Assembly (NCBI GenBank): GCA_977020255.1 | Contig: CDROCS010005030.1 | Span: 1-54,368 of the forward strand | Source of the DNA: Obrimoposthia wandeli | Taxonomy: Eukaryota | DNA length: 54,368 bases | Direction of reading: 5' to 3' | The notes under the pieces: model-generated | Told to the model about the DNA's origin: nothing | The model's input: only the letters and a program-made list of their open reading frames with translations | Databases searched by the model: none | Part shown: positions 1 through 54,368 of the stretch, piece after piece | How the letters are laid out: every line of letters begins with the position of its first letter | Numbering within the stretch: position 1 is the first letter of the stretch | Position numbers and translations under genes: made by a program

Positions 1-97
1 TTATAGTCAATGTCAAGACAGTAGACGTTTGACAGATGATGAGTCATCGATTTGTTTAAAACGGTCATGCCATAAAAGAAACTGACTTTCTATCAAA

Positions 98-361
98 ATG
101 AAGATCGAGTCCAATTTTCAAAATAATTCTAGAAAATGCGAGAAAATTCCTTAAATACGCTAACTTACTACCGAATAAACTGTCTGCCGGCTGCCAGACC
201 TGCATATCCACTGTGATTTTCAAGCTTAAAATAGACAAACAATACCTTGCACAACTTTCTTCAGTCCCTGGGCTACTATTATCAAACTCTACAAAAGAAT
301 TATATAAGTATTCGATCTTCACTTGTGCCACAAGAACAATATGTTGAGTTTTGCAGGTTAA
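98..361 (+). pseudogene. GTF2B: Degenerate 3' fragment of TFIIB-like gene (B unit 0)
   Basis: It has the same ...tttctatc|aaaATGaagatc junction and B-type SNPs as 6233-6490, but with several extra indels and substitutions that break the frame. Confidence 0.85.
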
Positions 362-1559
362 ACTGTGATCGAAGGATGTCTCAGTCTAACAAGTGCCGTT
401 TTTATATAATTATTATTGTGTTAATAAATTATAGAGTAAAATATATTATGATCTACGATTTTATGTTGTTAAAGTTTTATTTCTACTAAATTGTGAAATT
501 TATTTTCAGGAGGTATACTTTTTTGTTTTAAAATCTACATTTGTAATAACTATTTCAACAATGCTCAGATACATCTAGGACTAGTGCTACTACTAATACC
601 ATCGATTGTAAATATACTTTATATTTAGTGATACTTATAAAACCAAATATTGTATAAGTGTATTATGTATATATTTGAGCATTTCATAAAACAATTTGCT
701 AAATGAGTACATTAATTTGATCAAATAAATACACTATATTTCAAGATACTAAAAATATTCAAAATAATCAAGCAATATATTTATTTTATGGAATCAATAT
801 TTGAATATCATCCAATATTATGGAGAAAGTGATTGACTATTACTTCAATTGTGAAAATAGTCGAATTTTAGATCATATTACAATTAGTTACATGCATTAT
901 TTGTGACATATTTCCTCATAATATGTAACATACACAGTGACAATGTAATCCACGTCTGATAAATATACTTAATCAATCATGAGTAATGTAAAATAATGGC
1001 TAGTAAGTATGATACAAGTGAACATGAATATTCCAATCAAGTAGTTGTGGAAACTAATCTTCACGCGAGTTAAACTCGCAAAAATATGTTATAAAATAAT
1101 GACTAAGACCATTTGTGATTAAAAGAATGTATTTTCATATTTACTATTATAAATAATGGTTAACAACTATGATTTATTTCAATTCATATCACATTAAACT
1201 AGTCTTGGCAACTTTTTTCATAGTTACACACATTATCATAAGATACTCAATATCATTGTATTTCAATTGACTTATTCGGCAAATAATTTTTTTTGGAACT
1301 AATTTTGGTATGGTTACACACATTGTCATAATTTAACGGATGACAACTCTAATTTTATTTCAATCAACTTAACCCATAACTCTTGCAGTTCTGATAAAGT
1401 AAAAAAACAGTATATTAAGATTACATTTAAAAAGAAGAATAATAAGTCTTTTAAACGTCTTGGCCCTTGCAAGTTTGACCAAGATCAAACAAAGCCCATC
1501 AAATGTAACTTTAAAAGTATATAAATCATTTTTTATGAAGATTTTGACCCTTGAATGAA

Positions 1560-1615
1560 AACTTTCGAGGAATCACCTTCAAAGAAGCACTTTCGAGGAA
1601 GCACTTTCAAAGCTC
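1560..1615. repeat. Variable short tandem repeat (cactttcgaggaag / cactttcaaag) in every unit spacer
   Basis: The segment between ttgaatgaaa and gctccatgg differs in repeat content at ~1560, 6070, 7675, 12190, 13810, 18340, 22870, 27390, 31895, 36400 and 40920. Confidence 0.85.
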
Positions 1616-1861
1616 CATGGACTAAAGTGACCTCAAAAGCTCATGTATATTATAGTAAATGTCAACACAGTAGACGTTTGACAGATGATGAGTCATCGAT
1701 TTGTTTAAAAGGGTCATGCCATAAAAGAAACCGAGCTTTCTATCAGACGTCTTGCGTGAGTTTCGAGAAAAAAAGAGTTTGACTACATTTTTGATCAGTT
1801 TTAGAATTTTTTAAAACTTGGTTATATATAGTGGTATATAATCGTCGTCATCCACTCAATA

Positions 1862-2137
1862 TCACTGGATCTTTCATCTTATGTGTGTTCATGTACACAC
1901 ACACTTATTGTTGTGGATATAATGAAAAATAATGTTAGTATAAATGTCCTTGATTATTATTTGTTTGAATTTCAACCAATATAAATAGACTTGTCACTGG
2001 ATCTTTCATCTTGTATGTGTGTGTGTGTGTTCATGTACACACACACACTTATTGTTGTGGATATAATGAAAAATATTGTTAGTATAATTGTCCTTGAATT
2101 TTATTTGTTTGAATTTCAACCAATATAAATAGACTTG
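1862..2137. repeat. Internal ~132-144 bp direct duplication containing a (TG)n-tcatgt-(AC)n hairpin (every A unit)
   Basis: tcactggatctttcatctt...aatagacttg occurs at 1862-1993 and 1994-2137. The copies differ mainly in TG/AC tract length. Confidence 0.92.
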
Positions 2138-3825
2138 CTATAACGTATTTACTCGTGCGATATAACGCCCAATATCAATTTATGAGTTTAAAATGTTTAA
2201 ATTTATATTTAAGTGTCACGTAAAAATATTTTTAATATTTGAATTTGTAGCGCAAAAATCAGTTTATTAAAACAAAAATGCAGAGAACAAGATTTAAATG
2301 ATTGCAGAGATACGTCCAGTAGATCATCAGTCTACTGCATTATCCTCTCTACCATCATGCTCTGATATCACGCGTTTAGAGATAAAAATAGTTTAAGACA
2401 ATATAAAAACATGGGGAATTATTTTAAGGAAAACATTCATTGTAAAACATATTATATTCCAAGTTTCATAGCATATGCAGAGTTTTAATCATCTTAGGCA
2501 TCTATATTGTAAAGTGTTGGTTCGAGATTGTTGACTTATCGGACAATAGATTTTTAAACTCACTGAGTCATGACTTATGAGCTCAAATGTTAGACCGTAT
2601 CATCAAGTGTTACAATACAAATGACTTGACTTTTGACCTGAACTGATAACGGTCCAACATCCGAGCTCATGACTAAAGGGTCTAATGAATCAATGAGCTC
2701 AAATTGACACTTTACACTACTAAATATATTTATAAAACTCATCATTTATTCAGTAATTCTACAAAAGAAAGTTTGGAAATGTTTTTGCTGACAACTAATG
2801 ACTACTTGCTTACCATCAGATCAATGCAAACATATACTCTTTGACATTAGTCCGTATGTATGTTCCTTAATTTCTTGAGATGGTATAAAAGAGTGGTTTT
2901 GAAATATTTCGACATTCTACAATATACTTACAACTTGGATCTTAATTTTCTGTGAAACCGAATTTTATTTTCACCAATCGTATGTGTGTTTGACCTAACA
3001 AAATATGAAAGCTCTTAAAAGTATTAGTTACATATTTTATATACTATTTTTTTAAATTACCTATTTATTCTAAAACAAATTGAGTAACAAAACGTTTACA
3101 ACTCGTATTCATTATTTTAAATATTTATATGATTTTTCCCGTTTGTCGTTTATTTAAAGTAAGAAAATACCTACAAAAAATAAAACATTTATTTAAAAAC
3201 GATCCTTCAATGACCATATCGAATTTTTTAATAAATGTTAATATATCAGATAAATTGAAATTATTTACATTTTGTAAATAATTCAATTAAATCTATGACC
3301 TTTATTTAAAATTAAATATTAAATTAATTCAGATTTGGAAGCATTTATTAAAATCATTAAACCTAAATAATTCTATATATATTATAATTTTAGTTTGTTG
3401 TCAAAGTTACATAATATATTCAAGAGTTAAAGTTATAAATTTAAAATGTTGTTCTGTATTCATTCAATCATAATATCGATTTTTTACATTATTTACTAAT
3501 GTTTGAAGTAGTGGAAGAAACGTTTACCTCTGTCTTTGGAAAGTAAATGAAAATGATCAAGTTCTTGGTAATTGTCTGAAACAATGTCACCCACGATACA
3601 AATAAATGTAATTGGTAATTATTGGTGTCATATGTAAAACATCACAATGCTTTATTAAATTTGAATGATACCATACGATAATCAAAGAAAACTGTATTTG
3701 TAATGTTTAGTGCAATATGATATTTTATCAAAGTTTATGAATTAATGAACTGAAAACTTCATTTTGGTAATCAATTTACATTTTAATATTTTGTATGTCG
3801 ATTCATCATTTGAATTATAATTTGA

Positions 3826-3937
3826 CCAATAGAATATTTAATAATTAAATATTAAATATTTTAAATATTTTAAGATACTAAGATTGTTAATTACTTGTAT
3901 AAAACTAATCTTTCTAATTCAAAACTCAGTAACATAA
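3826..3937 (+). promoter_or_regulatory. Pol II core promoter of TFIIB-like gene: CCAAT, TATAAAA, Inr TCAGT
   Basis: CCAAT is at 3826-3830, TATAAAA at 3898-3904 and TCAGT at 3926-3930. The Inr A (3928) lies exactly 30 nt from the first T of the TATA box, and the ATG is at 3938. The same arrangement precedes all eight A genes. Confidence 0.75.
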
Positions 3938-4884
3938 ATGGCACAAACTGTTAGATGTAAATATCACATAGATGCTGAGCTGATTGAGGACCGCAAGGCT
4001 GGTGACTTGGTTTGTCCGGTCTGTGGACTTGTGGTGGCACAGCGAGTTATTGATTTCTCTAGTGAATACCGAGTTTTTGAGGACGACACAGACAATAAAT
4101 GTCGAGTTGGAGGTGTTGAAGATGAAAATCATGTTGAAGGAACATCATACACGGGTATAAATGTTGGGTATGGGCAGAATTTAAACGAGGATGGCACTTT
4201 GAAGTTCCGAAATTTTAATCTAAGATCACCCATGGAGCAATTTGTCTATTCTTGTAATCGGAAAATTGCCATTGTCAGCGAAAGACTCAATTTAAAGAAT
4301 ATGTTCTCGAAAGAAGCACAATATTTTGCCAAAGAACTTGCTAAGTCGATGTTCAAACCACAGTCAATAGAGAGCAACAAAAAGTCCAGTAAACTTCGAC
4401 ACTTTGCTGTTGCTGCAGCATGCATCTTCATTACTCTAGACTCGTCCGTAAACCCAATGTCTCAGAAAGAGATCGCTCTGGCGGCAAATGTATCAGAAAA
4501 GCAAGTCAATAAAATAATACGGAATAACCCGAATATCTGGAAGAAAAATTATGACAACAGCAGTAAGGCGAGTAAATATGCACAGAAATTTTCAATGCAG
4601 TTGGATATTCAGGACAGAAAAATAAAAATGAAGATCGAGTCAATTTCCAAAATAATTCTAGAAAATGCGAGAAAATTCCTAAATACACTAACTCACTACC
4701 GAATAAACTGTCTGCAGCTGCAGTCTACATGTCCACTGTGATTCTCAAGCTTAAAATAGACAAACAATACCTTGCACAACTTTCTTCCAGTTCCTGGAGC
4801 TCTATTGTCAAACTCTACAAAGAATTATATAGTATTCGATCTTCACTTGTGCCACAAGAACAATATGTTGAGTTTTGCAGTTAA
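3938..4884 (+). pseudogene. GTF2B: TFIIB-like gene copy A1 with 1-bp frameshift near 4678 (possibly a consensus error)
   Basis: It matches the intact copies except aaattcctaaa versus aaattccctaaa. The ORF track gives a 267-aa frameshifted product. Confidence 0.85.
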
Positions 4885-6232
4885 ACTGTGATCGAAGGAT
4901 GTCTCGGTCTAACAAATGCCGTTTTTAATATAATTATTATTGTGTTAATAAATTAAACTAAAAATATATTATGATCTACGATTTTATGTTGTTAAAGTTT
5001 TTATTTCTACTAAATTGTGAAATTTATTTTCAGGTATATTTTTTGTTTTAAAATCTACATTTTGTAATAACTATTTCAACAATGCTCAGATACATCTAGG
5101 ACTAGTGCTACTACTAATACCATCGATTGTAAATATGCTTTATATTTAGTGATACTTATAAAACCAAATATTGTATAAGTGTATTATGTCTCATATTTGA
5201 GCATTTCATAAAACAATTTGCTAAATGAGTACATTAATTTGATCAAATAAATACACTATATTTCAAGATACTAAAAATATTCAAAATAATCAAGCAATAT
5301 ATTTATTTTATGGAATCAATATTTGAATATCATCCCAATATTGGAGAGAAATTAATGATTGACTATTACTTCAATTGTGAAAATAGTCGAATTTTAGATC
5401 ATATTACAATTAGTTACATGCATTATTTGTGACATATTTCCTCATAATATGTAACATACACAGTGACAATGTAATCCACGTCTGATAAATATGAGTAATG
5501 TCATAAAATAATGGCTAGTAAGTATGATACAAGTGAACATGAATGTTTAATCAAGTAGTTGTGGAAACTAATCTTCACGCGGTTAAACTCGCAAAAAATG
5601 TTATAAAATAATGACTAAGACCATTTGTGATTAAAAGAATGTATTTTCATATTTACTATTATAAATAATGGTTAACAACTATGATTGTATTTCAATTCAT
5701 ATCACATTAAACTAGTCTTGGCAACTTTTTTCATAGTTACACACATTATCATAAGATACTCAATATCATTGTATTTCAATTGACTTATTCGGCAAATAAT
5801 TTTTTTTGGAACTAATTTTGGTATGGTTACACACATTGTCATAATTTAACGGATGACAACTCTAATTTTATTTCAATCAACTTAACCCATAACTCTTGCA
5901 GTTCTGATAAAGTAAAAAAACAGTATATTAAGATTACATTTAAAAAGAAGAATAATAAGTCTTTTAAACGTCTTGGCCCTTGCAAGTTTGACCAAGATCA
6001 AACAAAGCCCATCAAATGTAACTTTAAAAGTATATAAATCATTTTTTATGAAGATTTTGACCCTTGAATGAAAACTTTCGAGGAACCACTTTCAAAGCTC
6101 CATGGACTAAAGTGACCTCAAAAGCTCATGTATATTATAGTAAATGTCAAGACAGTAGACGTTTGACAGATGATGAGTCATCGATTTGTTTAAAACGGTC
6201 ATGCCATAAAAGAAACAGAGCTTTCTATCAAA

Positions 6233-6490
6233 ATGAAGATCGAGTCAATTTCCAAAATAATTCTAGAAAATGCGAGAAAATTCCTTAAATACGCTAACTT
6301 ACTACCGAATAAACTGTCTGCAGCTGCAGTCTACATGTCCACTGTGATTCTCAAGCTTAAAATAGACAAACAATACCTTGCACAACTTTCTTCCAGTCCC
6401 TGGAGCTCTATTGTCAAACTCTACAAAGAATTATATAGTATTCGATCTTCACTTGTGCCACAAGAACAATATGTTGAGTTTTGCAGTTAA
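6233..6490 (+). pseudogene. GTF2B: TFIIB-like 3' fragment ORF, 85 aa (B unit 1)
   Basis: It equals residues 231-315 of the full protein with 4 substitutions and is joined directly to spacer DNA by a ~2.88 kb deletion. Confidence 0.9.
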
Positions 6491-9400
6491 ACTGTGATCG
6501 AAGGATGTCTCAGTCTTACAAGTGCCGTTTTTATATAATTATTATTGTGTTAATAAATTAAAGTAAAATATATTATGATCTACGATTTTATGTTGTTAAA
6601 GTTTTTATTTCTACTAAATTGTGAAATTTATTTTCAGGTATATTTTTTGTTTTAAAATCTACATTTTGTAATAACTATTTCAACAATGCTCAGATACATC
6701 TAGGACTAGTGCTACTACTAATACCATCGATTGTAAATATGCTTTATATTTAGTGATACTTATAAAACCAAATATTGTATAAGTGTATTATGTCTCATAT
6801 TTGAGCATTTCAAAAAACAATTTGCTAAATGAGTACATTAATTTGATCAAATAAATACACTATATTTCAAGATACTAAAAATATTCAAAATAATCAAGCA
6901 ATATATTTATTTTATGGAATCAATATTTGAATATCATCCCAATATTGGAGAGAAATTAATGATTGACTATTACTTCAATTGTGAAAATAGTCGAATTTTA
7001 GATCATATTACAATTAGTTACATGCATTATTTGTGACATATTTCCTCATAATATGTAACATACACAGTGACAATGTAATCCACGTCTGATAAATATGAGT
7101 AATGTCATAAAATAATGGCTAGTAAGTATGATACAAGTGAACATGAATGTTTAATCAAGTAGTTGTGGAAACTAATCTTCCCGCGGTTAAACTTGCAAAA
7201 AATGTTATAAAATAATGACTAAGACCATTTGTGATTAAAAGAATGTATTTTCATATTTACTATTATAAATAATGGTTAACAACTATGATTGTATTTCAAT
7301 TCATATCACATTAAACTAGTCTTGGCAACTTTTTTCATAGTTACACACATTATCATAAGATACTCAATATCATTGTATTTCAATTGACTTATTCGGCAAA
7401 TAATTTTTTTGGAACTAATTTTGGTATGGTTACACACATTGTCATAATTTAACGGATGACAACTCTAATTTTATTTCAATCAACTTAACCCATAACTCTT
7501 GCAGTTCTGATAAAGTAAAAAAACAGTATATTAAGATTACATTTAAAAAGAAGAATAATAAGTCTTTTAAACGTCTTGGCCCTTGCAAGTTTGACCAAGA
7601 TCAAACAAAGCCCATCAAATGTAACTTTAAAAGTATATAAATCATTTTTTATGAAGATTTTGACCCTTGAATGAAAACTTTCGAGGAATCACCTTCAAAG
7701 AAGCACTTTCAAAGCTCCATGGACTAAAGTGACCTCAAAAGCTCATGTATATTATAGTAAATGTCAACACAGTAGACGTTTGACAGATGATGAGTCATCG
7801 ATTTGTTTAAAAGGGTCATGCCATAAAAGAAACCGAGCTTTCTATCAGACGTCTTGCGTGAGTTTCGAGAAAAAAAGAGTTTGACTACATTTTTGATCAG
7901 TTTTAGAATTTTTCAAAAACTTGGTTATATATAGTGGTATATAATCGTCGTCATCCACTCAATATCACTGGATCTTTCATCTTATGTGTGTTCATGTACA
8001 CACACACTTATTGTTGTGGATATAATGAAAAATAATGTTAGTATAAATGTCCTTGATTATTATTTGTTTGAATTTCAACCAATATAAATAGACTTGTCAC
8101 TGGATCTTTCATCTTGTATGTGTGTGTGTGTGTTCATGTACACACACACACTTATTGTTGTGGATATAATGAAAAATATTGTTAGTATAATTGTCCTTGA
8201 ATTTTATTTGTTTGAATTTCAACCAATATAAATAGACTTGCTATAACGTATTTACTCGTGCGATATAACGCCCAATATCAATTTATGAGTTTAAAATGTT
8301 TAAATTTATATTTAAGTGTCACGTAAAAATATTTTTAATATTTGAATTTGTAGCGCAAAAATCAGTTTATTAAAACAAAAATGCAGAGAACAAGATTTAA
8401 ATGATTGCAGAGATACGTCCAGTAGATCATCAGTCTACTGCATTATCCTCTCTACCATCATGCTCTGATATCACGCGTTTAGAGATAAAAATAGTTTAAG
8501 ACAATATAAAAACATGGGGAATTATTTTAAGGAAAACATTCATTGTAAAACATATTATATTCCAAGTTTCATAGCATATGCAGAGTTTTAATCATCTTAG
8601 GCATCTATATTGTAAAGTGTTGGTTCGAGATTGTTGACTTATCGGACAATAGATTTTTAAACTCACTGAGTCATGACTTATGAGCTCAAATGTTAGACCG
8701 TATCATCAAGTGTTACAATACAAATGACTTGACTTTTGACCTGAACTGATAACGGTCCAACATCCGAGCTCATGACTAAAGGGTCTAATGAATCAATGAG
8801 CTCAAATTGACACTTTACACTACTAAATATATTTATAAAACTCATCATTTATTCAGTAATTCTACAAAAGAAAGTTTGGAAATGTTTTTGCTGACAACTA
8901 ATGACTACTTGCTTACCATCAGATCAATGCAAACATATACTCTTTGACATTAGTCCGTATGTATGTTCCTTAATTTCTTGAGATGGTATAAAAAGAGTGG
9001 TTTTGAAATATTTCGACATTCTACAATATACTTACAACTTGGATCTTAATTTTCTGTGAAACCGAATTTTATTTTCACCAATCGTATGTGTGTTTGACCT
9101 AACAAAATATGAAAGCTCTTAAAAGTATTAGTTACATATTTTATATACTATTTTTTAAATTACCTATTTATTCTAAAACAAATTGAGTAACAAAACGTTT
9201 ACAACTCGTATTCATTATTTTAAATATTTATATGATTTTTCCCGTTTGTTGTTTATTTAAAGTAAGAAAATACCTACAAAAAAATAAAACATTTATTTAA
9301 AAACGATCCTTCAATGACCATATCGAATTTTTTAATAAATGTTAATATATCAGATAAATTGAAATTATTTACATTTTGTAAATAATTCAATTAAATCTAT

Positions 9401-10040
9401 GACCTTTATTTAAAATTAAATATTAAATTAATTCAGATTTGGAAGCATTTATTAAAATCATTAAACCTAAATAATTCTATATATATTATAATTTTAGTTT
9501 GTTGTCAAAGTTACATAATATATTCAAGAGTTAAAGTTATAAATTTAAAATGTTGTTCTGTATTCATTCAATCATAATATCGATTTTTACATTATTTACT
9601 AATGTTTGAAGTAGTGGAAGAAACGTTTACCTCTGTCTTTGGAAAGTAAATGAAAATGATCAAGTTCTTGGTAATTGTCTGAAACAATGTCACCCACGAT
9701 ACAAATAAATGTAATTGGTAATTATTGGTGTCATATGTAAAACATCACAATGCTTTATTAAATTTGAATGATACCATACGATAATCAAAGAAAACTGTAT
9801 TTGTAATGTTTAGTGCAATATGATATTTTATCAAAGTTTATGAATTAATGAACTGAAAACTTCATTTTGGTAATCAATTTACATTTTAATATTTTGTATG
9901 TCGATTCATCATTTGAATTATAATTTGACCAATAGAATATTTAATAATTAAATATTAAATATTTTAAATATTTTAAGATACTAAGATTGTTAATTACTTG
10001 TATAAAACTAATCTTTCTAATTCAAAACTCAGTAACATAA

Positions 10041-10987
10041 ATGGCACAAACTGTTAGATGTAAATATCACATAGATGCTGAGCTGATTGAGGACCGCAAG
10101 GCTGGTGACTTGGTTTGTCCGGTCTGTGGACTTGTGGTGGCACAGCGAGTTATTGATTTCTCTAGTGAATACCGAGTTTTTGAGGACGACACAGACAATA
10201 AATGTCGAGTTGGAGGTGTTGAAGATGAAAATCATGTTGAAGGAACATCATACACGGGTATAAATGTTGGGTATGGGCAGAATTTAAACGAGGATGGCAC
10301 TTTGAAGTTCCGAAATTTTAATCTAAGATCACCCATGGAGCAATTTGTCTATTCTTGTAATCGGAAAATTGCCATTGTCAGCGAAAGACTCAATTTAAAG
10401 AATATGTTCTCGAAAGAAGCACAATATTTTGCCAAAGAACTTGCTAAGTCGATGTTCAAACCACAGTCAATAGAGAGCAACAAAAAGTCCAGTAAACTTC
10501 GACACTTTGCTGTTGCTGCAGCATGCATCTTCATTACTCTAGACTCGTCCGTAAACCCAATGTCTCAGAAAGAGATCGCTCTGGCGGCAAATGTATCAGA
10601 AAAGCAAGTCAATAAAATAATACGGAATAACCCGAATATCTGGAAGAAAAATTATGACAACAGCAGTAAGGCGAGTAAATATGCACAGAAATTTTCAATG
10701 CAGTTGGATATTCAGGACAGAAAAATAAAAATGAAGATCGAGTCAATTTCCAAAATAATTCTAGAAAATGCGAGAAAATGCCTAAATACACTAACTCACT
10801 ACCGAATAAACTGTCTGCAGCTGCAGTCTACATGTCCACTGTGATTCTCAAGCTTAAAATAGACAAACAATACCTTGCACAACTTTCTTCCAGTTCCTGG
10901 AGCTCTATTGTCAAACTCTACAAAGAATTATATAGTATTCGATCTTCACTTGTGCCACAAGAACAATATGTTGAGTTTTGCAGTTAA
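10041..10987 (+). pseudogene. GTF2B: TFIIB-like gene copy A2 with 1-bp frameshift near 10780 (possibly a consensus error)
   Basis: It reads aaaatgcctaaa versus intact aaaattccctaaa. The ORF track shows 267-aa and 69-aa pieces. Confidence 0.85.
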
Positions 10988-12351
10988 ACTGTGATCGAAG
11001 GATGTCTCGGTCTAACAAATGCCGTTTTTAATATAATTATTATTGTGTTAATAAATTAAACTAAAAATATATTATGATCTACGATTTTATGTTGTTAAAG
11101 TTTTTATTTCTACTAAATTGTGAAATTTATTTTCAGGTATATTTTTTGTTTTAAAATCTACATTTTGTAATAACTATTTCAACAATGCTCAGATACATCT
11201 AGGACTAGTGCTACTACTAATACCATCGATTGTAAATATGCTTTATATTTAGTGATACTTATAAAACCAAATATTGTATAAGTGTATTATGTCTCATATT
11301 TGAGCATTTCATAAAACAATTTGCTAAATGAGTACATTAATTTGATCAAATAAATACACTATATTTCAAGATACTAAAAATATTCAAAATAATCAAGCAA
11401 TATATTTATTTTATGGAATCAATATTTGAATATCATCCCAATATTGGAGAGAAATTAATGATTGACTATTACTTCAATTGTGAAAATAGTCGAATTTTAG
11501 ATCATATTACAATTAGTTACATGCATTATTTGTGACATATTTCCTCATAATATGTAACATACACAGTGACAATGTAATCCACGTCTGATAAATACATACT
11601 TAATCAAACATGAGTAATGTCATAAAATAATGGCTAGTAAGTATGATACAAGTGAACATGAATGTTTAATCAAGTAGTTGTGGAAACTAATCTTCACGCG
11701 GTTAAACTCGCAAAAAATGTTATAAAATAATGACTAAGACCATTTGTGATTAAAAGAATGTATTTTCATATTTACTATTATAAATAATGGTTAACAACTA
11801 TGATTGTATTTCAATTCATATCACATTAAACTAGTCTTGGCAACTTTTTTCATAGTTACACACATTATCATAAGATACTCAATATCATTGTATTTCAATT
11901 GACTTATTCGGCAAATAATTTTTTTTGGAACTAATTTTGGTATGGTTACACACATTGTCATAATTTAACGGATGACAACTCTAATTTTATTTCAATCAAC
12001 TTAACCCATAACTCTTGCAGTTCTGATAAAGTAAAAAAACAGTATATTAAGATTACATTTAAAAAGAAGAATAATAAGTCTTTTAAACGTCTTGGCCCTT
12101 GCAAGTTTGACCAAGATCAAACAAAGCCCATCAAATGTAACTTTAAAAGTATATAAATCATTTTTTATGAAGATTTTGACCCTTGAATGAAAACTTTCGA
12201 GGAACCACTTTCAAAGCTCCATGGACTAAAGTGACCTCAAAAGCTCATGTATATTATAGTAAATGTCAAGACAGTAGACGTTTGACAGATGATGAGTCAT
12301 CGATTTGTTTAAAACGGTCATGCCATAAAAGAAACAGAGCTTTCTATCAAA

Positions 12352-12609
12352 ATGAAGATCGAGTCAATTTCCAAAATAATTCTAGAAAATGCGAGAAAAT
12401 TCCTTAAATACGCTAACTTACTACCGAATAAACTGTCTGCAGCTGCAGTCTACATGTCCACTGTGATTCTCAAGCTTAAAATAGACAAACAATACCTTGC
12501 ACAACTTTCTTCCAGTCCCTGGAGCTCTATTGTCAAACTCTACAAAGAATTATATAGTATTCGATCTTCACTTGTGCCACAAGAACAATATGTTGAGTTT
12601 TGCAGTTAA
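12352..12609 (+). pseudogene. GTF2B: TFIIB-like 3' fragment ORF, 85 aa (B unit 2)
   Basis: The translation is identical to B unit 1. Confidence 0.9.
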
Positions 12610-15600
12610 ACTGTGATCGAAGGATGTCTCAGTCTTACAAGTGCCGTTTTTATATAATTATTATTGTGTTAATAAATTAAAGTAAAATATATTATGATCT
12701 ACGATTTTATGTTGTTAAAGTTTTTATTTCTACTAAATTGTGAAATTTATTTTCAGGTATATTTTTTGTTTTAAAATCTACATTTTGTAATAACTATTTC
12801 AACAATGCTCAGATACATCTAGGACTAGTGCTACTACTAATACCATCGATTGTAAATATGCTTTATATTTAGTGATACTTATAAAACCAAATATTGTATA
12901 AGTGTATTATGTCTCATATTTGAGCATTTCAAAAAACAATTTGCTAAATGAGTACATTAATTTGATCAAATAAATACACTATATTTCAAGATACTAAAAA
13001 TATTCAAAATAATCAAGCAATATATTTATTTTATGGAATCAATATTTGAATATCATCCCAATATTGGAGAGAAATTAATGATTGACTATTACTTCAATTG
13101 TGAAAATAGTCGAATTTTAGATCATATTACAATTAGTTACATGCATTATTTGTGACATATTTCCTCATAATATGTAACATACACAGTGACAATGTAATCC
13201 ACGTCTGATAAATACATACTTAATCAATCATGAGTAATGTCATAAAATAATGGCTAGTAAGTATGATACAAGTGAACATGAATGTTTAATCAAGTAGTTG
13301 TGGAAACTAATCTTCACGCGGTTAAACTCGCAAAAAATGTTATAAAATAATGACTAAGACCATTTGTGATTAAAAGAATGTATTTTCATATTTACTATTA
13401 TAAATAATGGTTAACAACTATGATTTATTTCAATTCATATCACATTAAACTAGTCTTGGCAACTTTTTTCATAGTTACACACATTATCATAAGATACTCA
13501 ATATCATTGTATTTCAATTGACTTATTCGGCAAATAATTTTTTTGGAACTAATTTTGGTATGGTTACACACATTGTCATAATTTAACGGATGACAACTCT
13601 AATTTTATTTCAATCAACTTAACCCATAACTCTTGCAGTTCTGATAAAGTAAAAAAACAGTATATTAAGATTACATTTAAAAAGAAGAATAATAAGTCTT
13701 TTAAACGTCTTGGCCCTTGCAAGTTTGACCAAGATCAAACAAAGCCCATCAAATGTAACTTTAAAAGTATATAAATCATTTTTTATGAAGATTTTGACCC
13801 TTGAATGAAAACTTTCGAGGAATCACCTTCAAAGAAGCACTTTCGAGGAAGCACTTTCAAAGCTCCATGGACTAAAGTGACCTCAAAAGCTCATGTATAT
13901 TATAGTAAATGTCAACACAGTAGACGTTTGACAGATGATGAGTCATCGATTTGTTTAAAAGGGTCATGCCATAAAAGAAACCGAGCTTTCTATCAGACGT
14001 CTTGCGTGAGTTTCGAGAAAAAAAGAGTTTGACTACATTTTTGATCAGTTTTAGAATTTTTTAAAACTTGGTTATATATAGTGGTATATAATCGTCGTCA
14101 TCCACTCAATATCACTGGATCTTTCATCTTATGTGTGTTCATGTACACACACACTTATTGTTGTGGATATAATGAAAAATAATGTTAGTATAAATGTCCT
14201 TGATTATTATTTGTTTGAATTTCAACCAATATAAATAGACTTGTCACTGGATCTTTCATCTTGTATGTGTGTGTGTGTGTTCATGTACACACACACACTT
14301 ATTGTTGTGGATATAATGAAAAATATTGTTAGTATAATTGTCCTTGAATTTTATTTGTTTGAATTTCAACCAATATAAATAGACTTGCTATAACGTATTT
14401 ACTCGTGCGATATAACGCCCAATATCAATTTATGAGTTTAAAATGTTTAAATTTATATTTAAGTGTCACGTAAAAATATTTTTAATATTTGAATTTGTAG
14501 CGCAAAAATCAGTTTATTAAAACAAAAATGCAGAGAACAAGATTTAAATGATTGCAGAGATACGTCCAGTAGATCATCAGTCTACTGCATTATCCTCTCT
14601 ACCATCATGCTCTGATATCACGCGTTTAGAGATAAAAATAGTTTAAGACAATATAAAAACATGGGGAATTATTTTAAGGAAAACATTCATTGTAAAACAT
14701 ATTATATTCCAAGTTTCATAGCATATGCAGAGTTTTAATCATCTTAGGCATCTATATTGTAAAGTGTTGGTTCGAGATTGTTGACTTATCGGACAATAGA
14801 TTTTTAAACTCACTGAGTCATGACTTATGAGCTCAAATGTTAGACCGTATCATCAAGTGTTACAATACAAATGACTTGACTTTTGACCTGAACTGATAAC
14901 GGTCCAACATCCGAGCTCATGACTAAAGGGTCTAATGAATCAATGAGCTCAAATTGACACTTTACACTACTAAATATATTTATAAAACTCATCATTTATT
15001 CAGTAATTCTACAAAAGAAAGTTTGGAAATGTTTTTGCTGACAACTAATGACTACTTGCTTACCATCAGATCAATGCAAACATATACTCTTTGACATTAG
15101 TCCGTATGTATGTTCCTTAATTTCTTGAGATGGTATAAAAAGAGTGGTTTTGAAATATTTCGACATTCTACAATATACTTACAACTTGGATCTTAATTTT
15201 CTGTGAAACCGAATTTTATTTTCACCAATCGTATGTGTGTTTGACCTAACAAAATATGAAAGCTCTTAAAAGTATTAGTTACATATTTTATATACTATTT
15301 TTTAAATTACCTATTTATTCTAAAACAAATTGAGTAACAAAACGTTTACAACTCGTATTCATTATTTTAAATATTTATATGATTTTTCCCGTTTGTTGTT
15401 TATTTAAAGTAAGAAAATACCTACAAAAAAATAAAACATTTATTTAAAAACGATCCTTCAATGACCATATCGAATTTTTTAATAAATGTTAATATATCAG
15501 ATAAATTGAAATTATTTACATTTTGTAAATAATTCAATTAAATCTATGACCTTTATTTAAAATTAAATATTAAATTAATTCAGATTTGGAAGCATTTATT

Positions 15601-16076
15601 AAAATCATTAAACCTAAATAATTCTATATATATTATAATTTTAGTTTGTTGTCAAAGTTACATAATATATTCAAGAGTTAAAGTTATAAATTTAAAATGT
15701 TGTTCTGTATTCATTCAATCATAATATCGATTTTTTACATTATTTACTAATGTTTGAAGTAGTGGAAGAAACGTTTACCTCTGTCTTTGGAAAGTAAATG
15801 AAAATGATCAAGTTCTTGGTAATTGTCTGAAACAATGTCACCCACGATACAAATAAATGTAATTGGTAATTATTGGTGTCATATGTAAAACATCACAATG
15901 CTTTATTAAATTTGAATGATACCATACGATAATCAAAGAAAACTGTATTTGTAATGTTTAGTGCAATATGATATTTTATCAAAGTTTATGAATTAATGAA
16001 CTGAAAACTTCATTTTGGTAATCAATTTACATTTTAATATTTTGTATGTCGATTCATCATTTGAATTATAATTTGA

Positions 16077-16188
16077 CCAATAGAATATTTAATAATTAAA
16101 TATTAAATATTTTAAATATTTTAAGATACTAAGATTGTTAATTACTTGTATAAAACTAATCTTTCTAATTCAAAACTCAGTAACATAA
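16077..16188 (+). promoter_or_regulatory. CCAAT/TATA/Inr core promoter of intact copy A3 (same at ATG-112..-1 of A4-A8)
   Basis: TATAAAA lies at ATG-40 (16149) and TCAGT 28 nt later, identical to the A1 promoter. Confidence 0.72.
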
Positions 16189-17136
16189 ATGGCACAAACT
16201 GTTAGATGTAAATATCACATAGATGCTGAGCTGATTGAGGACCGCAAGGCTGGTGACTTGGTTTGTCCGGTCTGTGGACTTGTGGTGGCACAGCGAGTTA
16301 TTGATTTCTCTAGTGAATACCGAGTTTTTGAGGACGACACAGACAATAAATGTCGAGTTGGAGGTGTTGAAGATGAAAATCATGTTGAAGGAACATCATA
16401 CACGGGTATAAATGTTGGGTATGGGCAGAATTTAAACGAGGATGGCACTTTGAAGTTCCGAAATTTTAATCTAAGATCACCCATGGAGCAATTTGTCTAT
16501 TCTTGTAATCGGAAAATTGCCATTGTCAGCGAAAGACTCAATTTAAAGAATATGTTCTCGAAAGAAGCACAATATTTTGCCAAAGAACTTGCTAAGTCGA
16601 TGTTCAAACCACAGTCAATAGAGAGCAACAAAAAGTCCAGTAAACTTCGACACTTTGCTGTTGCTGCAGCATGCATCTTCATTACTCTAGACTCGTCCGT
16701 AAACCCAATGTCTCAGAAAGAGATCGCTCTGGCGGCAAATGTATCAGAAAAGCAAGTCAATAAAATAATACGGAATAACCCGAATATCTGGAAGAAAAAT
16801 TATGACAACAGCAGTAAGGCGAGTAAATATGCACAGAAATTTTCAATGCAGTTGGATATTCAGGACAGAAAAATAAAAATGAAGATCGAGTCAATTTCCA
16901 AAATAATTCTAGAAAATGCGAGAAAATTCCCTAAATACACTAACTCACTACCGAATAAACTGTCTGCAGCTGCAGTCTACATGTCCACTGTGATTCTCAA
17001 GCTTAAAATAGACAAACAATACCTTGCACAACTTTCTTCCAGTTCCTGGAGCTCTATTGTCAAACTCTACAAAGAATTATATAGTATTCGATCTTCACTT
17101 GTGCCACAAGAACAATATGTTGAGTTTTGCAGTTAA
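16189..17136 (+). CDS. GTF2B: Transcription initiation factor IIB-like protein, 315 aa, intronless (A3)
   Basis: Zn ribbon C7-x2-H10...C26-x2-C29 (CKYHIDAELIEDRKAGDLVCPVCGLVV), B-reader RVIDFSSEYRVF, linker RVG, and cyclin-fold motifs AVAAACIF..PMSQKEI and SAAAVYM. The layout is collinear with animal TFIIB (human 316 aa). Confidence 0.93.
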   Translation: MAQTVRCKYHIDAELIEDRKAGDLVCPVCGLVVAQRVIDFSSEYRVFEDDTDNKCRVGGVEDENHVEGTSYTGINVGYGQNLNEDGTLKFRNFNLRSPMEQFVYSCNRKIAIVSERLNLKNMFSKEAQYFAKELAKSMFKPQSIESNKKSSKLRHFAVAAACIFITLDSSVNPMSQKEIALAANVSEKQVNKIIRNNPNIWKKNYDNSSKASKYAQKFSMQLDIQDRKIKMKIESISKIILENARKFPKYTNSLPNKLSAAAVYMSTVILKLKIDKQYLAQLSSSSWSSIVKLYKELYSIRSSLVPQEQYVEFCS

Positions 17137-17198
17137 ACTGTGATCGAAGGATGTCTCGGTCTAACAAATGCCGTTTTTAATATAATTATTATTGTGTT

Positions 17199-17204
17199 AA
17201 TAAA
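17199..17204 (+). terminator. Putative polyadenylation signal AATAAA ~63 nt after TFIIB stop (present after every copy)
   Basis: AATAAA is at 17199-17204 (A1: 4947-4952) and is followed by T/GT-rich sequence. AT-rich context makes chance matches common. Confidence 0.5.
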
Positions 17205-20200
17205 TTAAACTAAAAATATATTATGATCTACGATTTTATGTTGTTAAAGTTTTTATTTCTACTAAATTGTGAAATTTATTTTCAGGTATATTTTTTGTTT
17301 TAAAATCTACATTTTGTAATAACTATTTCAACAATGCTCAGATACATCTAGGACTAGTGCTACTACTAATACCATCGATTGTAAATATGCTTTATATTTA
17401 GTGATACTTATAAAACCAAATATTGTATAAGTGTATTATGTCTCATATTTGAGCATTTCATAAAACAATTTGCTAAATGAGTACATTAATTTGATCAAAT
17501 AAATACACTATATTTCAAGATACTAAAAATATTCAAAATAATCAAGCAATATATTTATTTTATGGAATCAATATTTGAATATCATCCCAATATTGGAGAG
17601 AAATTAATGATTGACTATTACTTCAATTGTGAAAATAGTCGAATTTTAGATCATATTACAATTAGTTACATGCATTATTTGTGACATATTTCCTCATAAT
17701 ATGTAACATACACAGTGACAATGTAATCCACGTCTGATAAATACATACTTAATCAATCATGAGTAATGTCATAAAATAATGGCTAGTAAGTATGATACAA
17801 GTGAACATGAATGTTTAATCAAGTAGTTGTGGAAACTAATCTTCACGCGGTTAAACTCGCAAAAAATGTTATAAAATAATGACTAAGACCATTTGTGATT
17901 AAAAGAATGTATTTTCATATTTACTATTATAAATAATGGTTAACAACTATGATTGTATTTCAATTCATATCACATTAAACTAGTCTTGGCAACTTTTTTC
18001 ATAGTTACACACATTATCATAAGATACTCAATATCATTGTATTTCAATTGACTTATTCGGCAAATAATTTTTTTGGAACTAATTTTGGTATGGTTACACA
18101 CATTGTCATAATTTAACGGATGACAACTCTAATTTTATTTCAATCAACTTAACCCATAACTCTTGCAGTTCTGATAAAGTAAAAAACAGTATATTAAGAT
18201 TACATTTAAAAAGAAGAATAATAAGTCTTTTAAACGTCTTGGCCCTTGCAAGTTTGACCAAGATCAAACAAAGCCCATCAAATGTAACTTTAAAAGTATA
18301 TAAATCATTTTTTATGAAGATTTTGACCCTTGAATGAAAACTTTCGAGGAATCACCTTCAAAGAAGCACTTTCGAGGAAGCACTTTCAAAGCTCCATGGA
18401 CTAAAGTGACCTCAAAAGCTCATGTATATTATAGTAAATGTCAACACAGTAGACGTTTGACAGATGATGAGTCATCGATTTGTTTAAAAGGGTCATGCCA
18501 TAAAAGAAACCGAGCTTTCTATCAGACGTCTTGCGTGAGTTTCGAGAAAAAAAGAGTTTGACTACATTTTTGATCAGTTTTAGAATTTTTTAAAAACTTG
18601 GTTATATATAGTGGTATATAATCGTCGTCATCCACTCAATATCACTGGATCTTTCATCTTATGTGTGTTCATGTACACACACACTTATTGTTGTGGATAT
18701 AATGAAAAATAATGTTAGTATAAATGTCCTTGATTATTATTTGTTTGAATTTCAACCAATATAAATAGACTTGTCACTGGATCTTTCATCTTGTATGTGT
18801 GTGTGTGTGTTCATGTACACACACACACTTATTGTTGTGGATATAATGAAAAATATTGTTAGTATAATTGTCCTTGAATTTTATTTGTTTGAATTTCAAC
18901 CAATATAAATAGACTTGCTATAACGTATTTACTCGTGCGATATAACGCCCAATATCAATTTATGAGTTTAAAATGTTTAAATTTATATTTAAGTGTCACG
19001 TAAAAATATTTTTAATATTTGAATTTGTAGCGCAAAAATCAGTTTATTAAAACAAAAATGCAGAGAACAAGATTTAAATGATTGCAGAGATACGTCCAGT
19101 AGATCATCAGTCTACTGCATTATCCTCTCTACCATCATGCTCTGATATCACGCGTTTAGAGATAAAAATAGTTTAAGACAATATAAAAACATGGGGAATT
19201 ATTTTAAGGAAAACATTCATTGTAAAACATATTATATTCCAAGTTTCATAGCATATGCAGAGTTTTAATCATCTTAGGCATCTATATTGTAAAGTGTTGG
19301 TTCGAGATTGTTGACTTATCGGACAATAGATTTTTAAACTCACTGAGTCATGACTTATGAGCTCAAATGTTAGACCGTATCATCAAGTGTTACAATACAA
19401 ATGACTTGACTTTTGACCTGAACTGATAACGGTCCAACATCCGAGCTCATGACTAAAGGGTCTAATGAATCAATGAGCTCAAATTGACACTTTACACTAC
19501 TAAATATATTTATAAAACTCATCATTTATTCAGTAATTCTACAAAAGAAAGTTTGGAAATGTTTTTGCTGACAACTAATGACTACTTGCTTACCATCAGA
19601 TCAATGCAAACATATACTCTTTGACATTAGTCCGTATGTATGTTCCTTAATTTCTTGAGATGGTATAAAAAGAGTGGTTTTGAAATATTTCGACATTCTA
19701 CAATATACTTACAACTTGGATCTTAATTTTCTGTGAAACCGAATTTTATTTTCACCAATCGTATGTGTGTTTGACCTAACAAAATATGAAAGCTCTTAAA
19801 AGTATTAGTTACATATTTTATATACTATTTTTTAAATTACCTATTTATTCTAAAACAAATTGAGTAACAAAACGTTTACAACTCGTATTCATTATTTTAA
19901 ATATTTATATGATTTTTCCCGTTTGTTGTTTATTTAAAGTAAGAAAATACCTACAAAAAAATAAAACATTTATTTAAAAACGATCCTTCAATGACCATAT
20001 CGAATTTTTTAATAAATGTTAATATATCAGATAAATTGAAATTATTTACATTTTGTAAATAATTCAATTAAATCTATGACCTTTATTTAAAATTAAATAT
20101 TAAATTAATTCAGATTTGGAAGCATTTATTAAAATCATTAAACCTAAATAATTCTATATATATTATAATTTTAGTTTGTTGTCAAAGTTACATAATATAT

Positions 20201-20718
20201 TCAAGAGTTAAAGTTATAAATTTAAAATGTTGTTCTGTATTCATTCAATCATAATATCGATTTTTTACATTATTTACTAATGTTTGAAGTAGTGGAAGAA
20301 ACGTTTACCTCTGTCTTTGGAAAGTAAATGAAAATGATCAAGTTCTTGGTAATTGTCTGAAACAATGTCACCCACGATACAAATAAATGTAATTGGTAAT
20401 TATTGGTGTCATATGTAAAACATCACAATGCTTTATTAAATTTGAATGATACCATACGATAATCAAAGAAAACTGTATTTGTAATGTTTAGTGCAATATG
20501 ATATTTTATCAAAGTTTATGAATTAATGAACTGAAAACTTCATTTTGGTAATCAATTTACATTTTAATATTTTGTATGTCGATTCATCATTTGAATTATA
20601 ATTTGACCAATAGAATATTTAATAATTAAATATTAAATATTTTAAATATTTTAAGATACTAAGATTGTTAATTACTTGTATAAAACTAATCTTTCTAATT
20701 CAAAACTCAGTAACATAA

Positions 20719-21666
20719 ATGGCACAAACTGTTAGATGTAAATATCACATAGATGCTGAGCTGATTGAGGACCGCAAGGCTGGTGACTTGGTTTGTCCGG
20801 TCTGTGGACTTGTGGTGGCACAGCGAGTTATTGATTTCTCTAGTGAATACCGAGTTTTTGAGGACGACACAGACAATAAATGTCGAGTTGGAGGTGTTGA
20901 AGATGAAAATCATGTTGAAGGAACATCATACACGGGTATAAATGTTGGGTATGGGCAGAATTTAAACGAGGATGGCACTTTGAAGTTCCGAAATTTTAAT
21001 CTAAGATCACCCATGGAGCAATTTGTCTATTCTTGTAATCGGAAAATTGCCATTGTCAGCGAAAGACTCAATTTAAAGAATATGTTCTCGAAAGAAGCAC
21101 AATATTTTGCCAAAGAACTTGCTAAGTCGATGTTCAAACCACAGTCAATAGAGAGCAACAAAAAGTCCAGTAAACTTCGACACTTTGCTGTTGCTGCAGC
21201 ATGCATCTTCATTACTCTAGACTCGTCCGTAAACCCAATGTCTCAGAAAGAGATCGCTCTGGCGGCAAATGTATCAGAAAAGCAAGTCAATAAAATAATA
21301 CGGAATAACCCGAATATCTGGAAGAAAAATTATGACAACAGCAGTAAGGCGAGTAAATATGCACAGAAATTTTCAATGCAGTTGGATATTCAGGACAGAA
21401 AAATAAAAATGAAGATCGAGTCAATTTCCAAAATAATTCTAGAAAATGCGAGAAAATTCCCTAAATACACTAACTCACTACCGAATAAACTGTCTGCAGC
21501 TGCAGTCTACATGTCCACTGTGATTCTCAAGCTTAAAATAGACAAACAATACCTTGCACAACTTTCTTCCAGTTCCTGGAGCTCTATTGTCAAACTCTAC
21601 AAAGAATTATATAGTATTCGATCTTCACTTGTGCCACAAGAACAATATGTTGAGTTTTGCAGTTAA
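20719..21666 (+). CDS. GTF2B: TFIIB-like protein, 315 aa (A4)
   Basis: The translation is identical to A3. Confidence 0.93.
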   Translation: MAQTVRCKYHIDAELIEDRKAGDLVCPVCGLVVAQRVIDFSSEYRVFEDDTDNKCRVGGVEDENHVEGTSYTGINVGYGQNLNEDGTLKFRNFNLRSPMEQFVYSCNRKIAIVSERLNLKNMFSKEAQYFAKELAKSMFKPQSIESNKKSSKLRHFAVAAACIFITLDSSVNPMSQKEIALAANVSEKQVNKIIRNNPNIWKKNYDNSSKASKYAQKFSMQLDIQDRKIKMKIESISKIILENARKFPKYTNSLPNKLSAAAVYMSTVILKLKIDKQYLAQLSSSSWSSIVKLYKELYSIRSSLVPQEQYVEFCS

Positions 21667-24600
21667 ACTGTGATCGAAGGATGTCTCGGTCTAACAAATG
21701 CCGTTTTTAATATAATTATTATTGTGTTAATAAATTAAACTAAAAATATATTATGATCTACGATTTTATGTTGTTAAAGTTTTTATTTCTACTAAATTGT
21801 GAAATTTATTTTCAGGTATATTTTTTGTTTTAAAATCTACATTTTGTAATAACTATTTCAACAATGCTCAGATACATCTAGGACTAGTGCTACTACTAAT
21901 ACCATCGATTGTAAATATGCTTTATATTTAGTGATACTTATAAAACCAAATATTGTATAAGTGTATTATGTCTCATATTTGAGGATTTCAAAAAACAATT
22001 TGCTAAATGAGTACATTAATTTGATCAAATAAATACACTATATTTCAAGATACTAAAAATATTCAAAATAATCAAGCAATATATTTATTTTATGGAATCA
22101 ATATTTGAATATCATCCCAATATTGGAGAGAAATTAATGATTGACTATTACTTCAATTGTGAAAATAGTCGAATTTTAGATCATATTACAATTAGTTACA
22201 TGCATTATTTGTGACATATTTCCTCATAATATGTAACATACACAGTGACAATGTAATCCACGTCTGATAAATACATACTTAATCAATCATGAGTAATGTC
22301 ATAAAATAATGGCTAGTAAGTATGATACAAGTGAACATGAATGTTTAATCAAGTAGTTGTGGAAACTAATCTTCACGCGGTTAAACTCGCAAAAAATGTT
22401 ATAAAATAATGACTAAGACCATTTGTGATTAAAAGAATGTATTTTCATATTTACTATTATAAATAATGGTTAACAACTATGATTGTATTTCAATTCATAT
22501 CACATTAAACTAGTCTTGGCAACTTTTTTCATAGTTACACACATTATCATAAGATACTCAATATCATTGTATTTCAATTGACTTATTCGGCAAATAATTT
22601 TTTTGGAACTAATTTTGGTATGGTTACACACATTGTCATAATTTAACGGATGACAACTCTAATTTTATTTCAATCAACTTAACCCATAACTCTTGCAGTT
22701 CTGATAAAGTAAAAAAACAGTATATTAAGATTACATTTAAAAAGAAGAATAATAAGTCTTTTAAACGTCTTGGCCCTTGCAAGTTTGACCAAGATCAAAC
22801 AAAGCCCATCAAATGTAACTTTAAAAGTATATAAATCATTTTTTATGAAGATTTTGACCCTTGAATGAAAACTTTCGAGGAATCACCTTCAAACGAGGAA
22901 GCACTTTCAAAGCTCCATGGACTAAAGTGACCTCAAAAGCTCATGTATATTATAGTAAATGTCAACACAGTAGACGTTTGACAGATGATGAGTCATCGAT
23001 TTGTTTAAAAGGGTCATGCCATAAAAGAAACCGAGCTTTCTATCAGACGTCTTGCGTGAGTTTCGAGAAAAAAAGAGTTTGACTACATTTTTGATCAGTT
23101 TTAGAATTTTTTAAAAACTTGGTTATATATAGTGGTATATAATCGTCGTCATCCACTCAATATCACTGGATCTTTCATCTTATGTGTGTTCATGTACACA
23201 CACACTTATTGTTGTGGATATAATGAAAAATAATGTTAGTATAAATGTCCTTGATTATTATTTGTTTGAATTTCAACCAATATAAATAGACTTGTCACTG
23301 GATCTTTCATCTTGTATGTGTGTGTGTGTGTTCATGTACACACACACACTTATTGTTGTGGATATAATGAAAAATATTGTTAGTATAATTGTCCTTGAAT
23401 TTTATTTGTTTGAATTTCAACCAATATAAATAGACTTGCTATAACGTATTTACTCGTGCGATATAACGCCCAATATCAATTTATGAGTTTAAAATGTTTA
23501 AATTTATATTTAAGTGTCACGTAAAAATATTTTTAATATTTGAATTTGTAGCGCAAAAATCAGTTTATTAAAACAAAAATGCAGAGAACAAGATTTAAAT
23601 GATTGCAGAGATACGTCCAGTAGATCATCAGTCTACTGCATTATCCTCTCTACCATCATGCTCTGATATCACGCGTTTAGAGATAAAAATAGTTTAAGAC
23701 AATATAAAAACATGGGGAATTATTTTAAGGAAAACATTCATTGTAAAACATATTATATTCCAAGTTTCATAGCATATGCAGAGTTTTAATCATCTTAGGC
23801 ATCTATATTGTAAAGTGTTGGTTCGAGATTGTTGACTTATCGGACAATAGATTTTTAAACTCACTGAGTCATGACTTATGAGCTCAAATGTTAGACCGTA
23901 TCATCAAGTGTTACAATACAAATGACTTGACTTTTGACCTGAACTGATAACGGTCCAACATCCGAGCTCATGACTAAAGGGTCTAATGAATCAATGAGCT
24001 CAAATTGACACTTTACACTACTAAATATATTTATAAAACTCATCATTTATTCAGTAATTCTACAAAAGAAAGTTTGGAAATGTTTTTGCTGACAACTAAT
24101 GACTACTTGCTTACCATCAGATCAATGCAAACATATACTCTTTGACATTAGTCCGTATGTATGTTCCTTAATTTCTTGAGATGGTATAAAAAGAGTGGTT
24201 TTGAAATATTTCGACATTCTACAATATACTTACAACTTGGATCTTAATTTTCTGTGAAACCGAATTTTATTTTCACCAATCGTATGTGTGTTTGACCTAA
24301 CAAAATATGAAAGCTCTTAAAAGTATTAGTTACATATTTTATATACTATTTTTTAAATTACCTATTTATTCTAAAACAAATTGAGTAACAAAACGTTTAC
24401 AACTCGTATTCATTATTTTAAATATTTATATGATTTTTCCCGTTTGTTGTTTATTTAAAGTAAGAAAATACCTACAAAAAAATAAAACATTTATTTAAAA
24501 ACGATCCTTCAATGACCATATCGAATTTTTTAATAAATGTTAATATATCAGATAAATTGAAATTATTTACATTTTGTAAATAATTCAATTAAATCTATGA

Positions 24601-25239
24601 CCTTTATTTAAAATTAAATATTAAATTAATTCAGATTTGGAAGCATTTATTAAAATCATTAAACCTAAATAATTCTATATATATTATAATTTTAGTTTGT
24701 TGTCAAAGTTACATAATATATTCAAGAGTTAAAGTTATAAATTTAAAATGTTGTTCTGTATTCATTCAATCATAATATCGATTTTTTACATTATTTACTA
24801 ATGTTTGAAGTAGTGGAAGAAACGTTTACCTCTGTCTTTGGAAAGTAAATGAAAATGATCAAGTTCTTGGTAATTGTCTGAAACAATGTCACCCACGATA
24901 CAAATAAATGTAATTGGTAATTATTGGTGTCATATGTAAAACATCACAATGCTTTATTAAATTTGAATGATACCATACGATAATCAAAGAAAACTGTATT
25001 TGTAATGTTTAGTGCAATATGATATTTTATCAAAGTTTATGAATTAATGAACTGAAAACTTCATTTTGGTAATCAATTTACATTTTAATATTTTGTATGT
25101 CGATTCATCATTTGAATTATAATTTGACCAATAGAATATTTAATAATTAAATATTAAATATTTTAAATATTTTAAGATACTAAGATTGTTAATTACTTGT
25201 ATAAAACTAATCTTTCTAATTCAAAACTCAGTAACATAA

Positions 25240-26187
25240 ATGGCACAAACTGTTAGATGTAAATATCACATAGATGCTGAGCTGATTGAGGACCGCAAGG
25301 CTGGTGACTTGGTTTGTCCGGTCTGTGGACTTGTGGTGGCACAGCGAGTTATTGATTTCTCTAGTGAATACCGAGTTTTTGAGGACGACACAGACAATAA
25401 ATGTCGAGTTGGAGGTGTTGAAGATGAAAATCATGTTGAAGGAACATCATACACGGGTATAAATGTTGGGTATGGGCAGAATTTAAACGAGGATGGCACT
25501 TTGAAGTTCCGAAATTTTAATCTAAGATCACCCATGGAGCAATTTGTCTATTCTTGTAATCGGAAAATTGCCATTGTCAGCGAAAGACTCAATTTAAAGA
25601 ATATGTTCTCGAAAGAAGCACAATATTTTGCCAAAGAACTTGCTAAGTCGATGTTCAAACCACAGTCAATAGAGAGCAACAAAAAGTCCAGTAAACTTCG
25701 ACACTTTGCTGTTGCTGCAGCATGCATCTTCATTACTCTAGACTCGTCCGTAAACCCAATGTCTCAGAAAGAGATCGCTCTGGCGGCAAATGTATCAGAA
25801 AAGCAAGTCAATAAAATAATACGGAATAACCCGAATATCTGGAAGAAAAATTATGACAACAGCAGTAAGGCGAGTAAATATGCACAGAAATTTTCAATGC
25901 AGTTGGATATTCAGGACAGAAAAATAAAAATGAAGATCGAGTCAATTTCCAAAATAATTCTAGAAAATGCGAGAAAATTCCCTAAATACACTAACTCACT
26001 ACCGAATAAACTGTCTGCAGCTGCAGTCTACATGTCCACTGTGATTCTCAAGCTTAAAATAGACAAACAATACCTTGCACAACTTTCTTCCAGTTCCTGG
26101 AGCTCTATTGTCAAACTCTACAAAGAATTATATAGTATTCGATCTTCACTTGTGCCACAAGAACAATATGTTGAGTTTTGCAGTTAA
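25240..26187 (+). CDS. GTF2B: TFIIB-like protein, 315 aa (A5)
   Basis: The translation is identical to A3. Confidence 0.93.
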   Translation: MAQTVRCKYHIDAELIEDRKAGDLVCPVCGLVVAQRVIDFSSEYRVFEDDTDNKCRVGGVEDENHVEGTSYTGINVGYGQNLNEDGTLKFRNFNLRSPMEQFVYSCNRKIAIVSERLNLKNMFSKEAQYFAKELAKSMFKPQSIESNKKSSKLRHFAVAAACIFITLDSSVNPMSQKEIALAANVSEKQVNKIIRNNPNIWKKNYDNSSKASKYAQKFSMQLDIQDRKIKMKIESISKIILENARKFPKYTNSLPNKLSAAAVYMSTVILKLKIDKQYLAQLSSSSWSSIVKLYKELYSIRSSLVPQEQYVEFCS

Positions 26188-29100
26188 ACTGTGATCGAAG
26201 GATGTCTCGGTCTAACAAATGCCGTTTTTAATATAATTATTATTGTGTTAATAAATTAAACTAAAAATATATTACGATCTACGATTTTATGTTGTTAAAG
26301 TTTTTATTTCTACTAAATTGTGAAATTTATTTTCAGGTATATTTATTGTTTTAAAATCTACATTTTGTAATAACTATTTCAACAATGCTCAGATACATCT
26401 AGGACTAGTGCTACTACTAATACCGTCGATTGTAAATATGCTTTATATTTAGTGATACTTATAAAACCAAATATTGTATAAGTGTATTATGTCTCATATT
26501 TGAGCATTTCATAAAACAATTTGCTAAATGAGTACATTAATTTGATCAAATAAATACACTATATTTCAAGATACTAAAAATATTCAAAATAATCAAGCAA
26601 TATATTTATTTTATGGAATCAATATTTGAATATCATCCCAATATTGGAGAGAAATTAATGATTGACTATTACTTCAATTGTGAAAATAGTCGAATTTTAG
26701 ATCATATTACAATTAGTTACATGCATTATTTGTGACATATTTCCTCATAATATGTAACATACACAGTGACAATGTAATCCACGTCTGATAAATACATACT
26801 TAATCAATCATGAGTAATGTCATAAAATAATGGCTAGTAAGTATGATACAAGTGAACATGAATGTTTAATCAAGTAGTTGTGGAAACTAATCTTCACGCG
26901 GTTAAACTCGCAAAAAATGTTATAAAATAATGACTAAGACCATTTGTGATTAAAAGAATGTATTTTCATATTTACTATTATAAATAATGGTTAACAACTA
27001 TGATTGTATTTCAATTCATATCACATTAAACTAGTCTTGGCAACTTTTTTCATAGTTACACACATTATCATAAGATACTCAATATCATTGTATTTCAATT
27101 GACTTATTCGGCAAATAATTTTTTTGGAACTAATTTTGGTATGGTTACACACATTGTCATAATTTAACGGATGACAACTCTAATTTTATTTCAATCAACT
27201 TAACCCATAACTCTTGCAGTTCTGATAAAGTAAAAAAACAGTATATTAAGATTACATTTAAAAAGAAGAATAATAAGTCTTTTAAACGTCTTGGCCCTTG
27301 CAAGTTTGACCAAGATCAAACAAAGCCCATCAAATGTAACTTTAAAAGTATATAAATCATTTTTTATGAAGATTTTGACCCTTGAATGAAAACTTTCGAG
27401 GAATCACACTTTCAAAGCTTTCAAAGCATGGACTAAAGTGACCTCAAAAGCTCATGTATATTATAGTAAATGTCAACACAGTAGACGTTTGACAGATGAT
27501 GAGTCATCGATTTGTTTAAAAGGGTCATGCCATAAAAGAAACCGAGCTTTCTATCAGACGTCTTGCGTGAGTTTCGAGAAAAAAAGAGTTTGACTACATT
27601 TTTGATCAGTTTTAGAATTTTTTAAAACTTGGTTATATATAGTGGTATATAATCGTCGTCATCCACTCAATATCACTGGATCTTTCATCTTATGTGTGTT
27701 CATGTACACACACTTATTGTTGTGGATATAATGAAAAATAATGTTAGTATAAATGTCCTTGATTATTATTTGTTTGAATTTCAACCAATATAAATAGACT
27801 TGTCACTGGATCTTTCATCTTGTGTGTGTGTGTGTGTGTTCATGTACACACACACACTTATTGTTGTGGATATAATGAAAAATATTGTTAGTATAATTGT
27901 CCTTGAATTTTATTTGTTTGAATTTCAACCAATATAAATAGACTTGCTATAACGTATTTACTCGTGCGAGATAACGCCCAATATCAATTTATGAGTTTAA
28001 AATGTTTAAATTTATATTTAAGTGTCACGTAAAAATATTTTTAATATTTGAATTTGTAGCGCAAAAATCAGTTTATTAAAACAAAAATGCAGAGAACAAG
28101 ATTTAAATGATTGCAGAGATACGTCCAGTAGATCATCAGTCTACTGCATTATCCTCTCTACCATCATGCTCTGATATCACGCGTTTAGAGATAAAAATAG
28201 TTTAAGACAATATAAAAACATGGGGAATTATTTTAAGGAAAACATTCATTGTAAAACATATTATATTCCAAGTTTCATAGCATATGCAGAGTTTTAATCA
28301 TCTTAGGCATCTATATTGTAAAGTGTTGGTTCGAGATTGTTGACTTATCGGACAATAGATTTTTAAACTCACTGAGTCATGACTTATGAGCTCAAATGTT
28401 AGACCGTATCATCAAGTGTTACAATACAAATGACTTGACTTTTGACCTGAACTGATAACGGTCCAACATCCGAGCTCATGACTAAAGGGTCTAATGAATC
28501 AATGAGCTCAAATTGACACTTTACACTACTAAATATATTTATAAAACTCATCATTTATTCAGTAATTCTACAAAAGAAAGTTTGGAAATGTTTTTGCTGA
28601 CAACTAATGACTACTTGCTTACCATCAGATCAATGCAAACATATACTCTTTGACATTAGTCCGTATGTATGTTCCTTAATTTCTTGAGATGGTATAAAAA
28701 GAGTGGTTTTGAAATATTTCGACATTCTACAATATACTTACAACTTGGATCTTAATTTTCTGTGAAACCGAATTTTATTTTCACCAATCGTATGTGTGTT
28801 TGACCTAACAAAATATGAAAGCTCTTAAAAGTATTAGTTACATATTTTATATACTATTTTTTAAATTACCTATTTATTCTAAAACAAATTGAGTAACAAA
28901 ACGTTTACAACTCGTATTCATTATTTTAAATATTTATATGATTTTTCCCGTTTGTTGTTTATTTAAAGTAAGAAAATACCTACAAAAAATAAAACATTTA
29001 TTTAAAAACGATCCTTCAATGACCATATCGAATTTTTTAATAAATGTTAATATATCAGATAAATTGAAATTATTTACATTTTGTAAATAATTCAATTAAA

Positions 29101-29746
29101 TCTATGACCTTTATTTAAAATTAAATATTAAATTAATTCAGATTTGGAAGCATTTATTAAAATCATTAAACCTAAATAATTCTATATATATTATAATTTT
29201 AGTTTGTTGTCAAAGTTACATAATATATTCAAGAGTTAAAGTTATAAATTTAAAATGTTGTTCTGTATTCATTCAATCATAATATCGATTTTTTACATTA
29301 TTTACTAATGTTTGAAGTAGTGGAAGAAACGTTTACCTCTGTCTTTGGAAAGTAAATGAAAATGATCAAGTTCTTGGTAATTGTCTGAAACAATGTCACC
29401 CACGATACAAATAAATGTAATTGGTAATTATTGGTGTCATATGTAAAACATCACAATGCTTTATTAAATTTGAATGATACCATACGATAATCAAAGAAAA
29501 CTGTATTTGTAATGTTTAGTGCAATATGATATTTTATCAAAGTTTATGAATTAATGAACTGAAAACTTCATTTTGGTAATCAATTTACATTTTAATATTT
29601 TGTATGTCGATTCATCATTTGAATTATAATTTGACCAATAGAATATTTAATAATTAAATATTAAATATTTTAAATATTTTAAGATACTAAGATTGTTAAT
29701 TACTTGTATAAAACTAATCTTTCTAATTCAAAACTCAGTAACATAA

Positions 29747-30694
29747 ATGGCACAAACTGTTAGATGTAAATATCACATAGATGCTGAGCTGATTGAGGAC
29801 CGCAAGGCTGGTGACTTGGTTTGTCCGGTCTGTGGACTTGTGGTGGCACAGCGAGTTATTGATTTCTCTAGTGAATACCGAGTTTTTGAGGACGACACAG
29901 ACAATAAATGTCGAGTTGGAGGTGTTGAAGATGAAAATCATGTTGAAGGAACATCATACACGGGTATAAATGTTGGGTATGGGCAGAATTTAAACGAGGA
30001 TGGCACTTTGAAGTTCCGAAATTTTAATCTAAGATCACCCATGGAGCAATTTGTCTATTCTTGTAATCGGAAAATTGCCATTGTCAGCGAAAGACTCAAT
30101 TTAAAGAATATGTTCTCGAAAGAAGCACAATATTTTGCCAAAGAACTTGCTAAGTCGATGTTCAAACCACAGTCAATAGAGAGCAACAAAAAGTCCAGTA
30201 AACTTCGACACTTTGCTGTTGCTGCAGCATGCATCTTCATTACTCTAGACTCGTCCGTAAACCCAATGTCTCAGAAAGAGATCGCTCTGGCGGCAAATGT
30301 ATCAGAAAAGCAAGTCAATAAAATAATACGGAATAACCCGAATATCTGGAAGAAAAATTATGACAACAGCAGTAAGGCGAGTAAATATGCACAGAAATTT
30401 TCAATGCAGTTGGATATTCAGGACAGAAAAATAAAAATGAAGATCGAGTCAATTTCCAAAATAATTCTAGAAAATGCGAGAAAATTCCCTAAATACACTA
30501 ACTCACTACCGAATAAACTGTCTGCAGCTGCAGTCTACATGTCCACTGTGATTCTCAAGCTTAAAATAGACAAACAATACCTTGCACAACTTTCTTCCAG
30601 TTCCTGGAGCTCTATTGTCAAACTCTACAAAGAATTATATAGTATTCGATCTTCACTTGTGCCACAAGAACAATATGTTGAGTTTTGCAGTTAA
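29747..30694 (+). CDS. GTF2B: TFIIB-like protein, 315 aa (A6)
   Basis: The translation is identical to A3. Confidence 0.93.
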   Translation: MAQTVRCKYHIDAELIEDRKAGDLVCPVCGLVVAQRVIDFSSEYRVFEDDTDNKCRVGGVEDENHVEGTSYTGINVGYGQNLNEDGTLKFRNFNLRSPMEQFVYSCNRKIAIVSERLNLKNMFSKEAQYFAKELAKSMFKPQSIESNKKSSKLRHFAVAAACIFITLDSSVNPMSQKEIALAANVSEKQVNKIIRNNPNIWKKNYDNSSKASKYAQKFSMQLDIQDRKIKMKIESISKIILENARKFPKYTNSLPNKLSAAAVYMSTVILKLKIDKQYLAQLSSSSWSSIVKLYKELYSIRSSLVPQEQYVEFCS

Positions 30695-33600
30695 ACTGTG
30701 ATCGAAGGATGTCTCGGTCTAACAAATGCCGTTTTTAATATAATTATTATTGTGTTAATAAATTAAACTAAAAATATATTATGATCTACGATTTTATGTT
30801 GTTAAAGTTTTTATTTCTACTAAATTGTGAAATTTATTTTCAGGTATATTTTTTGTTTTAAAATCTACATTTTGTAATAACTATTTCAACAATGCTCAGA
30901 TACATCTAGGACTAGTGCTACTACTAATACCATCGATTGTAAATATGCTTTATATTTAGTGATACTTATAAAACCAAATATTGTATAAGTGTATTATGTC
31001 TCATATTTGAGGATTTCAAAAAACAATTTGCTAAATGAGTACATTAATTTGATCAAATAAATACACTATATTTCAAGATACTAAAAATATTCAAAATAAT
31101 CAAGCAATATATTTATTTTATGGAATCAATATTTGAATATCATCCCAATATTGGAGAGAAATTAATGATTGACTATTACTTCAATTGTGAAAATAGTCGA
31201 ATTTTAGATCATATTACAATTAGTTACATGCATTATTTGTGACATATTTCCTCATAATATGTAACATACACAGTGACAATGTAATCCACGTCTGATAAAT
31301 ACATACTTAATCAATCATGAGTAATGTCATAAAATAATGGCTAGTAAGTATGATACAAGTGAACATGAATGTTTAATCAAGTAGTTGTGGAAACTAATCT
31401 TCACGCGGTTAAACTCGCAAAAAATGTTATAAAATAATGACTAAGACCATTTGTGATTAAAAGAATGTATTTTCATATTTACTATTATAAATAATGGTTA
31501 ACAACTATGATTGTATTTCAATTCATATCACATTAAACTAGTCTTGGCAACTTTTTTCATAGTTACACACATTATCATAAGATACTCAATATCATTGTAT
31601 TTCAATTGACTTATTCGGCAAATAATTTTTTTGGAACTAATTTTGGTATGGTTACACACATTGTCATAATTTAACGGATGACAACTCTAATTTTATTTCA
31701 ATCAACTTAACCCATAACTCTTGCAGTTCTGATAAAGTAAAAAACAGTATATTAAGATTACATTTAAAAAGAAGAATAATAAGTCTTTTAAACGTCTTGG
31801 CCCTTGCAAGTTTGACCAAGATCAAACAAAGCCCATCAAATGTAACTTTAAAAGTATATAAATCATTTTTTATGAAGATTTTGACCCTTGAATGAAAACT
31901 TTCGAGGAACCACTTTCAAAGCTCCATGGACTAAAGTGACCTCAAAAGCTCATGTATATTATAGTAAATGTCAACACAGTAGACGTTTGACAGATGATGA
32001 GTCATCGATTTGTTTAAAAGGGTCATGCCATAAAAGAAACCGAGCTTTCTATCAGACGTCTTGCGTGAGTTTCGAGAAAAAAAGAGTTTGACTACATTTT
32101 TGATCAGTTTTAGAATTTTTTAAAAACTTGGTTATATATAGTGGTATATAATCGTCGTCATCCACTCAATATCACTGGATCTTTCATCTTATGTGTGTTC
32201 ATGTACACACACACTTATTGTTGTGGATATAATGAAAAATAATGTTAGTATAAATGTCCTTGATTATTATTTGTTTGAATTTCAACCAATATAAATAGAC
32301 TTGTCACTGGATCTTTCATCTTGTGTGTGTGTGTGTGTGTGTTCATGTACACACACACACTTATTGTTGTGGATATAATGAAAAATATTGTTAGTATAAT
32401 TGTCCTTGAATTTTATTTGTTTGAATTTCAACCAATATAAATAGACTTGCTATAACGTATTTACTCGTGCGAGATAACGCCCAATATCAATTTATGAGTT
32501 TAAAATGTTTAAATTTATATTTAAGTGTCACGTAAAAATATTTTTAATATTTGAATTTGTAGCGCAAAAATCAGTTTATTAAAACAAAAATGCAGAGAAC
32601 AAGATTTAAATGATTGCAGAGATACGTCCAGTAGATCATCAGTCTACTGCATTATCCTCTCTACCATCCTGCTCTGATATCACGCGTTTAGAGATAAAAA
32701 TAGTTTAAGACAATATAAAAACATGGGGAATTATTTTAAGGAAAACATTCATTGTAAAACATATTATATTCCAAGTTTCATAGCATATGCAGAGTTTTAA
32801 TCATCTTAGGCATCTATATTGTAAAGTGTTGGTTCGAGATTGTTGACTTATCGGACACTAGATTTTTAAACTCACTGAGTCATGACTTATGAGCTCAAAT
32901 GTTAGACCGTATCATCAAGTGTTACAATACAAATGACTTGACTTTTGACCTGAACTGATAACGGTCCAACATCCGAGCTCATGACTAAAGGGTCTAATGA
33001 ATCAATGAGCTCAAATTGACACTTTACACTACTAAATATATTTATAAAACTCATCATTTATTCAGTAATTCTACAAAAGAAAGTTTGGAAATGTTTTTGC
33101 TGACAACTAATGACTACTTGCTTACCATCAGATCAATGCAAACATATACTCTTTGACATTAGTCCGTATGTATGTTCCTTAATTTCTTGAGATGGTATAA
33201 AAAGAGTGGTTTTGAAATATTTCGACATTCTACAATATACTTACAACTTGGATCTTAATTTTCTGTGAAACCGAATTTTATTTTCACCAATCGTATGTGT
33301 GTTTGACCTAACAAAATATGAAAGCTCTTAAAAGTATTAGTTACATATTTTATATACTATTTTTTAAATTACCTATTTATTCTAAAACAAATTGAGTAAC
33401 AAAACGTTTACAACTCGTATTCATTATTTTAAATATTTATATGATTTTTCCCGTTTGTTGTTTATTTAAAGTAAGAAAATACCTACAAAAAATAAAACAT
33501 TTATTTAAAAACGATCCTTCAATGACCATATCGAATTTTTTAATAAATGTTAATATATCAGATAAATTGAAATTATTTACATTTTGTAAATAATTCAATT

Positions 33601-34249
33601 AAATCTATGACCTTTATTTAAAATTAAATATTAAATTAATTCAGATTTGGAAGCATTTATTAAAATCATTAAACCTAAATAATTCTATATATATTATAAT
33701 TTTAGTTTGTTGTCAAAGTTACATAATATATTCAAGAGTTAAAGTTATAAATTTAAAATGTTGTTCTGTATTCATTCAATCATAATATCGATTTTTTACA
33801 TTATTTACTAATGTTTGAAGTAGTGGAAGAAACGTTTACCTCTGTCTTTGGAAAGTAAATGAAAATGATCAAGTTCTTGGTAATTGTCTGAAACAATGTC
33901 ACCCACGATACAAATAAATGTAATTGGTAATTATTGGTGTCATATGTAAAACATCACAATGCTTTATTAAATTTGAATGATACCATACGATAATCAAAGA
34001 AAACTGTATTTGTAATGTTTAGTGCAATATGATATTTTATCAAAGTTTATGAATTAATGAACTGAAAACTTCATTTTGGTAATCAATTTACATTTTAATA
34101 TTTTGTATGTCGATTCATCATTTGAATTATAATTTGACCAATAGAATATTTAATAATTAAATATTAAATATTTTAAATATTTTAAGATACTAAGATTGTT
34201 AATTACTTGTATAAAACTAATCTTTCTAATTCAAAACTCAGTAACATAA

Positions 34250-35197
34250 ATGGCACAAACTGTTAGATGTAAATATCACATAGATGCTGAGCTGATTGAG
34301 GACCGCAAGGCTGGTGACTTGGTTTGTCCGGTCTGTGGACTTGTGGTGGCACAGCGAGTTATTGATTTCTCTAGTGAATACCGAGTTTTTGAGGACGACA
34401 CAGACAATAAATGTCGAGTTGGAGGTGTTGAAGATGAAAATCATGTTGAAGGAACATCATACACGGGTATAAATGTTGGGTATGGGCAGAATTTAAACGA
34501 GGATGGCACTTTGAAGTTCCGAAATTTTAATCTAAGATCACCCATGGAGCAATTTGTCTATTCTTGTAATCGGAAAATTGCCATTGTCAGCGAAAGACTC
34601 AATTTAAAGAATATGTTCTCGAAAGAAGCACAATATTTTGCCAAAGAACTTGCTAAGTCGATGTTCAAACCACAGTCAATAGAGAGCAACAAAAAGTCCA
34701 GTAAACTTCGACACTTTGCTGTTGCTGCAGCATGCATCTTCATTACTCTAGACTCGTCCGTAAACCCAATGTCTCAGAAAGAGATCGCTCTGGCGGCAAA
34801 TGTATCAGAAAAGCAAGTCAATAAAATAATACGGAATAACCCGAATATCTGGAAGAAAAATTATGACAACAGCAGTAAGGCGAGTAAATATGCACAGAAA
34901 TTTTCAATGCAGTTGGATATTCAGGACAGAAAAATAAAAATGAAGATCGAGTCAATTTCCAAAATAATTCTAGAAAATGCGAGAAAATTCCCTAAATACA
35001 CTAACTCACTACCGAATAAACTGTCTGCAGCTGCAGTCTACATGTCCACTGTGATTCTCAAGCTTAAAATAGACAAACAATACCTTGCACAACTTTCTTC
35101 CAGTTCCTGGAGCTCTATTGTCAAACTCTACAAAGAATTATATAGTATTCGATCTTCACTTGTGCCACAAGAACAATATGTTGAGTTTTGCAGTTAA
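34250..35197 (+). CDS. GTF2B: TFIIB-like protein, 315 aa (A7)
   Basis: The translation is identical to A3. Confidence 0.93.
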   Translation: MAQTVRCKYHIDAELIEDRKAGDLVCPVCGLVVAQRVIDFSSEYRVFEDDTDNKCRVGGVEDENHVEGTSYTGINVGYGQNLNEDGTLKFRNFNLRSPMEQFVYSCNRKIAIVSERLNLKNMFSKEAQYFAKELAKSMFKPQSIESNKKSSKLRHFAVAAACIFITLDSSVNPMSQKEIALAANVSEKQVNKIIRNNPNIWKKNYDNSSKASKYAQKFSMQLDIQDRKIKMKIESISKIILENARKFPKYTNSLPNKLSAAAVYMSTVILKLKIDKQYLAQLSSSSWSSIVKLYKELYSIRSSLVPQEQYVEFCS

Positions 35198-38100
35198 ACT
35201 GTGATCGAAGGATGTCTCGGTCTAACAAATGCCGTTTTTAATATAATTATTATTGTGTTAATAAATTAAACTAAAAATATATTATGATCTACGATTTTAT
35301 GTTGTTAAAGTTTTTATTTCTACTAAATTGTGAAATTTATTTTCAGGTATATTTTTTGTTTTAAAATCTACATTTTGTAATAACTATTTCAACAATGCTC
35401 AGATACATCTAGGACTAGTGCTACTACTAATACCATCGATTGTAAATATGCTTTATATTTAGTGATACTTATAAAACCAAATATTGTATAAGTGTATTAT
35501 GTCTCATATTTGAGCATTTCATAAAACAATTTGCTAAATGAGTACATTAATTTGATCAAATAAATACACTATATTTCAAGATACTAAAAATATTCAAAAT
35601 AATCAAGCAATATATTTATTTTATGGAATCAATATTTGAATATCATCCCAATATTGGAGAGAAATTAATGATTGACTATTACTTCAATTGTGAAAATAGT
35701 CGAATTTTAGATCATATTACAATTAGTTACATGCATTATTTGTGACATATTTCCTCATAATATGTAACATACACAGTGACAATGTAATCCACGTCTGATA
35801 AATACATACTTAATCAATCATGAGTAATGTCATAAAATAATGGCTAGTAAGTATGATACAAGTGAACATGAATGTTTAATCAAGTAGTTGTGGAAACTAA
35901 TCTTCACGCGGTTAAACTCGCAAAAAATGTTATAAAATAATGACTAAGACCATTTGTGATTAAAAGAATGTATTTTCATATTTACTATTATAAATAATGG
36001 TTAACAACTATGATTGTATTTCAATTCATATCACATTAAACTAGTCTTGGCAACTTTTTTCATAGTTACACACATTATCATAAGATACTCAATATCATTG
36101 TATTTCAATTGACTTATTCGGCAAATAATTTTTTTGGAACTAATTTTGGTATGGTTACACACATTGTCATAATTTAACGGATGACAACTCTAATTTTATT
36201 TCAATCAACTTAACCCATAACTCTTGCAGTTCTGATAAAGTAAAAAAACAGTATATTAAGATTACATTTAAAAAGAAGAATAATAAGTCTTTTAAACGTC
36301 TTGGCCCTTGCAAGTTTGACCAAGATCAAACAAAGCCCATCAAATGTAACTTTAAAAGTATATAAATCATTTTTTATGAAGATTTTGACCCTTGAATGAA
36401 AACTTTCGAGGAATCACCTTCAAAGAAGCACTTTCAAAGCTCCATGGACTAAAGTGACCTCAAAAGCTCATGTATATTATAGTAAATGTCAACACAGTAG
36501 ACGTTTGACAGATGATGAGTCATCGATTTGTTTAAAAGGGTCATGCCATAAAAGAAACCGAGCTTTCTATCAGACGTCTTGCGTGAGTTTCGAGAAAAAA
36601 AGAGTTTGACTACATTTTTGATCAGTTTTAGAATTTTTTAAAAACTTGGTTATATATAGTGGTATATAATCGTCGTCATCCACTCAATATCACTGGATCT
36701 TTCATCTTATGTGTGTTCATGTACACACACACTTATTGTTGTGGATATAATGAAAAATAATGTTAGTATAAATGTCCTTGATTATTATTTGTTTGAATTT
36801 CAACCAATATAAATAGACTTGTCACTGGATCTTTCATCTTGTGTGTGTGTGTGTGTGTGTTCATGTACACACACACACTTATTGTTGTGGATATAATGAA
36901 AAATATTGTTAGTATAATTGTCCTTGAATTTTATTTGTTTGAATTTCAACCAATATAAATAGACTTGCTATAACGTATTTACTCGTGCGAGATAACGCCC
37001 AATATCAATTTATGAGTTTAAAATGTTTAAATTTATATTTAAGTGTCACGTAAAAATATTTTTAATATTTGAATTTGTAGCGCAAAAATCAGTTTATTAA
37101 AACAAAAATGCAGAGAACAAGATTTAAATGATTGCAGAGATACGTCCAGTAGATCATCAGTCTACTGCATTATCCTCTCTACCATCCTGCTCTGATATCA
37201 CGCGTTTAGAGATAAAAATAGTTTAAGACAATATAAAAACATGGGGAATTATTTTAAGGAAAACATTCATTGTAAAACATATTATATTCCAAGTTTCATA
37301 GCATATGCAGAGTTTTAATCATCTTAGGCATCTATATTGTAAAGTGTTGGTTCGAGATTGTTGACTTATCGGACAATAGATTTTTAAACTCACTGAGTCA
37401 TGACTTATGAGCTCAAATGTTAGACCGTATCATCAAGTGTTACAATACAAATGACTTGACTTTTGACCTGAACTGATAACGGTCCAACATCCGAGCTCAT
37501 GACTAAAGGGTCTAATGAATCAATGAGCTCAAATTGACACTTTACACTACTAAATATATTTATAAAACTCATCATTTATTCAGTAATTCTACAAAAGAAA
37601 GTTTGGAAATGTTTTTGCTGACAACTAATGACTACTTGCTTACCATCAGATCAATGCAAACATATACTCTTTGACATTAGTCCGTATGTATGTTCCTTAA
37701 TTTCTTGAGATGGTATAAAAAGAGTGGTTTTGAAATATTTCGACATTCTACAATATACTTACAACTTGGATCTTAATTTTCTGTGAAACCGAATTTTATT
37801 TTCACCAATCGTATGTGTGTTTGACCTAACAAAATATGAAAGCTCTTAAAAGTATTAGTTACATATTTTATATACTATTTTTTAAATTACCTATTTATTC
37901 TAAAACAAATTGAGTAACAAAACGTTTACAACTCGTATTCATTATTTTAAATATTTATATGATTTTTCCCGTTTGTTGTTTATTTAAAGTAAGAAAATAC
38001 CTACAAAAAAATAAAACATTTATTTAAAAACGATCCTTCAATGACCATATCGAATTTTTTAATAAATGTTAATATATCAGATAAATTGAAATTATTTACA

Positions 38101-38768
38101 TTTTGTAAATAATTCAATTAAATCTATGACCTTTATTTAAAATTAAATATTAAATTAATTCAGATTTGGAAGCATTTATTAAAATCATTAAACCTAAATA
38201 ATTCTATATATATTATAATTTTAGTTTGTTGTCAAAGTTACATAATATATTCAAGAGTTAAAGTTATAAATTTAAAATGTTGTTCTGTATTCATTCAATC
38301 ATAATATCGATTTTTTACATTATTTACTAATGTTTGAAGTAGTGGAAGAAACGTTTACCTCTGTCTTTGGAAAGTAAATGAAAATGATCAAGTTCTTGGT
38401 AATTGTCTGAAACAATGTCACCCACGATACAAATAAATGTAATTGGTAATTATTGGTGTCATATGTAAAACATCACAATGCTTTATTAAATTTGAATGAT
38501 ACCATACGATAATCAAAGAAAACTGTATTTGTAATGTTTAGTGCAATATGATATTTTATCAAAGTTTATGAATTAATGAACTGAAAACTTCATTTTGGTA
38601 ATCAATTTACATTTTAATATTTTGTATGTCGATTCATCATTTGAATTATAATTTGACCAATAGAATATTTAATAATTAAATATTAAATATTTTAAATATT
38701 TTAAGATACTAAGATTGTTAATTACTTGTATAAAACTAATCTTTCTAATTCAAAACTCAGTAACATAA

Positions 38769-39716
38769 ATGGCACAAACTGTTAGATGTAAATATCACAT
38801 AGATGCTGAGCTGATTGAGGACCGCAAGGCTGGTGACTTGGTTTGTCCGGTCTGTGGACTTGTGGTGGCACAGCGAGTTATTGATTTCTCTAGTGAATAC
38901 CGAGTTTTTGAGGACGACACAGACAATAAATGTCGAGTTGGAGGTGTTGAAGATGAAAATCATGTTGAAGGAACATCATACACGGGTATAAATGTTGGGT
39001 ATGGGCAGAATTTAAACGAGGATGGCACTTTGAAGTTCCGAAATTTTAATCTAAGATCACCCATGGAGCAATTTGTCTATTCTTGTAATCGGAAAATTGC
39101 CATTGTCAGCGAAAGACTCAATTTAAAGAATATGTTCTCGAAAGAAGCACAATATTTTGCCAAAGAACTTGCTAAGTCGATGTTCAAACCACAGTCAATA
39201 GAGAGCAACAAAAAGTCCAGTAAACTTCGACACTTTGCTGTTGCTGCAGCATGCATCTTCATTACTCTAGACTCGTCCGTAAACCCAATGTCTCAGAAAG
39301 AGATCGCTCTGGCGGCAAATGTATCAGAAAAGCAAGTCAATAAAATAATACGGAATAACCCGAATATCTGGAAGAAAAATTATGACAACAGCAGTAAGGC
39401 GAGTAAATATGCACAGAAATTTTCAATGCAGTTGGATATTCAGGACAGAAAAATAAAAATGAAGATCGAGTCAATTTCCAAAATAATTCTAGAAAATGCG
39501 AGAAAATTCCCTAAATACACTAACTCACTACCGAATAAACTGTCTGCAGCTGCAGTCTACATGTCCACTGTGATTCTCAAGCTTAAAATAGACAAACAAT
39601 ACCTTGCACAACTTTCTTCCAGTTCCTGGAGCTCTATTGTCAAACTCTACAAAGAATTATATAGTATTCGATCTTCACTTGTGCCACAAGAACAATATGT
39701 TGAGTTTTGCAGTTAA
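38769..39716 (+). CDS. GTF2B: TFIIB-like protein, 315 aa (A8)
   Basis: The translation is identical to A3. Confidence 0.93.
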   Translation: MAQTVRCKYHIDAELIEDRKAGDLVCPVCGLVVAQRVIDFSSEYRVFEDDTDNKCRVGGVEDENHVEGTSYTGINVGYGQNLNEDGTLKFRNFNLRSPMEQFVYSCNRKIAIVSERLNLKNMFSKEAQYFAKELAKSMFKPQSIESNKKSSKLRHFAVAAACIFITLDSSVNPMSQKEIALAANVSEKQVNKIIRNNPNIWKKNYDNSSKASKYAQKFSMQLDIQDRKIKMKIESISKIILENARKFPKYTNSLPNKLSAAAVYMSTVILKLKIDKQYLAQLSSSSWSSIVKLYKELYSIRSSLVPQEQYVEFCS

Positions 39717-41079
39717 ACTGTGATCGAAGGATGTCTCGGTCTAACAAATGCCGTTTTTAATATAATTATTATTGTGTTAATAAATTAAACTAAAAATATA
39801 TTATGATCTACGATTTTATGTTGTTAAAGTTTTTATTTCTACTAAATTGTGAAATTTATTTTCAGGTATATTTTTTGTTTTAAAATCTACATTTTGTAAT
39901 AACTATTTCAACAATGCTCAGATACATCTAGGACTAGTGCTACTACTAATACCATCGATTGTAAATATGCTTTATATTTAGTGATACTTATAAAACCAAA
40001 TATTGTATAAGTGTATTATGTCTCATATTTGAGCATTTCATAAAACAATTTGCTAAATGAGTACATTAATTTGATCAAATAAATACACTATATTTCAAGA
40101 TACTAAAAATATTCAAAATAATCAAGCAATATATTTATTTTATGGAATCAATATTTGAATATCATCCCAATATTGGAGAGAAATTAATGATTGACTATTA
40201 CTTCAATTGTGAAAATAGTCGAATTTTAGATCATATTACAATTAGTTACATGCATTATTTGTGACATATTTCCTCATAATATGTAACATACACAGTGACA
40301 ATGTAATCCACGTCTGATAAATACATACTTAATCAATCATGAGTAATGTCATAAAATAATGGCTAGTAAGTATGATACAAGTGAACATGAATGTTTAATC
40401 AAGTAGTTGTGGAAACTAATCTTCACGCGGTTAAACTCGCAAAAAATGTTATAAAATAATGACTAAGACCATTTGTGATTAAAAGAATGTATTTTCATAT
40501 TTACTATTATAAATAATGGTTAACAACTATGATTGTATTTCAATTCATATCACATTAAACTAGTCTTGGCAACTTTTTTCATAGTTACACACATTATCAT
40601 AAGATACTCAATATCATTGTATTTCAATTGACTTATTCGGCAAATAATTTTTTTGGAACTAATTTTGGTATGGTTACACACATTGTCATAATTTAACGGA
40701 TGACAACTCTAATTTTATTTCAATCAACTTAACCCATAACTCTTGCAGTTCTGATAAAGTAAAAAAACAGTATATTAAGATTACATTTAAAAAGAAGAAT
40801 AATAAGTCTTTTAAACGTCTTGGCCCTTGCAAGTTTGACCAAGATCAAACAAAGCCCATCAAATGTAACTTTAAAAGTATATAAATCATTTTTTATGAAG
40901 ATTTTGACCCTTGAATGAAAACTTTCGAGGAACCACTTTCAAAGCTCCATGGACTAAAGTGACCTCAAAAGCTCATGTATATTATAGTAAATGTCAAGAC
41001 AGTAGACGTTTGACAGATGATGAGTCATCGATTTGTTTAAAACGGTCATGCCATAAAAGAAACAGAGCTTTCTATCAAA

Positions 41080-41337
41080 ATGAAGATCGAGTCAATTTCC
41101 AAAATAATTCTAGAAAATGCGAGAAAATTCCTTAAATACGCTAACTTACTACCGAATAAACTGTCTGCAGCTGCAGTCTACATGTCCACTGTGATTCTCA
41201 AGCTTAAAATAGACAAACAATACCTTGCACAACTTTCTTCCAGTCCCTGGAGCTCTATTGTCAAACTCTACAAAGAATTATATAGTATTCGATCTTCACT
41301 TGTGCCACAAGAACAATATGTTGAGTTTTGCAGTTAA
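41080..41337 (+). pseudogene. GTF2B: TFIIB-like 3' fragment ORF, 85 aa (B unit 3)
   Basis: It has the B-type junction and coding SNPs, but its 3' flank is A-type, so the unit is recombinant. Confidence 0.9.
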
Positions 41338-42109
41338 ACTGTGATCGAAGGATGTCTCGGTCTAACAAATGCCGTTTTTAATATAATTATTATTGTGTTA
41401 ATAAATTAAACTAAAAATATATTACGATCTACGATTTTATGTTGTTAAAGTTTTTATTTCTACTAAATTGTGAAATTTATTTTCAGGTATATTTATTGTT
41501 TTAAAATCTACATTTTGTAATAACTATTTCAACAATGCTCAGATACATCTAGGACTAGTGCTACTACTAATACCGTCGATTGTAAATATGCTTTATATTT
41601 AGTGATACTTATAAAACCAAATATTGTATAAGTGTATTATGTCTCATATTTGAGGATTTCAAAAAACAATTTGCTAAATGAGTACATTAATTTGATCAAA
41701 TAAATACACTATATTTCAAGATACTAAAAATATTCAAAATAATCAAGCAATATATTTATTTTATGGAATCAATATTTGAATATCATCCCAATATTGGAGA
41801 GAAATTAATGATTGACTATTACTTCAATTGTGAAAATAGTCGAATTTTAGATCATATTACAATTAGTTACATGCATTATTTGTGACATATTTCCTCATAA
41901 TATGTAACATACACAGTGACAATGTAATCCACGTCTGATAAATACATACTTAATCAAACATGAGTAATGTCATAAAATAATGAGTAGAGAGATGTGTCCC
42001 CTTCCGGCCACCCCCCCTCTTAGCGAAAACCGATAATTTTTTTTTTTTTGGGCGGAAATTTTAAATACATACTATAATACTTAATTTTTCCAAGGTCAAT
42101 GTGAAAAGT

Positions 42110-42470
42110 AGGTCAAATTTTGTTATAGTACACATGATTTTTGAGGGTTAAATTCATATTTATGTCACTTTATGCTATAATACGGCTGTTATTAGGTGAT
42201 TTTGGTCTAAATTTATATGTTTTTGTTTAAACACATAAATTTTTATGCCCACAAATTTAAAAACATACTACAACACGTATATTTTTCAAGATAATTATTA
42301 ATGAAGGTCACATTTTGTTATAATACACATGATTTTGAGGGTTAAATTCATATTTATATCACTTTATACTATAATACTTCTGTTTTTAGCGGATTTTACT
42401 CTAAAATTAGATGTTTTTGTTTAAACACATCAATTTTTATGCCCGCAAATTTCAAAACATACTATAACAC
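42110..42470. repeat. Diverged ~195 bp direct duplication in subterminal region
   Basis: aggtca.attttgttata.tacacatgatttt(t)gagggttaaattcat... occurs at ~42110 and ~42305. Confidence 0.85.
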
Positions 42471-42471
42471 T

Positions 42472-42726
42472 AGAACTCAATCACTTGATATTAATCAAAA
42501 TGTGTTAATCTTTATTAAATCCAGAACTCAATAACTCGACTTTAGTCAAAATATGTTAATCCATATTAATTCTAGAACTCAATCACTCAATATTAATCAA
42601 AATATGTTATTCTTTATTAATTACAGGACTCAATCACTCGATTGAAATTCAAATATGTTAATCCATATTAATTTCAGAATTCAATCATTCGATTGAAAAT
42701 CAAAATATGTTAATCCATATTAATTC
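42472..42726. repeat. 5 x 51 bp tandem repeat
   Basis: Units beginning agaactcaat (or a variant) start at 42472, 42523, 42574, 42625 and 42676. Confidence 0.92.
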
Positions 42727-43763
42727 CCCGCAGTGACTTGATGATCTTCAGATTGTTCTTTCTTCGATGAAGTTATTTTGACTCAATAACAAGCTCCAAG
42801 ACTGAATTTGGATTGGACCTATGAGTCTATGAATCTCGAGTCCGGAACTGGTGTCTATACGCCGAAGATTCTCTTTTTGATGGACTGTAGGCTTCCTGTC
42901 TTTGTTGATTATTCTATCAATGTGTTCTCGGACAGGTTTCCGTATACTGACATCATTGAATTCTATAGAAGTGATATGATAGAAGTGAGGAAATTGAGGA
43001 TTAGGATTAGGGTTAGGGAAACATATTATAGAGAAAAAATCGGGTTACGGTACTAAATTATTGAGATTAGGGGAAAGAGGTGAGTATATTATGGAAATAA
43101 CTTAGAGTCATTTGTAATAAAGGAGTGAACAACTTTGACTAACATGAAATCTATTATTCTTTTCAATATATGGATCAATAAATAAGTTATTGAAAGTGGG
43201 TCATTCCACGGTCATTCCAGCTATACAATATTCATACTTTTCATGATTATATGGAGAAATTAGGGTTGGGTTAACATGGGTAATAAATTATATTAGTATT
43301 TTGACAAATATGAATCATTTTGACGATTATATGAATAATTTTCACGATTATATGAATAATTTTAACAAATATGAATACATTTGATGAGTGAATTAGGGTT
43401 TGGGGGAACATAGTATAGTAATATGTTAGAGATAATTAGGGTTTTGGGGAAGATATTTCTTCTTCAACAGAATCATCTTCTCTGGAATCAGTCTCATCTC
43501 CAGAATCAGTCTCTTCACCGACACTAGTCTCTTCTTTAGAATAAGTCTCCGACACTAGTCTCTGACACCAGAGCTCATCCAGGACCCATAAATGTAGTGA
43601 GATAAGCAATCAGATACTAGGTTTGATATAAACTAAAGATGTTTAGTCATATATCAACGATGACAAATATTAAAATCTCCAAGAACATCCCTGAAAAAGC
43701 TGCTCCAACATTAGCAAGAAGAATATTAGCAAACAACTATTTCCCGATGTATCGAATATTAAC

Positions 43764-44159
43764 TTGAAACATGAAATTGTATTGAAGGAACTAGAGAAAC
43801 CCGAATATCAACCAAGTTATCAATATTTGGGATGGGAGATGAATTTTCTCAAGAGTCCAGTAATATATCTATTATCCGATTCTGTCAAGTTATCAAAGTC
43901 AAAATTCGATTATATAATCAATGATATTAGTGAACAAGATATTGAACAACTCAATCATATCTTACATGAATCAGGTACTGGGTATAAGATCCATACTAAT
44001 TCAATGATGATGCGAGCAGATGAAAGGATTTTTACTGAATACTATCAAGCTAACCAAGAAAAATGCTATATCTCAATTTCAATTCAAGGATACAAGATAA
44101 AACGAGATGGATGTTTAAAACCAATTTGGAAATTTACAGAAGGAACTATTATGTCGTAA
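43764..44159 (+). CDS. Hypothetical element-encoded protein (131 aa from TTG; 5' part probably frameshifted from ATG ~43659)
   Basis: This is the longest non-repetitive ORF in this part of the element, with protein-like composition. No family was securely recognised. Confidence 0.4.
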   Translation: MKHEIVLKELEKPEYQPSYQYLGWEMNFLKSPVIYLLSDSVKLSKSKFDYIINDISEQDIEQLNHILHESGTGYKIHTNSMMMRADERIFTEYYQANQEKCYISISIQGYKIKRDGCLKPIWKFTEGTIMS

Positions 44160-44599
44160 AATTTCTATTCTGCCACATATTTTTAATGCTTCAGGGATAG
44201 ATGGTCTTTATTAATTTAGGGATTTAAAGTGATTGACCAATCAGATGAGGGTATATTCAAGTGAATATTCAAACAGGTTCGGGGAAATATGAACAATGAC
44301 GAAAAATATCAAACTCTGCTTCTTCAATTGCTTTCGAGCAACTCGACAGAGCAACTCGACGATTGAAACCATTATACTTTGTCTCAATATGATGATGATA
44401 AGGTTTCTTATATTTCCCCATTAACCCTAACATATATTCCCCCCTCACCTTAAAATACTAATAAAACATCGATATCCAAAAAGTATTAAGATATGAGTTT
44501 TCACGGTCAAATCTGGGAATTCGACCTATCAGTTTTTATAAAATATCCCATAAAGTTGCTCTATAAATGATATTTCCCCTAATTGAATCAAAATTACTA

Positions 44600-46030
44600 T
44601 AGTCAACGTACATCGATATCCGTAAATTACCTGAGAACCTCTATGAATATCATATTAGTCTACGTACACCAACGTATTCCTGAATTATTAAATATGTCTG
44701 AAAGACAACTTTGTCAGTACACCAATATTCCTTAATTATTCAATATTAATCACCTAAATTATTCAGCGTACATTGATATTCTCTAATTATTTCTTATTCT
44801 GCCTTATATTTTATGAAGCTTCGAGTTAAGATATTGATGTGAGTGTTCCCTATTATTATTATATGGCTTCACCATCAGGTTCTGACTAGCTCTATTTTAC
44901 CTTCGGGTTCTGGCTCTAAGACTAGCTTTAGAATTCTCACTGTACTGTGAATGCATAGAATACCGTTCCACTTTGCTTAATTGATATTATTTAAACTATA
45001 TTCGTTCAAAGTCAACTGGATATAAGTCAATATGATAGTCTGTACACCAATATTTCCAAATTATTAACTATCTGAAAGACATTGTAAAATAATTTCATTA
45101 AAGTCTCCACACTAATATTGCTAACTATCTGAAAGACATCGTAAATTAATTGTTATTAACTGTTTGAAAAATATTGAAACTTAATTTCATGATAGTCTGT
45201 ACACCAATATTAACTATCTGAAAGACACCGTAACTTAATTAATATTATTCTCATAATAGTTAGTATACACCAATAATTTCCTAAACATTCAGTAAATATC
45301 CATAATTTCAATAATTTCCTAAAACCATAGAAAATATCCATAATAGTGTACGTACATCAATATTCTCTTCTTATGCGACATTAATTATTTAAAGACCACG
45401 TAAATTATCGGCGTACACTATCGATAATTTTCCTAAGACCGTGTAATATTTCCCAAATTGATCTAATAATAGTTAGTGTACAGCAATATTTCCTATGACC
45501 ACGTTAATATTTCCTCAAATTAATACCCTGTGTACATTAATATATCTCCAAATTAATACTCTCTGTAAATCAATATTATTGAATTTTTCAACATTGAATT
45601 CCTAAGACCAGGGAAATACTCTGAGTACACAAATATTATAGAATGGTCCAACATTGAACCCAAAGACCATGTAAATATACACCAAATTAATCTCATAATA
45701 CTCTATGTACACTAAATTAATATCAAAATAGTCTGCGTACACCAATAATAGCAAGTTATTGAACATTTATTTCCTTAGACCACGTAAATGATCATCAAAT
45801 TACTCTGTGTACACCAAATTATTGAACATTGAAATCCAGAGACCATGTAAATTTACCCTAAATGAATAACAAATTATACTGTATACATCAAAATATCAAA
45901 TTTAGAACATTTATTTCCTTAGACCATGAAAATATTATTAAAATTAATATCATAATACTTTGAACATTTATTTCCTAAGACCACGTAAATTTACCCCAAA
46001 TGAATAACAAAATAGACTGTGTACACCAAT
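44600..46030. repeat. Degenerate minisatellite field (gtacaccaat, aagacc(a)cgtaa, ttgaacatttatttcc, aactatctgaaagaca motifs)
   Basis: About 15 gtacac/gtacat-type motifs occur at irregular 50-150 bp spacing, plus about 9 aagacc motifs between 45390 and 45990. Confidence 0.75.
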
Positions 46031-46041
46031 AATCATTCCAG

Positions 46042-47066
46042 GTATTAATGGTACATATCAAGGGATCTGTATTCGCTTCATTTGATTCAATGCAGCTTTT
46101 GAATTCCGGGTCTCACTGCAAACTTGGTTTCACTTTTTGCACCCATTCTGTCTTCCCACCGCATATTGTCAGCGGCAGCGCATCTTCCCTTTATATGGCT
46201 CATGGCTGTATCAAAGACTGCTCTCCGCACCATCATTACGTCCCTTCCTCCTATCTGGGATACGATGATAACTCCAGCCCATCACCAGCAGCTTAGCCGA
46301 GAAGATGTGGCTTCAGAGGGGTGCACGTCCCTATGGGACTAAGCATGCTCATCTTACATGAAGATGGACGTGTACCAATGCTGACGTCTTCACGGCTTTC
46401 CGGCTCAAGGCTCTCTCTGACGATGGGCTGAGCCTCTGAACTTCTTCCAGTATACCCGGTAAGAATTATTATTATTATTTTAGCATAATTCATGTTTTTG
46501 CATCATGTGCATCTTTTGCAAATATTTACAAATTATTGCAACTATTTGCAACTTTTTGTCTTTGTTATTATTAATAATAATTATTTCCATTTCAGGCTTG
46601 ACTTTCGCTAGCGCGTTCAAGTCGCTGCTTATTCCAGAGGTCAATTCAGTACCTTCTCGGATTCCAACTACTCCGATCACCATAACCTCTACTCCTGCGT
46701 CTCCGATCACCATATCGTCTACTCCGACTCCTGCGTCTCCGATTCCTGCTCCCATCAATACTACTCCGAGTCCTGCTCCCATCAGAGTCGATCTCATACA
46801 GGACCCGGAGATGTACCAGATGTTCCGCGAGGGTATTCGAGGAGGAATGACCTTCGTCAATACGCACAAGACGGATGCGGGACCAGGTTCGGAACTACTA
46901 TATATTGACGTGAACAACTTGTATGGGTGGGCAATGTCTCAATTTTTACCTTGTGGGGATTTTTCATGGGTAACGGATCGGGTAGAACTCGACTCCATAT
47001 TAACTTCCTTCGCGAGTATTGACCTCTCTAAAAGTAGTTACGCTCATCTTTTGGAAATAGATTTAT
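46042..47066 (+). pseudogene. polB: Protein-primed family B DNA polymerase (Polinton-type pPolB), frameshifted, intron-containing, 3'-truncated
   Basis: Motifs occur in the expected order across frames: IRFIDS (~46071), GIFP (~46180), AEKMW..GCTSLWDY (~46300-46342), YMKMDVYLLADVF..FR (~46356-46400, best read with the inverted copy), DGLEPLNFFSIPGL, IRVDLIQDPEMYQMFREGIRGG (~46782-46847), LYIDVNNLYGWAMSQFLPCGDFSWV (motif A, ~46898-46975) and LLEIDL. Confidence 0.88.
46459..46595 (+). other. Spliceosomal GT-AG intron (137 nt, phase 1) in pPolB
   Basis: The donor is CCG|GTAAGA and the acceptor TTTCAG|GC. The interior is very AT-rich between GC-richer exons. Splicing gives ccc g|gc ttg = P-G-L. 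Confidence 0.8.
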
Positions 47067-47105
47067 AGTAGGTAGAAGGATGGAGTCTAGATCACTTGAC
47101 CCCCC

Positions 47106-47228
47106 CTAAAGGGTGTCACACCATAAGGATGTCTTGCCACACCATACGGGTATATGTTGCCTCACCGGAGGTGAGGCAACATATACCCTCATTGTGTGGC
47201 ATGACATCTATGGTGTGACACCCTTTAG
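47106..47228. other. 123-bp near-perfect palindrome/hairpin
   Basis: ctaaagggtgtcacaccata pairs with tatggtgtgacaccctttag (20 bp perfect). gggtatatgttgcctcacc pairs with ggtgaggcaacatataccc (19 bp perfect) around a 3-nt GGA loop at 47167-47169. Confidence 0.95.
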
Positions 47229-47233
47229 AGGAA

Positions 47234-47264
47234 GGGAGGGGGTGGGGAGGGGGTAGGGGAGGGG
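47234..47264 (+). other. G-quadruplex-forming tract
   Basis: GGG A GGGGG T GGGG A GGGGG TA GGGG A GGGG gives six G-runs with 1-2 nt loops. Confidence 0.8.
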
Positions 47265-47274
47265 TCATTAGTGA

Positions 47275-47629
47275 TGTGGACTCCACCTCTTCTTTGATGA
47301 TACACTACTATGGAAGGGTCGAGTGGCTTAGTCTCCACCCTTCTTTTGAGATATACCACTATAGAAGGGTCAAGTGGCTTAGTCTCCACCCTTTCTTTTT
47401 GTGATCTAGTCTCCACCCTTCTTTTTGGTTAACCACTAATTCAAAGGGCCGGGGCAGTGGCTTAGTCTCCACCCTTCTTTTTGTGATCTAGTCTCCAATT
47501 TCTTCAACTTTTGTGGTCTAGTCTCACCCTTCTTTTTGTGGTCTAGTCTCCACCCTTCTTTTTGGCTAACTACTAATTCAAAGGATCAAGTGGCTTAGTC
47601 TCCACCCTTCATTTTTGTGGATCTAGTCC
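47275..47629. repeat. Minisatellite with core tagtctccacccttctttt (~8-10 copies, 25-55 bp spacing)
   Basis: The core recurs near 47330, 47380, 47408, 47464, 47489, 47519, 47545 and 47596. It is mirrored at ~53095-53420. Confidence 0.9.
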
Positions 47630-48776
47630 ATAATGAAAAAATTTAGGATAAAGTTCACTTATCAGTTAAGAAATGTGGTTTTTAACACACACATACAATT
47701 ATTTTATGTGAAATTTAGAATTAAAGTTCACTCTTATGAGTTATGAACACATGCAGAATTCACACACATACTATTCTATATGAAATTTAGATCAAAGTTT
47801 TTTCCAGGCTTACACATTTATAGAATTATGATAAATTTCTTTTAAATAACTAATTATATATTAAAAATAAAAAAATAAAATAAGAAAGAAGTCAGAGAAT
47901 AATACAAAAATTAAATTACATTTATTATGTAATTTCATAATATCATCTTCAAACTTAAGTGAATAACATAGGTAGGTAGATGTAGCACTTCTGGCACAAA
48001 GAACCCCCCTCCCCCCGAGGACAAAATTTTTTAAGGTCAAGTCAAAAATGTAGGTCAAATTTTTTGATGAGGACAAAAACTTTAGGTCAAATTTTGAAAT
48101 TTGCGCGAAATTTTTTAAAAATGTTTGAAATTTCGATGAAAATTTTGAAATTTGCGCAAAATTTTTGAAATTAGCGCGAAAATTTTTGAACTCAAATTTT
48201 TTATGACAGATGTAGGTCAAATTTCTCCCGAGTACACATGATTTTTATTTAAATTCATGAGGACAACCCTAAGGCTCACGATGAGGACAAGATGTAGGTC
48301 ATGAGGTCAAGTCAAGTTAAGGTCAAGTTAAGGTCATGATGAGACAATGTACTTTAAGGTCAACTTAAGGTCATGATGTCAAGTAGAGGACAACTTAAGG
48401 TCATGGTGAGGTCAAAAAAGATTCTATTTTAGTAACATACTTAAAATCTATATCTATCTAACAAAAAAAGACAGTCACGCATCTATATTGCAAATTTTGT
48501 ATCTTTATGTAATCAATAAAATATCGCCTTTATACATGTATATATATATATGTGTGAGTGTCTAACAAAGACGTACTGCATCTATATTGCAATGTAATTA
48601 CAAAGTTTTTGGTCGGTTTGCTAAAAAGTTTAGTTTTGGACCAAGATAGGCACTAGGATCCTTTTCAAATGCTTTTGTAAGTTTATCTAATTTTACAAAA
48701 ATATCAAGCATACCATCCCCTTTTTGCACTCGTTTCTGATTTTGCTTATGCTGTGTAGTCTCTCTTTTCCCCCTTC

Positions 48777-49411
48777 TATAATGTAGGTGTGTAGACTGTG
48801 TAGAACCGAACTACTATATGCTTGTGCTGTGTAGGTCTCCTTATGGATATTTAAGAAAATAGAATAAGAAGGGGGGAAAGAGAGACTATGCTATTGTTAT
48901 CAAGCATATAGGAGTTGCATAAATCTATTTATAGTAACAGTATTATATAGCATTAAAGTTATATAGGAGTTAGGAAAATCATTTATAGTAACAGCACATC
49001 GAATTTTATTTTAAGTTCCTTTTCGAACATTTTGTATTTGCTGAACGTTTTTTGTTCTTTTTTCAGTTATAATGTAGGTGTGTAGACTGTGTAGAATTGA
49101 CATTTATATGCTTGTGCTGTGTAGGTCTCCCTTATGGATATTTAAGAAAATAGAAAGAAGGGGAAAAAGAGAGACTACACAGCATAAGCATATAGGAGTT
49201 GCATAAATTATTTATAGTAACAGCCAGGTATAGCACAGCACAAGCATATAGAGTTAGGGAAAAATCTATTTATAGTAACAGCAGCGAATTTTATTTTGTT
49301 CTTTTTCGAACATTTTGTATTTAAGCTTAATGTTTTTTGTTCTTTTTCAGTTATATATGTAGTGTGTAGACTGTGCAGAATGGAACTACTATATGCTTGT
49401 GCTGTGTAGGT
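48777..49411. repeat. ~290 bp tandem repeat (2.2 copies) with internal inverted repeats
   Basis: tataatgtaggtgtgtagactgtg starts at 48777, 49068 and 49352. atatgcttgtgctgtg and cacagcacaagcatat are reverse complements. Confidence 0.88.
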
Positions 49412-49890
49412 GTTGCCTGTTGACTCTAATTTTGTCGGCGATGCATGCTTTATTACATCAAGAATTTTAAAGGAAATCTTAAAGGTTAATTGCATTTATC
49501 TGTATAAAGGACCAGGCAATACTGGGAAATCAATGCTTATCCAAATCCTTTACCGTTTTGCATGTGAGTATAGGGTATTTGCCCATATGCACAGCAATAG
49601 CCGTCTGGCTACAGATTTGATAATAAATAACAAAGACACTAACTAATAAAGACACTGACTAACAAAGATACTGATTAATAAAAACACTGATTAAAGATAA
49701 AGTATTTGAATAAAATTTACACATTATGATAACGATTAAAATACGTATTTGATGAAGCATAGTCATTAGGAGCAGCAATAGTCCGTTTAGCTTTACCAAG
49801 ATTTGAAGCAGCAGTAACACCAATCGAATGAAAGATAAAATGCAATAACAATGCAAGCAGCATGTAAACTACCATAATGACCATATACTA
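49410..49890 (+). pseudogene. SF3 (parvovirus NS1/papillomavirus E1-like) helicase remnant
   Basis: Walker A lies in the context VNCIYLYKGPGNTGKSML (GPGNTGKS 49509-49532). In another frame there is a possible Walker B YVFDEA (~49742-49759) and TPIE..K...Q..KLP (motif C region, ~49815-49880). Confidence 0.5.
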
Positions 49891-50421
49891 AAATCTTACC
49901 ACCATTTTCGATAGTTTTGCGACTATATTATTAGTCTGTTTTTATAATACTTCATTATTGTTTCTCCTAATTTTGAGTTTAAACAAAGACAGAAGTATAT
50001 TTCAATTTCTTATAAGATATTTTTATCCAGTATAGATGTATTGATTATATGAGTGAAATTGGAATTTCAAAAGATTAGGTTTTATCAAACCCATCTCTAT
50101 AATTACCAATATATATAATTGATTTACTAAAATCTCACTCATATCGCTGTTTTGTTTAACTTTTTCTACATTGTTGAGTAAATCTAAAGCACTAAACAAA
50201 CTATCAAAAAGATGGGTCATGTACTATTTCCATACTCGAAGCATGAGCTATTATGGTTCCATAAAAGCCAAAAAGCATTTAAAAAAAATCTATCCGTTCC
50301 CTTATCTTCAAATACCTGGATTCATAATACCTTTCTTTTCTTCTGTCGTCACTTCATCAATAGTTTCTTCTCTTCTATAACCCGTGTTGTTGCTAAGTTG
50401 CTGGTGGTGATGAATGTTACT

Positions 50422-50474
50422 GGCGATGGTGTTGGCGATGATGTTGTTGGCGATGATGTTGTTGGCGATGATGT
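50422..50474. repeat. 15-bp repeat ggcgatgatgttgtt (~3.5 copies; TTSSP-like on minus strand)
   Basis: Directly visible. Confidence 0.85.
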
Positions 50475-51810
50475 ATAGTTGTTAAGTTACGATGATGTTG
50501 TTTGGTGCTGAATTGATTTTCTCCATTTTAATAATTCCGGTCAATTTAGTCTATGAGTATTAAAACAAGCGCTGATTTCATTGAGCATCAGGCTTCATCA
50601 TATGATTTGATTGAGTATTATTCAAACCTTCCATTGTACTTAAGATCTCAAGCGTAAAATGTAGCGATGACGCAAATCATAAAGAGTTAAAAATAAAACT
50701 ACACATAAATATTACCTGCTGATTATTTTTCCCAATCATGCCAATATGAACAACTGAAGCAAGATCTTTAATGCATCCCGGTCCCTCTTTGTTCAATAAT
50801 TTATCCATTTATGATAAAGCAAATCAAATATTGGTTTATAAATCCATGAAAATCTAGAGTTTTAGACCAGTTAAACCATTTGCAACATTACAACGTTTGC
50901 AACTATTTGCAAGTAATGACATGTGATGTCTTTTGTTTTATATAAACAATATTTTGATAATGATTTTATTGAAATGGATAATCAAAATAATCAAAATAAT
51001 GAAAAGTGAGCTAGTACATATATAGGTTCTGGTAGTAATTTATATTCTTAATATGAATTATAATAGAAATAATCAGAGAAAATATTAATCCATCAAGTCA
51101 ACAATAACAAGTCCTACCGCGCGTAACCGAAGAACGTGAGCCCTTTTTAAGGATATGATCATCATTGTATTTGATAATGTTAACTAATTGAGAATTAATC
51201 GATTTCTGCAAACAAGAATATTTGTGGACTAATTCAGAATCGAGCTTTTGGCGATAGTCAATTGAATATTTCAATTTATAATTACTGGCGAATTTCGAAA
51301 GTTATATCAACCTATGCATATTATTATGTGATAGATGCACTTTTGAAGAAAGCTCATAACTATAATTTATTTTCCTGTCAACATCGAGCCGCTTAAATTT
51401 GTTCTGCGGGAAATATCAAATTGACTTCTGTGGATAAAGAGAGAATCAATATCTTCTTGACCTTCACTCCGGGAATCAATCCATGCGCTTCAGAAAACAA
51501 ATTCGGTAACAAAGGATCAACTGCCACTTTCACATGAGAATGGAAACAATATAATAGTTAAGCTAGAATATTATCTCAATCAGAATTCATGTGATGTGAT
51601 CAAAGCCCAGTGGATTGAAACTCCATATGGAAAAATAATTGATGCTGTTAGAGAAAGTTTTTGACTAATAAATTTTCTTGTGTCTTTATTTGTATTATTT
51701 ATATATATTATTTATTATTATATTATAAACAATAGTGATACTTTAATATTTTGCATATGTGAAAAATGACTAAAAAAAAACTACTAAATCATTAAAGACT
51801 AAGGTTATTA

Positions 51811-51860
51811 AAAAGACTATGAGTAAAAAGACTATGAGTAAAAAAGACTATGAGTAAAAA
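51811..51860. repeat. 3 x ~16 bp repeat aaaagactatgagta
   Basis: Directly visible. Confidence 0.85.
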
Positions 51861-51981
51861 GAAAATCATGGAAGGTTTGGGTATTCATATGATGGCAGCA
51901 AATCTTTTAGGTAGATGGTTTGGTGGAGTGATAAAAAGCTTATAAAGCACAAAAAAGAATGGATTATTTGGAGAGGTATAC

Positions 51982-54368
51982 AAAAATCAGAAACGAGTGC
52001 AAAAAAAGGATGGTATGCTTGATATTTTTGTAAAATTAGATAAACTTACAAAAGCATTTGAAAAGGATCCAGTGCCTATCTTGGTCCAAAACTAAACTTT
52101 TTAGCAAACCGACCAAAACTTTGTAAATTACATTGCAATATAGATGCAGTATCTTTGTTAGACACATATATATATAAGGCTACGTATAAGAATAAATGCT
52201 AATATTTCCATTGATTTCATGCTAAAGATGATTTGCAATAGATGTGACGTCTTGTTAATAGATATAGATTTTAAGCATGTTAATAAAATAGAATCTTTTT
52301 GACCTTCTCACCATGATCTTTAAGTTGTCCCTTCATGACGTCATGACCTTTAAGCTGGACTTGAAAAGCACATTGTCCTCATCATGACCTTAACTTGACC
52401 TTTAACTCTGACTTGGACTCTCACAGAATCTACATCTTGTCCTCATCGTGACCTTGCTGTCCTTCTGCTGAATTTAAATAAAAAATCAAAATTCTCTCGA
52501 GAAATTTGGACTCCACATCTGTTGGCGTAAAAATTTGAAAGTTCAAAAATTAATTTCAATTTTAGCAAATTTCAAAATTTTCATCGAAATTTCAAACATT
52601 TTTAAAAAATTTCGCGCAAATTTCAAAATTTGACCTAAAGTTTTTGTCCTCATCAAAAAATTTGACCTACATTTTTGACTTGACCTTAAAAAATTTTGTC
52701 CTCGGGGGGGGGGGAGGGGGGGGGCTTTGTGCCAGAAGTGCTACATCTACCTACCTATGTTATTCACTTAAGTTTGAAGATGATATTATGAAATTACATA
52801 ATAAATGTGTTTAATTTTGTATTATTCTCTGACTTCTTTCTTATTTTATTTTTTATTTTAATATATAATTGAAGTTATTAAAGTTAGCCTATCATAATTT
52901 TATAAATGTAAGCCTGGAAAAAAACTTTGATCTAAATTTCATATATAGAATAGTATGTGTGTGATTACGTAATACATTCCTTAATTATAAGAGTGAATTT
53001 AGTTCTTAAATTACATAAAATAGTGTATGTGTGTGTTAAAAACCACATTTCTTAACGATAAGAGTGAATCCTTTATCCTAAATTCTCATTATGGACTGTG
53101 GATCACAAAAAAATGAAGGGTAGAGACTAAGCCACTCTGGATCCTTTGAATTAGTAGTTAGCCAAAAAAGAAGGGTGGAGACTAGACCACAAAAGAAGGG
53201 TAGACTAGACCACAAAAAGAAGGGTGGAGACTAGATCACAAAAAGAAGGGTGGAGACTAAGCTTACTTGGACTTCTTTGAATTAGTGGTTAACCAAAAAG
53301 AAGGGTGGAGACCAGATCACAAAAAAGAAGGGTGGAGACTAAGCCATTTGGACCCTTTCTATAGTGGTATATCTCAAAAAAGAAGGGTGAGACTAAGCCA
53401 CTCTGACCCTTTCATAGTAGAAGAAGGGTGAGTCCAACATCACTTCTGACCCCCCTCTACCCTCCTTCACTCCCTCCTCCTCCTTGGGCAGTGTCACACC
53501 ATAGTGAAGGCCTAAGTCATACCATGGGCCGCTCTCACCTCCGGTGAGGCAACATATACCTGCATGGTGGCAAGACATCCTTATGGTGTGACACCTTTAG
53601 GGGTCAAGGATTCAGACTCCATCCTTCTCACCTACTATAAATCTATTTCCAAAAAGATGAGCGTAACTACTTTAGAGAGGTCAATACCGCGAAGAAGCAT
53701 GGGTTTGTGCCTCTACCCGATCCGTTACCCATGAAAAATCCCCACAAGCAAAATTGAGACATTGCCCACCCATACAAGTTGTTCCTACGTCAATATAGTA
53801 GTTCCGAACCTGGTCCCGCATCCGTCTTGTGCGTATTGACGAAGGTCATTCCTCCTCGAATACTTCCTCGAACGAACATCTAAGTACATCTCCGTCCTGC
53901 AAGGAGTATCTGACTCCTTGATGGAGCAGGACTCGAGTAGTATTGATGGAGCAGGAATCGGAGACGCAGGAGTCGGAGAGATGATATATGGTGGATTTAG
54001 AGACGCAGAGTAGAGGTTATGGTGATCGTGGAAGTTGGAACTGAGAAGGTACTGAATTGACCTCTGAATAAGCAGCGACTTGAACGCGTTAGCGAAAGTC
54101 AAGCCTGAAATGGAAATAATTATTAATAATACAAAGACAAAAAAGCGTAAAATAGCGTTTATAAATAATTTGTAAATATTTGCAAAAAGATGTATTTATG
54201 ATGCAAAACATGAATTATGCTAAAATAATAATGGTCAATTTACCGGGTATACGAAGAAGTTCAGAGGCTCCAGCCCATCGTCAGAGAGAGCCTTGGAGCC
54301 GGAAAGCCGTGAAGACGTCAGCGAGCAGGTACACGTCCATCTTCATGTAGATGAGCATGTAGTCCCAT
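51982..54368 (-). repeat. Right arm of large inverted repeat
   Basis: It is the reverse complement of 46332-48743 and includes TIR, minisatellite, hairpin and pPolB segments. Confidence 0.95.
53637..54368 (-). pseudogene. polB: Inverted copy of pPolB fragment with the same intron (54105-54243)
   Basis: The minus strand reads DYMLIYMKMDVYLLADVFTAFR..., then GT...TTTCAG, then GLTFANAFK... and the GIRGG/YGWAMSQF region with several frameshifts. Confidence 0.82.

Follow-up and report, generated by a model that had tools for sequence, protein, structure and literature searches.

The 54,368-nucleotide contig C5030 of Obrimoposthia wandeli, analysed here in its entirety and referred to as the window, raises the question of why genes related to TFIIB lie side by side in large number, and whether the protein that they encode is likely to act in transcription. 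A tandem array had been described in an earlier note made from the letters of the sequence, and this observation was confirmed: positions 1-41982 consist of head-to-tail copies of a TFIIB paralog, all on the + strand, with a unit length of 4.50-4.53 kb and 99.2-99.7% identity between units (blastn of one unit). The first base of the contig already lies within the array, which is therefore truncated on its left side; the right end is at 41982. When the 315-aa ORF was compared with the window by tblastn, the reported count of at least 8 full-length and 4 truncated copies was recovered as six intact copies, two frameshifted copies and four C-terminal fragments. The six intact ORFs, which had been said to encode one protein, are 100% identical by tblastn and are also identical at the nucleotide level. 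The array is laid out as follows.

1..41982, + strand: TFIIB-paralog tandem array, 4.5-kb unit; left side cut by the contig end, right end within a truncated unit
92..3937, + strand: segment equivalent to unit 685-4530, with a 5'-truncated, frameshifted ORF remnant (~114-354) after deletion junction 1 (~92)
3938..4741, + strand: full-length copy with a 1-nt deletion at ORF nt 741, 267-aa open frame
6227..6490, + strand: deletion junction 2 and 5'-truncated copy, codons 229-315 (tblastn 6227-6487)
10041..10844, + strand: second full-length copy with the identical 1-nt deletion, 267-aa frame
12346..12609, + strand: deletion junction 3 and 5'-truncated copy (tblastn 12346-12606)
16189..17136, + strand: intact 315-aa TFIIB-paralog ORF, copy 1 of 6
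20719..21666, + strand: intact ORF, copy 2 of 6
25240..26187, + strand: intact ORF, copy 3 of 6
29747..30694, + strand: intact ORF, copy 4 of 6
34250..35197, + strand: intact ORF, copy 5 of 6
38769..39716, + strand: intact ORF, copy 6 of 6, followed by deletion junction 4
41074..41337, + strand: deletion junction 4 and 5'-truncated copy (tblastn 41074-41334), with the array end 645 nt beyond, at 41982

Copies differ from one another by 0-10 substitutions per 2.3 kb, and present units by ≤0.4%. Across the eight full-length ORFs there are no substitutions over 948 nt, apart from the deletion at nt 741, which is common to both 267-aa copies, and one adjacent change in the copy at 10041. In the copy at 3938..4741 the second cyclin fold is mostly lost, and the remaining codons are out of frame up to 4881. 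All four truncated copies share a single junction, at which unit 2336 (...CTTTCTATCA) is joined to unit ~685-689 (AAATGAAG...); the junction corresponds to a single 2.88-kb deletion spanning two adjacent units, which was afterwards propagated. The truncated copy at 6227..6490 contains an 85-aa ORF at 6233-6490.

The DNA around the ORFs has the following features.

17224..19335, + strand: variable region (unit 1036-3147), the sole part of the unit that differs between copies
20607..20685, + strand: promoter-like motifs of ORF copy 2, CCAAT at 20607-20611 (-112) and TATAAAA at 20679-20685 (-40 from the ATG)
21729..21734, + strand: AATAAA of copy 2, 63 nt past the stop codon, without a poly(A) tract after it
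42110..42727, no strand assigned: array flank of 194-bp and 51-bp tandem repeats, satellite

CCAAT and TATAAAA are present in every unit and, as judged by motif, probably represent promoter-like elements. Five full units are free of substitutions relative to one another over the 1.38 kb that precedes the ORF, and the region upstream of the ORF is ~81% conserved in the paralog loci C5523 and C3146. The variable region comprises a dispersed repeat (unit ~1235-1970), a 132-144-bp internal duplication and an indel hot spot (unit 2166-2213). Beyond the array, the flanking satellite reaches extreme abundance in the DNA runs, and Polinton debris is found nearby, including a pPolB fragment at a distance of 4.5 kb. 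Such a setting, on an unplaced contig of small size, is typical of heterochromatin, and this was counted against function.

The identity of the protein as a divergent, intronless TFIIB paralog was borne out by Pfam, HMMER, a fold model and fold matches. The 315-aa ORF matches PF08271 (2e-8) and PF00382 (9e-6), each above its curated cut-off, and its best solved match is human TFIIB (E 4e-24), colinear over 5-306 versus 13-301; the N-terminal and linker resemblance to animal TFIIB noted earlier is present in this HMMER alignment. The domain order is zinc ribbon, B-reader, B-linker and two cyclin folds. The AF2 model (pLDDT 83.9) shows the ribbon and both cyclin folds, the latter at pLDDT >90, and the folds that match best come from TFIIB chains of Pol II pre-initiation complexes and from TFIIBc-TBP-DNA crystals (TMt 0.72-0.77). 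The core has a pI of 9.9. Identity to canonical TFIIB is ~28% overall and ~20% in the core, and a search of 1.84 billion cluster representatives yielded no relative exceeding 35% identity; among named relatives, the TFIIBs of flatworms and rotifers come closest. With animal TFIIBs as nearest relatives, viral folds at 10-17% identity and an IMG/VR search without a match, the gene is of host rather than viral origin.

The protein also differs from canonical TFIIB at residues that hold TBP. N-terminal invariants retained are C7, H10, C26, C29, E43, R45, R56 and G58, and human W52 is replaced by Y. The positions of human R169, R175 and K188 are occupied by D168, M174 and E187, which is a new observation. 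Among 46 homologues, position 174 is Arg in all 46, archaeal TFB included, and position 168 is R or K in 40 and acidic in none. In human TFIIB, R169E was reported to abolish association with TBP-TATA, and R169E/K188E lowered TBP binding further (PMC6004067). Alignment to these mutated residues suggests that the array protein may have lost TBP binding. The missing Arg, which never varies between archaea and man, might just as well reflect decay of function. A second gene of this genome, C3317, has E168, V174 and D187 at the same three positions; the acidic state, being common to both genes, is therefore ancient and conserved. On the TBP side, every host paralog examined retains the acidic stirrup YEPE[LM]F.

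A separate, canonical, intron-containing TFIIB, for which the earlier note had recommended a search, was found on contig C3153, with long introns and an exon matching human TFIIB at E 1e-23. The accompanying premise that TFIIB is a single-copy gene fails for this genome, in which TFIIB-type genes form at least five lineages. Divergent paralogs other than the array gene are C6808, C3317 and C2765. C3317 has at least three introns, is 41.6% identical to the array gene and colinear with it to the last residues, and forms a clade with it in a quick tree (SH-aLRT 94-100). This makes retroposition, as proposed, or intron loss plausible, but of the hallmarks of retroposition neither a poly(A) tract nor a target-site duplication remains at the array. 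Because the paralog loci share ~1.7 kb of upstream DNA, later spread took place at the DNA level.

Copies elsewhere in the genome bear on how the units are kept alike. C1405 is ~8% diverged (92% identity) and spans 1.07 units, while the older C790 is exactly one permuted unit with the same 5 bp (ATATT) on both flanks; the tandem state predates both. C1405 at this divergence spans more than one unit, whereas present units differ by ≤0.4%; homogenisation, as the note had supposed in invoking concerted evolution, is therefore favoured over one recent burst. Frameshifts, deletions or the loss of a zinc ligand mark the dispersed copies C2196, C1405, C790, C574, C3146 and C5523, and the array lineage is the only intact one. 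They form a star tree centred on the array sequence, whose own terminal branch has almost no length, also when third codon positions or non-coding DNA are considered. Within the array, no statistical sign of selection on the ORF was seen (about one of 16 variable columns falls in it, against 3.4 expected), and intact ORFs at 0.1-0.4% divergence could simply be young. Against C5523, a copy that has itself lost a zinc ligand, dN/dS is 0.49-0.66, which may also weigh against function.

Is the array itself real? Expansion of one or two true copies by the assembler might be suspected on a small unplaced contig that begins within a repeat, and all four sequencing runs come from one sample, probably the one behind the assembly. 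Similar coverage of spacer and ORF shows that every run behaves as DNA. However, the units are told apart by substitutions and indels of their own, which follow a gradient from neighbour to neighbour, and in contigs built from the runs a given unit position has alternative letters of comparable depth. These contigs also show a variant at ORF nt 582 (run X4) that occurs in none of the assembled copies. Array k-mer depth (~1300-2200 in X1) is within the range of the flanking repeated DNA, and C2196 carries further units with a different array end. We therefore regard an artefact as very improbable. It is also improbable, though less so, that the unit is, or is part of, a mobile or virus-like element (Polinton-associated, giant-virus-derived or a self-propagating 4.5 kb) with the TFIIB-like gene as its own factor. 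The nearby pPolB fragment, the star tree (a shape expected of a transposable-element family), ~19,800 first-look TBP-domain candidates in the genome, with Polinton TBP-like genes in the thousands, and an integrase-like ORF fragment adjoining the C5523 and C3146 copies are consistent with such an element. Yet homology to these two loci stops before the integrase-like ORF, which has no Pfam match, and the unit contains neither terminal inverted nor long direct repeats and no second ORF >85 aa. The single unit of C790 between identical 5 bp resembles an insertion, but a one-unit permuted copy would equally result if a circle were cut out of a tandem array and inserted again. The protein's affinity to animal TFIIB, its intron-containing host relatives and the empty IMG/VR search also argue against an element.

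A more serious alternative, which we consider possible but doubtful, is that the gene is a functionless passenger: a dead or dying TFIIB derivative amplified within a probably heterochromatic macrosatellite, its intactness reflecting very recent homogenisation or amplification. The units differ by only 0-0.4%, with the ORF not significantly less variable than the spacer; 6 of the 12 copies are already broken (two frameshifted, four truncated); all dispersed copies have decayed; universal core residues have been lost; the flank is satellite and Polinton fragments; and the available runs all behave as DNA. On the other hand, a 948-nt open frame in DNA of 29% G+C does not survive by chance, and at so low an identity to canonical TFIIB the cyclin folds are still confidently modelled and nearly all N-terminal invariants kept. 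The array gene shares its acidic replacements at 168 and 187 with the 41.6%-identical, intron-containing C3317, and the array lineage alone, at the centre of the star tree, stayed open while copies of several ages decayed.

On balance, we lean towards a gene-bearing macrosatellite that encodes a lineage-restricted, high-dosage TFIIB variant, one that engages Pol II and is uncoupled from the TBP stirrup. In each 4.5-kb unit lies a single intronless gene, preceded by CCAAT and TATA-like motifs of its own, its product a very divergent animal TFIIB paralog of a subfamily that includes C3317. The intronless form most likely arose from this subfamily by retroposition or intron loss and would then have spread as DNA, carrying ~1.7 kb of upstream sequence along. 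From the structure of the copies, we infer that its tandem arrangement is older than the 8-20%-diverged dispersed copies and that unequal exchange kept the units near-identical. The protein appears to retain a Pol II-docking zinc ribbon, the conserved residues of B-reader and B-linker and, in a basic core, two cyclin repeats modelled with confidence, with the predicted TBP-holding residues replaced (R169 to D, the universally conserved R175 to M, K188 to E). As the Pol II-docking parts are kept and the TBP-holding residues replaced, a Pol II-engaging, TBP-uncoupled variant is most likely. It might serve as an alternative initiation factor that does not need TBP, or compete with canonical TFIIB; by analogy, it would probably do so at a restricted stage such as the germline or early embryo.

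Canonical animal TFIIB (GTF2B; human TFIIB PDB 5iy6, 7nvu, 1c9b, 1vol) is the closest known system, with the same length, domain order and C-H-C-C ligands and both the best sequence match and the best fold match, whereas the array gene is intronless, multi-copy and ~28% identical at the protein level. TFIIB-like proteins of NCLDVs (mimivirus, marseillevirus, asfarvirus C315R) share the fold (Foldseek E down to 7e-9) at just 10-17% identity, and the array has intron-containing host relatives and no viral gene context. Drosophila Stellate, a CK2-beta paralog, is an example of ampliconic or heterochromatic conflict gene arrays; it is likewise a paralog of a housekeeping protein in near-identical tandem copies beside satellite DNA with birth-and-death of copies, but the present array is without evidence for sex linkage, small-RNA control or drive. 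Primate TAF11L is a tandem cluster of intronless genes and, like the array, comprises multi-copy paralogs of a pre-initiation-complex component, although this is a TFIID subunit rather than TFIIB and the lineage is different. The DUX4/ZGA programme induces TAF11L members as a family (PMC13224869). A precedent exists in stalk-eyed flies (Diopsidae), each species of which has four rapidly evolving, testis-specific TFIIB paralogs (Baker et al. 2016, PMC4824122). The fly paralogs are dispersed and their testis expression was measured, whereas here the copies are identical and form a homogenised tandem array, in an unrelated, apparently spiralian-like lineage. Both are nonetheless lineage-specific expansions of an animal TFIIB, the fast-evolving fly copies arising by repeated duplication and the array standing in a genome with several TFIIB and TBP paralogs.

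The O. wandeli assembly comprises 1.35 Gb in 6,912 contigs with ~29% G+C, and the window is one entire contig of 54,368 bp (C5030). An earlier note had described at least eight full-length and four truncated copies of a TFIIB paralog gene here, six of them encoding the same 315-aa protein, and the ORF listing, tblastn and blastn all agree with that description. Alignment of one unit to the window by blastn gave unit sizes of 4.50-4.53 kb at 99.2-99.7% identity and placed the end of the array at 41982. Since the contig start falls inside the array, the array is incomplete on the left.

Features of the array and its flank (ORFs identified by ORF listing and tblastn)
1-41982, + strand: tandem array of 4.5-kb units, each containing the TFIIB paralog gene or part of it
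starts 16189, 20719, 25240, 29747, 34250 and 38769, + strand: six identical 315-aa ORFs
starts 3938 and 10041, + strand: two 267-aa ORFs
within the array, + strand: four C-terminal fragments of the array gene
6233-6490, 12352-12609 and 41080-41337: 85-aa ORFs made by deletion, whose in-frame ATG corresponds to full-length codon 231 and lies 3 nt past the junction
42110-42727: 194-bp tandem repeat (1.9 copies) and 51-bp repeat (5 copies), adjoining the array
46505-47068: ORF among protein-primed DNA polymerase B fragments (PF03175, E 1e-4)

Every unit carries a CCAAT at -112 and a TATAAAA at -40 relative to the ATG, and an AATAAA 63 nt 3' of the stop codon. Within the unit there is no further ORF longer than 85 aa and terminal repeats are absent; scanning the window for Rfam families and tRNAs gave no match. 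Unit positions 1235-1970, counted within one repeat, are a dispersed repeat that occurs at many other sites in the genome. Beyond the array end, the flank repeats reach a k-mer depth of 1e5 to 5.6e5 in four DNA runs, compared with ~1.5e3 for the array, and are a very abundant satellite of this genome. Further right, at 46332-54368, inverted duplications and 81-285-bp tandem repeats surround the polymerase B fragments; this stretch is Polinton debris and lies outside the array.

No substitution was observed among the eight full-length ORFs over 948 nt, and both 267-aa ORFs carry the same 1-nt deletion at ORF nt 741. All four truncated copies have one common junction, in which unit 2336 is joined to unit ~685-689; this is a single 2.88-kb deletion over two adjacent units that was later copied to four places, and it is present at both ends of the assembled array. 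The 85-aa ORFs that it creates comprise most of the second cyclin repeat and have no evident promoter. A comparison of five complete units shows 11 substitution columns, every one within unit 1036-3147 and none in the ORF or the 1.38 kb upstream of it. The contrast in variability between ORF and spacer is not significant within the array. Variants are common to adjacent units and form a gradient along the array. Each unit also has a hot spot of 6-28-bp indels at unit 2166-2213 (window 18354-18401 in one unit), located in a short imperfect repeat (CACCTTCAAAGAAGCACTTTCGAGGAAG...) and within a 67-75-aa ORF, whose copy on contig C2196 is 149 aa long.

Copies on other contigs cover the whole unit rather than the ORF alone, and range from nearly intact to heavily decayed.

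Dispersed copies of the unit, by contig
C2196: 96-98% identity to the unit; frameshifted, with a different array end
C1405: ~92% identity; internal deletions
C5523 and C3146: ~83% identity; C5523 still open, though its zinc ligand C29 has become R
C790: 70-95% identity; decayed, with stop codons and internal deletions
C574: older; interrupted by multiple stop codons

The surroundings of the C5523 and C3146 loci, and of a TFIIB-like locus on C2765, were read to ~1.5 kb. The C5523 and C3146 loci have ~1.7 kb of upstream DNA in common with the unit, which indicates spread at the DNA level. Just downstream of both copies, beyond the unit-homologous region, is an integrase-like ORF fragment (...DSGKEFY...HYSVFS...VERFNRRL...; L009:2639-3040 on the - strand of the C5523 locus, with an equivalent in L010 on C3146) that has no Pfam match at E <0.01. 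The C1405 copy runs from unit 2260 round to 2563, or 1.07 units, and was thus copied out of a tandem arrangement. At C790:9403-12692 there is exactly one circularly permuted unit, both ends of which lie at unit 3041-3045 with ATATT at each; either a one-unit circle that left the tandem array and re-inserted here or a mobile unit could account for this.

The C1405 and C790 copies are 8-20% diverged, compared with at most 0.4% among the present units. The far greater divergence of the dispersed copies favours long-standing homogenisation over a single recent burst, with the caveat that these copies evolve much faster than the array lineage, so that their ages are uncertain. The tandem state is older than the divergence of the units, and variants occur in non-adjacent units (the deletion junction in four, the frameshift in two). 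These results favour the proposal in the earlier note that concerted evolution keeps the copies uniform. In all three-taxon comparisons the terminal branch of the array is ~0, and this extends to third codon positions and to ~1 kb of upstream DNA that is non-coding; with C790 as outgroup, for example, there are ~2 changes on the array branch versus ~29 on the C1405 branch. Comparison of the array with loci L011, L022, L029 and L009 gave a star phylogeny in which rates differ at least 10-fold, both at every codon position and in non-coding upstream DNA. The array thus behaves like a master copy from which a star tree radiates, for which protein-level selection alone is an insufficient explanation. 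Hypermutation of the dispersed copies was also considered and rejected, the mutational spectrum being only the ordinary GC-to-AT bias.

Array sequence was found in four sequencing runs from one sample, none of which is recorded as RNA. Spacer and ORF are covered alike in all four, indicating that the runs are DNA. Array k-mer depth is ~1300-2200 in X1, 180-330 in X2, 27-32 in X3 and 55-105 in X4, and both flanks consist of repeats. A rough Poisson calculation from the summed length of contigs pointed to tens of copies, but the runs disagreed with one another and it was dropped. If the array were an expansion introduced by the assembly, a small number of genomic copies could have been multiplied into near-identical units. 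This is unlikely, since individual units have their own variants, a second contig (C2196) has a different array end, and the runs carry alternative letters at unit positions as well as one ORF variant missing from the assembled copies. For selection on the protein, the dN/dS of the array against C5523 is 0.49-0.66, a comparison in which the C5523 copy itself is probably dead. The polarised changes (2 synonymous and 3 non-synonymous on the array branch versus 19 and 35 on the other) are too few to decide.

The encoded protein belongs to the TFIIB family. The PF08271 zinc ribbon scores 34.1 bits against a cut-off of 29, and the zinc ligands C7, H10, C26 and C29 align with C15, H18, C34 and C37 of human TFIIB; for PF00382, repeat 1 alone is detected (26 bits against a cut-off of 23.6; both models from Pfam). 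In the B-reader and B-linker, E43, R45, R56 and G58 are retained and the linker GTLKFRN aligns with human GNSKYQN. Of the residues in the N-terminal third that are at least 80% conserved over 46 homologues, the array protein retains nearly all, the one exception being Y44, which replaces the near-invariant Trp of the B-reader. This third of TFIIB is responsible for docking to Pol II and for template reading. Among all PDB sequences, the top match is human TFIIB (E 4e-24, colinear over residues 5-306), followed by yeast TFIIB (3e-10) and archaeal TFB (1e-3). An AF2 model built from 49 sequences has a mean pLDDT of 83.9, with a three-stranded ribbon, a disordered segment at 37-76 and two cyclin folds, each a five-helix repeat with pLDDT >90. 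The low pLDDT of the reader and linker region is expected, since this segment orders only on Pol II. The top fold matches of the model are the TFIIB chains of human and yeast Pol II pre-initiation complexes and TFIIBc-TBP-DNA crystals; with Foldseek, the core matches TFIIBc in 1c9b, 1vol and 1d3u at TMt 0.72-0.77 and rmsd 3.6-4.2.

Close relatives are nonetheless absent from the databases searched. In an exhaustive HMMER search of 1.84 billion cluster representatives, the best match has 31-34% identity (E 5e-29) and none is closer; a word-indexed search of 5.8 billion returned one match, an archaeal TFB (3e-5). The few named relatives are TFIIBs of flatworm, rotifer, nematode and vertebrate. 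A viral or NCLDV origin was rejected, as giant-virus TFIIB-like proteins are just 10-17% identical whereas human TFIIB matches at E 4e-24; IMG/VR holds no relative of the array protein. Taken together, the best match to human TFIIB, the weak viral matches and relatives at no more than 34% identity indicate that the protein is a cellular TFIIB-family member, highly divergent and restricted to its lineage.

The array gene is not the only TFIIB of this species. The earlier note had called for a search for a separate intron-containing gene, and a canonical one is present on C3153, spanning >40 kb: one exon (L035) aligns to human TFIIB with E 1e-23, and ~42 kb from it, on the same strand, is the ribbon exon. 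C6808 (L021/L042) carries a moderately divergent TFIIB-type gene with introns, and C3317 (L018/L028) a gene that is 41.6% identical to the array protein, colinear through the last residues and interrupted by at least three introns. C2765 (L025) has a TFIIB-like ORF of 297 aa that lacks introns, shares 25% identity with the array protein and matches human TFIIB at E 1e-13; it adjoins a BED/Spin-doc-type zinc-finger ORF. BRF1-like genes are separate from all of these. In a quick ML tree, the array gene, the C5523 copy and the C3317 gene form one clade (SH-aLRT 94-100). TBP is multiplied as well, with two canonical-like genes head-to-head on C238, a third on C968, and two near-identical intronless two-repeat TBP-like ORFs of 214 aa on C60 and C1092 (L044-L049 for all of these TBP loci). 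Across the genome there are ~19,800 first-look TBP-domain candidates, mostly frames of 110-150 aa.

A retro-derived origin, as the earlier note had it, is in part supported. The array ORF is uninterrupted whereas its C3317 relative has introns at colinear positions, which makes such an origin plausible. However, neither the 3' poly(A) tract nor the target-site duplication of a processed retrogene was found, no A-tract following the AATAAA; in an old retrogene these hallmarks could have eroded. If the unit itself were a transposable element, the ATATT flanking the C790 copy could mark its insertion; the unit lacks terminal repeats and a second ORF, and the pPolB fragment lies outside the array.

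In human TFIIB, R169 and K188, basic residues of the first cyclin repeat, bind TBP at its acidic C-terminal stirrup. The array core is basic (pI 9.9) and well folded in the AF2 model, and the equivalents of human R169, R175 and K188 were placed via a high-posterior-probability stretch of the HMMER alignment to human TFIIB.

Three core positions of the array protein and their human equivalents
human R169, array D168: R or K in 40/46 homologues, acidic in none of the 46
human R175, array M174: Arg in 46/46 homologues, archaeal TFB included; in the P-R-T motif
human K188, array E187: K or R in 26/46 homologues

As judged from this alignment, the basic TBP-stirrup residues of repeat 1 and the universal Arg of the P-R-T motif are absent from the array protein. 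According to the passage in Dergai et al. (2018; PMC6004067) that cites Tansey and Herr (1997), human TFIIB R169E blocks association with the TBP-TATA complex, and with R169E/K188E TBP binding is lowered further (Dergai et al. 2018, PMC6004067). On the opposite side of the same interface, TBP E284R and E286R lower transcription (PMC7221094). At these positions the C3317 protein carries E, V and D. The remodelled surface is thus old and has kept its acidic character, a point in favour of function over decay. All host TBP paralogs that could be read (two on C238, one on C968 and the ORFs on C60 and C1092) retain the acidic stirrup YEPE[LM]F, so there is no obvious compensating partner among them.

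We lean, by a little over even chances, towards the reading that the array supplies a high-dosage TFIIB variant that would engage Pol II but not the TBP stirrup, and that may serve as a TBP-independent initiation factor or as a competitor of canonical TFIIB; this rests on the pattern of retained and replaced residues. Unlikely as a whole is a more elaborate account, in which a dosage-amplified TFIIB of altered specificity, with Pol II contact kept through the conserved ribbon, reader and linker, TBP-facing charges reversed (R169 to D, K188 to E) and R175 lost, would initiate without TBP or titrate Pol II off canonical or Polinton-driven (TBP-like-dependent) promoters as part of a host-element conflict in a genome with thousands of Polinton TBP-like genes, and in which the macrosatellite would seed further loci via excised one-unit circles. 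If the array gene is expressed, the importance of the finding would rise sharply: a Pol II-engaging variant would serve as a natural experiment, asking whether Pol II is recruited or blocked when TFIIB makes no use of the TBP stirrup, and would reveal how a core transcription factor fares under dosage amplification and concerted evolution. Should the gene be silent, the array is a clear case of birth-and-death and DNA-level dispersal of an ordinary macrosatellite unit.

The usual view of animal TFIIB is that of an invariant, single-copy component of the Pol II machinery; for TBP, TAFs and TFIIA, paralogs specific to a tissue are well known. In the literature, we found no description of a homogenised tandem array of identical TFIIB genes or of a TFIIB subfamily with a charge-reversed TBP surface, and the sole precedent found for tissue-specific TFIIB paralogs in animals is in stalk-eyed flies. 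Each species of these flies possesses four additional TFIIB paralogs, which evolve rapidly and are expressed in the testis, and which form part of a broader expansion of basal-transcription genes (PMC4824122). The O. wandeli genome is comparable in how many TFIIB and TBP genes it carries. Three features distinguish the present case: a homogenised, gene-bearing macrosatellite, several other TFIIB and TBP paralogs alongside it, and substitutions at residues whose mutation uncouples human TFIIB from TBP. The array can also be likened to the primate TAF11L family of the DUX4/ZGA programme (PMC13224869), since both consist of multi-copy paralogs of a pre-initiation-complex component.

Follow-up and report, generated by a model that had tools for sequence, protein, structure and literature searches.

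A clade-wide GT-AG intron, likely gained once and likely spliced by the host, in the protein-primed DNA polymerase gene of Polinton elements of Obrimoposthia wandeli

Homology to protein-primed DNA polymerases (pPolB) on one contig of the 1.35-Gb Obrimoposthia wandeli assembly is interrupted by a short AT-rich segment with intron-like ends, which raises the question of what this interruption is and what it means for the element that carries it. The window analysed here is the whole contig (CDROCS010005030.1, or C5030; 54,368 nucleotides). The segment occupies positions 46459 to 46595 (137 nt) on the forward strand, begins with GTAAGA and ends with TTTCAG, and interrupts the conserved PG[L/M/F] motif in phase 1, inside its Gly codon. 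Its GC content is 0.212, compared with 0.492 at 46042 to 46458 and 0.478 at 46596 to 47066. Ends, length, and AT-richness agree with an earlier sequence-only reading of this DNA, which also correctly pointed to the same intron in an inverted copy (54243 to 54105 on the reverse strand, 139 nt, GTAAAT..TTTCAG) and to an ORF track that reads the intron as a false hydrophobic N-terminus, as is the case in the stop-to-stop ORF at 46484 to 47068. From comparative sequence analysis, we consider it highly probable that this is an ordinary host-type GT-AG intron, likely gained once in a nuclear-transcribed Polinton clade, likely spliced by the host, and obligatory since then, and that the window holds a non-autonomous relic.

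The copy in the window is a dead, 5'-deleted, frameshifted fragment of a Polinton element. On the forward strand, the left end of the element (41983 to 43276, starting AGTAGAGAGATGTG) shares 98.7% identity with the left end of another copy, located on contig C1491, which has a 6-bp direct repeat on both sides. A 154-codon open frame of unassigned function follows (43695 to 44159); it had no convincing match in Pfam or Atlas and occurs in other element copies too, with a near-identical ORF on contig C2506. An AT-rich, partly repetitive segment (44455 to 46034), common to a 5'-deleted subfamily, then replaces the 5' part of the pPolB exon 1 found in full-length copies. The remnant of exon 1 (46035 to 46458) is frameshifted and covers the stretch from the exonuclease region's end to ...SIP-G at the intron, and the 5' part of exon 2 (46596 to 47066) holds the LTFASAFK block, a T/S/P-rich insert, and polymerase motif A, without motifs B and C. 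Exon 2 is cut at 47066 by a segment of unassigned strand (47067 to 53636) that starts with AGTAG, has AGTAG-like ends and inverted arms, and shows similarity in its middle portion to the left arm in full-length elements. Beyond it, on the reverse strand, lie the heavily frameshifted exon-2 part of the inverted copy (53637 to 54104), its intron, and its exon-1 remnant (54244 to 54368), which is cut by the contig end.

Positions 46042 to 47066 had been read as a polymerase gene. The pPolB homology is real, but this is not a whole gene: it corresponds only to residues ~706 to 958 of a 1,312-residue uninterrupted homolog (P0001), which is 58% identical to the family in the C-terminal part. The start at 46042 is a deletion junction and not a second intron, because TTCCAG is coding at the same spot in full-length copies and the similarity of the window to those copies begins at 46035; the TTCCAGG at 46035 to 46042 is thus inherited coding sequence. 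The subfamily to which the window copy belongs starts at P0001 residue ~706, its members mostly share a frameshift near residue 745, and tblastn found no upstream pPolB exon for it. The joined peptide proposed from the window does not read in a single frame here, as its pieces DGL, EPLNFF, and SIPG are spread over different frames; in sister copies they form one block in a single frame. Compared with a sister copy, the exon-1 remnant carries 20 indel events, 17 of them frameshifting, versus 0 to 2 in eight other copies; its many 1-base indels may stem from decay or from assembly error. The part after the intron matches DNA_pol_B_2 with an E value of 9e-05, which is under the curated cut-off. 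In a sister copy (L002), exon 2 stays open past motifs B and C as far as the C-terminus. The window ORFs include none for an integrase, an ATPase, or a capsid protein, and the complete pPolB and core genes of an autonomous Polinton are absent from this frameshifted fragment.

Several other features of the window were noted. Positions 1 to 41900, adjoining the left end of the element, form a tandem array of 4.5- to 6.1-kb units. Every unit carries a TFIIB-like ORF free of introns (six ORFs have 315 codons and two have 267, with Zn_Ribbon_TF and TFIIB matches), and 12 more partial or diverged matches lie elsewhere in the genome. The T/S/P-rich repetitive insert after the intron (46620 to 46790) spans about 55 codons in this family and differs in sequence in other lineages. 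Inverted arms of 2.5 to 4.6 kb with pPolB pieces extend past the element ends in the window (46333 to 54368) and on contigs C31, C99, and C2506 of the same assembly; because they run past these ends, the element flanks are inverted rather than direct repeats. The arms are either real long terminal repeats or assembly fold-backs.

The family was characterized through its other members. A DNA search with the window copy gave 3,600 candidates, the best 40 of which are 92 to 100% identical and, except for the window's own match, all end at window base 47066. An exact 20-mer across the acceptor occurs at 211 places in the genome (control, 0), so the family has at least 211 dispersed near-identical copies. 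In the same family, pPolB homology from the N-terminus was found on contigs C38, C67, C99, C900, C14, and C723. The element on C38 measures 15.5 kb between its AGTAGGGGGATGTG ends and is flanked by a CAAATT direct repeat. These AGTAG-ended terminal inverted repeats, with AGTAGGGGGATGTG at both element ends, are also present on C1988, C1408, C31, C99, and C900. Besides CAAATT on C38, 6-bp target duplications are CATACT (C1491), GTCTAA (C1988), and AACCAA (C1408), while on C31, C99, and C900 the two ends were found without a direct repeat.

On one strand, the gene order is ATPase, integrase, a 350-codon ORF, a major-capsid-like gene, a 170-codon ORF, and pPolB. The integrase matches rve (E value, 4e-14) with a weak chromo match, and the packaging ATPase matches Pox_A32 above the cut-off (E value, 5.5e-05). 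The 408-residue capsid-like protein had no Pfam match of its own; a feature score of 0.98 in the Atlas (222 of 256 shared) to a double-jelly-roll-like cluster, with PF21738 on 65% of its members, gives a lead to it as a double-jelly-roll-like major capsid candidate. The 350-codon ORF between the integrase and the capsid gene had no Pfam match, and from its position we take it to be a candidate minor capsid protein. For an Ulp1/adenain-like protease, PF00770 gave no match in the genome, where the controls were silent too, and none of the ORFs listed for one element was a candidate. In a full-length sister copy, each pPolB exon alone matches PF03175 (DNA_pol_B_2) above the cut-off, over the consecutive profile positions 7 to 159 and 202 to 389. 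With the exons of this copy read singly, what we take from motif patterns to be Exo I to III lie in exon 1 and Pol A to C in exon 2; exon 1 also holds an endonuclease-VII-like motif. The intron-bearing family is a Polinton/Maverick clade.

This identity bears on the alternative, raised in the sequence-only reading, that the locus is a domesticated host polymerase gene. A host-type intron and purifying selection (described below) would suit such a gene. However, the family shows at least 211 exact acceptor matches and the clade 3,350 donor-type matches, its members have terminal repeats, 6-bp target duplications, and integrase and capsid-like neighbors, and many copies, including the one in the window, are broken. 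We give domestication almost no credence.

The elements carry further genes. On C38, a TBP-like gene lies within a Polinton (L053, 6765 to 7316; PF00352; E value, 3e-12) and has an apparent second intron of 39 nt (6931 to 6969, GTAAGT..TTTAG). Other cargo genes in the family are IAP (BIR plus RING) and dual-specificity phosphatase genes (L012, 7956 to 8978; L059, 4160 to 4894). The Polinton load of the genome is very large, with at least ~14,000 pPolB junction matches (3,350 plus 10,663) and several pPolB copies per 40 kb in the regions examined.

Within the family, the GT..AG ends are kept in 28 of the 29 copies examined. Intron lengths are 120 to 157 nt and fall into all three classes modulo 3 (6, 8, and 15 copies). 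The exception (L051, C723:169092-172107) has both dinucleotides changed (TT..CG); as the only match with a non-A base before exon 2 it had been a candidate intronless copy, which was rejected because the intron is present. Homologs do not align through the insert. Of 193 homologous proteins, 190 had a match at the intron site and 189 of these are continuous across PG[L/M/F], as are 89 of 93 environmental loci, although both sets favor uninterrupted genes, and the count of intronless relatives is inflated because protein searches favor uninterrupted ORFs. The other four environmental loci comprise two without coverage of the site, one that ends 8 residues past it, and one single segment with a short insertion. 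In the genome itself, 26 of the 150 exon-1 matches listed sit in open frames of 936 to 1,025 codons by hand count and none is longer, so none of those listed is the uninterrupted frame of an intronless gene. When the genome was searched with a degenerate pattern for clade-type junctions lacking the intron, there were likewise no matches.

Reading through the intron would not yield the full polymerase. For 17 of 18 introns, among them those of only 42 to 45 nt, the exon-1 frame meets a stop within 1 to 16 codons, and the 18th shifts the frame; an in-frame Met precedes exon 2 in 7 of these introns and is absent from 11. The seven with a Met would fit a split gene without splicing, in which exon 1 (terminal protein/exonuclease) and exon 2 (polymerase domain) are two genes with an AT-rich spacer between them and translation of exon 2 begins at a start of its own; adenoviruses, according to the accessible text of PMC11071308, have a separate terminal protein gene. 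However, the break splits a codon within a motif that nearly all homologs keep uninterrupted, GT and AG ends recur in five lineages, and the LTFASAFK block right after the AG is conserved even though most introns supply no in-frame Met. Two unspliced genes are therefore a very unlikely explanation.

How widely the intron occurs was examined across the pPolB genes of the genome. Five pPolB lineages carry a GT..AG intron at an identical phase-1 position, with lengths of 42 to 332 nt and GC contents of 0.10 to 0.25. The donors are GTTTGT, GTTAGA, GTTAGT, or GTAAGA, the first three of which depart from the usual GTRAG consensus, and the interiors are unalignable between lineages, with only short low-complexity matches. 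Genome-wide degenerate patterns gave 3,350 donor-type matches (control, 0) and 10,663 intronless-type matches (control, 4), counts that come from patterns of different strictness; for each pattern, the first 100 matches were listed. Since GGT TTG T might equally be coding sequence, 19 donor-type loci were examined individually. In 13, a motif search identified an acceptor with the L[TS]FA block following it in phase. The other six run on as AT-rich DNA in which no acceptor was identified by motif, and one of these has another element inserted. At L183 (C10:609900-615900), another element with a AGTAGGTAGATG-type end was seen ~30 nt inside the pPolB intron.

Trees were built on the region after the junction. 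With FastTree (19 intron-bearing, 12 own intronless, and 70 database rows, after six own rows with short segments were dropped), the intron-bearing rows formed one clade with a support of 100. The phylogeny with mapped intron state that had been suggested as a check was also run with IQ-TREE (13 intron-bearing and 26 other rows, rooted on a database protein); it placed the intron-bearing rows in one clade at 100/100 with one change of state. Since these lineages form a single clade among intronless relatives, one gain suffices, and one gain is simpler than many losses because three intronless lineages of the same genome are scattered elsewhere among the database proteins. The intron is old and clade-wide and, as judged from the tree, was likely gained once. 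In the databases searched, the same intron was not found outside this genome, where the best database identity is ~58 to 60% compared with 60 to 77% between the lineages here. Some database proteins begin just after the site, their clusters including longer members, and scans of viral_contigs found nothing. For an origin by tandem duplication of a CAG|GT proto-splice site, no trace was seen: CAG|GT stands at both junctions in one lineage, but intron ends are no closer to the neighboring exon ends than shuffles are (1 of 20 tests below 0.05).

Both exons evolve as coding sequence. Between intron-bearing lineages, amino-acid identity is 60 to 77% and pS is 0.69 to 0.88, with Nei-Gojobori dN/dS values, where finite, of 0.04 to 0.14 in both exons; these values are rough because synonymous sites are near saturation. 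In three closer subfamilies dN/dS is 0.07 to 0.10 at a pS of ~0.5, and in near-identical pairs, with few changes, it is 0.11 to 0.42. These ratios indicate that both exons are under purifying selection across the clade and that the split gene stayed functional. They also bear on the possibility that the insertion was inactivating and that the broken family then relied on intronless elements to spread, solely as their non-autonomous passenger. Possible helpers, the intronless clades, are abundant, and the subfamily of the window copy is itself a defective passenger of this kind. However, a dN/dS near 0.1 in both exons while synonymous sites are saturated is not expected of a gene that has been dead since the insertion, and we regard this alternative as highly improbable.

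A functional gene interrupted in this way would probably be spliced. The introns have major-class spliceosomal features, namely GT..YAG ends, a conserved phase, and a non-coding interior. Introns of groups I and II were rejected, as Rfam gave no match to a self-splicing intron, lengths go down to 42 nt, and the folding of 9 of 10 introns is no better than that of shuffled sequences. The host genome encodes Prp8, whose own gene carries AT-rich GT-AG introns of 710 and 209 nt. In four sequencing runs of unknown type (one sample, one study, contigs only), intron depth equals exon depth and there is no joint at the intron ends; they look like DNA and are silent on splicing. Host splicing is the simplest route to the enzyme because of the selection on both exons, the read-through stops, the missing Met codons, the presence of Prp8, and the lack of a self-splicing match, and we infer splicing by the host. 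The proposed sequence of events is that the element is transcribed in the nucleus, that the host spliceosome removes the intron as it would an ordinary host-type intron to give the full enzyme, and that the spliced polymerase then drives self-synthesis of the element. Since the polymerase motifs lie after the intron, splicing would be needed for replication. The intron would thus be a tolerated passenger that became obligatory, because a message that keeps it runs into a stop or a frame change ahead of the polymerase domain. Presumably, the window copy was either replicated in trans or persists as a relic. An intron-bearing Polinton-like lineage dependent on nuclear splicing had been proposed from the window, and the full-length elements, the fixed site in five lineages, the monophyly, and the purifying selection all favor that proposal, with splicing as its predicted step.

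The intron might also do more than be tolerated. It could act as a splice switch, with retention giving surplus primer protein and splicing giving the replicase, so that the host spliceosome gates replication of the clade; we think this unlikely. In regulated intron retention, a weak donor would leave part of the message unspliced and yield a stand-alone terminal-protein/exonuclease product that tunes the ratio of primer protein to polymerase. The site does divide all N-terminal domains from motifs A to C, non-consensus donors persist in most lineages, the stops come early, and a terminal protein is described at the N-terminus of Polinton pPolBs (accessible text of PMC11071308). However, early stops are expected by chance at 10 to 25% GC, and the intron interior has no conserved sequence. 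Nonsense-mediated decay may also remove retained messages. Moreover, the same genome contains clades that lack the intron, have some three times the number of junction matches, and do without such a device, and regulated retention is accordingly quite doubtful. If the splice-switch reading were true, the host spliceosome would gate the replication timing of a Polinton clade with thousands of copies.

With an ordinary, tolerated intron as the preferred reading, the locus has several implications. The intron is sequence evidence for nuclear transcription of the replicase by these elements. The locus contributes a single gain that can be dated, a gene with both exons under selection, and a copy number in the thousands alongside intronless clades of the same genome, and the intron-bearing and intronless Polinton clades together, with one gain on the tree, could serve as a test bed for intron gain and retention in a virus-like replicon. 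Polinton gene mining has assumed that 'they do not contain introns' (PMC10120064) or has required a minimum ORF of 900 aa (PMC10748475). Because mining uses prokaryotic gene callers or ORF-length filters, an intron-bearing clade would be read as truncated or dead and undercounted.

In the literature searched, which left Repbase, most subscription journals, and supplements outside its scope, no account described a Polinton pPolB with a fixed spliceosomal intron. Word look-ups in the accessible text of PMC12220804, 10.1101/2024.03.25.586562, PMC11296320, 10.64898/2026.10.13.758929, and PMC11131425 likewise gave no spliceosomal intron in pPolB. The closest known systems are the animal Polintons/Mavericks (Polintoviricetes; adintovirus-type elements with a PF03175-type PolB), which like the elements here have terminal inverted repeats, a 6-bp target duplication, and a length of ~15 kb, together with a pPolB with Exo I to III and Pol A to C, an rve integrase with a chromodomain, an A32-like ATPase, and a double-jelly-roll-like capsid gene. 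IAP cargo is also common to both (IAP homologs in the accessible part of PMC8502044). The difference is that the replicase here has a fixed intron, whereas the core genes of vertebrate Maverick/Polinton elements are described as intronless in the accessible text of PMC8097293, and a nematode Maverick has introns in cargo genes only, according to the available part of 10.1101/2022.07.12.499685.

Spliceosomal introns in other virus-like replicons differ from this one in age, distribution, or setting; the accounts that follow are those of the accessible portions of the papers cited. In the chlorovirus PBCV-1, the family-B polymerase gene a185r has one spliceosomal intron at a fixed site, in some lineages only (PMC7019647). 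That intron is 86 to 101 nt long and as conserved as the exons, compared with 42 to 332 nt and unalignable between lineages here, and its carrier is a giant lytic virus rather than an integrating Polinton. In mirusviruses, GT-AG introns in core genes are read as a sign of nuclear transcription (PMC12768974). These viruses belong to another realm and have many introns per genome, enriched in morphogenesis genes, and often lack the polymerase (PMC12768974); the elements here have one polymerase intron and the one seen in the TBP-like cargo gene. Dinoflagellate eupolintoviral elements, full-length ones included, bear introners, which are spliceosomal-type introns made recently by transposon insertion, mostly after integration and with ~25% in coding regions (PMC12166617). 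In contrast, the intron described here occupies one old site in five diverged lineages, with unalignable interiors between two exons that are both under selection.
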